Source: Callorhinchus milii
Lineage: Eukaryota
Assembly: GCF_018977255.1 (NCBI RefSeq)
Contig: NW_024704742.1
Span: forward strand, 42,224,001-42,288,000
Length of the DNA stretch: 64,000 bases
Direction of reading: 5' to 3'
Shown: one piece after another, positions 1-64,000 of the stretch
Position numbering within the stretch: the first letter of the stretch is position 1
Layout: the number at the start of each line of letters is the position of its first letter
Translations under genes and position numbers: made by a program
The notes under the pieces: model-generated
Database searches by the model: none
What the model saw: the letters and a program-made list of their open reading frames with translations, nothing else
What the model was told of the DNA's origin: nothing

Positions 1-1475
1 ACCCTGGGTGGCTGTTTCCCTTCCTGCACAGAGTCACTTTAGACTAACTAGTGTATCCCTATCACCATCGAGGCTGATAGCAGTTAACTCATCACAGACC
101 AGTAATCCAACATGAAATTTCCTGAACTTTGTGGCTCAATGTCACACCCGTCAATGCATTTGCACATCAAAAGACCCCATCTTCCCATAAGCATTTAAAG
201 ACAAACAGTTTTCCAGCACGCCTGATATTTTCTATTAAGCAAATCAATACACAACTCACTTTAATGCTTTTCATTAAAAGTGATTGCCCAGATATCCAGT
301 GTTTTCTTTTGCTGAATCCATTTGTTTTTACTCAGGAATATCCTGCTCCCAGTTCCGTGAGATGAAACAAAATGAATCATTTTTATGATGGAAAATTATT
401 ACACAGCTGTGTTTCTCCCCCCCCCCCCCCCAATCAATTAAACTTTTTATTTGTCACTCATTTTGATATCATCAAATCCCTTTCAAGTGAAGTCTATTCC
501 ACTGGGACTTCATAAGGAAATGGCGGCAATATTTTATTAGCTGAATAGCAGCATACTCCAAATGCCTTGGAAACCTCAGCAGAGAGTAGCAGTTACAAGC
601 TGCGGGTAACTGTGAATGAAGAGAGTCTAGACTCTCAAAATTGTATCATGGAGTGTTTTCCTTTGAGTTACGGGATCGTGTTGTAGCCGTGATCACACAT
701 GGAGCTGGTAACCTTGCAGAATGAAAAATAATCTGTGGTTATTCAACAACAGCAACTTGTATTAATAAAGTGCCCTTCATGGAGAATAATGTTTACAGTG
801 GTGGAAACAAATGACAAGCAGTGGGGAGGAGGAAAAGGGAGGTGACCATAGACATAGTCGAACAAATAGGTTTTAAAGCAGGACTTAAGACAGATAATAA
901 TAATAATAATGTATTTGATACTATATTATTCAGCTCAGGAGAATGCCTCAAAACACTTTACAGGATTTATTCTAAAGTGCAGTGACTGTATTTTTTAGGT
1001 GAACAGTCTTTTTTGTAGATAGAGAGGTAGGAGGATCAAGGGGTCGAAAGAGGGAGTTCGAGAAGTTAGGGGCATTTAATTGGAAAGCTGAGCCACTAAT
1101 GGTGGCGTGAAATGTACGGAAAGTCCAAGTTAGCCTAGTAGAGAGAGGAGAAAAGTGGCTCAGGAGGAGATTTTTCAGCAATAAATTGTAAACAAAAAAG
1201 CACGCCAGCTGAGTTCCTGGTGTGTGGCCATCAGTGAAAGCCCCTCACTGGGAGCTGGCCTTACTGCCTCATCTGAGATTGTTTGGCTGTAAAATACAGC
1301 ACGCAGGGCAGAGAACAACAGAAAAATAAGAAACAGATGCAAGGCTGGGAGTTTCCCACCTGGTTTGGGAACTCTTATTGAGAGGGAACACGGCAACTGA
1401 CGTGGCCAGGCAAGCGCCTGGCACCTTATTTGATCAGATTCAGTTAACCTTTTAATGTTCTCTTTGTCCTTTCAG

Positions 1476-1547
1476 AGACTTGAGCAACAACCACATCTCT
1501 GAAATCGCACCGGATGCTTTCCAGGGATTAAGGTCACTTAACTCTCT
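1476..1547 (+). CDS. slit2: slit2 exon (~11), LRR D2: [24 protein letters not shown]
   Basis: ttcag|AGAC...CTCT|gtaagt; 72 nt; phase 2-2; LRR consensus. Confidence 0.96.
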
Positions 1548-4500
1548 GTAAGTTACAAGCACATTTCAGGACAAGGTTTTAGTGTGGCTGTTTCAAGTAT
1601 GTCAGTGTCCTGTTACATGCCAACTTTTTTAAAAACAAAACTTGTTTGCTGTATGTTTCCCAATTCGTTTGTTGCTATAATCTGTCCAAATTTACTACAA
1701 CAAATTCTATACTGAAACTAAAGGCAGAGTCACAAGAGAGCTCCATAGAGGTTATTAGACAAAAGTGATCATTTTAATCCTGGGCGCCACTATATTTTTC
1801 CCTTAAAATTAGTCCGACCCGACCTTACTTGATGTGAACGTTTTGAATCCGGCAACCATGAGCAACAGAAAAATAAGTCAATGTAAATCAAAGACAGCGT
1901 GAAAATCTGGATCAATGGAAGCCTGTGAAGGGAGACTGTCCTCATAACCCACTGCACTCCTTAATGTTTCCTTATGACGTTACAGCAGTTCTACTCATTG
2001 CTCCCATGGCTAAACCCAAGAGAATTTCCCTGTGGAGACTTCAGGTCTCCAGCTATGACTTCATCAACATCACAGCCACCCTCACTAAGGAGAGTTGGTG
2101 CTTGAGGTTTGGGATATTGTTGCACATGCTCACATGAAAAAAAATCTGGTGGCAGTCCACTAGAGTATGATTTTTATTTCCTCTTTATAAATCTCTCTTT
2201 TTCTCTCTCCATCTCTCTTTCTAACTCCCCTCACAGTGTTATATATCCTATTGGTCTGTGCCCAGACCACCGCATTGATATTCTCAATAAGGCTAATAGC
2301 TTGTAGCATAGAACAGCTATTTTGATTCTTACCATTATTCCCTGCCCCCCCCCCCTCCAGTGTGGGAGAAAGTGCCAAACCCTGGGCTCGCTGGCTCAGA
2401 TATCAAACTTATTTGTGAGAGTGTTGCAGACAGGAACCTAGTTCATTGTTGCAGAGCAGGTTCAAGGCACCAGCACTAACATCTTGCATTTATATAGAGC
2501 CCTTCACACGGGTAGCGTCTTGCACCACATCACCCTCCAAGGTTGTTTGCACATCTGTGGACAGGCAGCTAGCTCATCCCTGACACTCATGTCCCAATCT
2601 GGCAACTGTCAATAAGCTTTTGTTTAAGTTGGACTGAACTTTTAACAATTGTTGTCTATCCATTTCCGCCAGTGTAGACACTCAGGGCTCCTTTAACCTG
2701 CTCCTTTGCCCTTGCTAACAACATGCTCTGCAGAATCGAACGTCATTTACACGATAGAAAAGCACGCTGAACTAACATGAACAGCTGTTGGACTAAAGAA
2801 CTGGTTGAAAATCTTGTGAAAACTTTTAAGACCACTGCAAAACAAACATAAGCATTATTTGAGGGACAGCTGGGAGAGATTCGAGTTGATGGAGCCAGAC
2901 TAACCAGATGAACACTGTTCACAGAATGTAACAAAATACTGCATTTGAACTAATTTGAAACTGTGATGGGAGGCTGGAAGGTATTCTGTAAGGATGAGAT
3001 GGGCTGAAAGGCTTTCTTCAACCAAACTAATCTTGTGATCCTGTGAAGTCCTTTCAGTGAAATAATGGTGCGTGTCCATGTTTGCCCTTATCTGGTAGTA
3101 CAGCTTGATGGATCTTACCTTGAGGATGGGATACTGATAAGTGTATTGAGGTGTCTCACTCTGCAGCTCCCTCTGCAGTGTTCTCAGAGCTACAGTCTGC
3201 TCATCAAGACCTTTATGTATTAACTATTTTCCATAATAGCTACACTCTGTCAATCTGGTCCAATAAAGCCACTTTAACTGGAAAGATCATTCAATTTCTT
3301 CCCCCTCAGCATTGTCCAGGACACTGGGAAATATTTTGTTTTGAAACCTTATGGTTCTGAATGTAGGTTTAAATGTAGGTTATTCTGATGCTGGATTATA
3401 GATGCATAATGAGCATGTTTGGCACATTCCAAGCAGGATATATCAAAGTTAATAGGGATATTTCAAAGAGAGATAGACAGATACTTGAGTAGTAGAGGTA
3501 TAAAGGGATATAGCAAAAGGGCAGGGCAATGGGATTAAAAGATCTGCTAAAATCTATTAAACTAGTGGAACAGTCTCAATGAGCCGAATGGCCTCCTCCT
3601 GTTCCTGTTTTCCTTTGCTCGTAACCCTGCACTGCTTTCTTTTCTGTGCCCTACCTGGAATATTTACAGAAATGTGACCAGTATGAATGCTACCCATCGC
3701 TATCCCACACTCCTTTGAACCCTTTTCTGCATGACTAGCTGTGTTCAGCTGATGGGCCATTATGCTTTCATCATTGAGAATGCAGACCTACCACGGGCCA
3801 CAGAGAGCCTTGGCTCAACTTCTGATGGGTTTCAACACTGAAAGCTCCACAATGGACAAAAAACGCTGATTCCAAGTTCCCTAAAGACATGTGGTTTTCA
3901 TATTAAAAAACAAAAATGTTTACTTACTACATTTTAAAGTAGAGTGGTACTGCTAGTAGTCCAGGATTGTTTTCATAGACATTACTGATGAAATCGCATT
4001 AATGAGACGGGGCTGTGGCGGATGCAGTCTGTGTTGCCTCTGTTTCCTTTACTGAAGTCTCACAGGGGACTACAAACGGACACTTTGATGTTCTGTGAAT
4101 GTTAATGTCATTGACACACACAGAAAGAAAAGCATGAACAACCCGAGGGAATCAATGCTGCCTTCGGTAACACTATTTATTTTTGTTCATTATTCATTGG
4201 CTGTAATTGGAAACAATATTCCCAACACATATCGGACAGGCTGTGCAAACCACTGTTTGTTTTTGAGAGAAGTGCCAAAGTGTGTAGGTTTCTGCTTACT
4301 TACCCTACGTCTTCCAATTAACTGGGTTCCGAAGCTCACTGCTTGACACAAGGGAGACTATCTAGTTCTCAGTGAGCGAATTAGTATTGAACATCCACCC
4401 CGAATCCCAGGAACTTTCAGGATGATTTCAACAAAACTATTCTGTCAAAACAAAATAAACAGTCAATCCATTTTACAGTTTCTTCTGTGAAGTGCTTTGA

Positions 4501-7500
4501 GACTTCTCAACAACATGATATCAAAACCGCTGTATCAAATGCAAGGATTATTATTATTTATTTGGTTTACACGCAGGCAGAGTTATTTTTTGCTTTTAAT
4601 TTTTTTCCTCTCCTGACCTCCACTGGGACACACACACACACCAGGCACCTCAGTCAAGCAAGTGCCCTTTGTTCACACAGGGAGTTTGGGCAGACTATTG
4701 GAGCGTGGATCGCATCACAACTGAACTTGACCTTGTCCTCACCAGGCGTGCACACACACACATGCGCGCATTCACACACGCACACACACCGCACCTTCAG
4801 CAAGTGTTGTTGTGCACAGTCAGGAGCAGGAACCTTGCGTAGATGTTTCCCACTTTTTAACCCAGAGGCATTGAGACAAGCTATCAATCCCATATGCTAC
4901 TTTTTCAGCTGAAATCATTTAACTCAGTACAGGTAGACTGGGAGGCTACTGGACTGTATGAATCTATTCTTCATTAAAACTGCAGAATAGACATGAATAT
5001 TCTTAGGGACTAAAATGTTATTTATTACAGCTAGGACTATTTTCTGTGAAATGCATAGTTGACTGGGCTATGATGCTTCATTTGCAAGAGACAATTTTAG
5101 CCCCATTACGCACTGATCACTAACTCTAGGAATTATTTTGTTAAGGGCTTATAATGCGATCAGAAATCTTAGGAGTCTGATTTCTGAGCCAGTTGAATTC
5201 GTAGTACTCCAAGGCACTGTTGATGAAAGACCAGCTTGCCTGGCTCATCATCAGTAATTGGAGGGGCAGACCAGTCACCAGGGACAGGGACTCTTCCCAG
5301 TCAGCTCCTGTTAACTCTGCAAGACAAATCCCTAACGGGTAGGATTGTCCAAGCTGAACAGCAGCAGGAAGCTTGCAATCAATAGCAAGCTACATGTTTT
5401 TAGCTGGTTAAACTCTACCAGTACCCTAGCACACACTCTGGAGTCCACAAGCCTTGCCAACCTGTGTTGAATGCTTTCTAGGATAAGATAAACTTCCCTC
5501 CAGGGAAAGAATGAGCACTCCATTCCAGGCAAAGGGAAATTTCCATGGATTTGTGGAGCTCTCAGTCTGGATTGGATATTCTCAAACACTGCAATGGATT
5601 TCTGTTTGTGTCAGATACACAATTGATCAGAAAACATTAAAATTATAAAACATTTAGAATTAATAAGTTGCAAGTGTGCATTGTGTTTGTAGAAAAGAAG
5701 CTGATCCTGTGTGAATGTTTTTTCCATTTGTCTGCTGACTGTGTTGTTCTGCTTTCTTTTCGCAGTGTGTTGTATGGGAACAAAATCACAGAGCTGCCCA
5801 AAGGCTTGTTCGAGGGTCTCTTCTCTCTGCAGTTGCTGTAAGTGTGCATTTTCTAACTCTTCAACATTAGGTTGAGAAAGAACATCACCAGGCACCTGAT
5901 ACTAGCTGCACCTTCACAAATTTGGACTTAAGGCATAGGGATAATTGTGCAAAGGAAATCCATCTAGCCCTGTACATGTACATTTTGTATGTGCAAATAG
6001 CTGTGTGGTTTTCATCATGAAAGGGATGAATTGCTCTCCTGGCTTCAATCTTGGCCTGCAGGCTCAGCACTGCAGATAGTGCAATACCCATGAATAATAT
6101 TAGACAGAGTTTAGAAGTAAAGAGCAGCTGGGCCTAGTTGGAGCAGATGGGGCAATCTCCAACATGTAAAATACAATCCTAATGTGATCAGCACAGACTA
6201 GGGACGTGCAGTGTTTCAGTTCTAAATTCAATCAGGATGGATTCAGCCTTTCCCCTAGCTCTTACCCCTGGCTGTGTGCATAGGAAGAAACAGTTAGTTA
6301 TCCATGTCACTTCTTGTGCACTGTGCAGGAAGCACAATAAGTCACATTACACCTGCTCAGTAGTTTGAAGTGACATCTGCAGTGACTCAAAAACCTGGGA
6401 GTCAGCTATTTTTCTGCACTTTGCTTATATGTGATCAGTGAGAAACTGGATGTACCTGATTGGGTTGTGACTAGGTGTGTCTATACTTGACTGACTGTTG
6501 ATTTAGTGCATATGTGTTTATTGAACCCGTGTTCAAATCCCTTCACTCTTTGGCACCTCCCCGATCTCCTCACTCCCCAATGCACCACACGCCCCACCAT
6601 CGGAGGAGGTGCTTTCAGCCACTATACCCCAAAACTCTGAAACACTCTCCCTCAATCCCTCCGCCTTGCCCCTTCTCTTCTCTTTTTCAAGTCCTGCCTA
6701 AAAATCTTCCTCTTAGACCATGCTTACGGCCACCTTCTTCCCCCCCATCCCACTGTTAAGCGCTCTGAGATGCTACCCTGTGTGGAGGGCACTATATAAG
6801 TGTAAGTTGTTGTTGTTCACTAATGCACTGCAATTCAATCCAAATCCAGTGTATGGATGGTTGTGAGTTAGAGTCCCATACTCAGACTTGAGGTCAGAAT
6901 CCATACGATTCCAATGCAGGAAGTGCCAATATATTGTTGAAAGTGCCTATCCTTTGGATGAGATGTTAATTTAAGATCCTGTTTGTCTGTTCATATGGAC
7001 ATTAAAGACCAGTTGTCCCTACAGTAATTGGAATAAAAAGGGAGATCTCACAATATCCAGACAAATTCAGCCCCCAAAATCTTATTACTTTCTGTTAGTG
7101 GAATGTTGCTGTTCCAGATCAGATGCCATGATTTTTTACACAACATCAGTCACTACACTTCAAAGGAATTGATTCTGTGGAGCCCTTTGAGATTTTCTGT
7201 CTGATAAAATGCTGTGTGAAATGTAAGTATTATTATACTTGTTAAACATCAAAGCCCTCCAAATCCAGTATAGATTAAATATGTTCTTTTAACTCAGTCA
7301 TTTCATGCTAATTAAATGCTATGAAATGCTTTGTCTCTTGTGTCGGGTGAGCCTCTCTCGGCGGAAACATTATTGATTAAGCTTTCAGGGAAATACGGGC
7401 TTGGGAATCAGACCACCGGAAACGTACCCCTTACCCGAAAGGAAGGAGAGGGTTTGCACCAGAAGCCTACAGAACAATGGGTGTGTCCTGTTGGGCATGT

Positions 7501-10500
7501 TGGTTTGGGGTTATAGCACTTTTGTTTCCACTGGATTTGTACAGTACAGACAAAGTGAGCGTGGAGAATTTATGGAATCCGCACTCTCATTCTCTGTGTC
7601 TCTTATGGTGGGTGAGCCTGTTGTGGAAGCTGTCATATTTGCTGACCTCGTCCCTGCTGGATGTCTTAGTTTGGACTCTGCCATGTGTGAACAATGTTGA
7701 TATGTTTATCACACACTGTCAAAGCAAGCAGCAGGAATGAAGATGGATCAGAAGCTGGGCCTGACTGGAAAGAAAATAGGATGTGTTTGCAGCATTATTA
7801 AAGGGCAGTGGCATTCTACGACAGATTATCTGGGAATTACTGGCTCCTCCACTTGCATGGAGAAATGAGCTGAGACAGTACCATTCATTTGGCTGATTTG
7901 CAGTATATAGTGCCAGGCAGGCACTCTCTATGAATGTGTGAAGCCAGTGATGTGTGGCAGGAATGAAGCTTAGAAAGCACACATCTCAGTGTAATGGAGT
8001 AGCTCAAAGGAACACTTTTGTGGCGTTAAGAAGTGGCCCGCTGAACACCCACAACAGCCCAGAGAAGTCCATGCCAAATCAATACCTTGTTTTCAGTAGC
8101 TCCCAAGTCATGATACCCGACCATAAATGAGGAAAAATTCAATAAAGAAAAATGTATTTGTTTGGCCGACCAAAAAGGTTGGCCACCACTGTTCTATAGC
8201 AAGACTCTTAATCCAGCAGTCTAAAATTTACATTTAATGCAAGCTTTACATAGGGTCTGACACTACCACATAAATTAGCCAGATAGTGAATGTTAGCAGA
8301 ATTCAGCCAGGAAGCATCACAGTGCTGTCTTCATCTAATGCCAACATATACAGTCTATGCACTTTCCACTGCATCAGGAGCAAGAACCCTAGCTGATTTT
8401 ATCCCTCTTTAAGCCTAGGGTTGCTGACAGCAACTATAATGTCCCTATTACTGTCTTGGCTGAGATCAACTAACCCAGACAAATGGGAGATCAATCCTGG
8501 GACTCTCTGAGGCTCAGTTTCACGGCAGCAGGGATGTTGCTAACTGAGGTGGCAGGGAAGTTGGGGGAAGAGTAGGGAAGTTTAAATTATAATAAAAAGA
8601 TTTGGAGGCAATTAAACGATACGTAAAATTCTGAGCGAATTTTAAAACCCGTTCTGTTTAAAGCATTAAAAGATTATTGGGCTCTGTTGAATCTTAGAGA
8701 ATGCCAGTCAGCAGAGGCCATTCTGATCTGCAGTGCACCTCAGTTTAGCAAGTCCTGAGGATTGGAATGACCAGGTGTTGTGCATGGAGTGAATGATTTA
8801 CTACAGATGTGGTGGCCCCATTAGCGAATTGTTCTCCCACAAAGAGATGCCAAACAAGCCTTCCCACAGGAGAATATGAAGCCCTGCAGGCAGCTCGTCT
8901 GTGCAAGCAGCTCCTGCTATTCCCTTTTGTTTGCAAAAAAAATTGCAGTGAAATTCAGAACACTCGGATACCTTTTCCAAATCCGTTCTCCTGAAATGGC
9001 TCATTCGTGCAGAGGGCTATTTGTAGTTTTGATGCAGACTGCCAGTAAAACGCTTTGGCTGCCGTGCTTTTCACTGGGATTTCCCGGGCATGATCTGAGA
9101 TGAGCTAGTATTACCTGGAGATTATAAATAAGTCGGCAATCTATCAGCGCATCTATCAGTTTGAGGGAAAATAAACTGAGCTCAAGATGCTACTTCAAAA
9201 AGATTTGATTATTTATTGTGGGGGAAAGATAAATGTTGGGGAGTTAGCACGAGGGTGGATTTTGTTAACCTCTAGAGAACATTTTGTATAGGAAACATTT
9301 CTCATATTCCTTACTCCATCTGCCTCCCAAAGGAACAGGACATGGTCTTCACGTCAGATCAGATTGTTAAGCCAGTGCTCATCCCAGCCTGGATCCTAGC
9401 CAAAAGGCCAAAAACAAATTTTCTATGCTATAGAAAAGATTTTTTTGCAGGCAACAGTTCTCACACAGGATGGGGGTGGGGGAAAGCAATAGATGCATCC
9501 TAGAGGATGTCTGATTTAGAAATCCTGGGTAATATGTGGTTTGAGGAACAGTATGCACGGATTTGCTGGTAAAGAGAAAATGAGAACGTCATGCTGAGAG
9601 TATGTTCCCTGGAACTCCTGAAGTCACTCACTGAATAAATCATGTGAGGACCATAAGAAACGAGCAGCACATGGGTTTGATTTGCATATTGTAACTCCCA
9701 TTAAATTAGCTTTGTGACTTCAATTCAACCCTCATTATTGGGGAGCACTGATAGACTCCAGTGACATTTCAGTTGGTATTAACTACATGAATGGTTTTAT
9801 GCAGTTAATCCATTTATGCAGTTAGTACCATGAGACCAGCACCACGACTTATGTCACTCAGTGAGGAGTAACAGAGTGCTTTCTCTTCAAAATGCAATTT
9901 TAATTTGCAGACTATCTGTTCAATTATCTTAGCTGTATGAGTGCTGGAGCTTGCTTGCCTAACGTGTCTTCTTAGTTCATATTAGTCTGGAATTGTCACT
10001 GTATGACATAGATCTTTTTCTGTATCAATTTAGATCAAACAGAATGATGATACTCTTCCATTTGATATAGCGCCTTTCATCTCAGGAGGACATGTCAAAG
10101 TATTTGCTGCAAAGTGTAGTAACTGTGTGGAGTCCTGTAGCTCAGTGGTTAGAGCACTCGCCTTGCAAGCGAGAAACCTGGGTTCAATTCCAGGCAGGGC
10201 GAAACTTTGGGCAAGTTTCCTTACTCCACACGCCTAATAATAATCCCTCCAAAACAAAACAATAATAAATTGGTAATTTTCAATCCACGACTGTGTGGGA
10301 CACTGCTGTGCGCAATTGGCTGCCGCGTTTCGCTCACAAATATACAGTCAATTCACTTGACAGTATATTCTGTGAAGAGCTTTGAGACGTCTAGAAGATG
10401 TGAAAAGTGCTATATCAAATGCAAGGATTATTATTATTATTTTATTGGCAGTTGTAGCAGCCAATTTGCACACTTGCACACAGCAACATCCCACAAATAG

Positions 10501-13500
10501 CCATGAAGTGAATGACCAATTTTATTGGGAGGGTTGTTGGTCTGGACACCAAGAGAAATTGCCTTCTCTCCCTTTTGAATAGTGTAATGGGATCCTTAAT
10601 GTCCAGTTGAAAAGACAGATGAGAATCTGATCCGAAATAATGAGATAATGGACATTTTAAAGAGTTTAGGTGACCTACAGCCTGTACAGGAAGGTAATCG
10701 AGGGGTATCAGTGCAGACTGAGCCTAAGGGTGCCTATCACACACTCCCTTGGTTTCAGCACTCAAGACTCTACCCCATTTGAAGGGAGCTATATAAATGC
10801 AAGTTTTTTTTGCTGTAAACCATTTGCAATACGCTTTTGCCATTTTACAGCCAGACCAGCAGGTGGAGTATTTTGTTGAAACAGCATGTTCTAGTAAGAG
10901 GGAGGTCCCAGTTAAATGTTGGCCAGACATGGAGCTCCATTGGCAGTGACCATGGAGAAGGAAATAAAAGGCAGTTCTGTAGGAACAAAGCCAGAGGGTT
11001 TTAAGAATATACATTTCAGGCAGAAAAATAACAGGATGTCAAAGAGCAGCAGGAACAGGCAAAGCACTTCCACCTGCAAAGGAGTTAAACTCTCTCCTTG
11101 GCAACAAACTTTATGGCTGTCTTAAGTGAGATTTTGCAAACCAAAACATCTTATAGTTTTGTACTGAGGTTGTATGTTTAGTGACAGGTACCTTTTTTTC
11201 CTGACAGGTTGCTGAATGCCAATAAAATAAACTGCCTGCGTGTGGATGCCTTTCAGGATCTCCATAACCTGAACCTTCTCTCTCTGTATGACAACAAGTT
11301 ACAAACTATTGCCAAAGGAACCTTTGCCCCTCTGCGAGCCATCCAGACTCTGTATGTATTCTCGGTTATTCATGAAGTGAATGATGCTAATTTGTTTTTC
11401 AATTTACTTACGTTTAGGGTCTGGGTTAGGGAGGGGGATACCAGCCAACATTCTTGTTGAACATCGCTCTCCAGTGGCTGTTGCTAGAAAGTTGCCTTGG
11501 GTGGACTCAGAAGGATAACCTGTGCTTTGATTTCCTTCCATGGTTGGACTGGACAGACTGTTGATATTCCATGTTCACATGTGATTTGGGACAGGAAGGT
11601 GGCCATTGCAAGTGGAACCGTACTGCAGCTTCAGTCACTCCCCATCTTGAGTCAAGACATATATCTTTGACAGCACTTCTTGTTATTTTTCCCCTCCTCA
11701 CCTCCTTTGGCTCACAACCTAAGTCAAGTGCTCAGCCAGCAGTGTCAAAGGCGTTGAGACATACTCCTGACAGGAAAGGCATTATATAAATTGTATTATT
11801 GGATTTAAATGTACTCACTCCTCCTGAAGAGGGATGGAAGAAAACTGGAGGAAATATAATTGAATTGAATTTCCCTGGGCCATGTCACTGTGTCTCATTC
11901 AGCACTCCAAGCAAGACAGCTCTTGCGCCATCCAGTAATGAGGTTCATGAGCAGCCATGGGAGCAAGTCGCTGTTCATGAATAGCATAGTGTGAATCATT
12001 GCGAGTGGAGACCCACATCCTGACTCAATTGTAATGGAGCACAGAGATACATTTAATTGGCGCAAGATGCGTTCAGCTAGGCCTAAGAAAATAAGTTTAG
12101 ACTCAGTGATGGATGTTTGGAACATACAGCCAGATGGGATTGGAGTCTCAAAAACATTAAAGACATTAAAACTGAAGCTGGATGCTGTATTTGGTGAGCT
12201 ATATTAGTAGAAGAATGAGTGTTAGTGGCTAAATGGCCTTTCATCGACTCTTAACATCGCTTATGTCTTTTATAGCAATTTACAGCACAGGAGACCATTT
12301 GACCCTTCAGGTCTGCACTTTGCCGAGGTCCTAGTGTTTGATCAAATGACATTATTTTAAGAATGAATAACTACAAATTAAATGCATACATCCCGAGACA
12401 TAACACCACTCCTCCACACTGAGCGCATTATCGGATTTCCTTCAGTTTCGTAAAGTCACTTGTTAAAAGGCTCATTTCCCATAGTTACCAGCAGTGCTCT
12501 GAAACCTGCTGCATCAGTGTATCTGATAAGCAAATGCTCTTCCAGCCAGAGCTTGCATTAAATAATTCAAGCATTGTCGTCTTGCCATGGCTCGTCAACC
12601 TGGGGGATTGGCCGTTTCAAAGTGGACACTCACAGTTACTGGGTCCGTTGCCAACTTGCACATTGTAGATTCTTAATGTTTCATCAGACTCCCAATAAAT
12701 GCATGTCAGCTGCAAATAGCAATCGTCAACATTGCCCAGATCCACCCGTTCCCAGTGAGTTACACCGGTTTCCTTTCAGGAGCCCCCAGCACTGCTGTTT
12801 CATATTTGTTCCAGCGTGCGCCTTATGTTCCTGGTTGACTTGACCCTGTGTCTACTTTATTTGCTTCTATTCCTCTCAAAAGGCATTTGGCGCAGAATCC
12901 GTTCATTTGTGACTGCCACTTGAAGTGGCTTGCCGACTACCTGCACGCAAACCCCATTGAAACCAGTGGTGCCCGCTGCACCAGCCCTCGCCGCCTGGCA
13001 AACAAGAGGATCGGGCAGATCAAAAGCAAGAAGTTCCGCTGCTCAGGTAATTGAATTCCGGCAACTTCGTTATTCTAGAAATGTGTGTTTTTTTTTAAAA
13101 AAAGAGCTCTCTTGGCATGCTGCTGATCTCACGTGGATTCTGAAAATGTGTCTGTTTTGCTGTTGAATTATTAAGGTTCTCAGCAGCTTTTCCCCTTTGT
13201 TTCTGACTCCGTGCTAACCATAGTAGGTCAGTCAAGTTCAATTTGACTTTGCCTTTTATTTTGCTGCTGTTGACAAGACAATAATGGAGTAATCTGTGGA
13301 TTTAATACAAAGTAAATTGTTTCTTTTTTTCTGGCCGCTAACATTCAGGTGCATCTCTTCTGTCTTTCTCTCTTTTGTTGTGTTTATAGCGAAAGAACAG
13401 TATTTCATTCCAGGTAGGTTTTCCTGCAGTGGGGCTGATGAGCTATGGATTTCCCTTAGGCTTTAGTGGAGTGTTGCATGCTGTAGTTGTGCAGTGAATC

Positions 13501-16500
13501 TCCCTTTAGACGGTCCCTTGCTTAGTCTTCCAGTAGCTGAATCTGTTGCATGTGCTCTTTTAGCTACCTAGCCAAATCCTTAAGTCTCCATGCTTCCTAA
13601 GCCTGCTATACAGTTGCCAATATGATGGGGTTCCTTTTATTCTCATTTTACTTTCTTGACACTCCCCCACCTAGGGACTTTTTTTTAATATTGATGTGTT
13701 CCCCAGTCTTCTTTGTTTGACTGGGGAACTTTCATGTATATTACACACATGTATGTACACATACACACAGATGTGGGAATACCAATATTTGAAACTGGAA
13801 GAAAGAGCAGGTGCTGCCCTTGGTTCACAGTTTTCCTCTCTAGTGGTTCGGAAAGGGCAAGGGGAGCTACTGGCCCTGCGATAGTTGCAACAAGTCAGTT
13901 TGATGCTTGAACAATCCTGTGGGTTTGAAACACACAAATATGTAGTGGTGGGCAAATTGAAATAAGGGTTTGCAGCCCTGAAAACAGGTAGAAATTCATG
14001 CTCGCCCAATCTCTTCAATCCTCTGACCTGCTCTGAGGCCTCTGCTATGGTTCTCTGAACCAGACACTTGATTGCACTGCTAGTTATCTGCCCTTTGCAT
14101 CTCCACGTTCGCCTCTGCTTTTTCCTTCTACAGGCTGAGATTGGAAACTTGCCCTTTAGTGAATCAACCTGTCACCGTAGAATTATAATTTCATAGAAAT
14201 TGACAAGATAGAAGAAGGCCGTTTGGCCCATTGTGTCTGTGCTGGCTACTTCAAGAGCAATCCTTTCAGTCCCATTTACTTACTTTTCCCCCATACTTCT
14301 GTAATTGACTCCTTTTACATATTTATCTAGTTCCCTTTTGAAAGCCAATCTGGATTTTTCCTCAATCCCCAATCCCGGTAGGGTGTTCCATATCCTAACT
14401 TCTCTGTATGTGAAAAAAAATCTCCTAACCTCCCCATTCGCTCATTTGCTAACTATCTTAAATTGATGCCCTCTTGTCACTGACTCCCTGTCCAGTGGAA
14501 ATAATTTCTGCCGATCAAAATCCATCAGAATTATAATGACCTCTATCAGATCACCTCTCAACCATCGTTATTCCAACAGAAAAAGTCCCAGTTCCTCTAG
14601 TCTCTCTTTTATCAACTCCTCTATTTCCTTGACATCCTTCCTAAAGTTGGTTGACCAATACTGCACGCAATATTCTTACTGTTCTCTAACTAATAATTTC
14701 TATCCATTTAGCATTACCTCTTTGCTTTTGTATTCTATACCCCTATTTACAAAACCTACACAACCTTTGAGGCTCATTTTCTGGTGACAAAATGGCAGAA
14801 TCGCTTCTGTTTTCCTGAGGAGGGCTTTCTCATCCCTACTGTGATAGGAGTTTACCAGATGCGTTGTTACAGAAAGAAGAGGCACTGACCAGGGCTGGGA
14901 GTATTCAGTCACTTTGAATTCCAAAAACTGATTCAAAAGATGAATGGTTGCCAAAAAGTTCCACCTTTAAAGAATTTTTTAAACATTGCAGGGGGTTGGT
15001 GGGGGGAGGTTGGGGTGTATGAAAATGATCCATCTTCATATTTTTGGCAACAGTGTAGCTGTGCTAGTGAAGTGTAATTCTGTTACTGCTCTAGCTAATG
15101 AAGATTAGATTGTTCCCAGCAGACAATTTGATCTGAATAGACCAGCTAATCTTCATGTCCATTAATAAACGATGATGTGTGGTGTGTGTGTTGTGTGAAT
15201 ATGAGTAGTGCATATCACTAATATGCTTGTGTGCCGGTATGAATGCAGAATGAGCATATTCTGACCTAACACAGAGTGGAGCTGCACTAAGAGTAAATCC
15301 CTAAGTACGGTCGAGATTGATTGCAGGAACTGTTTTGACTGTTTTTCAAGTTTTAAGCCTTGGTTTCCCAGAGTATTTGACAAATATGTCAAGTGAATGA
15401 AATATTTAACGTGTCCAACAGCAGGCTGCAGGCATTTTTTTTATAGCCAGAGGCAGTCCGAGTGAATACTGAAGCTCTTTTGATGTGCTTTGGTACAAAA
15501 TCCATGAAGTGGCCTCCCTTGTGTTTACCATCATTAGCTGTAAACACCCATTGCTCATGTACAATGTAAGGTTCTTGAAAGTGGTGCCACAGTCCAGTGC
15601 CTTTAGGGTTATAGATCAGGCAATAATTAAGGGTTTATTCCCAGATATCCCACACCAGCAGGGAACACTTGCCTGGCACTCTGTAACTTGTCGCTGGGAG
15701 TTGTCAAGAACCTTGCCTGACAGACAAGTGTTGCCCAGTGTTCAGTGCATCTTCACAATCGTACTGTACACAGGTGGGGTCGGATCCAGGTTAGTGCAGT
15801 ATTGCATTGTCTAAGTGCTTCCTAGTGAAAGTTATTTGAGCCAAGGATCTCTTCTATTCAGCCAAATTGACAACTGCTGCCCTGCAAGAATCTTAACACA
15901 AGTTTGGATTGGCTTCTTTGCTTTCCTGACTATAAATGCAATCGCTTTCTCTTTCTTTTTCTCTATCTTCCTCTCTCTCTGTCCCTTCTGCACTTTACTT
16001 TTTGCAGGAATTCACCATTTTGGCTGTAAGTACAACTGAGATCTTTATTCCCCACCTCTGGCACTGATTTCTCTTTCCCTCCAGTTGTTTTTCCCCTATA
16101 TGTACTGAGCTTGATCCTTCACCCATCATTCCTCACCTCTTCTCCTGGCAGTTCTCAACAAATCATCCAAGCCTCAGTAACAGTACCCCTACCCACCCCA
16201 GTACCATTCACGTGACCTCTCCCTGTTTTGTTAGCAGTGATACCAAGCACCAAGCTGGGGCACTTGATCTTAGAAAGAACTTCTCTTTCATTTAGGCATG
16301 TTTACTGCTTGTGTGTAGGGTACATTCTCAGTAGCTGTTACACTGTCCATTGTTACTGAGTCTGAAAAGCAATGTTTTGGCTGTGAATACCAGTGCTTTA
16401 GTACCCTTGACCCCTAATGCTACACCCTCTACCATTTAAATGCTGTGCCTTCTTTCCCGTAATATTTCCCCTCACACTTTTACCTGGCCTAGCTGATGCG

Positions 16501-19500
16501 GTTCTGGGACTCAGCGGGATTTTTCGTTGTGCTTGATCTAACCATGTGGTTGCAAGGTACGAATAAAACATGGTTCTGTCAAGCACCATGGAACGTCACG
16601 TAGCCTTCTACAGCATGCTCTCATCTACAGCAAATTCAGTAGATATATTTAGAGCGAGCCTGTCAAAGGCCACCAAGACTTGGGATGGTAGTATTGCAGG
16701 TGGAAGACGTTAGAGCCAGGAACTGTTTTATTGCATCTGTATTGAGGTCACAGCTGATTGAATTTCTCCAATAAAAAAACAATGGATAAAAATGATAGAC
16801 GAGGTATGGAGTGGAAAGGCAGGTGAGGGGGATGAATGCAATGAGTTTACCAGATGCCGTTATAGAAAGGAGAGGCACTGACACAGGGTTGGAAGTGTTC
16901 AGTCGCTTTGAATTCCAGTCACTGATTCAAAAGAATGGCTCAGGTGGGAGCAGTAAATTGAATTAGATAAGGCTTAGTAACACATGATTGCACTGGTTAC
17001 AGGAGAGTGGGAAGATTGCTAGCTTTGTAGTAGACAGTTGCATTAGAAGGTGTCTGCATTGAAAGGTCAGATTGTAAATGTTACCTCTACTCTTCCAGAC
17101 CCTGGCTTTACCTTTGTCATAAAGTTCAAGATCTAGGTGCTTAGGTCTTGAAGTTTTGCTATCTGTGTGGTTTTAATTAAAGTTCACCCTGAGATTCTCC
17201 TGCCCTGACATTTTGTTCAATTCCCTTGTACATTTCCACTTCTCTTACGGTGTGGGCTTTTTTTTCAATGTGCTTACTGAATAATATCTGCATTCTGACT
17301 GGACTCATCTGCAGGCACAGAGGATTACAGATCCAAGCTCAGCGGAGATTGCTTCATGGATCTTGCTTGCCCTGAGAAGTGTCGTTGTGAAGGAACCACT
17401 GTGGACTGCTCCAATCAAAGACTCACCAAATTCCCTGACCACATCCCTCAGTACACCGCTGAGCTGTAAGTTAACACAGCAGGGCTTGCTTCTTTACACA
17501 TGCACTCACACACACAACAGACACTCTCTCTCATCTGCATTTTGGCAACAAAACAAAGAAATTTAAAATTCATTTAGAAAACAGCTACAGGCAATATCCC
17601 AGCTTCCCTTCCAGCTGAAAGAAGCAAATGCACTCAGGGGAGAAGGGCTGTTGGATGCACATGATGACCAGAAAAGAAAGCAGGGGGAGAAACACTTAGG
17701 CTCCTGTTAGAAAGCATTGATGCCTACAGTGTGCTGGTCCATCACTCTACAAAACCTGATTCAGACAGTAACAAGCTCATCACGTTTAACTGGGTGGGTT
17801 TTCTTTCTGTTTGGCTGCTTTGGAGATGAACCTTGAACCCATATGTTACAAAAGATTAGTGAAGCAACCGCGAAGTATGAGCCACTAACTACATTAGTTC
17901 ATACTTTTGTGGGACATTGCTGTGCGCAATTGGCTGCCGCGTTCGCCCACAAATATACAGTCAATTCACTTTACAGTGTGTTCTGTGAAGCGCTTTGGGA
18001 CGTCCTCCCGACGTGAAAAGCGCTATATCAAATGCAAGGGTTATTATTATTATTATTATTATATTACTTGTAGTCCCGGTAAATACCAGTCAAACGCAAG
18101 GTTTATAATTATGAACTGATATATCGAGCGAGGTTGAGATGTCACGTTGCTAGATAAGGCAATACTGGAGGTTGACCCATATGAGGGAGAAATTCAACCT
18201 AGATTTATGTAACATTTTAGAGCATCCCTAATTTGGCAATTTTTTTAAATACAGTGCAGTCCTGTTACAGTATGCTTCTCTATAGTGTGACTGGCTTATA
18301 CCGGAGATGCACTGTGGATTCCATGCATTGTTCATGAGCGTACCCACAGCTCTCTCATTTCCTATGCATCAGCCAGCTTTTCACACTAAAATAACCGGCT
18401 TCCAATTCATTAAGACGCCTTCTGGGTCACTTCTTGCTTTGCTGCACGTGCACAAAACAGGAAGTGGTATCAATCACTCCCTACTGACTCCAAAGTCAAC
18501 CATTTTAGCTCTCCGAAAGCACTCACGAAAACGGCCAACTTCCAGGTCATCAGAATTGCCATTAACACTACTTCGCAACTTGTCCATATACACAAAAAAA
18601 CAGGAAATGACATTGCATTGATCAACCAACCTGGGAGCTGTCTATTTGTTTCTTTTCAGCGCTCTCTCTACGTGACGACCGATTGTGCACGTAAACAGTC
18701 AAATCCACTATCACACCTCACTATAAGTCAGGAGATGATTTTATGGATCCAAACAACATGTTTTAACAAGGATACAGAGCACAGTTTTAATTTTGTAGCT
18801 GGTTTTCTGTAAGTTCTTTTAAGAAAATACAGAAAACCAAAATGGAAGTTGAGACTGAATTTAGCAATTTGCCGAATTTAGCAGCTCTGAAATCTGTAAA
18901 GGTGTAGAGTAAACAGTGCTATGTTTCAGAGTAAAGGTATTAGTTCTGTATATCAGAAGGACTCAGTCTAACATTCCAATATAAAGATAATGTGATAAAA
19001 CTCACTCCCTTAAATCACAGTGTGATGATTCAACCCTTGTTCACAAAGTGGATTGTTTCACATTCTTGCATTTGCCAGTAACGTTAAACAGTTTGGTTCT
19101 GAAAGCACAAGACGTGTGACCCTTCAGTTAATGGTCAATCAACATGGTTGAGTCCTGTGTTTATAAGTATAGGTGGTATGATTTAGAGATACACTCAATG
19201 GTGGTACAAACCCACAGGCAGTAAGTCTGCATCTGGTTTAGAATGTATCTTCCGTTAGTAATAAAACTGAGTGGATTTAGAATTATTGTAAGTGTCACTC
19301 TCGCAGTACAGTATTATCTGAGAATACTTTGAAGTGATTTTTTTTCAAGATGAACTTCATTAAAGCTACCGCGAGAAAGACTACGCTAGCTGTAGGAGAT
19401 CTCAGTGGTTGCCTGACTGAGTAAAAACACTACTTTCTTCTGAATGACGTTTCCTAATTTTTTTTTCTTTTTTTTTTCTCTTGAATACTTCAGGCGCCTC

Positions 19501-22500
19501 AACAACAATGAATTTACAGTGCTGGAAGCCACTGGGATCTTCAAGAAACTCCCTCAGCTCCGCAAAATGTGAGTACAACTTGAGCTTCAAGGTGCGATTC
19601 CTTCTGAGCCTACAGCAACTCCTGCGTGTCATGCACCTCTGTTAGCCAGATTTTCTAAAGTCATTATTTAAGGCTATGCACAATTAAGCAAGTGACCTGT
19701 AATGTGCCTTTGGCACAGCTGCTGAGGCAGAGTGGAGTTGGCAGCTTGTTCCTCTGTGGACTTAGCTGTTGCCAAATAAGCAGCTCTCGGCGAGTGGATC
19801 ACTGGCATCTCCCACTCCTTCATTTGGACAGTTGGCTTCTTCTGCCGCCACAGCAGGGCTCTGCTGGCCACTATCGCCCTACAGCAATTGCGGTAATCTC
19901 ATTCAGCATCCTGCCGTCCTCCTCAAATCACTGCTTTGGCTTCATCCGAAGCTGCACCAATGCGTACCTCGGGTTTTTTCAAATGGCGATGCTTTCATTG
20001 AGAGGAATGGTAAAAAGAATTCACTTAACAATTGTTGTTACCACCTGTCTGAAACTTGTATTTCAACATTTAAATACCAATAACTTCTCAGGAGGCTGTG
20101 CTATTAAAGTATGAGGGCTTGAAAGTTAAAGTTCACTTCCCGAGTGAGCCAATAAAAGCAGGTCATGGGGCAAGGGAAATGTCTTGACAGCTCTTTCCCT
20201 GATCCGTATCCACTAAAGCAAGCCCATGGACTCTAATTAGGAAATTAAGCACTATAGACTAGGTGCCAGCACAGGGAACAAGAGTGAAATGTAAATGTTG
20301 TCTGACAATAACGGTGGCATTTAACCAAATGTTGTTATACACTGCATGTAAATCAATGTAAGCACTGTCCACTTATCAATAGTACTGACTGACTCATTTG
20401 TGATGCAGTGGCTTGCTACATTAATTAGTTGTTTCACTGAAGTTTGGTATTTAACTAGAAAATCACTGATTCACTGCTCTTTTCAGACACGTTCCTCCCT
20501 CCCATTGTTCAAGGCACGTCGCTAAATGTAGCTCTTGGACCGCGCTTTCAGTTATCTTTCCGCTAATCACCCCCTTCCCTCAGCTTGGGTACCCAGCCAG
20601 CATTGTCAAGTGCTTTGAGACATCCTCCTGACAGGCTATATAAATGTAATTTGTATTATAAGTTTCATATCACATTTCCATAACAATATTTTCAGTTTTC
20701 AGGGGCTATGGGGAAGTGTATGGTTCACAACAGTGGGAACCCCGGGAGATGATCCCTATTTATCAAATAAACATGGGGTTGTGGGGGTTAATTGCAGGTA
20801 CAGACCAGAAAAAATCATTGCAGTCCATCCTACCATTCCCTAAGTTTTTTTTAAAAAAGCCTCTGTTGCTTATGTGATTCCAATTTCCCAGTTTCTTTGC
20901 CAAATAGCTATCTATTCCCTCTAGAATTTGCTGACCCAGTGTGCCTTCATGGATAATCTATTCCACATATTACCCCGTTTCTGCATAGTTAAATCTAACT
21001 GTCCCTTCACCTTCCCTCTTCACAGCTTGGGCTCCATGGCCTTTTGTAAACATGTTATTTCAGACACAGTGTCTCTTCATTGGCAAATGCTACCCCACAC
21101 TGCTGGTCATTTTTCATGCAATAAGCCTGGATGGTGAGTGTTGGTGTATGTTGGTGGGGGTTTCAGACCTGAGCTCACCCTGCTCTCACCTAGCATCCTC
21201 AGCACTGGATAGCTGGTAGTTTTCTTTCTTCTATCCTTCTCAGCCCAAGGATAGGATGCCACAAGCTAACATCAGCCCCAGATGCTTATTAGATTTCAGC
21301 CTGATTTGGGACTCTGGGATTACAATCTAGGCTGACACTTCAATTGCAATGCTGGGGCATCACTGCATTGTTGGAGGTGCTGTCCTTCAGATGATACACT
21401 AAACTAAGTCAACTGTTTACCTGTTCAGGTGGGCGTTAAAGATCCTGTGGCACTATTTGAAAAAGAGGGGAGTTTTTCCTGGTGTTCTGACCCAAAATCT
21501 TCCAGATAAAAATCAGTCATTCACCTCACAGCTGATTGTGGGTCATTGCTGTGTACAAATTGCCTGCCGCATTTGCTTACAAATACACTTTTACAGTCAT
21601 TACACTTTACAGTAAAACCTGTGATTCACTTTGAGATGTTTCACAGATATGATAAATCTCTGTAGCAAATGCAAGAGTTATTATTAACATGACTGCTCTA
21701 TAAGGATCATCACTATAACATTAGTGCACTTACACATCGATCCCTGAGAGAGGGGTTATGGTTTATATTGTATTATGAAACAATAGCAGCATTCTCTTTT
21801 CTGCGAGTATGTCAGAGTAAAAAGTATCTCCCCTGAATTAGCCACTGATGTGAACAAACAAGGCTTATGGTCGTATTTAAATTACCAGAACTTTCAATAA
21901 TTCATTAACTTTAAATTCAATAATAATAACCCTTGCATTTAATATAGCGCCTTATCACGTCTTTGAAATGTCTCAAAGTGCTTCACAGAGTATACTGTAA
22001 AGTGAATTGATTGTATACTTTGTGGGTGAAATGCGGCAACCAGCTACGCACAGCAGTGTCTCACAAACAGTCGTGGAATGAGTGACCAAAAATTTTTTTA
22101 AGACACTATTACCCCCACAAGAGCGATCCACCAATCCACCAACGACCGACTTCCTACTTACTGCTAGGTAAACAGAGGTGTTTGGAGTTAGGAAACTTAC
22201 CAACATTTTGCCCTGCACGGGAATCAACTACAGGCCCTCTGTTGTGAGATGAGTGCTCCACTAAGGAGTGCGAGCTCCACTAAGCTATGTGACTCCACTG
22301 CAAGAATTCATTCACTTCAATTGGTCATTCACCTCTTGGCTGTTTGAGGGATATTGCTGTATCCAAACTGGTTGATAATATTACCTACAAATACAGAGTC
22401 ACGAAACAGTACTGTAAATCCTGTGAAGAGCTTTGAGATGTCCTCCCAATGTGAAAAGCACTATATCCAATTCAAGGATTATTATTATTAATAATAATAA

Positions 22501-25500
22501 TAATAATAGCCAGACAACACTGAGTAAATCTTACTCTTGGTCCCAGGGAATAAGGTTGAACATGTTGTATATGGATGGGGGTTGGGGGGGAGAACTGCAT
22601 CACTGTAAATATTATTTATTGTGTTATCTGATTGTCTTTAGTACATTTTAATTGGACCTTCTAAAACCCTTGCGTTACATACTGCTGACACTCCTAACTT
22701 TAAGCCGCTTGTTTTACATCTGCACATGAGCCAACACTTACATGTGGGCGGTTGATATAATTCAGGCCTGATTTTGCAAGTGTGCTTTCAATTACAGGTA
22801 ATAACTTTCTGATTTTTCCCTCCATTCCCTTGTTCCTTTTTAGAAATTTAAGCAATAATAAGATCACAGACATCGAGGAGGGGGTCTTTGAGGGAGCTAC
22901 AGGTGTTAATGAAGTACTGTTGACTGGCAACCGTCTGGAAACTGTCCATCTCAAAATGTTCAAAGGACTGGATAGTCTTAAAACTCTGTGAGTAAAACAG
23001 TAAAATTGTGTCTCTAATTTTCCATTGAGTGAAGGACTGTGGGCCAGAGCTTCAATACCTCTCACTATGGGGTTCTAACACACAATATTTGCTGAAGCTA
23101 GCAAATGTTCGTTTAATGCTAACTATGGGATTTTCCATTACCTGTGGAGCTCTCTCCGGAGGTTTTTTTCAGGCTATTGACTTGCTTGATGCCATGAGAA
23201 GGTTCTCAGGCTGGATTGTTGCCATTAGCCCCTATGTATCATTTTTCTCTGAATGTTTAGATTATTTGCACTAAGTTTTTAAATATCTCGGAAGGATTTC
23301 TCAATGTGCTTCATGCAGCCATCTGGGAGCTGAGGGGGGAGGTGGCAGAAAGAATGGCCGAAAAGATAGGTCTTAAGGGAGGTTTTGAAGGTGTGGAGAG
23401 AGGGGGCCACCGATGTTTGGGTGGAGAAAGTGGAGGATGTGAAACAGACTGGTGTTCGCTAAGCGAAGGGAGCAGCCAGGGAAACATAATTGCAGGAAGT
23501 TGCAGAGGTAGGATGGGGCGAGGCCATGGAGGGATTTGACTGTGAGGATTAGGATCTTGAATTTCATCCATTGAGGAATGGGGAGCTCTTCAAGCTAAGC
23601 GAGGATGGGAATGATGGACTAGCGCAGTATGGTGTGGGAGAGGACACGGGCTACAGAGTTCTGAATGGTCTACAGCTTGTGTAGAGAAAAGCTGTGGACT
23701 CAGTGAGCAGTGCATTGGAGTCATTTAACCTGGACATTCTAGATCGGGGTTTCTATAGTAAAAAGTTGATCTGGCTAAGGCAAGGGCACAACAGTAGACT
23801 TTGATGTGCTCCAGCCAGATCTAGTAAATGACTGTGTGGCCAGATTTAAGGGAGAGGAACTTGTCAAGGAATTTATGTTGATGATGGTGCATCTTTGAGA
23901 TGAAACACCCTAATGCTTTGAATTCCATGGAGGAGTTCCAAATGGATCGTGCAATGTGTGACTGGCTGAGTGAGAATTTAGTGGGATGTTGGCCTAGACC
24001 AATCTGTACCAACAGTGATTCTGTGCACTGAAGAAGATGTTCATTGCCTGTGAACAGCCATAGAATCCAAACAAACAGTGTCGAGATCTTTGAGACGGCC
24101 TCCCAACATGATAGACCCTATATGAATGTAAATTGTATTGTATGAAATCCACCACTCCAAATCTTCATCCTGCTTCCATTTACACTCAGTAACATTTTCA
24201 CACACATAATGTTCACCCCTAAACTATTTCCTGCACATTCTCATGGGGATGAAATGAGCAAAATATTTCATTGGAAGTGGTTTCAAAGGCAGGGCCATGG
24301 AAGTACTGAAGCTGAATTGCAGGCTGTTCAGTAATAAATTCTTCGGAAATAGTAAGCACTGCTAATGCCTCCCTCCATTTTCATTGTTATTAAAAATCCA
24401 ACTCCTGTGCATTTGGTGGATGTAAAGGAACGGGATTCTGTTACAGTCAACACATGCCATGATGGATTGTATACAGGACTGTAGAAATTGGGCATTGCAC
24501 AGAAATTGCCGACAGTTTGTTCTGGGGTGGGCAATCATCATCAAAATCCCATTCAGATCACATTAAACAGTTTCTCAGATGTTGGCCCACACACTTCACA
24601 GTTTGATCCAAGCCAATGATGCTCAGAACCAACGTATTCCTATAAATACATTCACCTGCAGCAGGTTCCTCAATAAACCCGATTTTTTTTTAACAGCTTT
24701 GAAATGCTGCTTGGTTAGAAACACAAGAAAAAAGAAGGGGATGACAATTGGTCTCAGTGACTCTAGGTTAGGGAGGAAAACATCTGTTTCTGTTCCTGAT
24801 CTCTATGCATTGCTTTCCGTCCCCTCCTCCCCCACTAGATAGTCCACATATGAGTACGCAAGGACAGGTTAAAGTTCTTCTGGGTTCTACCCCTTACAGT
24901 TATTCTGTCTACAGACAGTCACAGGCTTGAATCACCAATGGAAAGCTTGGGCAATTTCATGGAGTGTTTTGGCAGTTGTGGAATTTTTACTTTCGTCCCC
25001 ATCGTCAAGAGAGGAGAGGAAGGGAGGAAAATGCCACACAAAAATAGGAAACACAAAAATACAAATTTAACAATCAAGCCTTCCCTCAGTAGTGCTGGAA
25101 TTTTTAACACTGAAGAAGGATTTGTTCCATTTGAAGCCTCTGCTGGCTGGTTGCTAGGAGTCGTTCAATTTTGCTGCGCTGAGCATGTTTCTTCAAATTC
25201 AAAATCTGCAAAATTGTTATCATTGGCTTTACAAATGTCACCATCATTAATCTATCAATATTCCTGCATGTAGTTTGATTCCGAGATATAAAACTGAAGG
25301 TCAGAGTATTCAGCGAAACCTTTCAGTTCTGTGTGCTGATAAAGTGGTGGATTTGCAATGTGCCAGCTGGATATTTGGACTATTATAACAGCTGCACTAC
25401 AGGAAGGAGCTGGCATTAAGGAATTGGTTCCCCTGGTGTGAAATGTAAATATTACCATATACCAGCATCATCTGTTTTATCTTTTATAGAACTAGTGGCT

Positions 25501-28500
25501 GACTGCTTCAGAAGCACAAGCAGGTTGTGGTTGTAAGTGCTTTAGGATTGGAGCTGAACCCAGAGCAAACGGTGCTTTTTATTGTATAGATAACATCATA
25601 AAGAGTATGTTTGCACAGCCTAACATAGCCTGCGTCTTCTGCTGCCAAGGCTGCTCTTTGGCTGTGTCTGGTGTCCATTGCTCCTATTCATTCCAGTGAC
25701 AAGTGCAAAGCTTCTGTTTCATTCAGTAACATATCTTAATTTATTTTTAGCATTTCAGAGCATAAATCAGTCTTAATTTTGATGGCAATTTTGTGTATTT
25801 TTTTAAAACATCTTCAACAATTTACCAAATTCTCTTCATGCAAAGAAAATAGAGTAAACCTTGACTCAGGTGGAATTTTGCCCCATGCATTTCTAAGAGT
25901 GCTTCTATGTTTTGTAAGTAGTTTGATAATTTCAAGTCTGGAGTGAGTACACTTATGATTTTCGTGTTTTAATTTCACGCTTTATGACAAACCACACTCT
26001 TTGGACTGAGAAGTGCATAAATTTCCATCTCTGTAACAGAGTTGTTTTCTGCAGGGCTGAAATAAGCCTGTGCTGCCTGTGTAGTTGCCTCCGGCAGCAT
26101 TGTAACACTTGCTCTGTTCTCTATCCTGCAGGATGCTGAGGAGCAATAAGATTAGCTGTGTGAGCAATGACACATTCACAGGGCTCAGCTCCGTCCGCTT
26201 GCTCTCACTCTATGACAACCAGATCACAACCGTCTCTCCAGGAGCTTTTGATACACTTCATTCACTGTCCACACTGTAAGTTGTGGTGAGAAACTGAGAT
26301 GGCGGGGAGGTATTATAATACAACTTCATTTTCACAGATTATGACTTGGATGACTTCTTTAAACATGGACCAAAAAACATTTTAACGTGTAATTTAATTT
26401 TGCATGATCGAACAAACATTCTCAATGGACATTCACGTTCATGGCAGCGAGTTGATTAGTTATTGAAGGCATCGGGATCTCCAGTTAGAAATTCATTTTT
26501 AGCCACTGACATGTAATCAGTATGGTTGTCAGCTCTGATGGGAACCTATTCACTTGTGCAAATAAGGAATGGATGTCTGGAAATGACATGTTAATGACAT
26601 AGCCCCTTGTCAACTCAAAATCCAATTTGAGAGTCATCTTCAGATTGAATTACCATTTTTTTATTTCAGCACAGTTTGACAATACGCTGAAGCTTGCCAA
26701 CAATTTGAATTACATCCAAGTGAGCTGTAACCAATAACGCATTGTATTCTGGATTGGACTCTTTTAAATCATAAAGATGTCAAAGTACCAATTTTTATAT
26801 TTTTTTCATATAAAAAAGTGAGCTGTGCTGTGTAATAGAACCAATTATAGTGACCTAGTTACAGGACCAAATACTCCCAAGGTTAGGAATAGCACAGAGT
26901 GAAGTTCTCTCTACTCTGTCCAGAGAGTAGGGTTATGCTGCTCTTCGTATGCTCAATGAAGTAAAATGAATTGATGTGGGCTGAGTGCTATCCTACTTTG
27001 GTTGCTAGGTTTTGTGAAAAGATTCATATGCCTTTATATAAATAACTTTACTAGAATATGTTATAATTAATTTACTACGTAATACTTTGAGGAGAATTTG
27101 TTGGACTTTTATAATTTGCAGCGCAGATGAGATTTCAGACATTGGCAAGAGATCCTTCAGAATATGCAATCTACAATAATGATTTGTTTTGATCATGAAT
27201 AATAGTAATCATGTCTCTATGTCCTTTTCAGTAGAATTTCCAATTCTAAAGATTTACTAGAAAAGTTTGCTGCTGTTAACAATTTGCATTTGGTGTTGCT
27301 CTCTGATGAGCTACGATCATTTTCAAGTCGCTTATTCAGATCACTGATGCAATTCTTGTCCCTTTTGGTTCTCGTCAGAAATCTGCTGGCTAATCCCTTT
27401 AACTGCAATTGTCACTTGGCCTGGCTGGGCGAGTGGCTCAGAAAGAAGCGCATTGTGACTGGGAACCCTCGCTGCCAGAAACCCTATTTCCTGAAAGAGA
27501 TTCCCATTCAGGATGTAGCAATCCAGGACTTCACATGTGACGATGGTAAACCTTTTTTAACATGATGTTTGCTAATGATAAAAATATTTGAAGGCTTTGT
27601 CTCCAATGAGACCTGACTATTCTGTGTTGGGTACATTGGAATCCCTGAAGAAACCCTATTTGCATAGCTGGGATATCCGCTGGCAATTTTGCAGCAATTA
27701 AATGCAAATTTGTAATATGAAGTGAGGATGAGGAGTTAATTCCTGGACCATCTCTGCATGAAAAAGAGACAAGATTATACTTTTTTTTTACAATTTCCTC
27801 AGACTGAAACCCTTCCTAAGGTTGTTAAGTACGCTGACCGTATTGCTGGTGGTAAATAGTGTTTGAGTGGTAAAGTCTGACCTGCATTCTGGATTATGAC
27901 ATCTGGAAGTTCTGCGAAGCATGATATTTAAATCATCTTGTAACAAGCATTCATTGATGTTGATTTGTTACAAAGAAATTGAAACTGTTGCAATTAAACA
28001 ATGAGTGGGCTTCTATGCATATCATTCTGTTTAAGTGGAGCATACATTTCTTCCCAGTGAGCGGAGAATTCAGTGCTGGAGCAGAGAGCTTATTTACTGA
28101 GGATTATATGTCCATCCTGTGGACGTTAGGTTTGCGAGTGAGCTGTGGCACTGCTCTGACTGTTTTTTCATGTCTGTACTTCCTGTCACCACGTCTCAAT
28201 GTGCACATTTTTAGTGCTGTGATTTCCTGGAAACATTATCTTGGGCATTGACCTGCATTCATTCAGAGACATGAATAAAACATTGGCTTCAGTTTGTAGC
28301 TGTGCTGTGATACTACTATGGTTTTCCCTCATAGCTTTAATATAATGATGTTTGCTCCAAGAGCAGTGCAGAATCAATGTGTGTTAACTGCACAGATCCA
28401 AATACACCTGGAGTGTATGTGTCACATTCAAAAGACACATTTTCATTATTGGATATCTGGTTTCGGGAATTAAACACTGTGAGATGGGCAGACGTATATG

Positions 28501-31500
28501 GCTTAATACAGGGTTGCTAGCCAGGTAGCTTTCCTCACACCCTTGGCTCTCATCACTGTTTAATTTTTATTATATATTTTTAAAAAATGGCTTGGGGGGT
28601 TTTCTCCAAGGAAAAGCCAAATGTCAATCATGCAAATCCCTCTGTTCTGGAGAAGCCACTCTGCAAAATCCACCCTTAACATTGATTTCATCCCATTTAC
28701 TCTATCACCTAGTGGAGAGTTCAAAGTAGAAGCTCCCTGAACCCCAAGTTCAAGTCAAATACAATCTCCACAATATCCATCTGCCCTCACATCTCCATTA
28801 TTGAACCTTGTCCCCCATTTCTTTCAAAAATAATATGCCCATTCTACACCCCCCCCCCCCCCACCACCTTTCCCATACCTCTGGACCCTGCAGCATGGAT
28901 GTCAGTGTACCACATGGAGTATGTGATTACGACAGTCTGCAGATTCTTCCAATATTGTTCTCAAGGAGATGTGTAGTACAAGAGGTTAAAAGAGACGTAC
29001 AGATGAAGAAAGCCTTCTTGTCCCTTTGATCTCAACCTTCCAGCTAAGCAATCCAGCTGTTGATTATCTTTTTAAAAAAAAAACACTTCTTGGTTTCTGT
29101 TCTAAAGCTGCCCTTTAGATCGCTGAACCTAGGCTGTCTAGTCCTACTGCCTAGAGCTGATAAAGTTAAATCCAGTCCTTTTTTAATTGATGCAACATAA
29201 TTTTATTGGGAATTTTTCTGCATATTTGCTACACTTTGTTTTTGTTTCTTTCTCTCTTTATGAATTTGAAACCAGGTTATTCCAAGTCTGGTTCATGGTC
29301 CGTGTCACATAGCCTCCTCAGTTATATGCAATATGGAGGTATATACAATTTTAAATTGGATTGAAAAAGTAAACCCAAAACAAAACTTTATGAAGACTAA
29401 GACAGAAGAACAAGAAGACATAGGTTTAAAGTTGTAAGGGCAATTTCAGGAGAAATCCAGTATTTCTTTCCAGATGGGAAAAGATTGGCAGGAAGAGAGA
29501 TTGAGTCCAGGATATAGGACCCATTTTAAAGAAAAATAGCTTGATGCTGTGATATTTGGACAGGAGAATAGATCTTCTGGAAGGATGGGCCAAAGGTCCT
29601 TCTTCACATCCAAACCAACCTTGTTATCTATGACATCACCTCACCATGAGGGGAAACTGGGCAGAGTATTGATGTTTTCTGCATAAACCATCCAAACTCC
29701 TCAATTAGATTACTGCCTGTACTCACTCCCAAGTATCCATAATTCTCTATGTAAACCACTCAAAGCCCTTGATAATAATCCAGTCTGTGAATTACTCCCA
29801 GATATCCAATACTTTCTGTCTAACCATCCGAGCCCTTTAATTCAATTTTTAAGCTTAAATAGCTCCCAAGAATCTGTTCTACTACTCTGTTTTCAATTTT
29901 TTAATCTTGTTACATTTTTTATTTTGATAGAGAAATGCTACAATACTGTTCAATGGACTCATGTCAGCAGCTTGGATCCATTAACTCGAAGAATAGGCTC
30001 TATGTTTTTAAGTGTCCTTTTGAACCATTCTCGGGGTTTAAGAGTATCAATATTTATTCTTCCTTTCTAATAATAATATATTTTTGTCCATAACCCAGGA
30101 AATGATGACAACAGCTGCTCACCGCTTGCCCGGTGCCCCGCTGAGTGCACTTGCTTGGATACTGTGGTGCGTTGCAGTAACAAGGGACTTAAAGCCTTAC
30201 CCAAGGGCATCCCCAAAGAAGTGACAGAACTGTAAGTATAACTACTTGTTTCTTCTTTTGAGCTTTTAAGTTCAAAACAAGTAGCCAACAGTTCAGAGTT
30301 TAAGTGAAACACAGTTAGGGTAATCAAAAGGAAGCTAAGATCAAACCCAGTGGTCAGAGACTCGAAAGATTTCATCAGATGTCAAATGTCACTCCTGTTC
30401 ATTTTTTGTGCAGGAAATTGTTATTTTATGAGGCAGAGGAAGGTACGATTGTACTAACTAAAAGGTCAATTGCAGTGGAGTAAGAAGGCTCATTCCCTAG
30501 AGCAACATCCAGCTGACATTGGGTAGAGTTTAGGTCCATTTTTACTTATCGGAATTCTCTCCGCTACAGTGAGTCCCAGGAGCAAAGATTTCCACATTTC
30601 AGTCTGTGTATTGCTGTAATTTGAAGTTCAGTCCCTTGACACTTCAACTCTTATGAGAGGGATTAGAGCAGAATATGCAATGTGGAGAGAGATTCGGAGG
30701 CAGTTCTGCTGTTGGGGGCTCAGTATCTTGTCTGACTTCTCATTCATCATGCAGACATGGTAAGCTCAAACAGCACAAGTTTTTATAACCTCAGGATACA
30801 AAGACATAAAAGACTGCAGATTTCTCAATGATGTTAATTGCTTTGTGTGTCTAACAACACTGACATTATAAATATTTTTAGAAAATATATAAGCCTATGA
30901 TTAACCACTTCAGATTCCCCGATGATTTAGTCAGCAACAATTGGAACTTGTAGCGGTTTGGCAAAAATTAATGTTTCATTTGAAGATACTCATTTTATTT
31001 TTTGGTTAGCCAGCTGTCTGACGCACTCCGAAACTCATCACCAGGCTTAAGAGTATCCAAACCAGACTGAGAGTTCCACATATGAATGCCACCTACACAT
31101 GGAAATCTCCTTGCGTCTGGAATGCACACTCTCTCCTCGGAGTCACACACCCTGCTTACCTATTCCTGGAGAGTTTTCGGCATAGGTTAGAAAGAGACAA
31201 GGCTTGGGAACCACAGTGTGCACTGAGTGTGCTGAAGTTTCACTAGCGAAAACTGTATAGCTGGTCATTGCAAATACTTTCTGGCACTACTTATCCAGCT
31301 AGGACCATCCGACCCATTAGGTCTTTGGCTTATGTGGGTCAATACAAGTTGAGCTGGAAGAATCTTTGCCTCAGTAACTGATCTGCCCTTTCAGCCTTTC
31401 AGTCCTGCTGGCTGGTCTGTCATTAGCAGTATCTTAGAGTACTGTGGACCCACCTGCCTCATCTGTTGCCCTGGCTGTGATTTTAAACTTTGCTGATATC

Positions 31501-34500
31501 TGATTACCCTTCCTTCTCCCCCTCCCCCCCTTCATCATTTCAGAAGGTCTCAGGGTGAGGTTCGGGGTTTGCACAATCACACGGCCAATATTATCTTTAT
31601 TAGCATTGAAAAGTAGCTGGTCCTGCAGTTCTCAGCATGCATGGAGCTGGATGATATGTGCTGGGCTCAGAAATAGGGTTGTAATTTATTTAACAGGCCC
31701 AATGCAATAGAGAACAGAAAGGATAAATCAGACTTCCTGGTGCACATTGCAGTATCACTGGGAGCGATATCACTTCACTCCCAGCAGAATATGCAAAGCA
31801 TTGAAGCAATCTCAGCGGAGCATGTGGCTTCATGATAGATATCTCAGCTATTAGAACAGAGACACTAACAATAAACAAGCAAATAAGAAACAAGGACCCT
31901 CAAATTTTCATGCTGATGGTTCCTTTGTGTCTTAATCTAGCTATAAAGGGGAATCTGTTTGTAAAGTCTGTGTCGGTTACGAGACTTTTTACAAAGTCAT
32001 TCAGAGATTGTCAGAACCAGCAGTAATTAATATTTGAAGTAGGCAATGGCAGCACTCAGTCTTGCTGAAAGTGTGGTTCTATTTAAAATCCCTAGGATCA
32101 ATGGCCCACAAATCACAGTAATTAATATTTAAAAGAACAAGTTCCAGTTTCACAAAGGAGTTGTATTAATATTTAACTCCAAGACGGCCATTAACAACCT
32201 TGCATAATCAACCATAATAAATATTTTAGCGCCACAGTAACAATTAACAGTCTCCCAGGAGACCTGATAATTAGAATTTAAAACAACTGTAAATAAAAGA
32301 CTTCCTCATTGGAGAAAAAAACTACAGGATCAAAAAGGATTTTTCAATCCTGTTAGCTCCTACTAGGACCTATAGGACATAATAAATATTATGTAGGATT
32401 TTTCCTATTTTATATGACTTTTTGACAAGAAACCTGTAGGGATTCTACAAAATATTTTGGTGCATGATACTCTCTGACACACAGGATTCACAGATGTCTT
32501 TGTTGTGCAAGAGGCTGTATTTGACTCGTGGTTGGAAGATAGAGGGTTGTTTGCAGTTGCTTGTTTCCCCCCCCCCCCCCCCCCCCCCACTGGGTTATCT
32601 GGGTGTCTTAACACATGCAAAAAAAACCTTGATGATTAAAACCAGACTGAGAGATTCGCATATGTATGTCACCTATGCATGGAATGGAATGTGCCCTGTT
32701 TCCCTGCTTACCTAATTCCAGAGAGTGTTAGACCCAGTTTGGGTAAGAGCCAAGACTTGAGGACCCCAGACCCCATTGAGGTACTGCTGGAGTTTAACCA
32801 GCTGAAACTGCATAGTTTGTCAATTAGAGCAATGCCTGGCAAGCTTCCTGCTGTTTGTCCAGCTAGTGTAATGCCTTGAATGGAATACAGTAAGATAAGT
32901 ATTCCAGAAAGATGAAATCAATTTCGCTGAAGGACCTTCTTCATTCTGAACATATCTTGTGAGGATCATCCTACCTGTTAGGACTTTGCTTTTGTTTTCC
33001 CTCCCCATTTGACATGGTTCTTTTCTGTTTCAGATATCTGGATGGAAATCAATTTACCATGGTACCCAAGGAGCTCTCTAACTACAAACACTTATTACTA
33101 ATGTAGGTACCTTCATGGGTATAATTTTAAGACAGTGGGAAAACAATCACATTCTTTTATTTTAGATTGATAAATAAGTGTAGGCAGGAAATTGAGGTCC
33201 TTGATAACCAATGTTTAGTTCAGAATCAAAGTGCTTTTAACTGAGCTGCTTTTACTATGTTGAAATTACTGTAAATAGTTGTTACCGATAATGGATTTAA
33301 AGGTTGAATCTGTACAGTGCTGAGATACACATATGATACAGGGATTGTACAGAAATGTATCTGTGTGTGTACAGTACTAAGATAGACAAAGATTAGGGTA
33401 ATTACACAATTACAGAGTATGTAGTTTACCTGTATTATTTCCTAAAATATATGAAGCATAACTAAAAATTGCGGCAGTTGTTGAGTGGCTTGGTAAGGAG
33501 CAGCATCAGGGTCTGGTGCAGATTGCCTGCCTATTCACTCGTCCAAAGAAAGATTAATGTCAAGAGAAGAAAGTAGGCAGAATACATAAAGGGTAATAAT
33601 ATTGTCATACATCTTGAGTTGTAACATTTACAACAACAACAACAAATTACACTTGTTTAGCGCCTTTCACTTCGGGAGGACTTCCCAAGGTCCTGGGATA
33701 TACCCATGAATACCATGTCTTGTAGCCACCCGCTTCGCTCAGCTCTCACCGTTGGTGGCCATGCTTTCTGCCACTGCTCCCCCAATCTCTGGAACCCCCT
33801 TCCTCTATCTGTAACCTTATTCCCTCTATCTATCCTTAAATCCCACTGTAAGACCTATCTCTTCGACTGTGCTTATGGTCACCTCCTGCTTCTCCCTTGC
33901 TCTGCATCCAACCCCACGATTTTCCTGCAGGAAGGTCACTCCATAAATGCAAGTTGTTGTTGTCTTATGACTCTGTGGAGAAATGTTCCTATCGGTGCTT
34001 CACTGCCATTCATCTTCTGTTTTTCCAGTGATCTAAGCAACAACAGAATCAGTACACTGTCCAACCAGAGCTTCAGCAACATGACTGACCTCCTGACTCT
34101 GTAAGTATTGATCTTCTAGTTTCAGTGGCCAGGTCCTGTGTTTGCTGTAAACATGCTTAAGGTTAATAAGGCCATAAAAAAAAGCAAACCAGGCATTGGG
34201 GTTCATTTCTAGAGGGATAGAAATGAAAAGCAGGGAAGTTATGGTGAACTGCTATAGAACCATGGTTAGACCCCACTTAGAATACTGTGTGCAGTTCTGG
34301 TCCCCACATTATAGAAGGGATGTAGAGGCACTGGAGAGGGTGCAAAGGAGATTCACAAGGATGATCCCAGAACTGAGAGGTTATACCTATCAGGAAAGGC
34401 TGAACATACTTGGGAATCTTTTCTCTTGAAAAGAGGAGGGTAAGGGTTGACCTGATAGAGATCTTTAAAATGCTGAAAGATTTCGATAGGGAATTTTCTA

Positions 34501-37500
34501 TTTTCTATAGGGAAATTTCTTCACATAGCGAGTAGTGGGAATGTGGAACATGCTACCACAAGGAATTGTTGAGGCAAATAGCATAGATGTATTTAAGGGA
34601 AAGCTAGATAGGTACATGAGGGAGAAAGGAATAGAAGGTTATGCTTGAAGGCTTAGTTGAGGAAGGGCAGTAGGAGACTCATGTGGAGCATAAACACCGG
34701 CATAGACCAGTTGGGCCGAATGGCCTGTTTCTTTGCTGTATATTCTAATGTATTTTAATGTAAGCATATTGGGTCGGTGGGAGGGGAAGTTGGCAAACAA
34801 ACGTGAGTGGGATTGATCTGACTCCAAGGTAACATGACTGTCAAAGGCAGAGCTGAGTCAAGTCCCAGTGTTAGACTTAATGATTGGATTCCTGAGCCAG
34901 TACATTTTCAGTGGTCCAGGAAACTGCTGATGATTTGTCAGCCTGCCTGGCTCAACAATAATACTTGGAGGCAAAGGCAAATCACTGGAGCTCTGGGAAT
35001 TCCTCCTCCTAATAGCCCTTCATGCCATGTCGTGATGGATACGCAGACAACATAGACAAGTGGCAGAGTGCTAGCTAATGCTTCATTCTGGTACTTTGTA
35101 CAGATTTAGATAGCCAACTCCAATGCATTTCAGGATAACTAATGGCTTGGCATCTGCCAACCTGTGCATGTGTTCTTCAGACATAGACAGTGTTTTTCTT
35201 TGCCTTTGTGATTTCTTAGTTCCTGAAACTAGACCTTCTTAAGCACTGCAAATGGTTTGCAAATGACTCAGACTCCCCAGCTAACCCTCTACTGAGCGTT
35301 TTCTGGACACTTCATAAAGAAACCTTTGTATGAACTCTGTAGCAAAGATTCACACTGGAGAAATGTTTCACGTGCGGAAGTTTGTACATTTCTGGTTACA
35401 GAGAGACATGTCTTTGGTTTTCACAGAATTCTGAGTTACAATCGTCTGAGGTGCATTCCAGCCCGGGCATTTGATGGCTTGAAGTCTTTGCGTTTGTTGT
35501 GAGTATTAGAAAAAATAGCACAGACCAGGTGATTCCTGTTGACTTTCAAGCTTAGTATTTCAGGTAATTAGTCCTGTCTACACCTCTGGCCACATTTAGA
35601 CCAGGGCTGTTTGTAGAACTTCATTTTTGAGAGCTGCAGATTGATTGCATTGCTGGTGACAATCTTTAAAAAAAAGTGTATTCTGAGTGGCAACATCTGC
35701 AGCAGAAAGAAGAAATGCAGTGGAGTGTAAACAGATCAGTGCACCACTTGCAAACAATCCCACACTGGCAAAAATACTGCAGTTCCTTCTCCTTCACTGT
35801 AATGTGTGTGACACCTTCTTAAAAAAAATGTTGCTACGGATTAAAAGCAGATTGCCTCCCACAACACAGTGGAGATGGTGCCCCTTTGGAAGGTACACGC
35901 GCACACTTTATTTTTGTTGCTAAGACAGACAGATGGAGCTTTCTGGCACAATATGCGAGTGTTTGACTTTGACTTCTATATGAAACTTGTCAAAACTGAA
36001 TGCCTTTTCTTAGCACGACTGTAAGGAACAAAGCTGGCTGGAAACTCTGATCACAGTAGACGGAACTCAGTGCTATCATAGGTTATTTTTCTCTAGCTAA
36101 TGGACTGTTGGCAGGATTGATCTTATTGCAGTTAGAAAAAGGCTTGACAGTGCTGACTAGCTGTCTGTATCCCATCTAACATGCAAACAGGATCTAATTG
36201 TTGCTTGAGGCCAGGGTCCTGAAATTGTGCATGGAATTAGCCTGAAACCGTTTAAGTGAGGAATTTTGGAAAACAATCTTAATTTGAAAGATGTACTCAC
36301 AGTACCCCAAAAGAATTGAGGGAAATTAGTTTCGAAATTAAGATTGAATTTCAGAATGTGGTCCAAAATTTCTCATACTCTTACATTTTAAGATAATGAG
36401 AAATGTTGGGCTTCAGAAGAGTAGAGGCTGAAATGAACCACTGGCCAGCAGTATTCATTGTCCATTACAACTTCTTTCCAGGTCTTTGCATGGGAATGAT
36501 GTCTCCACTATTCCCTCAGGAGTTTTCAATGACCTCTCCTCATTGTCCCACTTGTAAGTACAAATTCCAATATGATCTTTTCATTATTTCAGTGCTTCTG
36601 GTTAAGAGGGCACTTTCTTTCTCTGGGATTTCAGTGGATAGAATTACCCCCCCCCCCCCATACCAATGATGTAGTGGATTGAGCTGCAGGTTATAGACCA
36701 GGAGTTTGCTGGTTCGAATCCTGGTTTGTGCTGAGTTTGCTGGTCTCAGCCACTATATGGGGAGGCAAGCTTCCAACGATCTTGCTCCTGTTCTCTCTTC
36801 AACACCTTCTACTGGTTATGAAAGTGATTGATAGCTGGACAGCGAGAGGTCAGGCTTGGCTGTGTCTCCCTCTGCAGTTCTCTGGTTTGCCAATACTCAC
36901 TGCCAAGGTTCAAGGTGAACGGACACCACTTGGGCATAATATTGGAGAGCAAGACTTGGCCGTAGAACAGTACCCAAGCAAGTTGAGGCCAGACCAGGAG
37001 CAGAGACACTTGCCATAGGGGAGAAAATGCTTAAAATATTGGATACAATAAATTAATATTAAAAAGAGGTTATCAATAAAAATATTGCATCGATAGATGT
37101 AAAGATCACTGGTGCAATATTTTTTGAATAGCGCCTTTCACATCGGGAGGACGTCCAAGGCACTGGTCAGTGTTTCGAACCCGAGCTGGGGTACGGGATC
37201 AGGAAGGGTGGAGAGCAGGGGGGGATGGAGGGTCATAGAGGAGGGTGTTGAAGGAGGGAAGGGTGAAGGTGAGGCGGAGGGACAGCGGGATGACGTTCCA
37301 GAGGGTGGGGGCAGAGTGGCCAAAGGCCGCCTGTCAATGATGGGGCGGGAGAGGGGGGGGATGTGAACTAGTCCGGAGCCCGCTGAACGGAAGGAGCTGG
37401 CAGGTTGGTAGGGGATTAGGAGGTCACAAAGGTAGGAGGGCGTAAGGCCATGGAGGGCTTTGAAGGTGACGACCAGGATCTTGAACTGTATCCTCTGTGT

Positions 37501-40500
37501 GATTGGAAGCCAGTGGAGTCTCAGGCTTGTTTGCGTTCTGGTCAAGGGTGTAATTATACCCCACAAAATAAATATCAAATATCAATTAACTGGATCTAAA
37601 TGAACTAAAGAACATTCTTGTCCCTACAGGGCCCTTGGAGCAAACCCTCTCTACTGTGACTGTAAAATGCAGTGGTTGTCTGACTGGGTGAAGTCTGGCT
37701 ACAAGGAGCCAGGCATTGCTCGCTGTGCAGGACCTGGTGACATGACAGATAAGCTCCTGCTCACAACCCCGTCTAAGAAGTTTGAATGTCAAGGTATTGC
37801 CATCAATTCTTCACACTCTCTCTGCACCAAAGACATCTTTGTATCAATGCGAGGAATTAAACCAGCAATGTCTAACATAGTTTATCTATCCAATCAGTTA
37901 GCAGTAATCAGTTATTAGTGTAATGGCGAACTTTGATTTTAACTCCCAAAGAGAGCTTTATGTAACCTTTAATTACCCTTTGACTTTCTTTCTTTGCCTT
38001 TTCTTGTGTGTAATCTAATACTCTTTAATCTTTCACTTGCGACCTCTGTCACCCCATTCCCTGCCTATAGAGATTCCAGGGCCTTGCGGGTTTTTGGTGC
38101 CAGGTAAGCCAACCGAGCAGCCCTTGGCAATGATGGATGGTGTTAAACGGACCTTCTGCCTCTCCTTAAATGTGACCCAAAACAATTACCTCAATCCCTC
38201 CAGCAGATATGTTTTCCCTAGACTAGCAGTGTCGGGTTTGGAGAGAATGTACAGTTTTCACACTTTCAGTCCTTGACCTCTGCCTTCAAACACAAGCTGT
38301 GTGTGGGCTTAAGCCTAGGATGAGTGATGATTGTGGAGCGTTGTGTATGTCTTGAAAGTTGTATTACTTCTGTGTACACTTTGAAGTTTAATTATAATTA
38401 AGAACAAAACAATTTTTTGTGGATTTCAGACTATTTTTTAACAATGGGGCCAGTGATGCCTGTTTAACACAAAAAATCTCTGTATGCATCACTATGCCGT
38501 TTACCAGCAATTGTCCATTTGTAACCCTTCTTGACACTTTAAGAAAGTAATCTGCAGAAAATTCACAAAATGAAACAGTAAAAAAGGTTAATATTTACCT
38601 CATCCTTGTAAAGCGCTCTGGTTCCTGATACTTGTGCTTTGCACCACACCTGCAGAATGGTGCAAAAAAAAAGTATGCGAGCCAACACTTGTAATTGTTT
38701 ATTTCACTTCATTTTGTTTGTGGGACATTGCTGTGCACAAATTGGTTGTTGCAATTGGCTGCAAAACACACAATGATAGTAAATTTTTGAAATCCATTGA
38801 GACGTTCTTCTGGTGTGAAAGGTGCTATATCAACTGCAAGGGTTATTATTATAATTTCTGCCCAAATGTTGCTTGTCAAACATCAGGTGACTTCAGGTTT
38901 TTTGGGGTTTGTATCCTACACCACAATTTGGATTTAGCAATTTTTTTAGTTTTGATTGACCCAAACTATGCTAACGTGTGGTGAAAAACAAACGATGGGG
39001 GAGCAGTGCACTAACACAAAATAGTCTTGTGATTATGTTGGCAATTCAATGAGTTCCACGTTTCCTAACCATTTCCTATTACTAACCCATAATGTAAAAC
39101 TCACTTGACTTACACAATTTATTTTACTTTTTAAAGGTCCGGTTGACATTGGTATTCTGGCCAAATGTAACCCTTGCTTTTCGAACCCATGCAAAAATGA
39201 TGGAACTTGCTCCAATGATCCTGTGGATTTCTACAGGTGCACCTGTCCTTATGGATACAAGGTATGTTTGTCACTTGAAATGGAGCAATCTGTGTTCTGC
39301 GATTATGTATGGTGTGCTAGCCATACATCCATAACTTATCATCTGGGAAAGTGCTGTGTGCAGGATTCAGGATTTGCATTTATAAGTTACTTTAAAATAA
39401 AATCATAGGAAAGTGCTCTTTCTACACCCAAAGAAGACAGATGATTAGATATAATCTGACGAAGGGCCTTGGACCCGAAACGTTGACTCACTTTCCTTTC
39501 TCCATAGATGCTGCCTGACCTGCTGAGTGTTCCCAGCGACTTCTTTTTTGAATTAGATATAAATATATTGCTTGCACATGCTGCCTGGTCCTAGAACTCC
39601 CAAGATCGCTGCTTTCTAATTATGCAATGAGATCTTCAGCGTCCACCTGCACAGGCAGACGAGAACTCATTTTAAGCTCTTTTCCACAAGATAGAACCTC
39701 CGACAATGCAGCACATCCCCAGCACAGCATTGGAACATCAGCATAGACCAACTGGTGACCCACGGGCCACACCCGGCCTCCTCTTGCTCCATTTCATCTG
39801 GTCCACCCACTCCCTCCATAACCCGTAAATGTTATGTTTCTGGAAGGGAAACACAAACATATTACTTATACAGCCTATGGACGTTTCTCAACTAGGCCAT
39901 CTTGCCAGCCACGCACATGCACACGAGAATATGCTTCCCTTACTCCGGTCGTTTGATTGGGATTATTGTGAATCAAAGGAAAAGTACGAACATCAAAATT
40001 AACAGGAAGCAAAAGCCACTAGTCTTCCAGGATGATAGAGAAAATCTTGGAACAATAGTAGACTAATAAACTGGCCCATTTCTGTTTGCTAGTTACATTT
40101 TCCAAAATGTGAAATCTTACGTATTTTCAACAAATAGTTTTTGTTGAAAGCCAATAGTTTTTGTTGAAAGCCATTGCATTCTGAGCCATGAGCCAAACTG
40201 CATTTTCGAGTCCAGGCTTGCACCTGCAACATGCTATTTGTTTCCTTCCACCCACTCACTCTGGCACGTGTATACACTGAAAGCACAGTGTGGTGTCTAT
40301 CACCGGTTACAAAAGGCTTCTGTAAACACAATCTTCAGCAGAGCACTGTGCAGGGCAGGCAGTAAACTGATGGCATTTCCAGACAATATTATTTTTATTA
40401 TTGTTGTTCCAGACATTATTATTATTATCATTCCAGTCAAGAATGATTGTATGCAACTGTAACAATAACCCGAAAGGCCTGAAAACTTAAATAAATATTT

Positions 40501-43500
40501 TTGCATGCTGTGTGCGTTGAATGTTATAACAGCTTTGTTCTTCCCCCAGTCTGTGAAACAGAAACAAAGAAGCCCTCAGTTAGTTTTTGTTTGTTTGGAG
40601 AAATTAAATTATATATTTGATCCACACAGAATACTCTGTGCTGATTATTTTTCTGTTGCGTTTAATGGGTTGATTGGAGTCCATTGCTGAATGAATTGCA
40701 CACATGAAGGAGAAAGAAACCGAGGAGTATGGGGAGAGGTGGAGGTTCAGGCAGAGTATAAACACCGATATGGGCTAATTGAGCTGAATGGCCTGTTTCC
40801 ATTCTGTAACGTTCTGTGTAACTCTATGAATTGTATGTAGTTTGTGATGGACTGTTGGACTGACTATTCTGATCTCATTTGAGTGCTTTCTGATATATAC
40901 AACATATATATACATATATATAAAAACTATATGTATATAAGACTATATATATATATATATATAGTCTTTCCTGGGATTATAATCCAGGGTCAAAGTTTTC
41001 TTTCAACCTCCTCTCTCCGCAATGGGTGAAGCCCTCTACTTCTATGAAATAAAGTGGCTAAGACATGGAGGGAATTTCTGTTCTAACAGGAATTGCATCC
41101 ATGGCTAAGGACTAGGAGCAGTAACCTCTTCACTGCGCATACATTGCACTGGCTGGCTCACCTCCAGGCTGGTTTCTGCACAGAAAGAATACTGTTGAGG
41201 TCACCAACACTTTGTGATTTCTGTGCATGTCTCTGGTTCCTGATCTCACTGTACTCTGCCACCTGTAATAACCTTCCATTCAAGTGATATTCCTGGCTCC
41301 AAAATAGCCTAATTCTATAACTACTGCTTAGTAATTGACATATGCTTCATTTGTCCACAGGGTCAGGACTGTGATGTGCCCATTCATGCCTGCATTAATA
41401 ACCCGTGCAGCAACGGTGCAACTTGCAATCTTAAAGAGGGAGAAAAGGATGGATTCTGGTTCGTATGGTTCCGTTTATTCGTTGAAAATAGCTGCAAGCC
41501 TGACTTGGTTCTAAAAATGCTTTCTGCGTGTGTCTGTACTCCGATGGCCACCGGCCAAAGAGTATTTTCTACATGGAAATGGCTTCATAGACACACAAGA
41601 TCTCAGGTCTGATAGAGACCAGGGTTGGAGTTATAATCTCCTGACGTATGCTGTATCGTGGTTTCTTTGCACAAAATAATGGGTATATATCAGAGATGTT
41701 TAGGCCAGGGCCGCAGAGCAGTGACAGAGTTAACAGCAATTTCAGACCACAATGTGGTATTTGGTTTTTACTTGCATGTAACCTTTATTGTATCCCAGCT
41801 TTTGGAAGCAATCCAAGGGGAGCACAGAAATGTAACTTTAAATGGCAGTAAATTTTCCAGAACTATAAAAACTACAGATTTGTTTTGCCAGATTGCCGGG
41901 GAGCTTTGATCAAATACAATGAAAAGTGGATGTTAGAGAAGCAGAAATCTGGAAGCAGGTGCAGTGCAGATAGTATTCAGACCCAGTTTAAGATGCCAAC
42001 AAGCGAATACCCTCTGTTCATTAAAGTGCAACTTGAAGCCATAAAAGGGAGCTTCATTTTATTGGTCTGTGGACGCCTCTCTGAATGAGTGCTGATGAGA
42101 TGTTAGTTCACTAAGACAGAACATTAAAGAGCTCTTTTCAGACCACTGCTCGACAGTAGATAATCATGTTCTGCACATTATTGTTTTAGAATGCTTCTAG
42201 GGATTTGGCCTAATTAAAATAAAATTCTAAATCTTTCACAAAAGCCTAGACGTGGGTGGCAGCGTGGATGGGCGGAATTTATTGTAACAATGTACTTTAC
42301 TGTGTTGACTATTTTAGCGCACTGTTTCTGTTTGGGTTTGTTCTGTTACACCCTCTTCGTTCACCATGGTTCCATTGCACACTCAGTCCCGCTGTTCTGT
42401 CCTCATTGATTTAGAAAGATATGCAGACCTGTTGTTAATAAGCACAAATTCTCAGTGTTCTCTAAATGCACAACTTGCAAGTTCAAATCGGTAATCTGTA
42501 TGCCACAAAACACTTCTTTATTGCTGACTAGGTTCCATATAAGGTATCTTTAAACACCAGCAAGTGAGATGCTCTGGATGGTTCAACATAGTGGATAGTT
42601 GTGGAATAAGATGGCTGTTCTTCCCCATGCTATAATGGCCAAGGAGAGGGATGGTAGAAAGTTCCACCTGTGTTTAGGTTTAAGTAATATTTCAGAATTT
42701 TAGAATTATCAAAATCTTAAATACGTCTTTAATTTTGAAGCTGCTTTTCTGCAAGTTTCTTTTAAGGATTTACAGAAAACTGGTTTCAAAGTTGAAACTA
42801 AATTCAACAATTTGCTAAATTCTGCACACTCTGAAATGCTACATTAATAATCAATCTACACATATGAGGGATTTTACTCCTGAGGTGGGAGGAAGATCTT
42901 TCTGTGAAAGTCAAGTCCTTACCTCAATGTGTGTCCTGTGAATTATCAACGAAACACTGCTTTCCCGGATTGAAAAATGAAATTGGGATCTGATAGTTGG
43001 CAGCCAAGATAGCAGCTGAAGTTTTAAGAAATAGGAACACTTATTTGTGCTGAAGTAGGGTGAATGGGGGATTTTCATTTCCACGGCCAATCTTCTGGTA
43101 TGAATGGAAAAATGCCATGTTTTATAACAGATTTGTTAACATATTCAGTAGTTATTAAATATTATAAAATGTTAAATTTTTCATCACATACATTCAGATA
43201 AACTCCACTATGTTTTATACACAGTCTTTGTCAATTGCATTGCACATATATTTCCATGGAATTTTCACCCAAATGTTGAGCTTCACTCCCACATATATTG
43301 TGTGACATTACCCTCTCCCCCACACACACACGCACAGAGATAGATTAACACATTTTACAGTGTGAAGGGCCATTTAAATAATACTGTACATCACCATCTC
43401 AGTGTGTGTGTTTCTCTAGGTAGTGACCCGTCTTGTGGTGCTGTCTGCACAAAGGTAAAAGTGGTAGCTAGGTCTATCAGATTGTGCCTTTCCTCTGTGT

Positions 43501-46500
43501 AATGAGCTGAGTGGCTTGAACAAAGCACTCCTTCTCGGTCAGGCTGGTGGAGAGTGTGAGAGCACTGAGACCCAGGCGTTTCCTAGTGATTCACCTGGTG
43601 ATCGATGGCATGTCAACGCAGCGAAACAAAGAAATGTAAAAGTCATTCACAGACAGCTGCACAGAAGCTAATGAGCAAAGTCCGCAAGCTTTTTAGATGT
43701 CAGGATATTAAATAAAAGGCTTAGATTAGTGCAGCTGCATGGTTCATGAATTATGAAGCAGATCGCTCGATTAGTGTACTTTAATAATTTCACATGAGAA
43801 TGGCAATTAATTCATCAAGATGCTTGTGTGTACGGGTGGCTCCATGCTCGGGCACTTCATTAAGGTATTAAAAGTCCCTTTTCTTAGAAAGACTTAACCA
43901 GCTACAGGTTTGCATCAAAAAAATGTTTTAATAAAGCCACTAATTTTAAGCACTTATAGTAAGTATTACAGTTAATAGATGTGAAGAACATTTAATGAGA
44001 TGGAAAGAGTAATAATTTGCATTCGAAAAGTCTAATCCCTTTTTTGAAACTCAGGAAACTGAGTGAAGGACTGGGGTCACTATCATTTAAATAGTACTGT
44101 ATGTCGCCAAGTTAAAAAGAACAGAGGCAAAACCAGATAACGTAACAAGTGGCCACTGATAGCAAGCTTGGGTTCAATATAATCGTCTGAGGGAGGGAAG
44201 CCTAAAGGTGGTAAGGAATTGCACAGTTCAGGTCATGAGAAAGATTGAGTTACAGTAGGAGATTAGGTTCCACCTATTTTTTAAAAAAAAATAGCTTGAT
44301 GCTATGATGGGGGGACAGTAGGGTGGGTCTTCTGGAAGGTTGAGATCCGATGGGCCAAAAGGTTGCCTTCATCCAAAACCAATCTTGTGAATTCAGAGAA
44401 GATGACGAGTGAATACCCCACCCCAACCGCCCTACCATCGCTGGCCGGGCCTTCAGCCTCTCAGTCCCTAGGCTCTGGAACTCTATCCCCCAGTGCCTTC
44501 GCCTTGCCTCCTCCCTTTCCTCCTTCAAGGCCGGTCTCAAGACCTTTCTCTTTGACCGTGCCTTCAGCTCCCCTCTCGACTCTCTACCCCCTCCTCGCTC
44601 CCTCCCTTCCCTCACCCTGACCATTTCCCCCCTGCTCGGGTCCTGACCCAACTGTACAGCGCCTTGGGACGTCCTCCTGACGTGAAAGGCGCTCAATAAA
44701 TGGAATCTTGTTGTTGTTGAGTGGGCAACTCAACATATTTGAATATTGGGTGGAATAAGAGAGGAATTCTCAGAGGAGCAATGGGAATTAATGAAATTGA
44801 GACAGGAGAGAGCGAGAGAGGGTGGATACACATTGTCTGATATGTGACCCACCTCCCTGATGGAGGGTTACATGCACAATGTGTATCCTGTCCAGTTCTG
44901 CAAGAGAGATGTTAGAAGAGCATCGCCAACAAAAGGGCAATGCCCAGAGACAAATTTGGAATTCATAGAGACTTGGGCATAGTTGGCGCAAAAAGAGGAA
45001 GCTTAGTTACTTGGAGTTAGGTTTAATAATGTAGCAGATGTGAGAATTCCACTTGAGATGTGAGGAGATAGTAAGATTAGGCAGTCATGGTTAGACCTAT
45101 GAGAGACATGGAGAAACAGCATCTTTGAGGAATTGAAAGAAACAAAGATTAATATTGTCACATTAGAGGAAAGCCAATGTTTACTGATTGTCAGTAGACA
45201 TGATGAACCTTATGTGTACTGAGATGAATTGATGAATTGATTATTTTCTTAGTATTAAAACCATTTTCTGAAAATGTAAGATGATGACCAATTTTGGACA
45301 TTTTTGAAAAGTAAATAAAAATTAAGAGTAAATTTTAAAAAATTCCAAACTTCCGTGCGATCTTAAATGTTTTTTATTCTGGTTTCCACTACGAGGTGCC
45401 TCAGTGAGAATGTATGGCGTGACTTGTCCTCTTTCCTCAGGTGCTCATGCGCTGATGGCTTTGAGGGTGAGATCTGTGAGGTGAACATTGACGACTGTGA
45501 AGACAACGACTGTGAAAATAATTCAACCTGTGTCGATGGAATCAATAACTATACCTGCCTCTGTCCACCTGAATACACAGGTAAGGAGTTGATGCCAACT
45601 CAGTCTTTCCTAAAGCATGCACATGTACACACACATGCAAACATTGTACACTTATATACACAAATACACATACATGTACAAAGACACCATAGATTAGAGC
45701 ACAATTCAGTCTGTCACAATATGGCACAAATAATGGGAACTAATTCATATGGCAGTATTTAATTCCTTGTGTTTTTTTATGGTTATTAATAAAAATCTTT
45801 ATGGAAATAAAGATGTATTGACCTGTTTGAATAGCGGCAACTTGTAGTGTAATAGGAAATTATGGTTTATTTTAGGTATTCTTAGTTTACCCTTTCTGCT
45901 GGTATAGGGTTCCACAGTAGCACTTGTGTGCAAGGAATCATTTCATATTGTTTTGATACATCCATTGAAACCTGAGATGTTAGGAGAGTTCAGGCTCTTC
46001 AGCGTGTGTGACCCTGTGAATGTGAGGGCATCAGCAATAAGGTTATTCTTACAAGTGTCCAATGACCACATGCTGTTTCCAGAAGGAGTCAGTCAGTAGA
46101 GTTCAGAAATGGACATTGAACAAGACACCTTCCTCACATGTAATAGTTCAGCACTATATGGAGTCCTATGTGAAGTCCTGTAGCTCAGTGGTTAGAGCAC
46201 TCGCTTTGCAAGTGAAAGACCTGAGTTCAATTCCAGGCAGGGCGAAACCTTGGGCAAGTTTCCTTACTCCACACGCCTAATAATAATCCCTCCAAAAAAT
46301 CAAAACAATAATAAATTGGTCATTTTCAGTCTACGACTGTTTGTGCGCAATTGGCTGCCGCGTTCGCCCATAAATATACGGTCAATTCACTTTACAGTAT
46401 ATTCTGTGAAGCACTTTGGGACGTCTAGAAGACGTGCAAAGTGCTATATCAAATGCAAGGATTATTATTATTATTATATTCCACAATGCAGTTTGTCACT

Positions 46501-49500
46501 TTGGGACACAAATTTTCACAAATACATTTTCACAAATTCTACTTTTAATCTAAAGCTCCTGAATATATAATACTCAAGAGAAGCTAAATTAACGTACAAA
46601 ATAAAAACGTATTAGTTTTGAAACAAACGTTATGCAATGAGCTTTACATCGAATCATTTCAGATATTTGACAATCTACAATAACAAAAGTTGATGATTTA
46701 TTTTTACATATTAACTTGCTCCATTGACCTGTTTGTGGTAAAAACAGATTCAAAGTTCTATTCTGATGTTCTTCCACCTTGAAAATAGCCCGATTGGGAG
46801 TCAATTGTTGGTTGACTGGAGATGTGTTGTGACTGGCCCCCATCTAACAGGTGGTAAGCTGTTTGAGGGAAAAAAAACACTGCAGCTACAGCATAAACAA
46901 TAGTCTATTGATTTTCTACTGCGATGTAAGTATGACATAACAGAACAAAGCAATGTGGAGATTTGAAAGGCAGATCTCTGCATGGTTTGTACAGTGATGC
47001 ACAATATGAAATGATCAGATAAGAGATGGCTAAAAGAGGCCACCAGTAAACTACTTGGAGGTAATTGTACCACACGCACTAACCACGTACAGCCAGGAAC
47101 AAAGGCTTCATTCAGTGTTGGACCTCTCCAATTTTGTAACTCTTTACTATATATTTTCTTTGGAATAATCTGTTTTACTCCAGGCACAGAAAACCTACCT
47201 CAGATAGTGATGTATGGCCTATGGGTTCAGTCAAAACTGCAATCAAGATCCATTGATATAGAAAATTGCCAAGGCACTCCATTATTTCATAATATATGAT
47301 TTACAGCCGGAATGAGAATTTTCAGATTTATTTGGAAATTAGAAATTTTGCAGATTTGTACTTTATTCCATGGATTTTGGGTAGACTCAAGAAGTTCTGA
47401 TATGTTGATGATCTCTCTAAACTGTGCTATTTCATACTTCAGTTGGGAAATAAACATTGCCTGTTGTAAAATTAAGCCATAGAGATTTGGAAAGTCCCAG
47501 TTTTGAACCTTGATCTGTTGTTGGCTTCAGCCTAGGTATTAGTGGCTGTACTAGGGAAGAGAAACAAATCAAATAAAATTTCCACTACTTATCCTCACGT
47601 GTGGATGTTAGGATGAGAGCAGGGTTAGGATGAACTGTGTTGCCAAGCAATTGTACCTCAGTACGAGTTTGTGCCTTCAGGACAGGAAAGTGACTTGCAT
47701 TGCACCTAACTGAATACATTTTGTAGTAAAATTGGAAGTGAGTATTGTCTAGTGATACCTCTATATACCAATAACTACAGTAATAGTCTTACCATTTATG
47801 TTTTTTCTCAAATAACTCATTTAAATAACTCCTGAAGTTATTCTAGATGTGTCGTGTAAATATCACCTGACTGTAAAAAATGCAGATTTGTACATTAATG
47901 AATGCTTTAACCCAGGTTAGCTGATTGTTGCTAAAATAACCTTTTGCTCCCATTTGTCACCCGCTATACTCTGACTATGAGTTCGGGACTGAACAAGCAA
48001 TGATTGTTAATGCTGTACAGATTCATCACATGGACTTAGAAGCGATTGAGGTATATAATGACATAACATATAACTAGCTGAGTCTTGTTTTTGACTTGTA
48101 TCATACAGGTAACTAAGGTGTGTGGAGTGAACACTCAATGGATAAAAGGAAGTACTGGCTTTAATAGCAAAGCCTAAAGGATCTCTCTTTCTCGCTCGGT
48201 TTCCTCTTTCTGAATCCCAGCAAAGGTTGTGTCAAACATGTAGTTGTGACTGTGGTGAGGCTGTCAAACTTCTTAGCTGTTTGACACATTGTACAGCTGA
48301 GGGTTAAACCAGCTTGTATGTGGTAGCATTCAAACCGACTACTGTTGCATTATCTGGTGGTTGCAATTCTGCACATCTGGCATCTGATTGAACAAAACAT
48401 TGCATTGCTGGAGTGTTGGGGTGAAGGGAATAGAAGTGGAACTTGCAGTCTTATGGTCCATGTCTAGCTTGAGCAGCAATAATTTGAATGGTTTTACTTG
48501 GTGCATTATTGCAGATTTGAAAAGAAGGAAGAAAGGGAACTTGGGGATAAATGCACCAAAAGGGAATTGTCATCAAGACAAAATGTTGGCTTAGTTTTAT
48601 ATTGATGGTGAAATTAGAAGAGGGCACACAATATGTTACAAGGAAGATGCGATGCACATTTGTGCTGCATTATGTTTTGACCCAACGTACAATACTGGAA
48701 TTTGTGTTTGTAAATGAACAAGAGAACATTTGCCCAAATTGCTTTAACAAAGACTGTGCACCTTTGAAATGGCTGCATTAAAACAAATCTATTGCAAAGA
48801 TTGATTACATCCGCTTTGAATTACTGTGGCTTGATTCTGATCCCTGCTAGGTTGACTCACTGTTTTGGATCTTTCATTCTCTGTGCAACACCCAGTAGAA
48901 TTTAGCTGTATTGTGGCACAATTTTAGAGCATTCGGAGTTACTGTATGTGCTTCTTACTGATGGCTGAAGTGCTATCAGTGACGGCTTGTGCACATGAAG
49001 GTGACCAGGGTCATTTCTTTGCTGAGAACCTTTTTTCTTCATTTTAAGAATAACAGAAAACTGATTTCCAAGTCAAGAATACAACAACAAATTACATTTG
49101 TATAGCGCCTTTCACGTTGGGAGGATGTTCCAACTCGCTGGACAGTTAGGGATTTTAACCCAAATAGGGATTGGGATCAGGAGGGGTGGAGGGTAGAGGG
49201 TAGAGGTAGCAGGGTGGCTGAAAGTGCAGTCGATGAAGAGCGTCTTGAGACGTGCCTTGAAGGAGGCAAGGAAGAGAGCAAGACAAAGGGACTGGGATGG
49301 AGTTCCAAAAGGTGGGGCAGAGAGGGTGAAGGCCTGACCGCCAATGGTGGGGGATGTGGAGCAGGCCGCAGCCTGCTGAGCGGAGAGAGAGAACAGGTTG
49401 ATATGGCATTAGCAGGTCACAGAGGTAGGGAGAGCAAGGATGTGAAGGGCCTTTGAGGCGAGGACGAGGATTTTGAACTCTAGTCTTTGGGGGATGGGGA

Positions 49501-52500
49501 ACCATTGAAGCCAGGCGAGGGTAGGGATGTTAGGGTCACGGAGCCTGGTGCGGAAGAGGACATGACCTGCAGAGTTCTGAATCATCTGCAGCTTGTGGAG
49601 GAAGTTGGGGAGGCCGACAACCAGGGAGTTGACGTAGTCGAGCCTTGATGTATAAATAATTGCATGGATGAGAGTTTTGGTGGCCTGAGGTGTGAGGCAG
49701 TGACAGAGCCGGGCGATGTTGCGGAGGTGGGGGAAGGCAGAGCGGGTTATGGCACAGATGTGGGTAGAAAGGACAGTTGAACGTCAAACAAGATGCCAAG
49801 GTTCCGGACTGGCTCAGTGAGATGGAGTGTGCATCCTTGGATGGTGAAATTTCAAAGTTGAATTCAACAACCTGCCAAATTTTGGATGCTCTAAAATGCT
49901 AGATAAATACAGTGGATCTAAGACCCACTGGAATTTCTCCCAATTTCTCCCCAGATAAAACATTTATCTGTTTAGTTCCATTCTCTAGCTTCTCCAATAC
50001 ACTTTTATATTTTTCCTTCTGTATATTTATTTAATTCACTCCTAAAATCTAATAAGGATTCTGCCTCCAACCACTGTTCCAGGAAGGGCTTTCCAATCAC
50101 ATTACCCACTGAACAGGTTGTTAAATAAAGGAAAATAGTTGTTGATCTACACCAAGGTGGTGGTTTAAATGGATGCTGTGACCCATGGGGGATTTGGCAA
50201 AGCTAACGGAGGGACATCAGCGATAGGAGGAAACAGTGTAGAATAGTAATACGACAAGAGAATGGAATTGCATAGGACGGATTTGCATGAAAACCAAGAA
50301 CAATTATTGAGCTGATACTTTCTCTGCTGCATTGTACTGTTGCAATGTTTTGAAAAGAGTAAACTCAGAAAATCTCTTGTTTCTTCTGTCTCTTGTCACT
50401 CCAAGCTGCTAATCTGAATGAGGTGGAAAAAGGTCAGTTGCAGTCTGTTTCTCCCCTTTTGTCCTTCCATCCTGCTGTTAGACAAGGACCATTTTTGTTT
50501 CTCTCTTGTGCCTGTCACCCGCTTGTTCCTTGGAAATGAGGTGCATGTTTTATTTTTCTCTCCCTCCCCCACCCCAACGCTCACACTTACAGTAAATTTA
50601 CTTTCTTATTATTTCAGCACCACACTGGTGATAGGGATAGGGACATGCAGGTCAAGCTACAGTCCTCCAAATTAAAAGCCCTCTTCATGTTTCAGTGTGA
50701 AAAATAAAATGCAGGTTCAGATACAACTAATCTCTCGGTCCATCGGCCAGTGAAAAGCTGTGTCCTTGTGTTGCCGGAGTCCAAAATAAGATTATTGCAA
50801 GCTCGAAAGTCAAAGAACTTTAATTGTGACTTAAGGTTCCAGAATGAAGTTAAGGTGTAAACCCTCGACAGCCCAGCGCCTTGGGTTGTCCTCACGACGT
50901 AAAAGGCACTATGTAAATGCAATTTGTTGTTGTTAAAATTACGGGTAAAGATTTGCCAAAAATCTTTGATCCCGGAGGCTGGGGAAGGCAACTCCTAGAG
51001 TCAGGGTTTAGCTCTTGCCATGTTTCTAGCCAAAAAAAGCCTGAAAGGTCTGAGAAAAGGTCTGAAATGAAGCAGAGCCACTAGATCTTATTTCCCAGTC
51101 TTTGCGATCACATTTTTTTTGTGCAACAGCTTTAGAGGATCCGTTAACAATTTCATTCACAATCCGTAAATCACAGTGACTTCTGGTTTCTGCCTATCAC
51201 ATTTTCAACCTCATTAGCTCATTGGTACAGAGAAATGATTGCCCTTTGTCGCCATACCAGTCTCTATCTAACTATCCTATTTTTAACACAGAGAAAGAAA
51301 TAATGTGATTTTTACAGAGCCTTATCACATCGAATGGATACAAAATGCCTTACCTTCAAGCAAAGCGACTGATTTTGTAGGTAAACTGACATCTGTACGT
51401 TCCCTTTATCACTCAGTTGAATTGAAGGATATTATTGAAATAATAAGATTGGTTGAAAAATAGGAAAATGAGCATACTAGTGAGAGGATACATAAAACGA
51501 AAGAACAGAAAGAAGTCTTAAGTGATATCCACAGAGTCAGGGCTTGGACATTTTTGTGTTTAACCTATATTACTGACATCGGAGGTGGGGGGATGTGCTA
51601 CGGAGGCAAAAAAAATTAAACTTCAGATAGAAGCTGAATGCGGTATTGATTAAGGTAGGATTATGGTGGAATGAAACACCTTTTCTTGTCCTTCACTTTC
51701 CATTGTACTTGCTGTGTAGCTTTGTAGCACTCTGCTATTGAGGCAGGGCATTTTATTATAGGTGTGAGATCTTGAACAATTTGGTGTGTCACTTAATGGG
51801 GCCTCTGGTGAGTTCTGTGTCACTTTGATTCATCTAGTTAAGAATAGTACATTTCAACTCTAGCACCATGAATTGGCAAAAGTAAGATAAATAATGCAAT
51901 TATCAGAAAACTGGAAAGCAGTAAGATGCATAATCACCACCATTCTGCAGAAAGGAAATCTCTGCGGTAAGATTCATGGTATAATTACAGCATACCCAGT
52001 AGAAACAAAACATTACAATAAAAAAACAGAGTACACCTCTGGAGGGGCAGTAAAGGATTGAAATATACATGAAATTCTCTTTTCCATTAACAGCAACTGT
52101 ATTGAAATTGGTTGATTAATGTGGCTGACACTCGTAAGAGAGTGCAGTATTGCAGGAATGGAAATCTGCACCTCTGCAACCAAGATAAGCTTTTGAAGCT
52201 TAATCCTTAACATTTACACCCATAGATGCTGGCAACTAGGCCTTCCAGGGGAGATAAACTAGCAAATGAATAGTCACTCAGTGGGAATGTTGGAATTGGA
52301 CACATAACAGAGCCTAAGGTTAGCTGTATAACATGCAGTTATACACAGAAACTGGCCACCAGTGACATTGTGGGTCTTTTTGCACGATTGACTGGTCTCC
52401 AATGCCAGAGTCCTATTCTCTTACATTCCACATATTGGTCTACATGGGGTCAAAAATAGGTTAGTGCTGTAAAAGGTACGTTTGAATAACCACAGTATAC

Positions 52501-55500
52501 ATTATAGACTAAGATGCACATGTGCCATAAGGAAGAATGAAACTTTTAATGTTTTGTATCATTTGGAATGGAATGGTGAAAATTTAATGACCGATATCAT
52601 CGTTTAATGTTGAAATTACAATGGTACATTTTGCGCTGAGCAAATATGACAGTGTTTGACAGATAGTCATCCCCTGAACGATCATTGCCACTGTCTTCTC
52701 AAGCTGCAGGCAATGATGCTCCACATAGGCAGAGCTTTTGTCACTTCTACCAACATTCAGCATTATTTTCTTTTTTTTTTAATTGATACTTTTTGAATAA
52801 CTATTTGTGATTATTAAAGTACAGGGGAGGTCTATATACTGGTGAGTGAAATTTCAGGGTAGGGGGAGAATTAAATAACCTAATAGCAATATTTTCTATT
52901 CAAAAAGAGAAGGGAGTTTTTCCCTGTGTCCTGCCCAAAATTCCCCCAAATAAAACTAGTCATTCATTTCATGGCTGTTTGTGGGACATTGCTGTGCTCA
53001 ATTGTGCTGCCACATTTATCTATAAATACACAGTCACTCCATTTCACAGTAAATCCCATGACGCGCATTGAAACGTTCTTCCAGCATGATAAGGCGCTGT
53101 ACCAAATGTGAGGATTATTAATAGTATTTTTCTTTAAATCTTTTGGATTGGGATTTTCCATTTCTGGAGACTGAATGTAAAAGATCACTACTGTTAGCAA
53201 TTAGTGCTAGTTGAAACCTACTGTCAGCTTCAAATATTACCAGTACTAAGTGTCAGTCTGGCTCAGTTGATAGGATTCTTGCCTCTTGTTCAGTAGGTAT
53301 GGACTGAAGCTGCAGGTCAGGAATCTAAGCTCTAATGCAGTGTTGTGGGAGCACTGCATTTTTGAAGGTGCTATCCTTTGGATGAGATATTAAACCGAAA
53401 TTGTGTCTGGCTATTAAAGATCCCATGGCACTATTCAAAAAGAGAACTGAGTTTCTCCTGCTGTCCTGGCCAACAATCTAATGGAGAAAAAATTGGTAAT
53501 TTTATTCAGGGCTATTCATGATTGTTTCAAAGTGCAAAGTGGAGTAACTGTTGTTCTGTGGGCAAACACAATAGGTATGTATCTCACTCATCAATACTTT
53601 AGGTGACTGTGTATCTATGGCCTTCAAGACAGTCCATTCCATATTCCCACAACCAGTTGGGGTTGTGCGTTTCTCTGGTCTCTCACTGACAAGAATGCTG
53701 AATGTAATGCAATAGGCAGGTGATCTGTAACAGATGTTGGCAGGAGAAAGATGTGTTGCTGCTGTCCACAGTTGTGCTGTCAAAGAAAGGAAGCAGTTTT
53801 CTAATCTGTGATTTGTGCTTGTCAAGATGAAAGGTGTCAGACCTCATGAATGTTATATTTTCTCCACGGTTTGAAGCCAATTTGAGTGTCAGTATGAAAC
53901 AGGTCAGATACAACTTTACTAGATCCAGAATATTGTTCTCCCTTCCTGTTCTGACAGCCTAACTTTATTCCGATCTCAAAAATGTGGATTTTTAGTTCAT
54001 CCACCACTCTGGAACTCCATCCCCCAGTGCCTTCAAAAATGTGGATTTTCAGTTCATCCACCACTCTGGAACTCCATCCCCCAGTGCCTTCGCCTTGCTT
54101 CCTCCCTTTCCTCCTTCAAGGCCGGTCTCAAAACCTTTCTCTTTGACCGAGCCTTCAGCTCCCCTCTCGACTCTCTTCCCCCTCCTCGCTCCCTCCCTTC
54201 CCTCCCCTCACCCTGACCATTTCCCCCTCCTCGCTCCCTCCCTTCCCTCCCCTCACCCTGACCATTTCCCCCCTGCTCGGGTCATGACCCAACTGTGCAG
54301 CGCCTTGGGACGTCCTCCTGACGTGAAAGGCGCTTTATAAATGGAATCTTGTTGTTGTTGTTGTTATGAGCAGGCATCTGGTTGTCCACTTAAACGTTGG
54401 ATTCACCAACTCTTTGATCTCTTTTAGCCAATAGATCAATTGGCAATTGTCCTTCCATTCGTCAGTGCTAGATTGAAACTGATGATACCAAGAGGTGTCT
54501 CACAGATGAACAGTATGGTAACCTTCTGCACCACACAGTCACCAAAATGTAACTATTTTTACATTAAAATCGCCAAGAAAGGTCCCACCCATGGGACCTT
54601 TGTATCCCATTCTGGATACAACAATTGTATCCCCAGAATTTAGATAAAATCCCATCTCGTTCTGCCGATCCTCTTGTCTATTGTATCACATCAGTAAACT
54701 AGATTGGCTGATCTTAAAAAGAATGTTTAAGGACATGGTAAATAAAATAAGACCCTCTTAACCATTCCTTACCTGTGATCATCAAAGGCCATATCTATCT
54801 ACTTACTGCGTGGGCATGAATAATGTGTCAATTACTCTATATTAATCCAGGAATTTATTGAGTATGTACCACATTATAGATGATGTGCTTGCTGAAGTGC
54901 AACGGGATTTCGACTCAGTGTATTTACTCAGACGATCATATGGAATTACACTTAGATTCAGAAAGTACTTGATGTTCCAACTGAATTGATAAATTTTGAG
55001 AATAATTCTGCTCTGCAAGCTCTGGGAAGTGAATACTTTGATGCTAGTTAGCTACTGTGTTCCTTTGATTAGTAATACGTTTTCACGTTTTCCCCAATAC
55101 ATTCATAAAAAAAGTGTTATAATTTTAAAGTACAAATAACATTATGTTAAAGCTGCCATGAGCTAGTAATATGACAGAGCATCTTATGGAGCAATGAGCC
55201 AAATGGCCAAGTTCTGTTCCTCTGTAAAATGGAACAGTGTTTTTATAATTATTGCAGTGCTCAGCACACATAAGTGAATTAGGAACCTGGAGTGAATTTA
55301 GCAGAATGCAGTCCTTTCTGATTGTGTGGAGAGCAAATTAATGAAATGATGTACATTCTGAACAAGAACATGTGAAATCTGTGACCTATTCTTTGAATAA
55401 TCAAAAATTCTCTAGGAAAGCAAAGAATCCCATTCAGTAACCAGAGCCTACTTTGTGCCTCCACCGTATCAGATGTGAAGATAGCCACTGACTAGTTCCG

Positions 55501-58500
55501 GATGATTGGATAATATAATGCTGGGATCACGTGGGGGTGGCTTTTGTGATTGAGGAAGAAAAACATCCCCCTTTTTTTGCTGTGTATAATAAAATCATTC
55601 GTCGTGTGAGCTGCACTTTGAGAGAGATGGGGACCATCATTTCTCTCTTTCTCTTTGTCTCCAGTTGTTGAGGTTTAGAGTTGATCATCACTGAACCTTG
55701 TTCATTACTCTAAGGCTTAGTTCAAGTCTCCCTGCAGCAACAGAAATAACCTTTTAGACCTTTCTCCTTCTGTTCCAGGTGAGCTGTGTGAAGAGAAACT
55801 CGATTTCTGTGCCCCAGAGCTGAACTCCTGCCAGCACGACTCCAAGTGTATCATGACTGCCAAGGGATTCAAGTATGTGGCGAAGACCTTTATTCTAAGT
55901 TCCTGACGTTTTCTTGTGGGTTTTTTATGAGTTACTCATTAAAAGAGTGTATCACTAGGTTGAAGGAACCAGAAACAAATCAGAGATCTTCCACCGTGTG
56001 AAATCTATGAGAAGCACATCTAGAATTCCTTTCAATTTTAAAACATGTGTGGGTTAATGCGAAGACGGTTCCTCAATTTTGAAGGGAGAGAAGAAGGGAG
56101 AGAAAGACAGTATTTGCATTATTATGGTGTCAAAAGCCTCAAACACTCCACATGTAATTACTATCGAGTGATAAGCAAATGGCAGCCATTTATACACACT
56201 GAGGTCCTAAGATAGCCATGATTGGCGCAGGATTTGATTGTTGTCAGAATAGCATAACAAATTTCACAATTTTTTGATGTCCACTATGAATCCTGCGATG
56301 CAAGGAGAGCTTCTCTTCCAGTTCAGTCCCTATCGCTGTCACTCACAATTGTAAAGAACTCTCTGCCCGAGTGTGCCATGCATCGAAGCATGCAATGCAA
56401 GAGAGTGCATGGCATTCCAAACACGGGAATTTCCATGTGGGATGCTTGGAACTCTGAATCTGGTTTGGATACTCTTCAGCGTGGTGAGGGGTTCCTGCAT
56501 GTGTCAGGCACCCAACTGACCAAAAAACAAGAAAACACAGAACATGACTCCACCTCAGTAAGGACATGTGACACATGTAGGTAATTCCAAAATAACAAAA
56601 GGTGACATTTGTAAGATGAACACTGAGTAAAATGCCAGGGTTCTTTTGGTTGAAGCTTGGATAAGCAGCAAATGTCTGTCAAAATAAACCCAACATCTTT
56701 GCCTGATTTTCTGTGTGCTTGAGCTGTGTGTTGTAAATAACAATGTTTGCATGTTTTCTCCACCGTGCCAGCAATTGTATAAGGAATGGATGTTGCAGGT
56801 TGGAAGTTGTCCAGCCCTGAGCAGGTGCTGTGATGTGCTTCCTTGTTTCCTGCAGGTACATAATTGCTCCGCCCACTCACAGGTATATTGTTCAGATTCG
56901 GTGTACACTGCCAACAAGGCCACATGCATCCAGCGTTCCTTGAAACATGGACAGGAGCCAAGCTGTATCTCCAATACAATCTACCAACCTTTCAATAAAG
57001 GGATCCTTTAAATCAAGCAACTAACACTCAATGTGAATTTAGCTTCTTTCAGACCTTCTCCAGACCTTCCTCTTCGCCTGCCTCAAGCCTGTGGCTTCGG
57101 TCCTCCACCCCCTCCATCACCCCCCACCCACTCCCCTTGACTACCAACCCTCCTGAATTCAACCCAAGCTCATCTATCCAGCAACTTGGGACATCCTCCC
57201 GACGTGAAAGGCACTATATAAATCCAATTTGTTGTTGTTTCACCAATGTGAGATTAATTTTCTGACTTTTATAGATGTGAATGCACACCTGGCTATGTTG
57301 GTGAACACTGTGATATCGACTACGATGATTGCCAAGAGAACAAATGCAAAAACAACGCACAGTGCATTGATGCAGTGAACGGATACACTTGCGTATGCCC
57401 AGAGGGTTACAGGTAAGCCAGGAGCAAGAGTTGAGGTGGGGAAGTCACTTGTAGCAGGTAATACACAGTACACAGAGCAGGCACAAATCTATGACTTACT
57501 GTGGAAACGTTTTTATATATGTGACAAGCAGCAATTGCTCTCTGCCTCATGATTTGTTGGCTGAATGGAGACAAAATTAATTTCTGGGATATTTGTATGA
57601 GTTGCTAGAGGTAGAGGAGTGCACTGTGAATGTCAGTGATGTGGGCTGTCTCCTAGTGACTAGAGGCAAGCCTTCCTCCCTGTCAGTGTGCCAAAATTGG
57701 GATCAGACAATAGCTGTAGTCTTCAAACTTCTGATCACTAACACTAGCGCTCTGTTTAGTATCTGTTTACAAAGTAGTTTCCCTTTATGTTAAGTAATAA
57801 TAGACCTTGTAAGAAACCAGGTACTGTAATTTCTGTAAAGTGTACTGATTGTGTATTTGCAGACGAGCACAGCAGCCAATTATTATAATAATAATTATAA
57901 TCTTTACATTTACAATTTGCCCACAGCAATGTCCCATAAATAGTCATGAAATGACTGACCACTTTGATTTGGAGGTCAGGATACCAGAAGATACATTTCT
58001 TTACAAACAGTCTCATGGGATTTTGAAGAGGTTAAATGGTACCTCTAACAATCCAGTGCTTTCCCGGTATTACATTAGAATGTCAGCCAAAATTCCAACG
58101 TGGGGCTTGATCCCACAACCTTCTGACTCTGAAATGAAACCAAAACGAGTCAGGCTGGCATTTTAATTACTCTCAGATCTCTGATTACTGAATCTGTTGA
58201 TGTGGTGGAGTATTTGTATGAAGATTATCCATAAGTGCTAAGCTGAGTTTCTTTCTTGATTCTTCGCAGCGGTCTGTTCTGTGAGCTGACTCCCCCAATG
58301 GTTTTACCTCGCACCAGCCCCTGTGACCACTTTGAATGCCAGAATGGAGCTCAGTGCATAGAGATTGGAAACGAGCCTGTCTGCCAGTGCCTGTCTGGTT
58401 ATGAGGGGGACAAGTGTGAGAAGCTGATCAGTGTGAACTTCGTGAACAGAGACTCCTACCTGCAGATCCCTTCACCCAAAATCTGGCCTCAGCCTAATAT

Positions 58501-60091
58501 CTCTCTCCAGGTACGAAAAGAAAATGTTTGAAATAAAATGGTTGGTCCTTCTGTGATCATTTGTCATACCTGGTCCAAAATTTCCCCTGGTCTTAGTGTG
58601 TAAGACTTATTTAGCCTTAACATTTAAAATCACATAGATTTTGGAAAATTCTTAAATTTAGTCTTAATTTGGAAACCGTTTTTTTTTAAAAATGTAGAAA
58701 AAGTGGCTTTTAAATTAATACTAAATTTAAGAATTTTTCTTAATTCTAAACAACCTTTAATTTTAAGAACAAATGGTCCCACAGAGAAAGAACTAGATTA
58801 AATTTCATACCTCAGGAGTCAGTTTCTGAAGAAATGTGGTCAATATGCACATTCAGATCTGTGATTACTTTTATTGACCTCCTAACCCTCTACCATCCTG
58901 CTCGCTCCCTCTGCTCAGTGGGCTCCGGCCTGCTTCAGGCCCCCCCGCCTCGCTCACCCCCACCATTGGCAGGCCACTCTGCCCCCACCCTCTGGAACTC
59001 CATCCCACAGTCCCTCTGCTTCACCCCCTCCCTTGCCACCTTCAAGACCCATCTCAAGACTCTCCTCTTCAACCGTGCTTTTGATCTCCCTGCTTCCCTC
59101 GCTGCCCTCCACCCTCCCCGATACCGACCCCCAGCTTGGGTCCGTAGCTCTGTGTGTCCAGCGCCTTGGGACGTCCTTCCGACGTGAAAGGCGCTTTCCA
59201 AATGTAATTTTGTTGTTGTTGAATCTCCTTAAAGTTGATCGATATCATTGCACTTTGCATTGTTGCTTCAGTGTTCATGTTAAGTGAAGCTTTCATGGGA
59301 ACCAAACAAGAAAAAAATAAGGAACTGTTAAAGTGGTGAGAGCAGGAGAGTGGGTTTAGATTAGATGGCTCATATGGAGAAAATCATCAGTGATGGATCA
59401 AATAATAACAATAATCCTTACATTTGCTATAATGCCTTGCACATCAGGAGGACATCCCAAAGCGCTTCATGGATGGGAATGGTCTGTTTCTGTGGTGTAG
59501 TATTGTATGATTCTATGGACAATCCAAAACTGTACAGCATTGATATCAATAATAATTATAATGTTTATATTTACAATTTGCCCACAGCAATGTCCCCTAA
59601 ATGAAAAAAATGAAAATGAAGTCAATATTTAATGTTGTTTGTAAGTGTAGATTTTACATTTTTGTGATGAGCAAACATTTGACACACAGACAACCAGACA
59701 CTCAATGCTGTTGCGTCAAGGAAACAGACCTATATCTTTTTAGTCATTCTAATGTTCCTCTTGAGGAACATAATATTTTTGCAACGCAACGGTGTGTTTC
59801 ATTCCAACCTAATTTGCACTGTGCCCTTGGCAAATTCGTCCAGTGGCAATGTCTAAGTCCATTGTGGTCAGTTCATATGTCCTCCATCTCCTCCAGTACT
59901 TTGCTTCCTTTTTCTGCGAGGTGCCATTTGTTAAACTATACTACTCCTTCTGCTTCCCAGGTTGCCACCGGTGAAGACAATGGGATTTTGCTGTACAAAG
60001 GAGACCGTGATCATGTTGCCGTGGAGCTGTTCCGTGGCCGCGTACGTGTCAGTTATGACACAGGAACATATCCAGCCTCAGCCATTTACAG
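1476..60091 (+). CDS. slit2: Slit guidance ligand 2, partial multi-exon CDS (human-equivalent exons ~11-33)
   Basis: 23 exons with AG/GT boundaries and compatible phases join into an uninterrupted 2706-nt frame. The translation matches vertebrate SLIT2 as I recall it (e.g. [43 protein letters not shown]). The intronic hairpin is of the mir-218-1 type, which supports slit2 over slit1 or slit3. Confidence 0.97.
5766..5837 (+). CDS. slit2: slit2 exon (~12): [24 protein letters not shown]
   Basis: cgcag|TGTG...TGCT|gtaagt; 72 nt; phase 2-2. Confidence 0.96.
6870..7236 (+). mobile_element. degenerate Deu-domain SINE
   Basis: CCTTTGGATGAGATGTTAA...TGGACATTAAAGA...CAGTCACTACACTTCAAAG...tail. Confidence 0.65.
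8290..8550 (-). mobile_element. second old tRNA-SINE family (AmnSINE2-like from recall); related copies at ~1-160(-), 11415-11530(+), 21130-21250(-), 24750-24830(+), 36670-36910(+), 47470-47650(+)
   Basis: motifs shared among copies: GGTTC..ATCC..GGT.TGTGCTGAGTT.GCTG.TCTCAGCC and CTGGG.TAGGGAGG..AAA.TCAGC.AGGGTTC. Confidence 0.55.
10129..10441 (+). mobile_element. young full-length tRNA(Ala)-derived SINE with L2-type tail and (TTA)n end
   Basis: A box TAGCTCAGTGG, TGC anticodon loop, B box GGTTCAATTCC, tail ending GCAAGGATTATTATT; a closely similar copy lies at 46172-46476. Confidence 0.9.
11208..11351 (+). CDS. slit2: slit2 exon (~13): [48 protein letters not shown]
   Basis: gacag|GTTG...CTCT|gtatgt; 144 nt; overlaps ORF 11209..11460. 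Confidence 0.96.
12883..13046 (+). CDS. slit2: slit2 exon (~14), D2 LRRCT with basic heparin-binding patch: [11 protein letters not shown]...[19 protein letters not shown]
   Basis: caaaag|GCAT...TCAG|gtaatt; 164 nt; phase 2-1. Confidence 0.96.
13390..13413 (+). CDS. slit2: slit2 alternative microexon 15: AKEQYFIP
   Basis: ttatag|CGAAAGAACAGTATTTCATTCCAG|gtaggt; 24 nt; phase 1-1; same peptide as the alternatively spliced mammalian exon 15. Confidence 0.95.
13475..13552 (+). promoter_or_regulatory. two RBFOX-type TGCATG intronic splicing elements downstream of microexon 15
   Basis: TGCATG at 13475-13480 and 13547-13552, about 60-140 nt after the donor. Confidence 0.55.
14190..14775 (-). mobile_element. 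CR1-type LINE 3' fragment
   Basis: the reverse strand encodes [18 protein letters not shown] (compare 34196) and ends in a GGGCCAAACGGCCTTC-type 3' UTR hairpin. Confidence 0.7.
16008..16025 (+). CDS. slit2: candidate novel 18-nt slit2 microexon: GIHHFG(C)
   Basis: ~103-nt AG-free pyrimidine-rich tract; tttgcag|GAATTCACCATTTTGGCT|gtaagt; phase 1-1; no stop; no transcript evidence available. Confidence 0.6.
16503..16612 (+). ncRNA. mir218-1: mir-218-1 precursor hairpin (5p mature 16527-16547; 3p ~16570-16591)
   Basis: Exact miR-218-5p sequence TTGTGCTTGATCTAACCATGT, with complementary arm ATGGTTCTGTCAAGCACCATGG. Flanks and loop resemble human mir-218-1. It lies in the intron after exon 15, as in SLIT2. 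Confidence 0.97.
17315..17465 (+). CDS. slit2: slit2 exon (~16), D3 [56 protein letters not shown]
   Basis: ctgcag|GCAC...AGCT|gtaagt; 151 nt; phase 1-2. Confidence 0.96.
17905..18065 (+). mobile_element. 5'-truncated SINE (3' half, same family)
   Basis: GTGGGACATTGCTGTGCGCAATTGGCTGCCGCG...GTGAAAAGCGCTATATCAAATGCAAGG(TTA)n. Confidence 0.85.
19494..19568 (+). CDS. slit2: slit2 exon (~17): [25 protein letters not shown]
   Basis: cttcag|GCGC...AAAT|gtgagt; 75 nt. Confidence 0.96.
21308..21686 (+). mobile_element. older Deu-domain SINE (SacSINE1/AmnSINE1-like)
   Basis: TCAGGTGGGCGTTAAAGATCCTGTGGCACTATTTG...GGGAGTT...CCTGGTGT core plus the shared tail; family name from recall. Confidence 0.75.
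21919..22298 (-). mobile_element. tRNA-derived SINE, related family, reverse orientation
   Basis: the reverse complement has a GTGGAGTC...TAGCTTAGTGG head, the shared body and a (TTA)n tail. Confidence 0.8.
22844..22987 (+). CDS. slit2: slit2 exon (~18): [48 protein letters not shown]
   Basis: ttttag|AAAT...CTCT|gtgagt; 144 nt. Confidence 0.96.
23290..23735 (-). mobile_element. L2 LINE 3' fragment
   Basis: ORF 23373..23567 contains [19 protein letters not shown], an L2 ORF2 C-terminal motif. Confidence 0.8.
26132..26275 (+). CDS. slit2: slit2 exon (~19): [48 protein letters not shown]
   Basis: ctgcag|GATG...CACT|gtaagt; 144 nt; missed by the ORF track. Confidence 0.96.
27379..27545 (+). 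CDS. slit2: slit2 exon (~20), D3 [60 protein letters not shown]
   Basis: cgtcag|AAAT...GATG|gtaaac; 167 nt; phase 2-1. Confidence 0.96.
30099..30231 (+). CDS. slit2: slit2 exon (~21), D4 [50 protein letters not shown]
   Basis: acccag|GAAA...AACT|gtaagt; 133 nt. Confidence 0.96.
31000..31680 (+). repeat. unclassified interspersed repeat; copies at 5180-5592(-), 32590-32985(+), 56395-56530(-)
   Basis: shared blocks ATCCAAACCAGACTGAGAG, CATGGAAAT, CAAGGCTTG, GAGTTTAACCAGCT, GGA.CATCC.ACC..TTAG in colinear order. Confidence 0.7.
32567..32588. repeat. poly-C run (~22 nt); shorter runs at ~417-431, 28849-28862, 36647-36659
   Basis: directly visible. Confidence 0.9.
33034..33102 (+). CDS. slit2: slit2 exon (~22): [23 protein letters not shown]
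   Basis: tttcag|ATAT...TAAT|gtaggt; 69 nt. Confidence 0.95.
34029..34100 (+). CDS. slit2: slit2 exon (~23): [24 protein letters not shown]
   Basis: ttccag|TGAT...CTCT|gtaagt; 72 nt. Confidence 0.96.
34160..34765 (+). mobile_element. CR1 LINE 3' fragment (ORF2 C-terminus plus 3' UTR)
   Basis: ORF 34196..34429 contains [13 protein letters not shown]...[12 protein letters not shown]; the 3' end reads GGGCCGAATGGCCTGTTTC...TATTCTAATG. Confidence 0.9.
35427..35498 (+). CDS. slit2: slit2 exon (~24): [24 protein letters not shown]
   Basis: tcacag|AATT...TGTT|gtgagt; 72 nt. Confidence 0.96.
36482..36553 (+). CDS. slit2: slit2 exon (~25): [24 protein letters not shown]
   Basis: ttccag|GTCT...ACTT|gtaagt; 72 nt. 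Confidence 0.96.
37125..37522 (-). mobile_element. L2 LINE 3' fragment
   Basis: [30 protein letters not shown] followed by the tail hairpin. Confidence 0.88.
37630..37793 (+). CDS. slit2: slit2 exon (~26), D4 [59 protein letters not shown]
   Basis: ctacag|GGCC...CAAG|gtattg; 164 nt; phase 2-1. Confidence 0.96.
38071..38103 (+). CDS. slit2: candidate novel 33-nt slit2 microexon: [11 protein letters not shown]
   Basis: ~115-nt AG-free pyrimidine-rich tract with CTAAT branch-like motif; cctatag|AGATTCC...GTGCCAG|gtaagc; phase 1-1; no stop. Confidence 0.65.
39137..39261 (+). CDS. slit2: slit2 exon (~27), EGF1: [42 protein letters not shown]
   Basis: ttaaag|GTCC...CAAG|gtatgt; 125 nt; phase 1-0. 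Confidence 0.96.
39455..39551 (+). mobile_element. Penelope-like element terminal fragment with hammerhead ribozyme core, flanked by an 11-bp TSD
   Basis: CTGACGA-A-GGGCC-TTG-GACCC-GAAACGTT then AGATGCTGCCTGACCTGCTGAG; ATTAGATATAA at both 39444-39454 and 39552-39562. Confidence 0.75.
40898..40942. repeat. (TA)n-rich microsatellite
   Basis: ATATATATACATATATATA...CTATATATATATATATATATA. Confidence 0.85.
41361..41458 (+). CDS. slit2: slit2 exon (~28), EGF2: [33 protein letters not shown]
   Basis: ccacag|GGTC...TCTG|gttcgt; 98 nt; phase 0-2; weak-looking donor. Confidence 0.94.
42687..42840. mobile_element. palindromic MITE-like element; relatives at ~18768-18896, 25748-25835, 36258-36373, 49846-49901, 58633-58750
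   Basis: ends ATTTCAGA...TCTGAAAT; internal inverted TTTTGAAGCTG.TTTTCTG / CAGAAAACTGGTTTCAAAG. Confidence 0.6.
44410..44719 (+). mobile_element. L2 LINE 3' end, young subfamily
   Basis: encodes [16 protein letters not shown]...[10 protein letters not shown]; tail GCGCCTTGGGACGTCCTCCTGACGTGAAAGGCGC...(TTG)n. Confidence 0.88.
45441..45580 (+). CDS. slit2: slit2 exon (~29), EGF2/3: [46 protein letters not shown]
   Basis: cctcag|GTGC...ACAG|gtaagg; 140 nt; phase 2-1. Confidence 0.96.
46172..46476 (+). mobile_element. tRNA-derived SINE, same family as 10129-10441
   Basis: colinear with the 10129 copy over its whole length apart from a short internal deletion. Confidence 0.9.
49080..49815 (-). 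mobile_element. L2 LINE 3' fragment
   Basis: (CAA)n start, reverse tail hairpin, degenerate ORF2 C-terminus ([13 protein letters not shown]...LRSAG). Confidence 0.85.
50406..50432 (+). CDS. slit2: slit2 alternative 27-nt microexon in EGF3: AANLNEVEK
   Basis: pyrimidine tract; tccaag|CTGCTAATCTGAATGAGGTGGAAAAAG|gtcagt; phase 1-1; peptide matches the 9-aa insert I recall from mammalian Slit2 isoforms ([18 protein letters not shown]). Confidence 0.88.
52893..53520 (+). mobile_element. two adjacent Deu-SINE fragments (3' part 52893-53122; 5' part/core 53252-53520)
   Basis: TTAAAGATCCCATGGCACTATTC core and GTTTGTGGGACATTGCTGTG body, similar to the other copies. Confidence 0.65.
54007..54365 (+). 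mobile_element. L2 LINE 3' end with two tandem duplications
   Basis: nearly identical to 44473-44719; carries 57-bp and 45-bp duplications. Confidence 0.88.
55779..55872 (+). CDS. slit2: slit2 exon (~30), EGF4: [32 protein letters not shown]
   Basis: ttccag|GTGA...TCAA|gtatgt; 94 nt; phase 1-2. Confidence 0.96.
57030..57240 (+). mobile_element. L2 3' end immediately upstream of the exon-31 acceptor
   Basis: tail GGGACATCCTCCCGACGTGAAAGGCACTATATAAAT...(TTG)n. Confidence 0.75.
57275..57412 (+). CDS. slit2: slit2 exon (~31), EGF4/5: [46 protein letters not shown]
   Basis: ttatag|ATGT...ACAG|gtaagc; 138 nt. Confidence 0.96.
58270..58510 (+). CDS. slit2: slit2 exon (~32): cleavage site [12 protein letters not shown]6 and start of LamG
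   Basis: tcgcag|CGGT...CCAG|gtacga; 241 nt; Arg codon 58310-58312 followed by TSPC. Confidence 0.96.
58875..59221 (+). mobile_element. L2 LINE 3' fragment
   Basis: [12 protein letters not shown]...[16 protein letters not shown] plus tail hairpin. Confidence 0.88.
59961..60091 (+). CDS. slit2: slit2 exon (~33), Lam[44 protein letters not shown]
   Basis: tcccag|GTTG...ACAG|gtgagt; 131 nt. Confidence 0.96.
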
Positions 60092-61445
60092 GTGAGTGTG
60101 TGTCAATCCTGGGGAGGTATTGGAAAGATGAGACCCCATGTAAATACAGTAGAATCCTGTTACAATTCACTTCAGTGTGGATCCCGACATTTACTTAAGC
60201 TAAATGACTGACTTCCAGGTCATCAAGTCGCTGAAGACATCATGTTCTTCACAGGCTGCACAGGAAGTGACATTGCCAATGACATGATCATCCAGAAGTT
60301 GTCCAGTTTTGCTTCCTATTCGTAGACAATGTCTTAAAGTGGCGATGGAGCTCATTGCCTTTCTGCTCTTACACTCAGTGATTGTGAAAGCCCTGACAGG
60401 CTACAACACATAGTTATATTCATATGAATGAATGCACTCACATCCTAATATAGCTCCAGTTGGGATCTTATGGACCCAGTTTTATAAAAAGACTTATGAG
60501 GTAAGCATTGAAAGTATACGCTGTGTATAAATGTAAATTGTTATTGAGTACGAAAAAACTAAAGGCCAGTATTTGGTAATACACTACTGTATTTTCTAAC
60601 GAGAGAGAAGTGACCAAAATTATATCCGGCCACAAAATACGTTCAGAACACAAAATCAAGGCACTACTCTTGAAGCAGCAAAGCATTAAAAAAAACAGCT
60701 TAGAGCCAACCACCCTACAACACAGTAAATTTTCCATTTACTGTTGATGCATATGAAGGAAGCTCTTTGACTTCAGAACTATAGTCTTTAAAATATCAGC
60801 AGGATTTGTTGAGGTAAAACAATGCGCTCTGGAGCTGTCTTACAAAAGAGCCATTTAATAAATTGTGTTTCAATCAAAATTGAAAAATAATGCAAAATAG
60901 TCTTTGTGCATCTGAATGCACTATACATCTACCTTGATGTCAGTGTGTTAATGAACTGACAGATTGAGGTTCACATACTGCAGAACTGTTGGATAAAACT
61001 ACACCCTTCCCCACACCCCCTTGATTCCCACCCCAGGCTTGGTACTAAACTAGGATTATTAAACTCCTTGGGATGTCTTCCTAACGTGAAAGGTGCTATA
61101 TAAATGTAAATTTGTATTTTTTTGCATAAAGCTGTGTAAGAGCTATAGACATGTGCACTTCGGGTTGTTTGGTGTGTAACAGCTGTACACAGACACACAA
61201 ACAGTAGCTTTGCAAGACAGATATGAGTACAAGATGCACAATGCTGTATAATTTAAAGAAACTTATATTTCTGTATTTGCTTTGCAACTGAAACTCCAAA
61301 CAACCAAAACATTAAATTTAGCAATAGGATTAAGAAATCAAGGTTGTTCGTATCAAACAATACCTTCAGTTTGGTTGTTAATTGGGCTTTTGTTTTCAAA
61401 GACTCCATTGCATCGATTAGCAAGCTCAATGTATGGGATGTCAGT

Positions 61446-61473
61446 GGTGGGTGGGTGGGTGGGTGGGTGGGGG
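61446..61473 (+). repeat. (GGGT)n tract, potential G-quadruplex
   Basis: GGTGGGTGGGTGGGTGGGTGGGTGGGGG. Confidence 0.7.
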
Positions 61474-62504
61474 AATGTTCTAATCTCTACCAGCCTTCTG
61501 CAAATTTTAAATGTTTGAATGTCATCTATAACTCTTCCCCCCCGAGTTAAAAAGAAAGTGGATTTTGTTCATTCGGTGTGAAATGAATCTGCGAATGTGT
61601 TTTTCATAAGAGGACATACTGCGGACAGTATCCTTGGAACTATCTTATTCCAAGTGATTCATCTGAACCCATCGAACCAAACAAGGCTGATAATATGAAA
61701 ATTAATTGCAGAGTCAGGAAAGGGGGGGGAAGAGAAATGTCATGCCATAAGGCATTAATTAGACAATTCATCACTCATGCACTGTATAATGACAGGTCCT
61801 TCGGGCAAGATGTAGCTTTGTGTAACACAAAGATATCGCTTATAATTAACTCAATTACAATGCCTTGATGAGCTCGTGCCTGTCTTTTTTACATTCATCA
61901 TTTGTTGCCGTGTCTCCTGTCCAGGAAGCCAGTGCATTGGCTTTTTAGGCAGGCATGGCACGACTACTGTGCAGTATAATTGTGCCCGAGCCCTGAAGTG
62001 TTCATGTATGCACGGCGGCTCTGCTTTGTTTCAAGGCAATGAAATCTGAATATTCTGATTGAGTCTCAGCTGTGCTGTAAAGAACTCACTTTCCTTTTTT
62101 GTCAGCCCTAGCAAATTGTGTTTTAAAAAGTGATGACTGATTAAATGATCCAATAAGGCTTTAATCTCACAAACGAAGCTGTCCTTGTACTAATAGAAAC
62201 AGCACATCAGAAAGCTGGGTCTCTCATCAGAGCAAAGTTGACAACCAAGGCACTGGTTTGGCTGGCACATTTTGCCCATCAGTTGTAAGTGAATTGTCTC
62301 TCTGACAAATGATCTGCCGTTAAATCAGAGTGAGATCGAAAACATCTATCTGTCTCCCTGAAGTACTGCTGGATAATTAAAGACACTATTTTTTAATCCT
62401 CTTCACACTTCTTATGCTGATCAGCGCCTAGCAAAGGCAGTCGAGGAATGTTTGCCTGACTGAATTTGACAGTCTGACATCCCTATGCTCACAATGCTCC
62501 CATC

Positions 62505-63055
62505 AACCACAACAACAAAATTACATTTATAGAGCGCCTTTCACGTTGGGAGGACGTCCCAAAGCGCTGAACAGTCAGCTGTCGGGGCCCGAGCATGGGG
62601 GAGGGTGGTGTAGGGGGGAGGGAAGACAGAGAGGTGGGAGGGAGCCCGAAGGCACGTCGAAGAAAAGGGTCCTGAGACCAGCCTTGAGGGAGGCAAGGGA
62701 GGACGCGAGGCGAAGGCCAAAGGGATGGAGTTCCAGAGTGTGGGGGCAGAGAGGCTGAAAGCCCGGCCATCGATGGTAGGACGGGTCAGGCGGAGACATG
62801 GAGCAGGCCGGAGCCCGCTGAACGGAGGGAGCGGGCAGGTTGGTAGGGGTCAAAGAGGTAGGAGGGGCAAGGCTATGGATGGCCTTAGAGGTGAGGACGA
62901 GGATCTTGAACTCGATCCTCTGGAGGATGGGGAGCCAGTGGGGTCGGGCGAGGGTGCGAGTGATGGGGTTGCGGAGCCTGGTGCGTGAGAGTACATGAGC
63001 TGCAGAGTTTTGGATGATCTGCAGCTTGTGAAGGGAAGAGTTTGGGAGGCCCATG
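62505..63055 (-). mobile_element. L2 LINE 3' fragment
   Basis: ORF 62575..63249 contains LQIIQNSAAHVL...HWLPILQRIEFKILVLTSKAIH; reverse tail hairpin present. Confidence 0.9.
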
Positions 63056-64000
63056 TGCAATCTTTGAAAAGAGTCTGCCAGTGGAGCAGACAGGAAGCAA
63101 GGCATGTCCTTCGCTGTGTAATTGCTCCTGTAATAACAACTTTGTTCACAAAAACAACTCAATTCATTCACTACATATGACCCTAATGTTGTGTCACTGA
63201 ACCCACTCTGCACATCCACCAAGGAAAACTTAGTCAAGTAAATATACAATAGTTTTAGTTGAAGAAAATGTCTCGTAGAGTTATTACAACTACTTGTATT
63301 TATATAGTGCCCTTTACGAAGGGCAGCATCTGAGAGTGCTTTACAAAGATGGGATCAGACACCAAGTAAGGGAGAGGGATGAAGGGAGAGGTGACCATCA
63401 GCAAATTTGAATCAATAGGTTTTGAGATGAGACTTGAAGACTTATAGAGGAGGGGCCGAGAGCAAGGTATTTCCAGAGGTTCCATTTATTAAGTTATAAA
63501 GAAGGAGTTTGTATCTTCCTGGTGGCAGATGCTATTATGAGTTCACACTGTATTGTCTTTTACACTGAATCAATAATGACATGAGATGTGACCTCTATTC
63601 ATCCGGTATTTACTGCAATCCTAACACAATACCGGACTAAACGTATTTGTTCTGCATAAATAGAAATGCAAGTTGTTGTTATACTGTGATGTGTCTCATG
63701 CATCTGAGCAATGCTTCTGTCTCTTACTAACAGCAAACACCTGTCTTGAAAATATTTTCTCTCCCCTTCTCTTTATCTTACCCTTTTGGTATTAATAATT
63801 ATAATAATCCTTATATTTGATATACTGCCTTTCCTATCGGGAGGGCATCTCAAAATGCTGCACAAGATATACTGTGAAGTGACTGTGCTTATTTTCTCCC
63901 AATTCAAGTTGATTTGCTTCAAGCTAGCCTATACTCCTTTATTACACCATAGTCTCTATCTCCAAGCAAAGAGACAGTAGATCGAGTCAGACAAACATTA

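What the first reader, a model, noticed from the sequence alone, without database searches (positions are those of the whole stretch)
13390..50432. A four-microexon combinatorial code in Slit2, two members acting as possible cysteine switches
Seen: four symmetric phase-1 cassettes of 24, 18, 33 and 27 nt. Three fall in inter-domain linkers (two in D2-D3, one in D4-EGF1) and one splits the last loop of EGF3. All lie in the N-terminal Slit2-N fragment, upstream of the PR|TSP cleavage site. Up to 16 isoforms are possible, and both unrecognised exons add exactly one Cys. Inference: tissue-regulated tuning of Slit2 geometry or oligomerisation; if both are included, the two new cysteines might pair with each other.
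Basis: inference. Interest (0 to 1): 0.75.

Follow-up and report, generated by a model that had tools for sequence, protein, structure and literature searches.

The report
Conserved cysteine-adding microexons in Slit2
Four tiny optional exons of the axon-guidance gene Slit2 are real and conserved in jawed vertebrates; two are already published, and the other two each put one extra cysteine into a hinge between protein domains, which could change how the protein folds or pairs up.

Summary
The window is the Slit2 gene of a chimaera: its exons are 100% identical to UniRef proteins named Callorhinchus milii. In a crude splice-site score each is the best candidate of its length in its intron.

Each encodes a peptide found at the same junction in predicted Slit2 isoforms of other vertebrates:
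- 24-type: 159 of 318 models that span the site
- 18-type: 26 of 318
- 33-type: 27 of 335
- 27-type: 86 of 323

The cysteine is present in all 26 and all 27 carriers. The 24-nt exon is human SLIT2 exon 15. The 27-nt exon matches the published SRRM4-dependent mouse microexon.

The 18- and 33-nt exons are already in RefSeq-type models (sharks, teleosts, frogs, lizards, a jay, one primate), so they are not truly unrecognised. I found no paper describing them.

My added point is that both cysteines fall in the equivalent loop, between the last C-cap cysteine of an LRR domain (D2, D4) and the conserved linker cysteine. Including one exon makes the cysteine count odd.

Whether the two cysteines pair with each other is untested. 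No RNA evidence could be obtained for this species.

The parts
12883..13046 (+). Slit2 D2 C-terminal cap exon. It ends in phase 1 after the last C-cap cysteine (...KKFRCS).
   Evidence: tblastn to the Callorhinchus models. Junction peptides are supported exactly by P0114, P0117 and others.
13390..13413 (+). 24-nt cassette, the orthologue of human SLIT2 exon 15 (AKEQYFIP)
   Evidence: The peptide is in 159 of 318 models. The exon 15 identity comes from passages of PMC12607519.
16008..16025 (+). 18-nt cassette. It encodes IHHFG plus a Cys codon completed by the next exon (T|GC).
   Evidence: An 18-type insert [IV]H[HR]x(1-3)C is in 26 of 318 models, and all 26 end in Cys. The insert is identical in sharks and rays (IHHFGC).
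17315..17465 (+). D3 N-terminal cap exon. It carries the conserved linker cysteine (..SGDC..) followed by the four N-cap cysteines.
37630..37793 (+). D4 C-terminal cap exon. It ends in phase 1 after ...KKFECQ.
38071..38103 (+). 33-nt cassette encoding [11 protein letters not shown], with one internal Cys
   Evidence: A 33-type insert is in 27 of 335 models, all with the Cys. It matches the frog insert 9 of 9.
39137..39261 (+). EGF1 exon. It begins with the linker [11 protein letters not shown], whose Cys is a seventh cysteine ahead of the six of EGF1.
45441..45580 (+). Exon with the end of EGF2 and EGF3 up to ...CPPEYT, ending in phase 1
50406..50432 (+). 27-nt cassette. It turns ..YT-G-ELC.. 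into ..[15 protein letters not shown].., between Cys5 and Cys6 of EGF3.
   Evidence: A 27-type insert is in 86 of 323 models, including a lamprey Slit2-like model. A nine-residue SRRM4-dependent Slit2 microexon is reported in mouse (PMC4387716 passages).
55779..55872 (+). Exon with the end of EGF3 (G-ELC) and most of EGF4
58310..58315 (+). Arg-Thr codons of the ..MVLPR|TSPC.. motif, the recalled Slit2-N / Slit2-C cleavage site. All four cassettes lie upstream of it.
   Evidence: Translation. That this motif is the cleavage site is recalled, not tested.

Best explanation
All four are genuine, evolutionarily conserved, frame-preserving cassette microexons of Slit2.

Two are known: the 24-nt exon is SLIT2 exon 15, and the 27-nt exon is the SRRM4-dependent neural microexon.

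The 18- and 33-nt exons are optional exons found across jawed vertebrates. Each places one extra cysteine inside the same structural element: the loop between the last cysteine of an LRR C-cap (D2 and D4 respectively) and the conserved cysteine of the following linker. From recall, not checked here, that linker cysteine is disulfide-tethered back onto the preceding LRR domain.

Inferred mechanism: the exons lengthen these tether loops and, when only one is included, make the cysteine count odd. The isoform must then either carry a free thiol or re-register the tether disulfide.

The most likely consequence is a change in the hinge geometry of D2/D3 and D4/EGF1, and/or covalent locking of the D4-mediated Slit2 dimer. 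This would modulate Slit2-N signalling in the tissues that include the exons.

Shown: the exons, their conservation, the invariant Cys, their position relative to the conserved cysteines, and the parity arithmetic.

Inferred: the disulfide partners, any effect on geometry or oligomerisation, and tissue regulation.
For: Gene identity:
- Exon-by-exon identity of 90-100% to Callorhinchus Slit models, with best named hits slit homolog 2.

Exon reality:
- Splice signals are the best of their length class in each intron.
- Orthologous insert peptides map with 0 mismatches, each at only one place, onto the exons.

Carriers among 350 Slit models:
- 24-type: 159 of 318
- 18-type: 26 of 318
- 33-type: 27 of 335
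- 27-type: 86 of 323
- By source names the 18-type occurs in sharks and rays, teleosts, frogs, lizards and a jay. The 33-type occurs in the same groups apart from lizards, plus a thrush and a primate model.

Cysteine:
- Present in 26 of 26 and 27 of 27 carriers, while neighbouring residues vary.

Architecture:
- In P0115 each of D1-D4 has 4 N-cap Cys, one LRR Cys exactly 48 residues before the C-cap, 4 C-cap Cys and one linker Cys (at +11, +14, +9 and +12 in the canonical form).
- The new Cys sit at +8 or +16 (18-nt exon) and at +7 (33-nt exon).
- The linker Cys are kept in the distant Slit representatives that cover these linkers, and none of those carries the extra Cys at the D2-D3 or D4-EGF1 site.

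Parity:
- Canonical mature protein 106 Cys, one exon 107, both 108.

From papers:
- D4 is the homodimerisation domain and its C-cap takes part in the interface. Its last C-cap Cys is Cys907 in human Slit2, two residues before the insert site (PMC2693880 passages).
- Published function exists for the exon 15 variants (PMC7720527 and PMC12607519 passages) and for the nine-residue exon (PMC4387716).
Against: - No RNA evidence for this species.
- The 5 Callorhinchus models hold only the 24-nt exon.
- Support for the 18- and 33-nt exons comes from predicted gene models. Their RNA support I could not see, and their exon combinations are not phased.
- All 12 mammal-named models span both sites; 0 carry the 18-type and 1 (a submitter's model) the 33-type. 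The same models also lack the published 27-type (0 of 11), so this sample is a poor guide.
- The tether disulfide is recalled from Howitt et al. 2004, which was not held. No multi-domain Slit structure is in the PDB copy.
- The AlphaFold model gives the D2-D3 linker pLDDT below 50 and pTM 0.39, so it neither shows nor excludes any pairing.
- PMC4387716 places the nine-residue exon in the 'fifth EGF domain', whereas here it is in the third EGF after D4.
Confidence: 0.55

Rival explanations
1. When both exons are included, the two new cysteines bond to each other within one molecule. This bridges the D2-D3 linker to the D4-EGF1 linker and closes D3-D4 into a ring.
For: - Double inclusion restores an even cysteine count.
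- 15 of the 26 models with the 18-type insert also carry the 33-type, against 12 of 281 models without it.
- Both cysteines are invariant.
Against: - The co-occurrence is in predicted 'longest isoform' models, not in sequenced molecules. Single-inclusion models are as common (11 and 12).
- The two sites are separated by two whole LRR domains.
- The only model made has an unreliable domain arrangement (pTM 0.39) and disordered linkers.
- No structure of more than one Slit LRR domain is available.
Confidence: 0.15
2. The 18- and 33-nt exons are conserved but the cysteine chemistry is incidental. They act only as spacers that lengthen inter-domain hinges, as the cysteine-free 24-nt exon does.
For: - The 24-nt exon and the teleost D1-D2 insert lie in the same kind of loop without adding Cys.
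- Published exon 15 variants differ in activity without any cysteine change.
Against: - The Cys is the most conserved position of both inserts, 26 of 26 and 27 of 27, while flanking residues vary. Examples are IHHFGC, VHHVGC and IHHINKC for the 18-type, and PGPCGF, PGTCGF and SGPCGF for the 33-type.
- In cyprinid and characin models the 18-type insert is one residue longer yet still ends in Cys.
Confidence: 0.2
3. In this species the 18- and 33-nt sequences are relics or splicing noise. The matching models elsewhere are propagated annotation rather than used exons.
For: - No RNA evidence was obtained.
- The five Callorhinchus models lack the two exons.
Against: - Intact AG/GT, pyrimidine tract, open frame and phase are kept here.
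- The peptide is identical or nearly so to sharks, frog and jay. An unused intronic stretch would not be expected to keep this across such distantly related vertebrates.
- The models come from independent pipelines (NCBI XP_ records, Ensembl/UniRef and submitters' annotations).
Confidence: 0.08

Closest known systems
Human SLIT2 exon 15 (8 residues, AKEQYFIP) and the SLIT2-deltaE15 variant
   Same: The 24-nt exon at 13390-13413 encodes the same eight residues at the same place, after the D2 C-cap. The variants are reported to differ in activity (passages of PMC7720527 and PMC12607519).
   Different: None for the 24-nt exon itself. The 18-nt exon lies in the same intron, just downstream, and none of the papers I could search mentions it.
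nSR100/SRRM4-dependent nine-residue Slit2 microexon of mouse (Quesnel-Vallieres et al. 2015, PMC4387716; passages read)
   Same: A 27-nt, nine-residue insert in an EGF domain of Slit2-N. It is the only nine-residue EGF insert seen in the 24 models aligned end to end, and the 27-type motif was found at the EGF3 loop in 86 of 323 models.
   Different: The paper says 'fifth EGF domain'; here the insert is in the third EGF after D4. SRRM4 dependence could not be tested. There is no UGC within 40 nt upstream of this copy.
Predicted Slit2 isoforms in public annotation, for example XP_071982122.1 (Engystomops pustulosus X1), XP_041444146.1 (Xenopus laevis X1), XP_051893388.1 (Pristis pectinata X6) and a Cyanocitta cristata model
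   Same: They contain 18-type and 33-type inserts at the same junctions, with the same cysteines.
   Different: They are automatic models. No name, study or function is attached, and none was retrieved for Callorhinchus.
Robo1/Robo2 microexon 6b (Johnson et al. 2019, PMC6687390; search listing and a review passage only)
   Same: It is a conserved microexon in the same signalling pathway that tunes repulsive strength.
   Different: It is in the receptor, not the ligand. It is NOVA-regulated and involves no cysteine.
d16HER2 splice variant (search listing only; its mechanism is recalled)
   Same: It works like the proposal: a splicing change leaves an unpaired extracellular cysteine, which gives disulfide-linked dimers.
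   Different: It is an exon skip in a receptor kinase in cancer, not a conserved microexon, and it is unrelated in sequence.

Membership tests
Slit2 orthologue | Four LRR domains with N- and C-caps, EGF repeats and a laminin-G domain, in Slit order, with best similarity to Slit2 rather than Slit1 | tested here: met
   Exons align in order to Slit models. The Pfam families on those models are LRRNT, LRRCT, EGF and Laminin_G. The top named hits are slit homolog 2. The three Slit1-named models printed are only 58% identical on the D3 N-cap exon.
SLIT2 exon 15 cassette | 24-nt phase-1 exon encoding AKEQYFIP between D2 and D3 | tested here: met
   The definition comes from passages of PMC12607519.
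SRRM4/nSR100-dependent neural microexons | Length 3-27 nt, frame-preserving and conserved | tested here: met
   The 18-, 24- and 27-nt exons meet the length limit; the 33-nt exon exceeds 27 nt (the limit is recalled). All four are multiples of 3 and conserved.
SRRM4/nSR100-dependent neural microexons | UGC motif close upstream of the 3' splice site (recalled definition) | tested here: inconclusive
   TGC lies at -5 and -19 (18 nt) and at -9 and -33 (33 nt). There is none within 40 nt for the 27-nt exon, which is the published SRRM4 target, and only one at -40 for the 24-nt exon. Several constitutive exons also have TGC.
SRRM4/nSR100-dependent neural microexons | Neural-specific inclusion that depends on SRRM4 | not testable with these tools
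   No RNA data could be laid.
Disulfide-tethered inter-domain linkers of Slit LRR domains (recalled from Howitt et al. 2004) | One LRR cysteine at a fixed position, plus one cysteine in the linker after the C-cap, in each of D1-D4 | tested here: met
   In P0115 the LRR Cys lies 48 residues before the first C-cap Cys in all four domains. The linker Cys are at +11, +14, +9 and +12. They are kept in the distant Slit representatives that cover these linkers.
Disulfide-tethered inter-domain linkers of Slit LRR domains (recalled from Howitt et al. 2004) | The two cysteines actually form a disulfide | not testable with these tools
   The paper is not held. PDB entries are single domains.

The most novel reading that the evidence does not exclude
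Alternative splicing works as a disulfide switch in a secreted guidance cue. The 18- and 33-nt exons each offer a second cysteine to a disulfide-tethered hinge. Single inclusion would re-register the tether or expose a thiol that locks Slit2 dimers covalently. Double inclusion would cross-link the two hinges and fix D3-D4 in a closed form. That would give discrete, covalently defined conformers of Slit2-N with different Robo/heparan-sulfate signalling.
Probability: 0.12. Interest if true: 0.8.

Novelty: new member of a known kind. Interest (0 to 1): 0.5.

Why it matters
Slit2 is a central guidance and angiogenesis cue, and its isoforms are usually ignored in experiments. Two of its optional exons already have reported functional effects.

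If the other two are used in vivo, common recombinant Slit2-N reagents lack conserved cysteine-bearing hinge segments. Those segments could control oligomeric state or domain geometry.

The finding gives precise, cheap tests: junction RT-PCR, non-reducing gels and Cys-to-Ser variants. It also gives a structural rationale, because the inserts sit in the loops that hold the linker cysteines.

Tried and rejected
So there is no read evidence either way.

2. Structure. I ran AlphaFold2 on residues 241-1020 of frog isoform P0115, which has both inserts, with a 50-row alignment.
- Mean pLDDT 80, pTM 0.39.
- The D2-D3 linker has pLDDT below 50. The 33-nt insert has pLDDT about 67-73, with two short strands.
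No conclusion was drawn.

3. I first thought D4 lacks a linker cysteine, so that the 33-nt exon would supply it. The census showed a seventh cysteine just before EGF1 that fills this role, and I dropped the idea.

4. The argument that a T as last exon base is kept to encode Cys was dropped. Many constitutive exons here also end in T.

5. The UGC motif as a sign of SRRM4 control is inconclusive.

6. A whole-chain exon search against one Callorhinchus model failed because those models are incomplete. I replaced it with junction-by-junction mapping.

7. Papers. Howitt 2004 and Morlot 2007 are not held. A search for the recalled Drosophila slit 11-residue splice form found nothing. Searches for descriptions of the 18- and 33-nt exons found only the 24- and 27-nt exons.

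8. Earlier scan notes held nothing relevant.

9. Complex prediction was not used, because a D4 dimer would pass by likeness to the solved entry 2WFH and say nothing about the cysteines.


Full report
**What the window is**

The + strand carries a run of LRR, EGF and laminin-G exons. The D3 N-cap exon, used as a query, found 263 proteins. The best 120 listed are almost all named slit homolog 2, and two UniRef entries named Callorhinchus milii are 100% identical.

tblastn of those models back onto the window gives an ordered chain of exons at 90-100% identity, running from the middle of D2 to the laminin-G domain. I fixed every exon border junction by junction, requiring that the spliced peptide occur exactly in a database protein. 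The ..MVLPR|TSPC.. motif lies at 58295-58321, downstream of all four cassettes. That this motif is the Slit2 cleavage site is recalled, not tested.

**The observation**

The four cassettes are at 13390-13413 (24 nt), 16008-16025 (18 nt), 38071-38103 (33 nt) and 50406-50432 (27 nt). Each has AG and GT borders and a pyrimidine tract of 16 of 20, and each is symmetric in phase 1.

Such open AG..GT stretches are frequent by chance: 12, 18, 4 and 32 of the same length and phase in the same introns. Each true exon is nevertheless the only one that reaches its own scores on both splice sites.

The spliced readings are as follows:
- ..KKFRCS-[AKEQYFIP]-G-[IHHFG-C][12 protein letters not shown]..
- ..KKFECQ-[[11 protein letters not shown]][11 protein letters not shown]..
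- ..CPPEYT-[AANLNEVEK]-GELC..

The 18-nt exon makes its Cys codon across the junction (T|GC). The 33-nt exon has an internal TGC.

**Conservation**

I collected 350 Slit models in total:
- 120.
- 125 more from two region searches with the frog isoform P0115.
- 105 cluster members.

I read the residues between the flanking exons in each model. Of the models that span each site:
- 159 of 318 carry the 24-type insert.
- 26 of 318 carry the 18-type insert.
- 27 of 335 carry the 33-type insert.
- 86 of 323 carry the 27-type insert.

By source names, the 18-type insert (IHHFGC, VHHVGC, VHHLGC, IHHINKC and the like) occurs in sharks and rays, many teleosts, frogs, two lizards and a jay. The 33-type insert (E[IV]PGPCGF[LP][VI]P and close variants) occurs in the same groups apart from lizards, plus a thrush and one primate model.

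Every carrier has the cysteine: 26 of 26 and 27 of 27. Insert peptides taken from a sawshark, a frog, a jay and an antbird map with 0 mismatches, each at only one place in the six frames of the window, exactly on the four exons. The only other near hits are four 1-mismatch hits to the 5-residue 18-nt query.

A lamprey Slit2-like model carries 24-type and 27-type inserts. The Slit1 models I looked at directly carry the 24-type sequence.

All 12 mammal-named models span both sites. None has the 18-type insert and one has the 33-type. The same models also lack the published 27-type insert (0 of 11), so this says little. The five Callorhinchus models hold only the 24-nt exon.

**What is already known**

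- Exon 15 of human SLIT2 encodes AKEQYFIP at the end of D2. The exon-15-deleted form is reported to behave differently in lung-cancer and endothelial assays (passages of PMC12607519 and PMC7720527).
[quoted passage not shown] That paper says 'fifth EGF'; here the only nine-residue insert is in the third EGF after D4, a discrepancy I could not resolve.
- For the 18- and 33-nt exons I found nothing in print. The searches were 'Slit2 + microexon' (15 papers), 'Slit2 + alternatively spliced + exon 15', the peptide strings and 'Slit2 / splice variants / unpaired cysteine'. Supplements were not examined, and subscription journals are mostly not held.

**Where the cysteines fall**

In P0115, which has all four inserts, each LRR domain has the same cysteine plan:
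- four cysteines in the N-cap;
- one in an LRR, exactly 48 residues before the first C-cap cysteine (C165, C386, C626, C821);
- four in the C-cap;
- one in the following linker (C268, C506, C727, C936).

C936 is a seventh cysteine just ahead of the six of EGF1. These linker cysteines are kept in the distant Slit representatives that cover these linkers, drawn from a library clustered at 50% identity. None of those carries an extra single cysteine at the D2-D3 or D4-EGF1 site.

I recall, but could not re-read, that Howitt et al. 2004 describe the Slit LRR domains as joined by disulfide-tethered linkers. The PDB copy holds only single-domain Slit structures: 2V9S/2V9T, 2V70, 2WFH and 1W8A.

Both cysteine-bearing exons, the 24-nt exon and a teleost 4-residue insert in the D1-D2 linker (outside this window) all lie inside the loop between the last C-cap cysteine and the linker cysteine. 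The new cysteines sit 8 or 16 residues after the last D2 C-cap cysteine (18-nt exon, without or with the 24-nt exon). The 33-nt exon's cysteine sits 7 residues after the last D4 C-cap cysteine. The canonical linker cysteines sit 9-14 residues after.

The mature canonical protein has 106 cysteines, one exon makes 107 and both make 108. D4 is the homodimerisation domain and its C-cap takes part in the interface. Its last cysteine, Cys907 in human, is two residues before the 33-nt insert site (passages of PMC2693880).

**Reading**

The exons are real optional exons. Given the invariance of the cysteine, it is very likely selected at the protein level.

The most economical mechanism is that the inserts change the length and the disulfide state of the tethered hinges. 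A single inclusion must leave a thiol unpaired or shift the tether to the nearer cysteine. Next to the D4 dimer interface, a free thiol could lock the dimer covalently.

It also fits the over-representation of double carriers among models: 15 of 26 models with the 18-type insert also carry the 33-type, against 12 of 281 without it. But gene models tend to pack all exons into one 'X1' form, and single carriers are as common. The AlphaFold model gives no usable inter-domain geometry: mean pLDDT 80, pTM 0.39, D2-D3 linker below 50, coordinates not readable.

**What is missing**

There is no RNA evidence for this species. Tissue regulation, co-inclusion and all of the disulfide chemistry remain to be tested.

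**Verdict**

Two of the four exons are published. The other two are already in automatic annotation of other species but, as far as I could search, are undescribed. Their placement in the loops that hold the linker cysteines gives a concrete, testable mechanism.

Noticed in passing
Outside the window (D1-D2 linker); seen in teleost models P0036, P0041 and P0151-P0154, alignment columns 280-286: A further optional 4-residue insert (for example xxEG after ..EFVCTD) sits in the D1-D2 linker, again between the last C-cap cysteine and the linker cysteine. Slit2 therefore has at least five optional mini-inserts, four of them in this kind of loop.
   Followed up: partly
Bird models P0209, P0399 and P0406, at the D2-D3 junction: Three bird models carry a different 4-residue insert (NFLS / NFLR) at the junction where the 24- and 18-nt exons go. 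It may be a bird-specific 12-nt exon or a modelling artefact.
   Followed up: no
window 35495-35498 (donor of the LRR exon 35427-35498): Two Callorhinchus models differ by one residue here (..RLLSLHG.. against ..RLSLHG..). They use GT donors 3 nt apart. This may be an alternative tandem donor or a model error.
   Followed up: no
window 53996-54028 and 54053-54085: Two near-identical copies of a short stretch lie 57 nt apart, inside a region whose translation resembles the repeat-derived ORFs seen elsewhere in the window (for example 33661-34029 and 58886-59284). These look like interspersed repeat copies in the introns.
   Followed up: no
Arthropod-like Slit representatives P0247, P0318 and P0392, D3-D4 linker: Some distant Slit representatives have a longer D3-D4 linker with three or four extra cysteines. 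Cysteine content of Slit hinges therefore varies in evolution, and not only through splicing.
   Followed up: no

What the first reader, a model, noticed from the sequence alone, without database searches (positions are those of the whole stretch)
16008..16025. Candidate undescribed 18-nt microexon adding a His-His motif and a free cysteine to the D2-D3 linker
Seen: an AG-free zone of ~103 nt (15903-16005) with a CTGAC branch motif, a long CT tract and TGC motifs; acceptor TTTGCAG; donor GTAAGT. The exon is 18 nt in phase 1-1. Inclusion gives ...[23 protein letters not shown]..., because the junction codon changes from G|GC (Gly) to T|GC (Cys). It sits just after the Robo- and heparin-binding D2 domain and ~500 nt upstream of mir-218-1. 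Inference: the extra Cys could allow covalent dimers or disulfide reshuffling, and splicing here could be coupled to Drosha processing of mir-218. I do not recognise this peptide from Slit2 annotations.
Basis: partly seen in the sequence, partly recalled or inferred. Interest (0 to 1): 0.8.

Follow-up and report, generated by a model that had tools for sequence, protein, structure and literature searches.

The report
Conserved 18-base Slit2 linker microexon
The 18-base stretch is very probably a real, ancient alternative exon of the axon-guidance gene Slit2 that public gene models of sharks, fishes, frogs, reptiles and a bird already contain, although no searchable paper was found that discusses it.

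Summary
Bases 16008-16025 lie in the Slit2 intron that hosts mir-218. They have a 103-nt AG-free, pyrimidine-rich acceptor region, a TTTGCAG acceptor and a GTAAGT donor, and they keep phase 1-1. Of 112 frame-keeping AG..GT candidates in that intron, this is the only one that passes a strict splice-site filter.

The decisive evidence is comparative. 16 of 217 Slit protein models examined, from 15 species, carry the same insertion at the same junction. These include five shark and ray species with the identical GIHHFG+C, plus frogs, lizards, a snake, a jay and teleosts. His-His is nearly invariant and Cys is invariant.

So the exon is real and at least as old as jawed vertebrates. "Undescribed" is wrong for databases. 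It appears right for the six elephant-shark models held (0 of 6) and for the searchable literature.

RNA support in this species could not be obtained.

The extra Cys falls in the D2-D3 linker, which is reported to be disulfide-bonded. Covalent dimers, disulfide reshuffling and coupling to mir-218 processing remain untested speculation.

Interest is modest: a known kind of feature that is already modelled elsewhere.

The parts
12884..13046 (+). Slit2 exon encoding the end of LRR domain D2 (C-terminal cap, ...KSKKFRCS), ending in phase 1 with G. The start coordinate is approximate, taken from tblastn.
   Evidence: tblastn of P0083/P0114 gives 100% identity over 12884-13045. The sequence and the donor G|GTAATT were read.
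13390..13413 (+). Known 24-nt alternative exon AKEQYFIP ('exon 15' of mammalian SLIT2), phase 1-1.
   Evidence: Sequence read. Models with and without AKEQYFIP appear. The exon-15 variants are described in PMC6406468 (passages).
15903..16007 (+). Acceptor region of the microexon: a 103-nt AG-free zone with 79% pyrimidines, CTGAC at 15926, CT-rich tracts, TGC at 15989 and 16003, and the acceptor AG at 16006-16007.
   Evidence: Script; sequence.
16008..16025 (+). 18-nt cassette microexon, phase 1-1. It encodes (G)IHHFG and turns the next junction codon into Cys. The net insertion is IHHFGC.
   Evidence: The identical peptide stands at the same junction in 5 shark and ray species, and close variants stand in 10 further species.
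16026..16031 (+). Donor site GTAAGT.
16517..16598 (+). mir-218 precursor in the sub-intron downstream of the microexon, 491 nt after its donor and 716 nt before the next exon.
   Evidence: Rfam RF00255, 91.4 bits, E 5.5e-22.
17315..17466 (+). Slit2 exon encoding the rest of the D2-D3 linker (including the linker Cys in GDCF) and the D3 N-terminal cap. It starts with GC, the last two bases of the junction codon.
   Evidence: Sequence. 100% identical to C. milii models P0114 and P0117.

Best explanation
Bases 16008-16025 are the elephant-shark copy of an ancient alternative cassette microexon of Slit2. When it is spliced in, after either the 24-nt AKEQYFIP exon or the ...FRCS exon, it inserts six residues (IHHFGC) into the linker between LRR domains D2 and D3. 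D2 is the Robo- and heparin-binding domain. The reading frame is unchanged. The insertion lengthens the stretch between the last D2 cap cysteine and the linker cysteine of GDCF, from 13 or 21 residues to 19 or 27. It also adds a nearly invariant His-His pair and an invariant extra cysteine.

Shown here: the splice signals, the frame and the orthology to exons modelled in 15 other species.

Inferred: (a) the exon is actually spliced in this species. (b) Inclusion is tissue-regulated, probably neural. This rests on the short length, the long CU-rich AG-free acceptor region, the TGC motifs next to the acceptor and the strong donor, a pattern I recall as typical of SRRM4/PTBP-controlled microexons. 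(c) The product changes the geometry or the redox and metal chemistry of the disulfide-tethered D2-D3 hinge. It does not abolish function.
For: Splice anatomy and frame. Only 1 of 112 frame-keeping candidates in the intron passes the strict site filter. The window is Slit2 of Callorhinchus milii or a very close relative: the exon at 17317-17466 is 100% identical to models P0114 and P0117, the exon map is, and mir-218 lies in the intron. 16 of 217 Slit models with a recognisable D3 N-cap carry G[IV][HP]H..C directly before [TV]EDY. The variants are: GIHHFGC in Pristiophorus, Pristis, Scyliorhinus canicula, S. torazame and Mobula; GIHHLGC in Xenopus laevis, Engystomops and Pyxicephalus; GVHHLGC in Anolis and Hemicordylus; GVHHGGC in Crotalus; GVHHFGC in Cyanocitta; GIHHINKC in Danio; GVHHVGC in Gasterosteus; GVPHNVGC in Oncorhynchus gorbuscha. 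The variation looks like coding constraint: Cys is kept in 16 of 16, positions 2 and 5 vary, and the two longer forms differ by exactly one codon. These models come from several annotation pipelines (source names). In a full-length shark isoform each inter-domain linker has one Cys (273, 513, 734) and each LRR domain one internal Cys (170, 393, 633, 828). The microexon Cys (501) is an extra one. A paper passage states that Slit2 LRR domains are tethered by disulfide-bonded linkers (PMC5807052).
Against: There is no transcript evidence for this species. All 6 C. milii models held lack the exon. I saw only protein models of other species, not the RNA evidence behind them. Some pipelines use proteins of other species as evidence, so the 15 species are not fully independent. 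None of the 11 mammalian SLIT2 models seen carries the exon. That may reflect isoform sampling or a real loss. Neural regulation and any effect on the protein are inferred only. No TGCATG motif lies within 300 nt. The exact partner of the linker cysteine is recalled from Howitt et al. 2004, which I could not read.
Confidence: 0.85

Rival explanations
1. A chance pseudo-exon: intronic sequence that happens to have good splice-site look-alikes and an open frame, and is never spliced in.
For: No RNA evidence in this species. 0 of 6 C. milii models include it. 112 frame-keeping AG..GT candidates exist in the intron.
Against: It is the only one of the 112 with strong sites. Its peptide is identical (7 of 7 residues, junction Cys included) to an exon modelled at the same junction in 5 shark and ray species, and it is recognisable in 10 more vertebrate species. 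Such conservation between chimaeras and sharks or rays is not expected of neutral intron sequence.
Confidence: 0.05
2. A conserved non-coding element, for example one serving mir-218 processing or Slit2 regulation, that gene predictors wrongly call an exon and then pass from species to species through protein-homology evidence.
For: It lies 491 nt upstream of mir-218. I could not inspect the transcript support of any model. Two models (P0080, P0164) read through the acceptor from intron sequence, which shows ab initio behaviour.
Against: The changes between species follow a coding pattern: synonymous-type I/V, a variable fifth residue, invariant Cys, and length changes of exactly one codon. 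The models come from RefSeq-type, Ensembl/UniProt and other submitters' pipelines. The Slit3 paralogue also hosts a mir-218 copy but shows no counterpart in the 1.5 kb upstream, and its junction codon could not give Cys. The element is therefore not a general requirement of mir-218.
Confidence: 0.06
3. A real exon in other vertebrates, but silenced or very rarely used in the elephant shark.
For: 0 of 6 C. milii models include it.
Against: The AG, the GT, the frame, the pyrimidine tract and all seven residues are intact and identical to the shark and ray form. Purifying selection would not be expected on an unused exon.
Confidence: 0.04

Closest known systems
Slit2 isoform models containing ...[19 protein letters not shown]... 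in cartilaginous fishes (for example isoform X1 of Pristiophorus japonicus, X6 of Pristis pectinata, X2 of Scyliorhinus canicula, X3 of S. torazame, X1 of Mobula birostris)
   Same: Same gene, same junction between the AKEQYFIP exon and the TEDY exon, same 6-residue net insertion, identical peptide.
   Different: None in the peptide. In this species the exon is absent from the 6 models held. I could not see RefSeq models of C. milii.
SLIT2 exon 15 (24 nt, AKEQYFIP): Slit2-WT versus Slit2-deltaE15 (PMC6406468 passages; PMC6584916 passages)
   Same: An alternative, frame-keeping, phase 1-1 microexon in the same D2-D3 linker, directly upstream (13390-13413). Published work shows that the isoforms differ in activity.
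   Different: A different exon, 2.6 kb upstream. It adds no Cys or His. It is described in mammals, whereas the 18-nt exon was seen in none of the 11 mammalian models.
nSR100/SRRM4-dependent Slit2 microexon in the fifth EGF domain (PMC4387716 passages)
   Same: A short neural-type microexon of the same gene.
   Different: It adds nine residues to EGF5, far downstream. It is not the exon studied here.
Robo1/Robo2 microexon 6b, controlled by NOVA (PMC6687390 listing and abstract; passage in PMC12308364)
   Same: A conserved microexon in the same signalling pathway that tunes repulsive activity.
   Different: It is in the receptor, not the ligand, and uses a different regulator. No functional data exist for the Slit2 linker exon.

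Membership tests
Slit2 gene (vertebrate Slit homolog 2) | Exons encoding the D2 C-cap and D3 N-cap match Slit2 proteins | tested here: met
   The exon at 17317-17466 is 100% identical to C. milii models and 82-96% identical to other listed Slit models. 20 or more exons are mapped by tblastn.
Slit2 gene (vertebrate Slit homolog 2) | mir-218 hosted in the intron before the D3 N-cap exon | tested here: met
   RF00255 at 16517-16598, 91.4 bits.
Conserved Slit2 D2-D3 linker microexon (G[IV]HHxG + junction Cys) | Position between the AKEQYFIP exon and the TEDY exon | tested here: met
   The models show the insertion directly before [TV]EDY.
Conserved Slit2 D2-D3 linker microexon (G[IV]HHxG + junction Cys) | 18 nt (or 21), phase 1-1, last base T so that the junction codon is Cys | tested here: met
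Conserved Slit2 D2-D3 linker microexon (G[IV]HHxG + junction Cys) | Peptide matches the annotated orthologues | tested here: met
   GIHHFGC is identical to the form in 5 shark and ray species.
Conserved Slit2 D2-D3 linker microexon (G[IV]HHxG + junction Cys) | Spliced into mRNA in this species | not testable with these tools
   No RNA holder is listed.
SRRM4/PTBP-type neural microexons | Length of 27 nt or less | tested here: met
   18 nt. The class definition is recalled.
SRRM4/PTBP-type neural microexons | UGC motif close to the acceptor, behind a long pyrimidine tract | tested here: met
   TGC at 15989 and 16003; 103-nt AG-free zone with 79% Y; CTCTCT runs at 15971-15980. The link between this motif and the regulators is recalled, not tested.
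SRRM4/PTBP-type neural microexons | Neural-specific inclusion that depends on SRRM4 | not testable with these tools
   No expression data were available.
nSR100-dependent Slit2 EGF5 microexon (PMC4387716) | Adds nine residues to the fifth EGF domain | tested here: not met
   This exon adds six residues to the D2-D3 linker. Paper passage.

The most novel reading that the evidence does not exclude
Slit2 has carried a regulated 18-nt exon since at least the common ancestor of jawed vertebrates. The exon places an unpaired, invariant cysteine and a His-His pair in the disulfide-tethered hinge between the Robo-binding domain D2 and D3. Inclusion would switch the ligand between hinge states: an alternative disulfide with the D2 internal cysteine, a covalent dimer, or a metal- or pH-sensitive contact. 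That switch would tune Robo or heparan-sulphate signalling. The exon may have been lost in mammals, which would explain why it has not been studied.
Probability: 0.2. Interest if true: 0.6.

Novelty: new member of a known kind. Interest (0 to 1): 0.35.

Why it matters
Slit2 is a central axon-guidance and cell-migration cue, and its D2 domain binds Robo. The neighbouring 24-nt exon in the same linker already gives isoforms with different activities (PMC6406468). A second cassette in that linker is conserved from chimaeras to birds and carries an invariant extra cysteine. It is therefore a cheap, testable candidate for isoform-specific Slit2 behaviour in fish, frog and chick models. For the scan itself the result is sobering. 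The exon is real but already present in public gene models of many species. What is new is its presence in this genome's Slit2, where the six models held lack it, and the fact that it goes unmentioned in the papers searched.

Tried and rejected
This leaves expression in this species open.

Fragment search: a search of short proteins (17-84 aa) with the linker profile found 4 hits. None covered the microexon.

Cluster look-ups: a repeated look-up of the shark/ray cluster returned the same 15 of its 103 members. The other members of that cluster, and of the 3453-member amniote cluster, remain unseen, so I cannot say whether C. milii or mammalian models with the exon are held there.

Slit3 paralogue: I looked for a counterpart upstream of the second mir-218 copy on contig C13. 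The only hit was a 27-nt AG..GT candidate reading GRHHTVLFC. Its junction codon with the next exon would be T|GG, not Cys, and no supporting model was seen, so I rejected it as chance.

Papers: Howitt 2004 and Morlot 2007 are not held. One search failed on a term that was too short and was re-sent.

Literature on this exon: searches with 'Slit2'+'microexon', 'Slit2'/'exon 15'/'AKEQYFIP', six peptide strings (0 papers) and 'Slit2'+'miR-218'+'alternative splicing'+'host gene'+'intron' found no paper on it. Supplementary tables of microexon catalogues were not searched and may list it.

Structure prediction: not run. The only microexon-bearing model under 1200 residues (P0122) skips several LRR exons, and the tool returns no coordinates from which to judge disulfides.

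Earlier scan notes held nothing on this locus.

Full report
What is there. The window is a Slit2 locus. The exon at 17317-17466 translates to a D3 N-terminal cap that is 100% identical to two Callorhinchus milii (elephant shark) models and 82-96% identical to the other listed vertebrate Slit models. tblastn with a full-length shark isoform maps more than 20 exons along the window. The window's own assembly has 991.5 Mb in 1762 contigs.

Around the finding the gene reads as follows. An exon ends at 13046 (...KSKKFRCS, phase 1, last base G). The 24-nt alternative exon at 13390-13413 encodes AKEQYFIP and also ends in phase 1 with G. A 3.9-kb intron holds mir-218 at 16517-16598 (Rfam RF00255, 91.4 bits). 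The next exon runs from 17315 to 17466 and starts GC ACA GAG.

The observation.
- Bases 16008-16025 are GAATTCACCATTTTGGCT, preceded by CTTTTTGCAG and followed by GTAAGT.
- The last upstream AG is at 15901-15902. The AG-free zone 15903-16005 is therefore 103 nt long. It is 79% pyrimidine, with CTGAC at 15926, CTCTCT runs at 15971-15980, and TGC at 15989 and 16003.
- Translating 16007-16027 gives GIHHFGC. With either upstream donor the first codon is G|GA (Gly).
- The last exon base T joins GC of the next exon to give Cys where the skipping isoforms have G|GC (Gly). The net effect is an insertion of IHHFGC.

As a chance control I listed all AG..GT pairs in intron 13414-17314 that would make a 6-30-nt exon open in phase 1-1. 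There are 112. Only this one has at least 15 of 20 pyrimidines upstream, a YAG acceptor and a GTRAGT donor.

What it is. The decisive evidence is comparative. I searched the protein collection with the downstream exon and then with a small profile of the linker. I also listed members of the main clusters. I then extracted the linker in front of the D3 N-cap motif from every protein held. Of 225 proteins, 217 have the motif and 16 of these, from 15 species, carry an insertion G[IV][HP]H..C directly in front of [TV]EDY:
- GIHHFGC, identical to the window, in Pristiophorus japonicus, Pristis pectinata, Scyliorhinus canicula, S. torazame and Mobula birostris.
- GIHHLGC in Xenopus laevis, Engystomops pustulosus and Pyxicephalus adspersus.
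- GVHHLGC in Anolis carolinensis and Hemicordylus capensis.
- GVHHGGC in Crotalus horridus.
- GVHHFGC in Cyanocitta cristata.
- GIHHINKC in Danio rerio.
- GVHHVGC in Gasterosteus aculeatus (two models).
- GVPHNVGC in Oncorhynchus gorbuscha.

The Cys is kept in 16 of 16. His-His is kept in 15 of 16, and pink salmon has Pro-His. Positions 2 and 5 vary, and the two longer forms are longer by exactly one codon. This is the pattern of a coding exon under selection. The models come from several pipelines, as shown by the source names. Two of them (P0080, P0164) read into the exon from the intron, so they are ab initio calls on genomic sequence.

I conclude that 16008-16025 is the elephant-shark orthologue of an alternative Slit2 microexon that is at least as old as the split between cartilaginous and bony vertebrates.

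Limits of that evidence. I saw protein models, not the transcript support behind them, and pipelines may borrow proteins from other species as evidence. All six C. milii models held (UniRef entries) lack the exon: three have [13 protein letters not shown] and three have G-TEDY. RefSeq models of this species were not among the members I could list.

Eleven mammalian SLIT2 models were seen, from Camelus, Saguinus, Sciurus, Scotinomys, Equus, Ursus, Nasalis, Pteropus, Physeter, Acinonyx and Rhinopithecus. None has the insertion. Clustering at 90% identity hides most isoforms, so this does not show a mammalian loss.

Direct RNA evidence for this species could not be obtained.

How it probably works. 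In a full-length shark isoform that carries the exon (P0083), the cysteines of the LRR region follow a regular pattern. Each N-cap and each C-cap has four. Each domain has one internal Cys (170, 393, 633, 828). Each inter-domain linker has one Cys (273, 513, 734). The microexon Cys (501) is an additional one, 12 residues before the linker Cys 513 of GDCF.

The cap disulfides of D4 given in PMC2693880 (figure legend) account for the four plus four cap cysteines only. [quoted passage not shown] 2004. I recall, but could not read, that the linker Cys pairs with the internal Cys of the preceding domain.

The two alternative exons therefore set the length of the tether between the last D2 cap Cys and the linker Cys. 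It is 13 residues with neither exon, 21 with AKEQYFIP and 27 with both. The 18-nt exon also adds a third cysteine that either stays free or competes for the D2 internal cysteine.

Isoforms without the insertion and without a signal-peptide Cys have 106 cysteines (P0191, P0220). P0083, P0201, P0213 and P0210 carry the insertion and have 107. Totals vary among models, so this parity argument is rough.

No solved structure covers the site. The Slit2 chains in the PDB align to residues 278-490, 517-729 and 738-921 of P0083. Covalent dimers and disulfide reshuffling are possible but untested.

Regulation is also inferred. The short length, the distant branch region, the CU-rich tract, the TGC motifs next to the acceptor and the consensus donor fit what I recall of SRRM4/PTBP-controlled neural microexons. 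No TGCATG lies within 300 nt.

Coupling to mir-218 processing has no support beyond proximity (491 nt). The Slit3-like paralogue on contig C13 also hosts a mir-218 copy, 1.8 kb before the homologous exon. It shows no convincing counterpart in the 1.5 kb upstream, and its junction codon is x|GG, which cannot give Cys.

Comparison with what is known. The nearest described feature is SLIT2 'exon 15', the AKEQYFIP exon just upstream, whose presence or absence changes Slit2 activity in lung-cancer models (PMC6406468, passages; PMC6584916, passages). [quoted passage not shown] A 2025 review of Slit-Robo signalling mentions microexons only for Robo1/2 (PMC12308364, passages). Four literature searches found no paper on the 18-nt exon: 'Slit2'+'microexon', 'Slit2'/'exon 15'/'AKEQYFIP', six peptide strings with 0 papers, and 'Slit2'+'miR-218'+'alternative splicing'+'host gene'+'intron'. 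Supplementary tables of microexon catalogues were not searched.

Verdict. It is not new to databases, since public isoform models of many species already contain it. What can be added is modest: its presence in this genome's Slit2, where the models held lack it; its age; the invariance of the Cys; and its position inside the disulfide-bonded D2-D3 linker. It also does not appear in any of the papers I could search.

Noticed in passing
window 10131-10202 and 46174-46245 (+): Two tRNA-like Rfam matches (58.8 and 46.2 bits) inside Slit2 introns. They are probably tRNA-derived SINE heads rather than tRNA genes.
   Followed up: no
L002/L004 (own genome contig C13, about 11.4989-11.5009 Mb): A second mir-218 copy (91.4 bits) lies 1.8 kb upstream of a Slit3-like D3 N-cap exon that is 74% identical to the window's. 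That exon starts with GG, so a Slit2-type junction Cys is impossible there. The only HH-containing AG..GT candidate upstream (27 nt, GRHHTVLFC) looks like chance.
   Followed up: partly
window 15815-16039 (+): The frame of the microexon stays open for 74 codons through the pyrimidine tract and acceptor. This explains why some ab initio models in other species (P0080, P0164) read into the exon from intron sequence.
   Followed up: partly
proteins P0124, P0211, P0218 (other species): Other small insertions stand at the same junction. A Chinook salmon model has GIVIATS-TEDY, six residues without His or Cys. Two partial bird models have GNFLS/GNFLR-TEDY. These may be diverged copies, alternative splice sites or model errors.
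   Followed up: no
proteins P0114, P0117, P0133, P0226, P0227: UniRef names five of the six C. milii models of this locus 'Slit homolog 1 protein', although they match this Slit2 locus exactly. P0114 also departs from the shark isoform P0083 over the D4 exons at about 33-37.8 kb of the window, which suggests mis-modelled exons.
   Followed up: no

Follow-up and report, generated by a model that had tools for sequence, protein, structure and literature searches.

Gene context and flanking exons

The DNA analyzed here is a window of 64,000 nucleotides from Callorhinchus milii (contig NW_024704742.1, positions 42,224,001 to 42,288,000), and all coordinates below count from its first letter. A tblastn exon map places slit2 on the plus strand of the window, covering approximately residues 337 to 1251 of the shark Slit2 probe. 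Two constitutive slit2 exons, both on the plus strand, flank the feature considered here. The upstream exon (37630..37793) encodes the C-terminal cap (LRRCT) of the leucine-rich repeat domain D4 and ends in ...KKFECQ plus one G, that is, in phase 1. Its translation shows 100% identity to five Callorhinchus milii Slit2 entries and aligns to residues 132-184 of PDB 2wfh_A, human Slit2 D4 (E 1.6e-30), and RNA contigs cover it in all four sequencing runs that we examined. The downstream exon (39137..39261), supported by the tblastn exon map and by a direct splice joint in four of four runs, opens with G-PVDIG..., the linker preceding the first EGF domain (EGF1), and continues into EGF1. The intron between them is 1.3 kb long. 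A preliminary description of this DNA had placed a small cysteine-containing exon between LRR D4 and EGF1, and the translations of the two flanking exons, together with the match to 2wfh_A, confirm that location.

Splice signals of the cassette exon

Within this intron lies a 33-nt alternative cassette exon in phase 1-1 (38071..38103, plus strand), which is supported by its sequence, by orthologous inserts, and by an RNA joint. Read with the upstream G, it encodes a stop-free peptide of 11 residues with one cysteine, and these residues follow the last Cys-Gln of D4 and precede the Gly-Pro-Val-Asp linker to EGF1. The acceptor AG (cctatAG, 38069..38070, plus strand) is supported by sequence and by the placement of two short contigs from run X1, and the donor GTAAGC (38104..38109, plus strand) by sequence and by a joint to 39137 in one contig from the same run. 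In its context, CAG/GTAAGC, the donor matches CAGGTAAGT at eight of nine positions. A motif scan showed that the acceptor is preceded by a zone free of AG over 113 nt (37956..38068, plus strand; 73% pyrimidine), with the nearest earlier AGs at 37950, 37952, and 37954, and the pyrimidine share rises to 80% in the last 20 nt before the cassette. The zone contains a branch-like CTAAT motif (38015-38019), five TCTT motifs (37987-38029), and TGC at 37995, 38038, and 38062, the third of which lies 8 nt before the cassette. An internal AG (38078-38079) could in principle give an in-frame form of 24 nt with the peptide GPCGFLVP. The preliminary description had listed the reading frame, phase, and both splice sites, as well as the pyrimidine-rich AG-free zone, the CTAAT and TGC motifs, and the internal AG, and all of these are present as it described them. 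The 111-nt stretch around the cassette is single-copy in the 0.99-Gb assembly.

We note that such a pattern is easily found by chance. The D4-EGF1 intron contains 39 stop-free candidates of 9-60 nt in phase 1-1 that are bounded by AG and GT, and the equivalent slit3 intron of the same genome contains 28. Although 38071-38103 ranks first of the 39 (donor match 8/9, pyrimidine tract 0.8), these numbers mean that its splice pattern alone is within chance. The cassette stands out from chance through two further lines of evidence, the orthologous inserts of other species and a joint in RNA, to which we now turn.

Inserts at the same junction in other vertebrates

An insert of 11 residues was present at the identical D4/EGF1 junction in 17 of the 239 slit2-like proteins fetched. 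The carriers are a sawfish, a catshark, seven teleosts, three frogs, two birds, and one monkey, and the 17 proteins comprise 12 of 185 from a junction search, three of 14 chondrichthyan cluster members, and the X1 models of Xenopus laevis and Leptodactylus. Of the 120 top-ranking long proteins that matched the D4 exon, 113 had a plain 10-residue linker and three had a clean 11-residue insert (cichlid X8, a goby, and zebrafish X15, Danio rerio XP_021331538.1), and in a thrush model this peptide follows retained intron sequence. With the cichlid isoform's junction region as the query, the best 12 matches (E <= 3.4e-15) all had the insert, and the next match came at E 2.6e-11, among proteins without it. 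Within a cluster of shark and ray Slit2 proteins at 90% identity, three of the 14 members with the junction carried it.

The inserts follow the consensus x-[IVL]-P-G-P-C-G-F-[LP]-[VI]-[PA], to which the window peptide conforms. In the orthologs the insert stands after F-x-C-x, which includes the last cysteine of the D4 cap, and before G-P-[VI]-D...C-N-P-C, as it does in the window. The inserts of the túngara frog (Engystomops pustulosus X1, XP_071982122.1) and of the sawfish Pristis pectinata (X4, XP_051893373.1, and X6) are identical to the window peptide. Others differ slightly, such as EIPGPCSFLVP in Scyliorhinus canicula X2 (XP_038647427.1), DVPGPCGLLVP in pike X4 and X12, and GLPGPCGFLIP in a proboscis monkey (Nasalis) model; further carriers include Xenopus laevis X1 (XP_041444146.1) and, from the junction search, Astyanax X2, blue jay, and two stickleback models. 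Across 16 tabulated orthologs, P3, G4, and C6 were invariant (16/16 each), P5 and G7 were each kept in 15/16, and the other changes were conservative. Exactly 11 extra residues were present in 14 of the 17 carriers, with the two stickleback models and the thrush model extending further upstream. These carriers are mostly computational gene models, so the exon combinations within them are not observations, and the mammalian evidence consists of one model labeled as a hypothetical protein (Nasalis). The insert was not found in the seven C. milii isoforms returned by protein searches, nor in any of 15 lamprey isoforms.

On this evidence, we consider it very probable that 38071-38103 is orthologous to an alternative slit2 cassette of vertebrates that is deeply conserved and preserves the reading frame. 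The proposal of a genuine cysteine-containing cassette at this junction is upheld by the orthologous inserts and by the RNA donor joint, and its conservation in other chondrichthyans is borne out by Pristis pectinata X4 and X6 and by Scyliorhinus canicula X2. Two further parts of the preliminary description need correction. It had called the exon undescribed, but gene models from RefSeq and elsewhere already include the orthologous exon in at least 15 species, and it is in this sense known to databases; our search of the literature on Slit2 splicing found no paper on a 33-nt exon at the D4/EGF1 junction. It had also supposed that the exon was kept in slit2 of this lineage, whereas we find it across jawed vertebrates. 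Compared with the gene-model exons of Pristis, Scyliorhinus, Engystomops, Xenopus, and Danio, which match it in gene, junction, and length and encode an identical or almost identical peptide, the window cassette shows no structural difference, and the only distinction is its absence from those seven C. milii isoforms. For annotation, this is a small point: the C. milii slit2 models returned lack an exon that is present in the models of relatives.

Use of the cassette in RNA

We examined the interval 37600-39300 in four runs (X1, X2, X3, and X5, from three studies) out of 13 listed. Tissues are coded in these data, and the RNA label of the runs is a guess (eight of the 13 listed runs were so guessed), but contigs from the runs are spliced at GT..AG, and so the runs hold cDNA. 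The skip joint, 37793->39137, was found in all four runs and all three studies, in contigs with depths of 116 (X1), 44, 24, and 30, values that are not convertible to inclusion levels. In the sampled tissues, direct splicing of 37793 to 39137 accounts for most transcripts.

The inclusion donor joint, 38103->39137, was found in one of the four runs, in a single X1 contig with a depth of 7.6 compared with 116 for the skip contig. This joint is listed as 38101->39135 with GT..AG, which a shift of the cut by +2 turns into 38103->39137. Two short X1 contigs (55 and 61 letters) fit exactly 38069-38105 and nowhere beside it, and their flanking letters mismatch the intron. This interval is the cassette plus two letters per side that are common to the intron and the neighboring exon, and the limits of the contigs support both cassette boundaries and argue against use of the internal acceptor at 38080. 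Of the two junctions predicted in the preliminary description, the downstream one was therefore seen in X1, while the upstream one, 37793->38071 (or 38080), is absent from the joint table of the four runs, and 37793->38071 is implied only by the start of the short contigs. In C. milii RNA, then, use of the cassette is documented at its donor and implied at its acceptor. The 24-nt form suggested earlier finds no counterpart, as none of the 17 annotated inserts uses it and the short RNA contigs begin at 38069, not 38078. No inclusion joint appeared in X2, X3, or X5, but contigs drop rare variants, so blanks in these runs say nothing about absence. Unspliced contigs also span the cassette in X1 (38076-38576) and X2 (37880-38176). 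Cassette inclusion is a minor form in one of the four samples.

Candidate neural regulation

Inclusion of the cassette may be regulated in particular cell types. We propose this because of its long AG-exclusion zone, its TCTT-rich tract, the TGC 8 nt upstream, and its near-consensus donor. Neural exons repressed by PTBP and enhanced by SRRM4 or related factors typically show such a layout. TGC lying near the 3' splice site is reported to be enriched upstream of microexons regulated by nSR100 (PMC4387716), and the cassette has such a motif at 38062-38064, in keeping with the UGC that marks SRRM4 microexons. At 33 nt, it falls outside their length range of 3-27 nt, and a figure legend of the same paper classes exons above 27 nt apart, as 'longer exons' (PMC4387716). 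The searched mouse nSR100-knockout table of that study has the 27-nt exon as its only Slit2 entry (PMC4387716). No TGCATG was present near the cassette. Taken together, the motifs suggest neural or SRRM4-dependent regulation of the cassette.

Other small exons of slit2 and its pathway

The window sequence contains two further small slit2 exons that provide useful comparisons. One is a 27-nt microexon encoding AANLNEVEK (50406-50432, plus strand). In mouse, the nSR100/SRRM4-dependent 27-nt Slit2 microexon (MmuEX0043693) adds nine residues in the fifth EGF domain (PMC4387716). Like the cassette, it is frame-preserving, in phase 1-1, and has TGC near its 3' splice site in the same gene. Unlike the cassette, it lies within an EGF repeat, is 27 nt long, encodes no cysteine, and has a demonstrated dependence on SRRM4 (in mouse). 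Lamprey annotation includes it too; the 33-nt insert was seen in none of 15 lamprey isoforms.

The other is an 18-nt cysteine-bearing microexon in the D2-D3 linker (16008-16025, plus strand), which encodes [IV]HH[FL]GC, neighbors a 24-nt AKEQYFIP exon, and is conserved in shark, ray, frogs, bird, lizards, and zebrafish. It resembles the cassette in belonging to the same gene, in its 1-1 phase, in its position directly after an LRR C-terminal cap, and in contributing exactly one cysteine. It differs in lying in another linker, in its unrelated peptide, and in a cysteine codon that is formed across the splice junction.

Small alternative exons also occur in the Slit receptors. Microexon 6b of Robo1 and Robo2 is regulated by NOVA and tunes repulsion strength (PMC12308364). 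It shares with the cassette its small size, its conservation, its alternative use, and its signaling pathway; unlike the cassette, it belongs to a receptor, its sequence is unrelated, and its regulator and function have been shown, while both are inferred for the cassette. A 'Slit2 exon 31' has been reported to be activated by Elavl2 (PMC12358039); we could match it to none of the four small exons.

Cysteine balance and possible roles of the insert

The insert would change the cysteine parity of Slit2. It directly follows the cysteine of the second disulfide in the D4 C-terminal cap, a bond formed by Cys865-Cys907 in human numbering (PMC2693880). A shark isoform without either small cysteine exon (P0283) has 106 cysteines after the signal peptide, while a sawfish isoform in which the insert is the sole extra cysteine-bearing segment (P0284) has 107. 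Two further models, P0295 and P0290 (the latter with both cysteine microexons), have 108 and 110, each figure including two signal-peptide cysteines, and a catshark isoform that has both the insert and the 18-nt IHHFGC exon exceeds the one with neither by two cysteines. Comparison across species, assuming that the signal peptide is cleaved, thus suggests that the cassette adds one cysteine to an even set.

Inclusion of the cassette would be expected to produce a Slit2 isoform with a longer, Pro/Gly-stiffened hinge between D4 and the EGF repeats and with one unpaired thiol. This thiol would most likely form a disulfide that is inaccessible to the common isoform, and pairing could occur with a second Slit2 chain, with a matrix or receptor partner, or with the cysteine of the second cysteine microexon. 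The outcome would be an altered architecture or oligomeric state of Slit2, rather than a change in Robo binding by D2. A structural model settled nothing here: AlphaFold2, run on a 300-residue sawfish D4-insert-EGF1-EGF2 segment with an alignment of 44 rows, gave a mean pLDDT of 75.6, with most of the D4 C-terminal cap scoring under 50 and the insert at about 49-61.

These expectations have to be weighed against other explanations, the simplest of which is that the cassette is a chance pseudo-exon or functionless splicing noise. Open mini-frames between AG and GT are indeed common in both introns (39 in slit2, 28 in slit3), the low level of inclusion came from a single run, and 0/7 C. milii isoforms returned carry the cassette. 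We nevertheless regard noise as extremely unlikely, given that species as far apart as sharks, frogs, birds, and a monkey have the same peptide at this junction, with three of its positions invariant, that the window peptide is identical to sawfish and frog inserts, and that the cassette donor is used in the RNA of X1. A functional alternative, raised in the preliminary description, is that the insert cysteine bonds with its counterpart in a partner chain, which would lock the D4-mediated Slit2 homodimer covalently. Its premise holds, since D4 is the homodimerization domain of Slit2 (PMC2693880; PDB 2wfh), and the insert adjoins D4, its cysteine is invariant in 16/16 orthologs, and it turns an even cysteine count odd. 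The geometry is less favorable. The D4 crystal dimer, of about 30 x 60 x 70 A, is antiparallel and joined through the concave faces (PMC2693880), so a covalent lock is doubtful: the C-termini would exit at opposite ends, and cysteines only six residues past the last D4 cysteine would probably be hard to bring together. In the same study, multiple mutations failed to disrupt the dimer (PMC2693880), which makes a covalent lock seem unnecessary, and we consider this explanation rather improbable.

It is also conceivable, although on balance unlikely, that the exon is real but serves to lengthen or stiffen the hinge or to act as a docking peptide, with its cysteine paired within the chain. The candidate partners would be the cysteine of the 18-nt D2-D3 microexon or, through reshuffling, the linker cysteine before EGF1. 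Consistent with such a role, the insert is rich in proline and glycine (PGP...P/VP), the second conserved microexon, [IV]HH[FL]GC, which is also in the window, adds a cysteine to the D2-D3 linker, and isoform models with both cysteine microexons keep an even cysteine count (P0290). However, co-occurrence in predicted isoforms is no evidence of co-splicing, six of the 11 insert-bearing rows of alignment A1 carry the 18-nt exon while five lack it, and the structural model is unreliable at the insert. Returning to the isoform with an added thiol, a bolder extension is that the two ancient single-cysteine microexons (18 nt and 33 nt), used together or apart, constitute a splicing-controlled disulfide switch of Slit2. 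We think this quite improbable. If true, the switch would reshape the LRR region or cross-link Slit2 to itself or to the matrix, depending on cell type, and would change the range or strength of Slit-Robo signaling.

Slit2 is a central cue in axon guidance and in the migration of cells, and work on its isoforms has centered on proteolytic fragments and one SRRM4-dependent microexon. The cassette adjoins the dimerization domain and alters the cysteine parity of the protein. An exon with an invariant cysteine that has been kept since the split between cartilaginous and bony vertebrates argues that the isoform does something selectable. For biology, we see here a cheap, testable hypothesis of modest interest, rather than a discovery.

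Slit paralogs and other inserts at the junction

The preliminary description had pointed to an optional cysteine-containing insert of human SLIT3 at the same junction as a possible parallel. The Slit3 proteins that we fetched, a set that does not include human SLIT3, lend this no support. A comparable insert was present in none of 37 Slit3-like proteins, of which 34 had the plain 10-residue linker, one had eight residues, and two were cut short. In slit3 of this genome, the D4-EGF1 intron (~1 kb) showed no counterpart either, with no PGxCG or LWF reading and no blastn-short match to the cassette longer than 10 nt. For Slit1, none of the 65 Slit1-like proteins fetched had a comparable insert, and the slit1 D4 exon was not among the seven matches of the D4 search in the assembly. 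An ALWF reading at 38616 was considered as a counterpart of odd inserts seen at this junction in other species and was rejected, as it had no usable frame or donor. Those inserts are GDLWFSC in carp, GTVLW in turtle, and GNW in Anabas.

Additional slit2 microexons in the window

Besides the 33-nt cassette exon (38071–38103), the window carries a second slit2 microexon with a Cys. This exon occupies 18 nt on the forward strand (16008–16025; GAATTCACCATTTTGGCT, flanked by cag and gtaagt), is in phase 1-1, and lies in the D2–D3 linker. It reads IHHFG, and its final T forms a Cys codon together with the next exon. The annotations of catshark, sawfish, manta, and sawshark contain an orthologous insert, [IV]HH[FL]GC, as do those of blue jay, two frogs, and two lizards; the zebrafish version reads IHHINKC. 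The insert was absent from all seven C. milii Slit2 isoforms returned by protein searches. A 24-nt forward-strand exon of the same linker (13390–13413), encoding AKEQYFIP, was present in three of these seven isoforms.

Within an EGF repeat, we observed a 27-nt slit2 microexon on the forward strand (50406–50432) encoding AANLNEVEK. It matches the nine-residue, nSR100 (SRRM4)-dependent microexon described for mouse Slit2 (PMC4387716). Lamprey annotation includes an insert resembling it.

The D4/EGF1 junction in slit2 and slit3

Ensembl-derived slit2 models contain further odd inserts at the D4/EGF1 junction, the site of the cassette exon, namely GDLWFSC in carp (proteins P0103 and P0145), GTVLW in painted turtle (P0143), and GNW in Anabas (P0110). 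These species may use alternative splice sites or have a second, very small alternative exon here, or the models may be wrong; a search of the window found no counterpart to any of the three.

The slit3 paralogue in the same genome (locus L008, G000:C13:11517800-11527799; 100% identity to C. milii Slit3) continues past the D4 exon, as read from the genome, with G-EPLSVSVLAKC. In the UniRef slit3 isoform P0187 the linker is shorter, GIVSVLAK, which suggests that this isoform either uses another acceptor or reflects an error in the gene model.

In the intron 3' of the slit2 cassette exon, the RNA runs gave a short forward-strand stretch (38683–38853) a summed contig depth that was very high, reaching roughly 7000 in run X2. 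Because many contigs exit on either side with differing letters, this stretch looks like a multi-copy interspersed repeat transcribed elsewhere.
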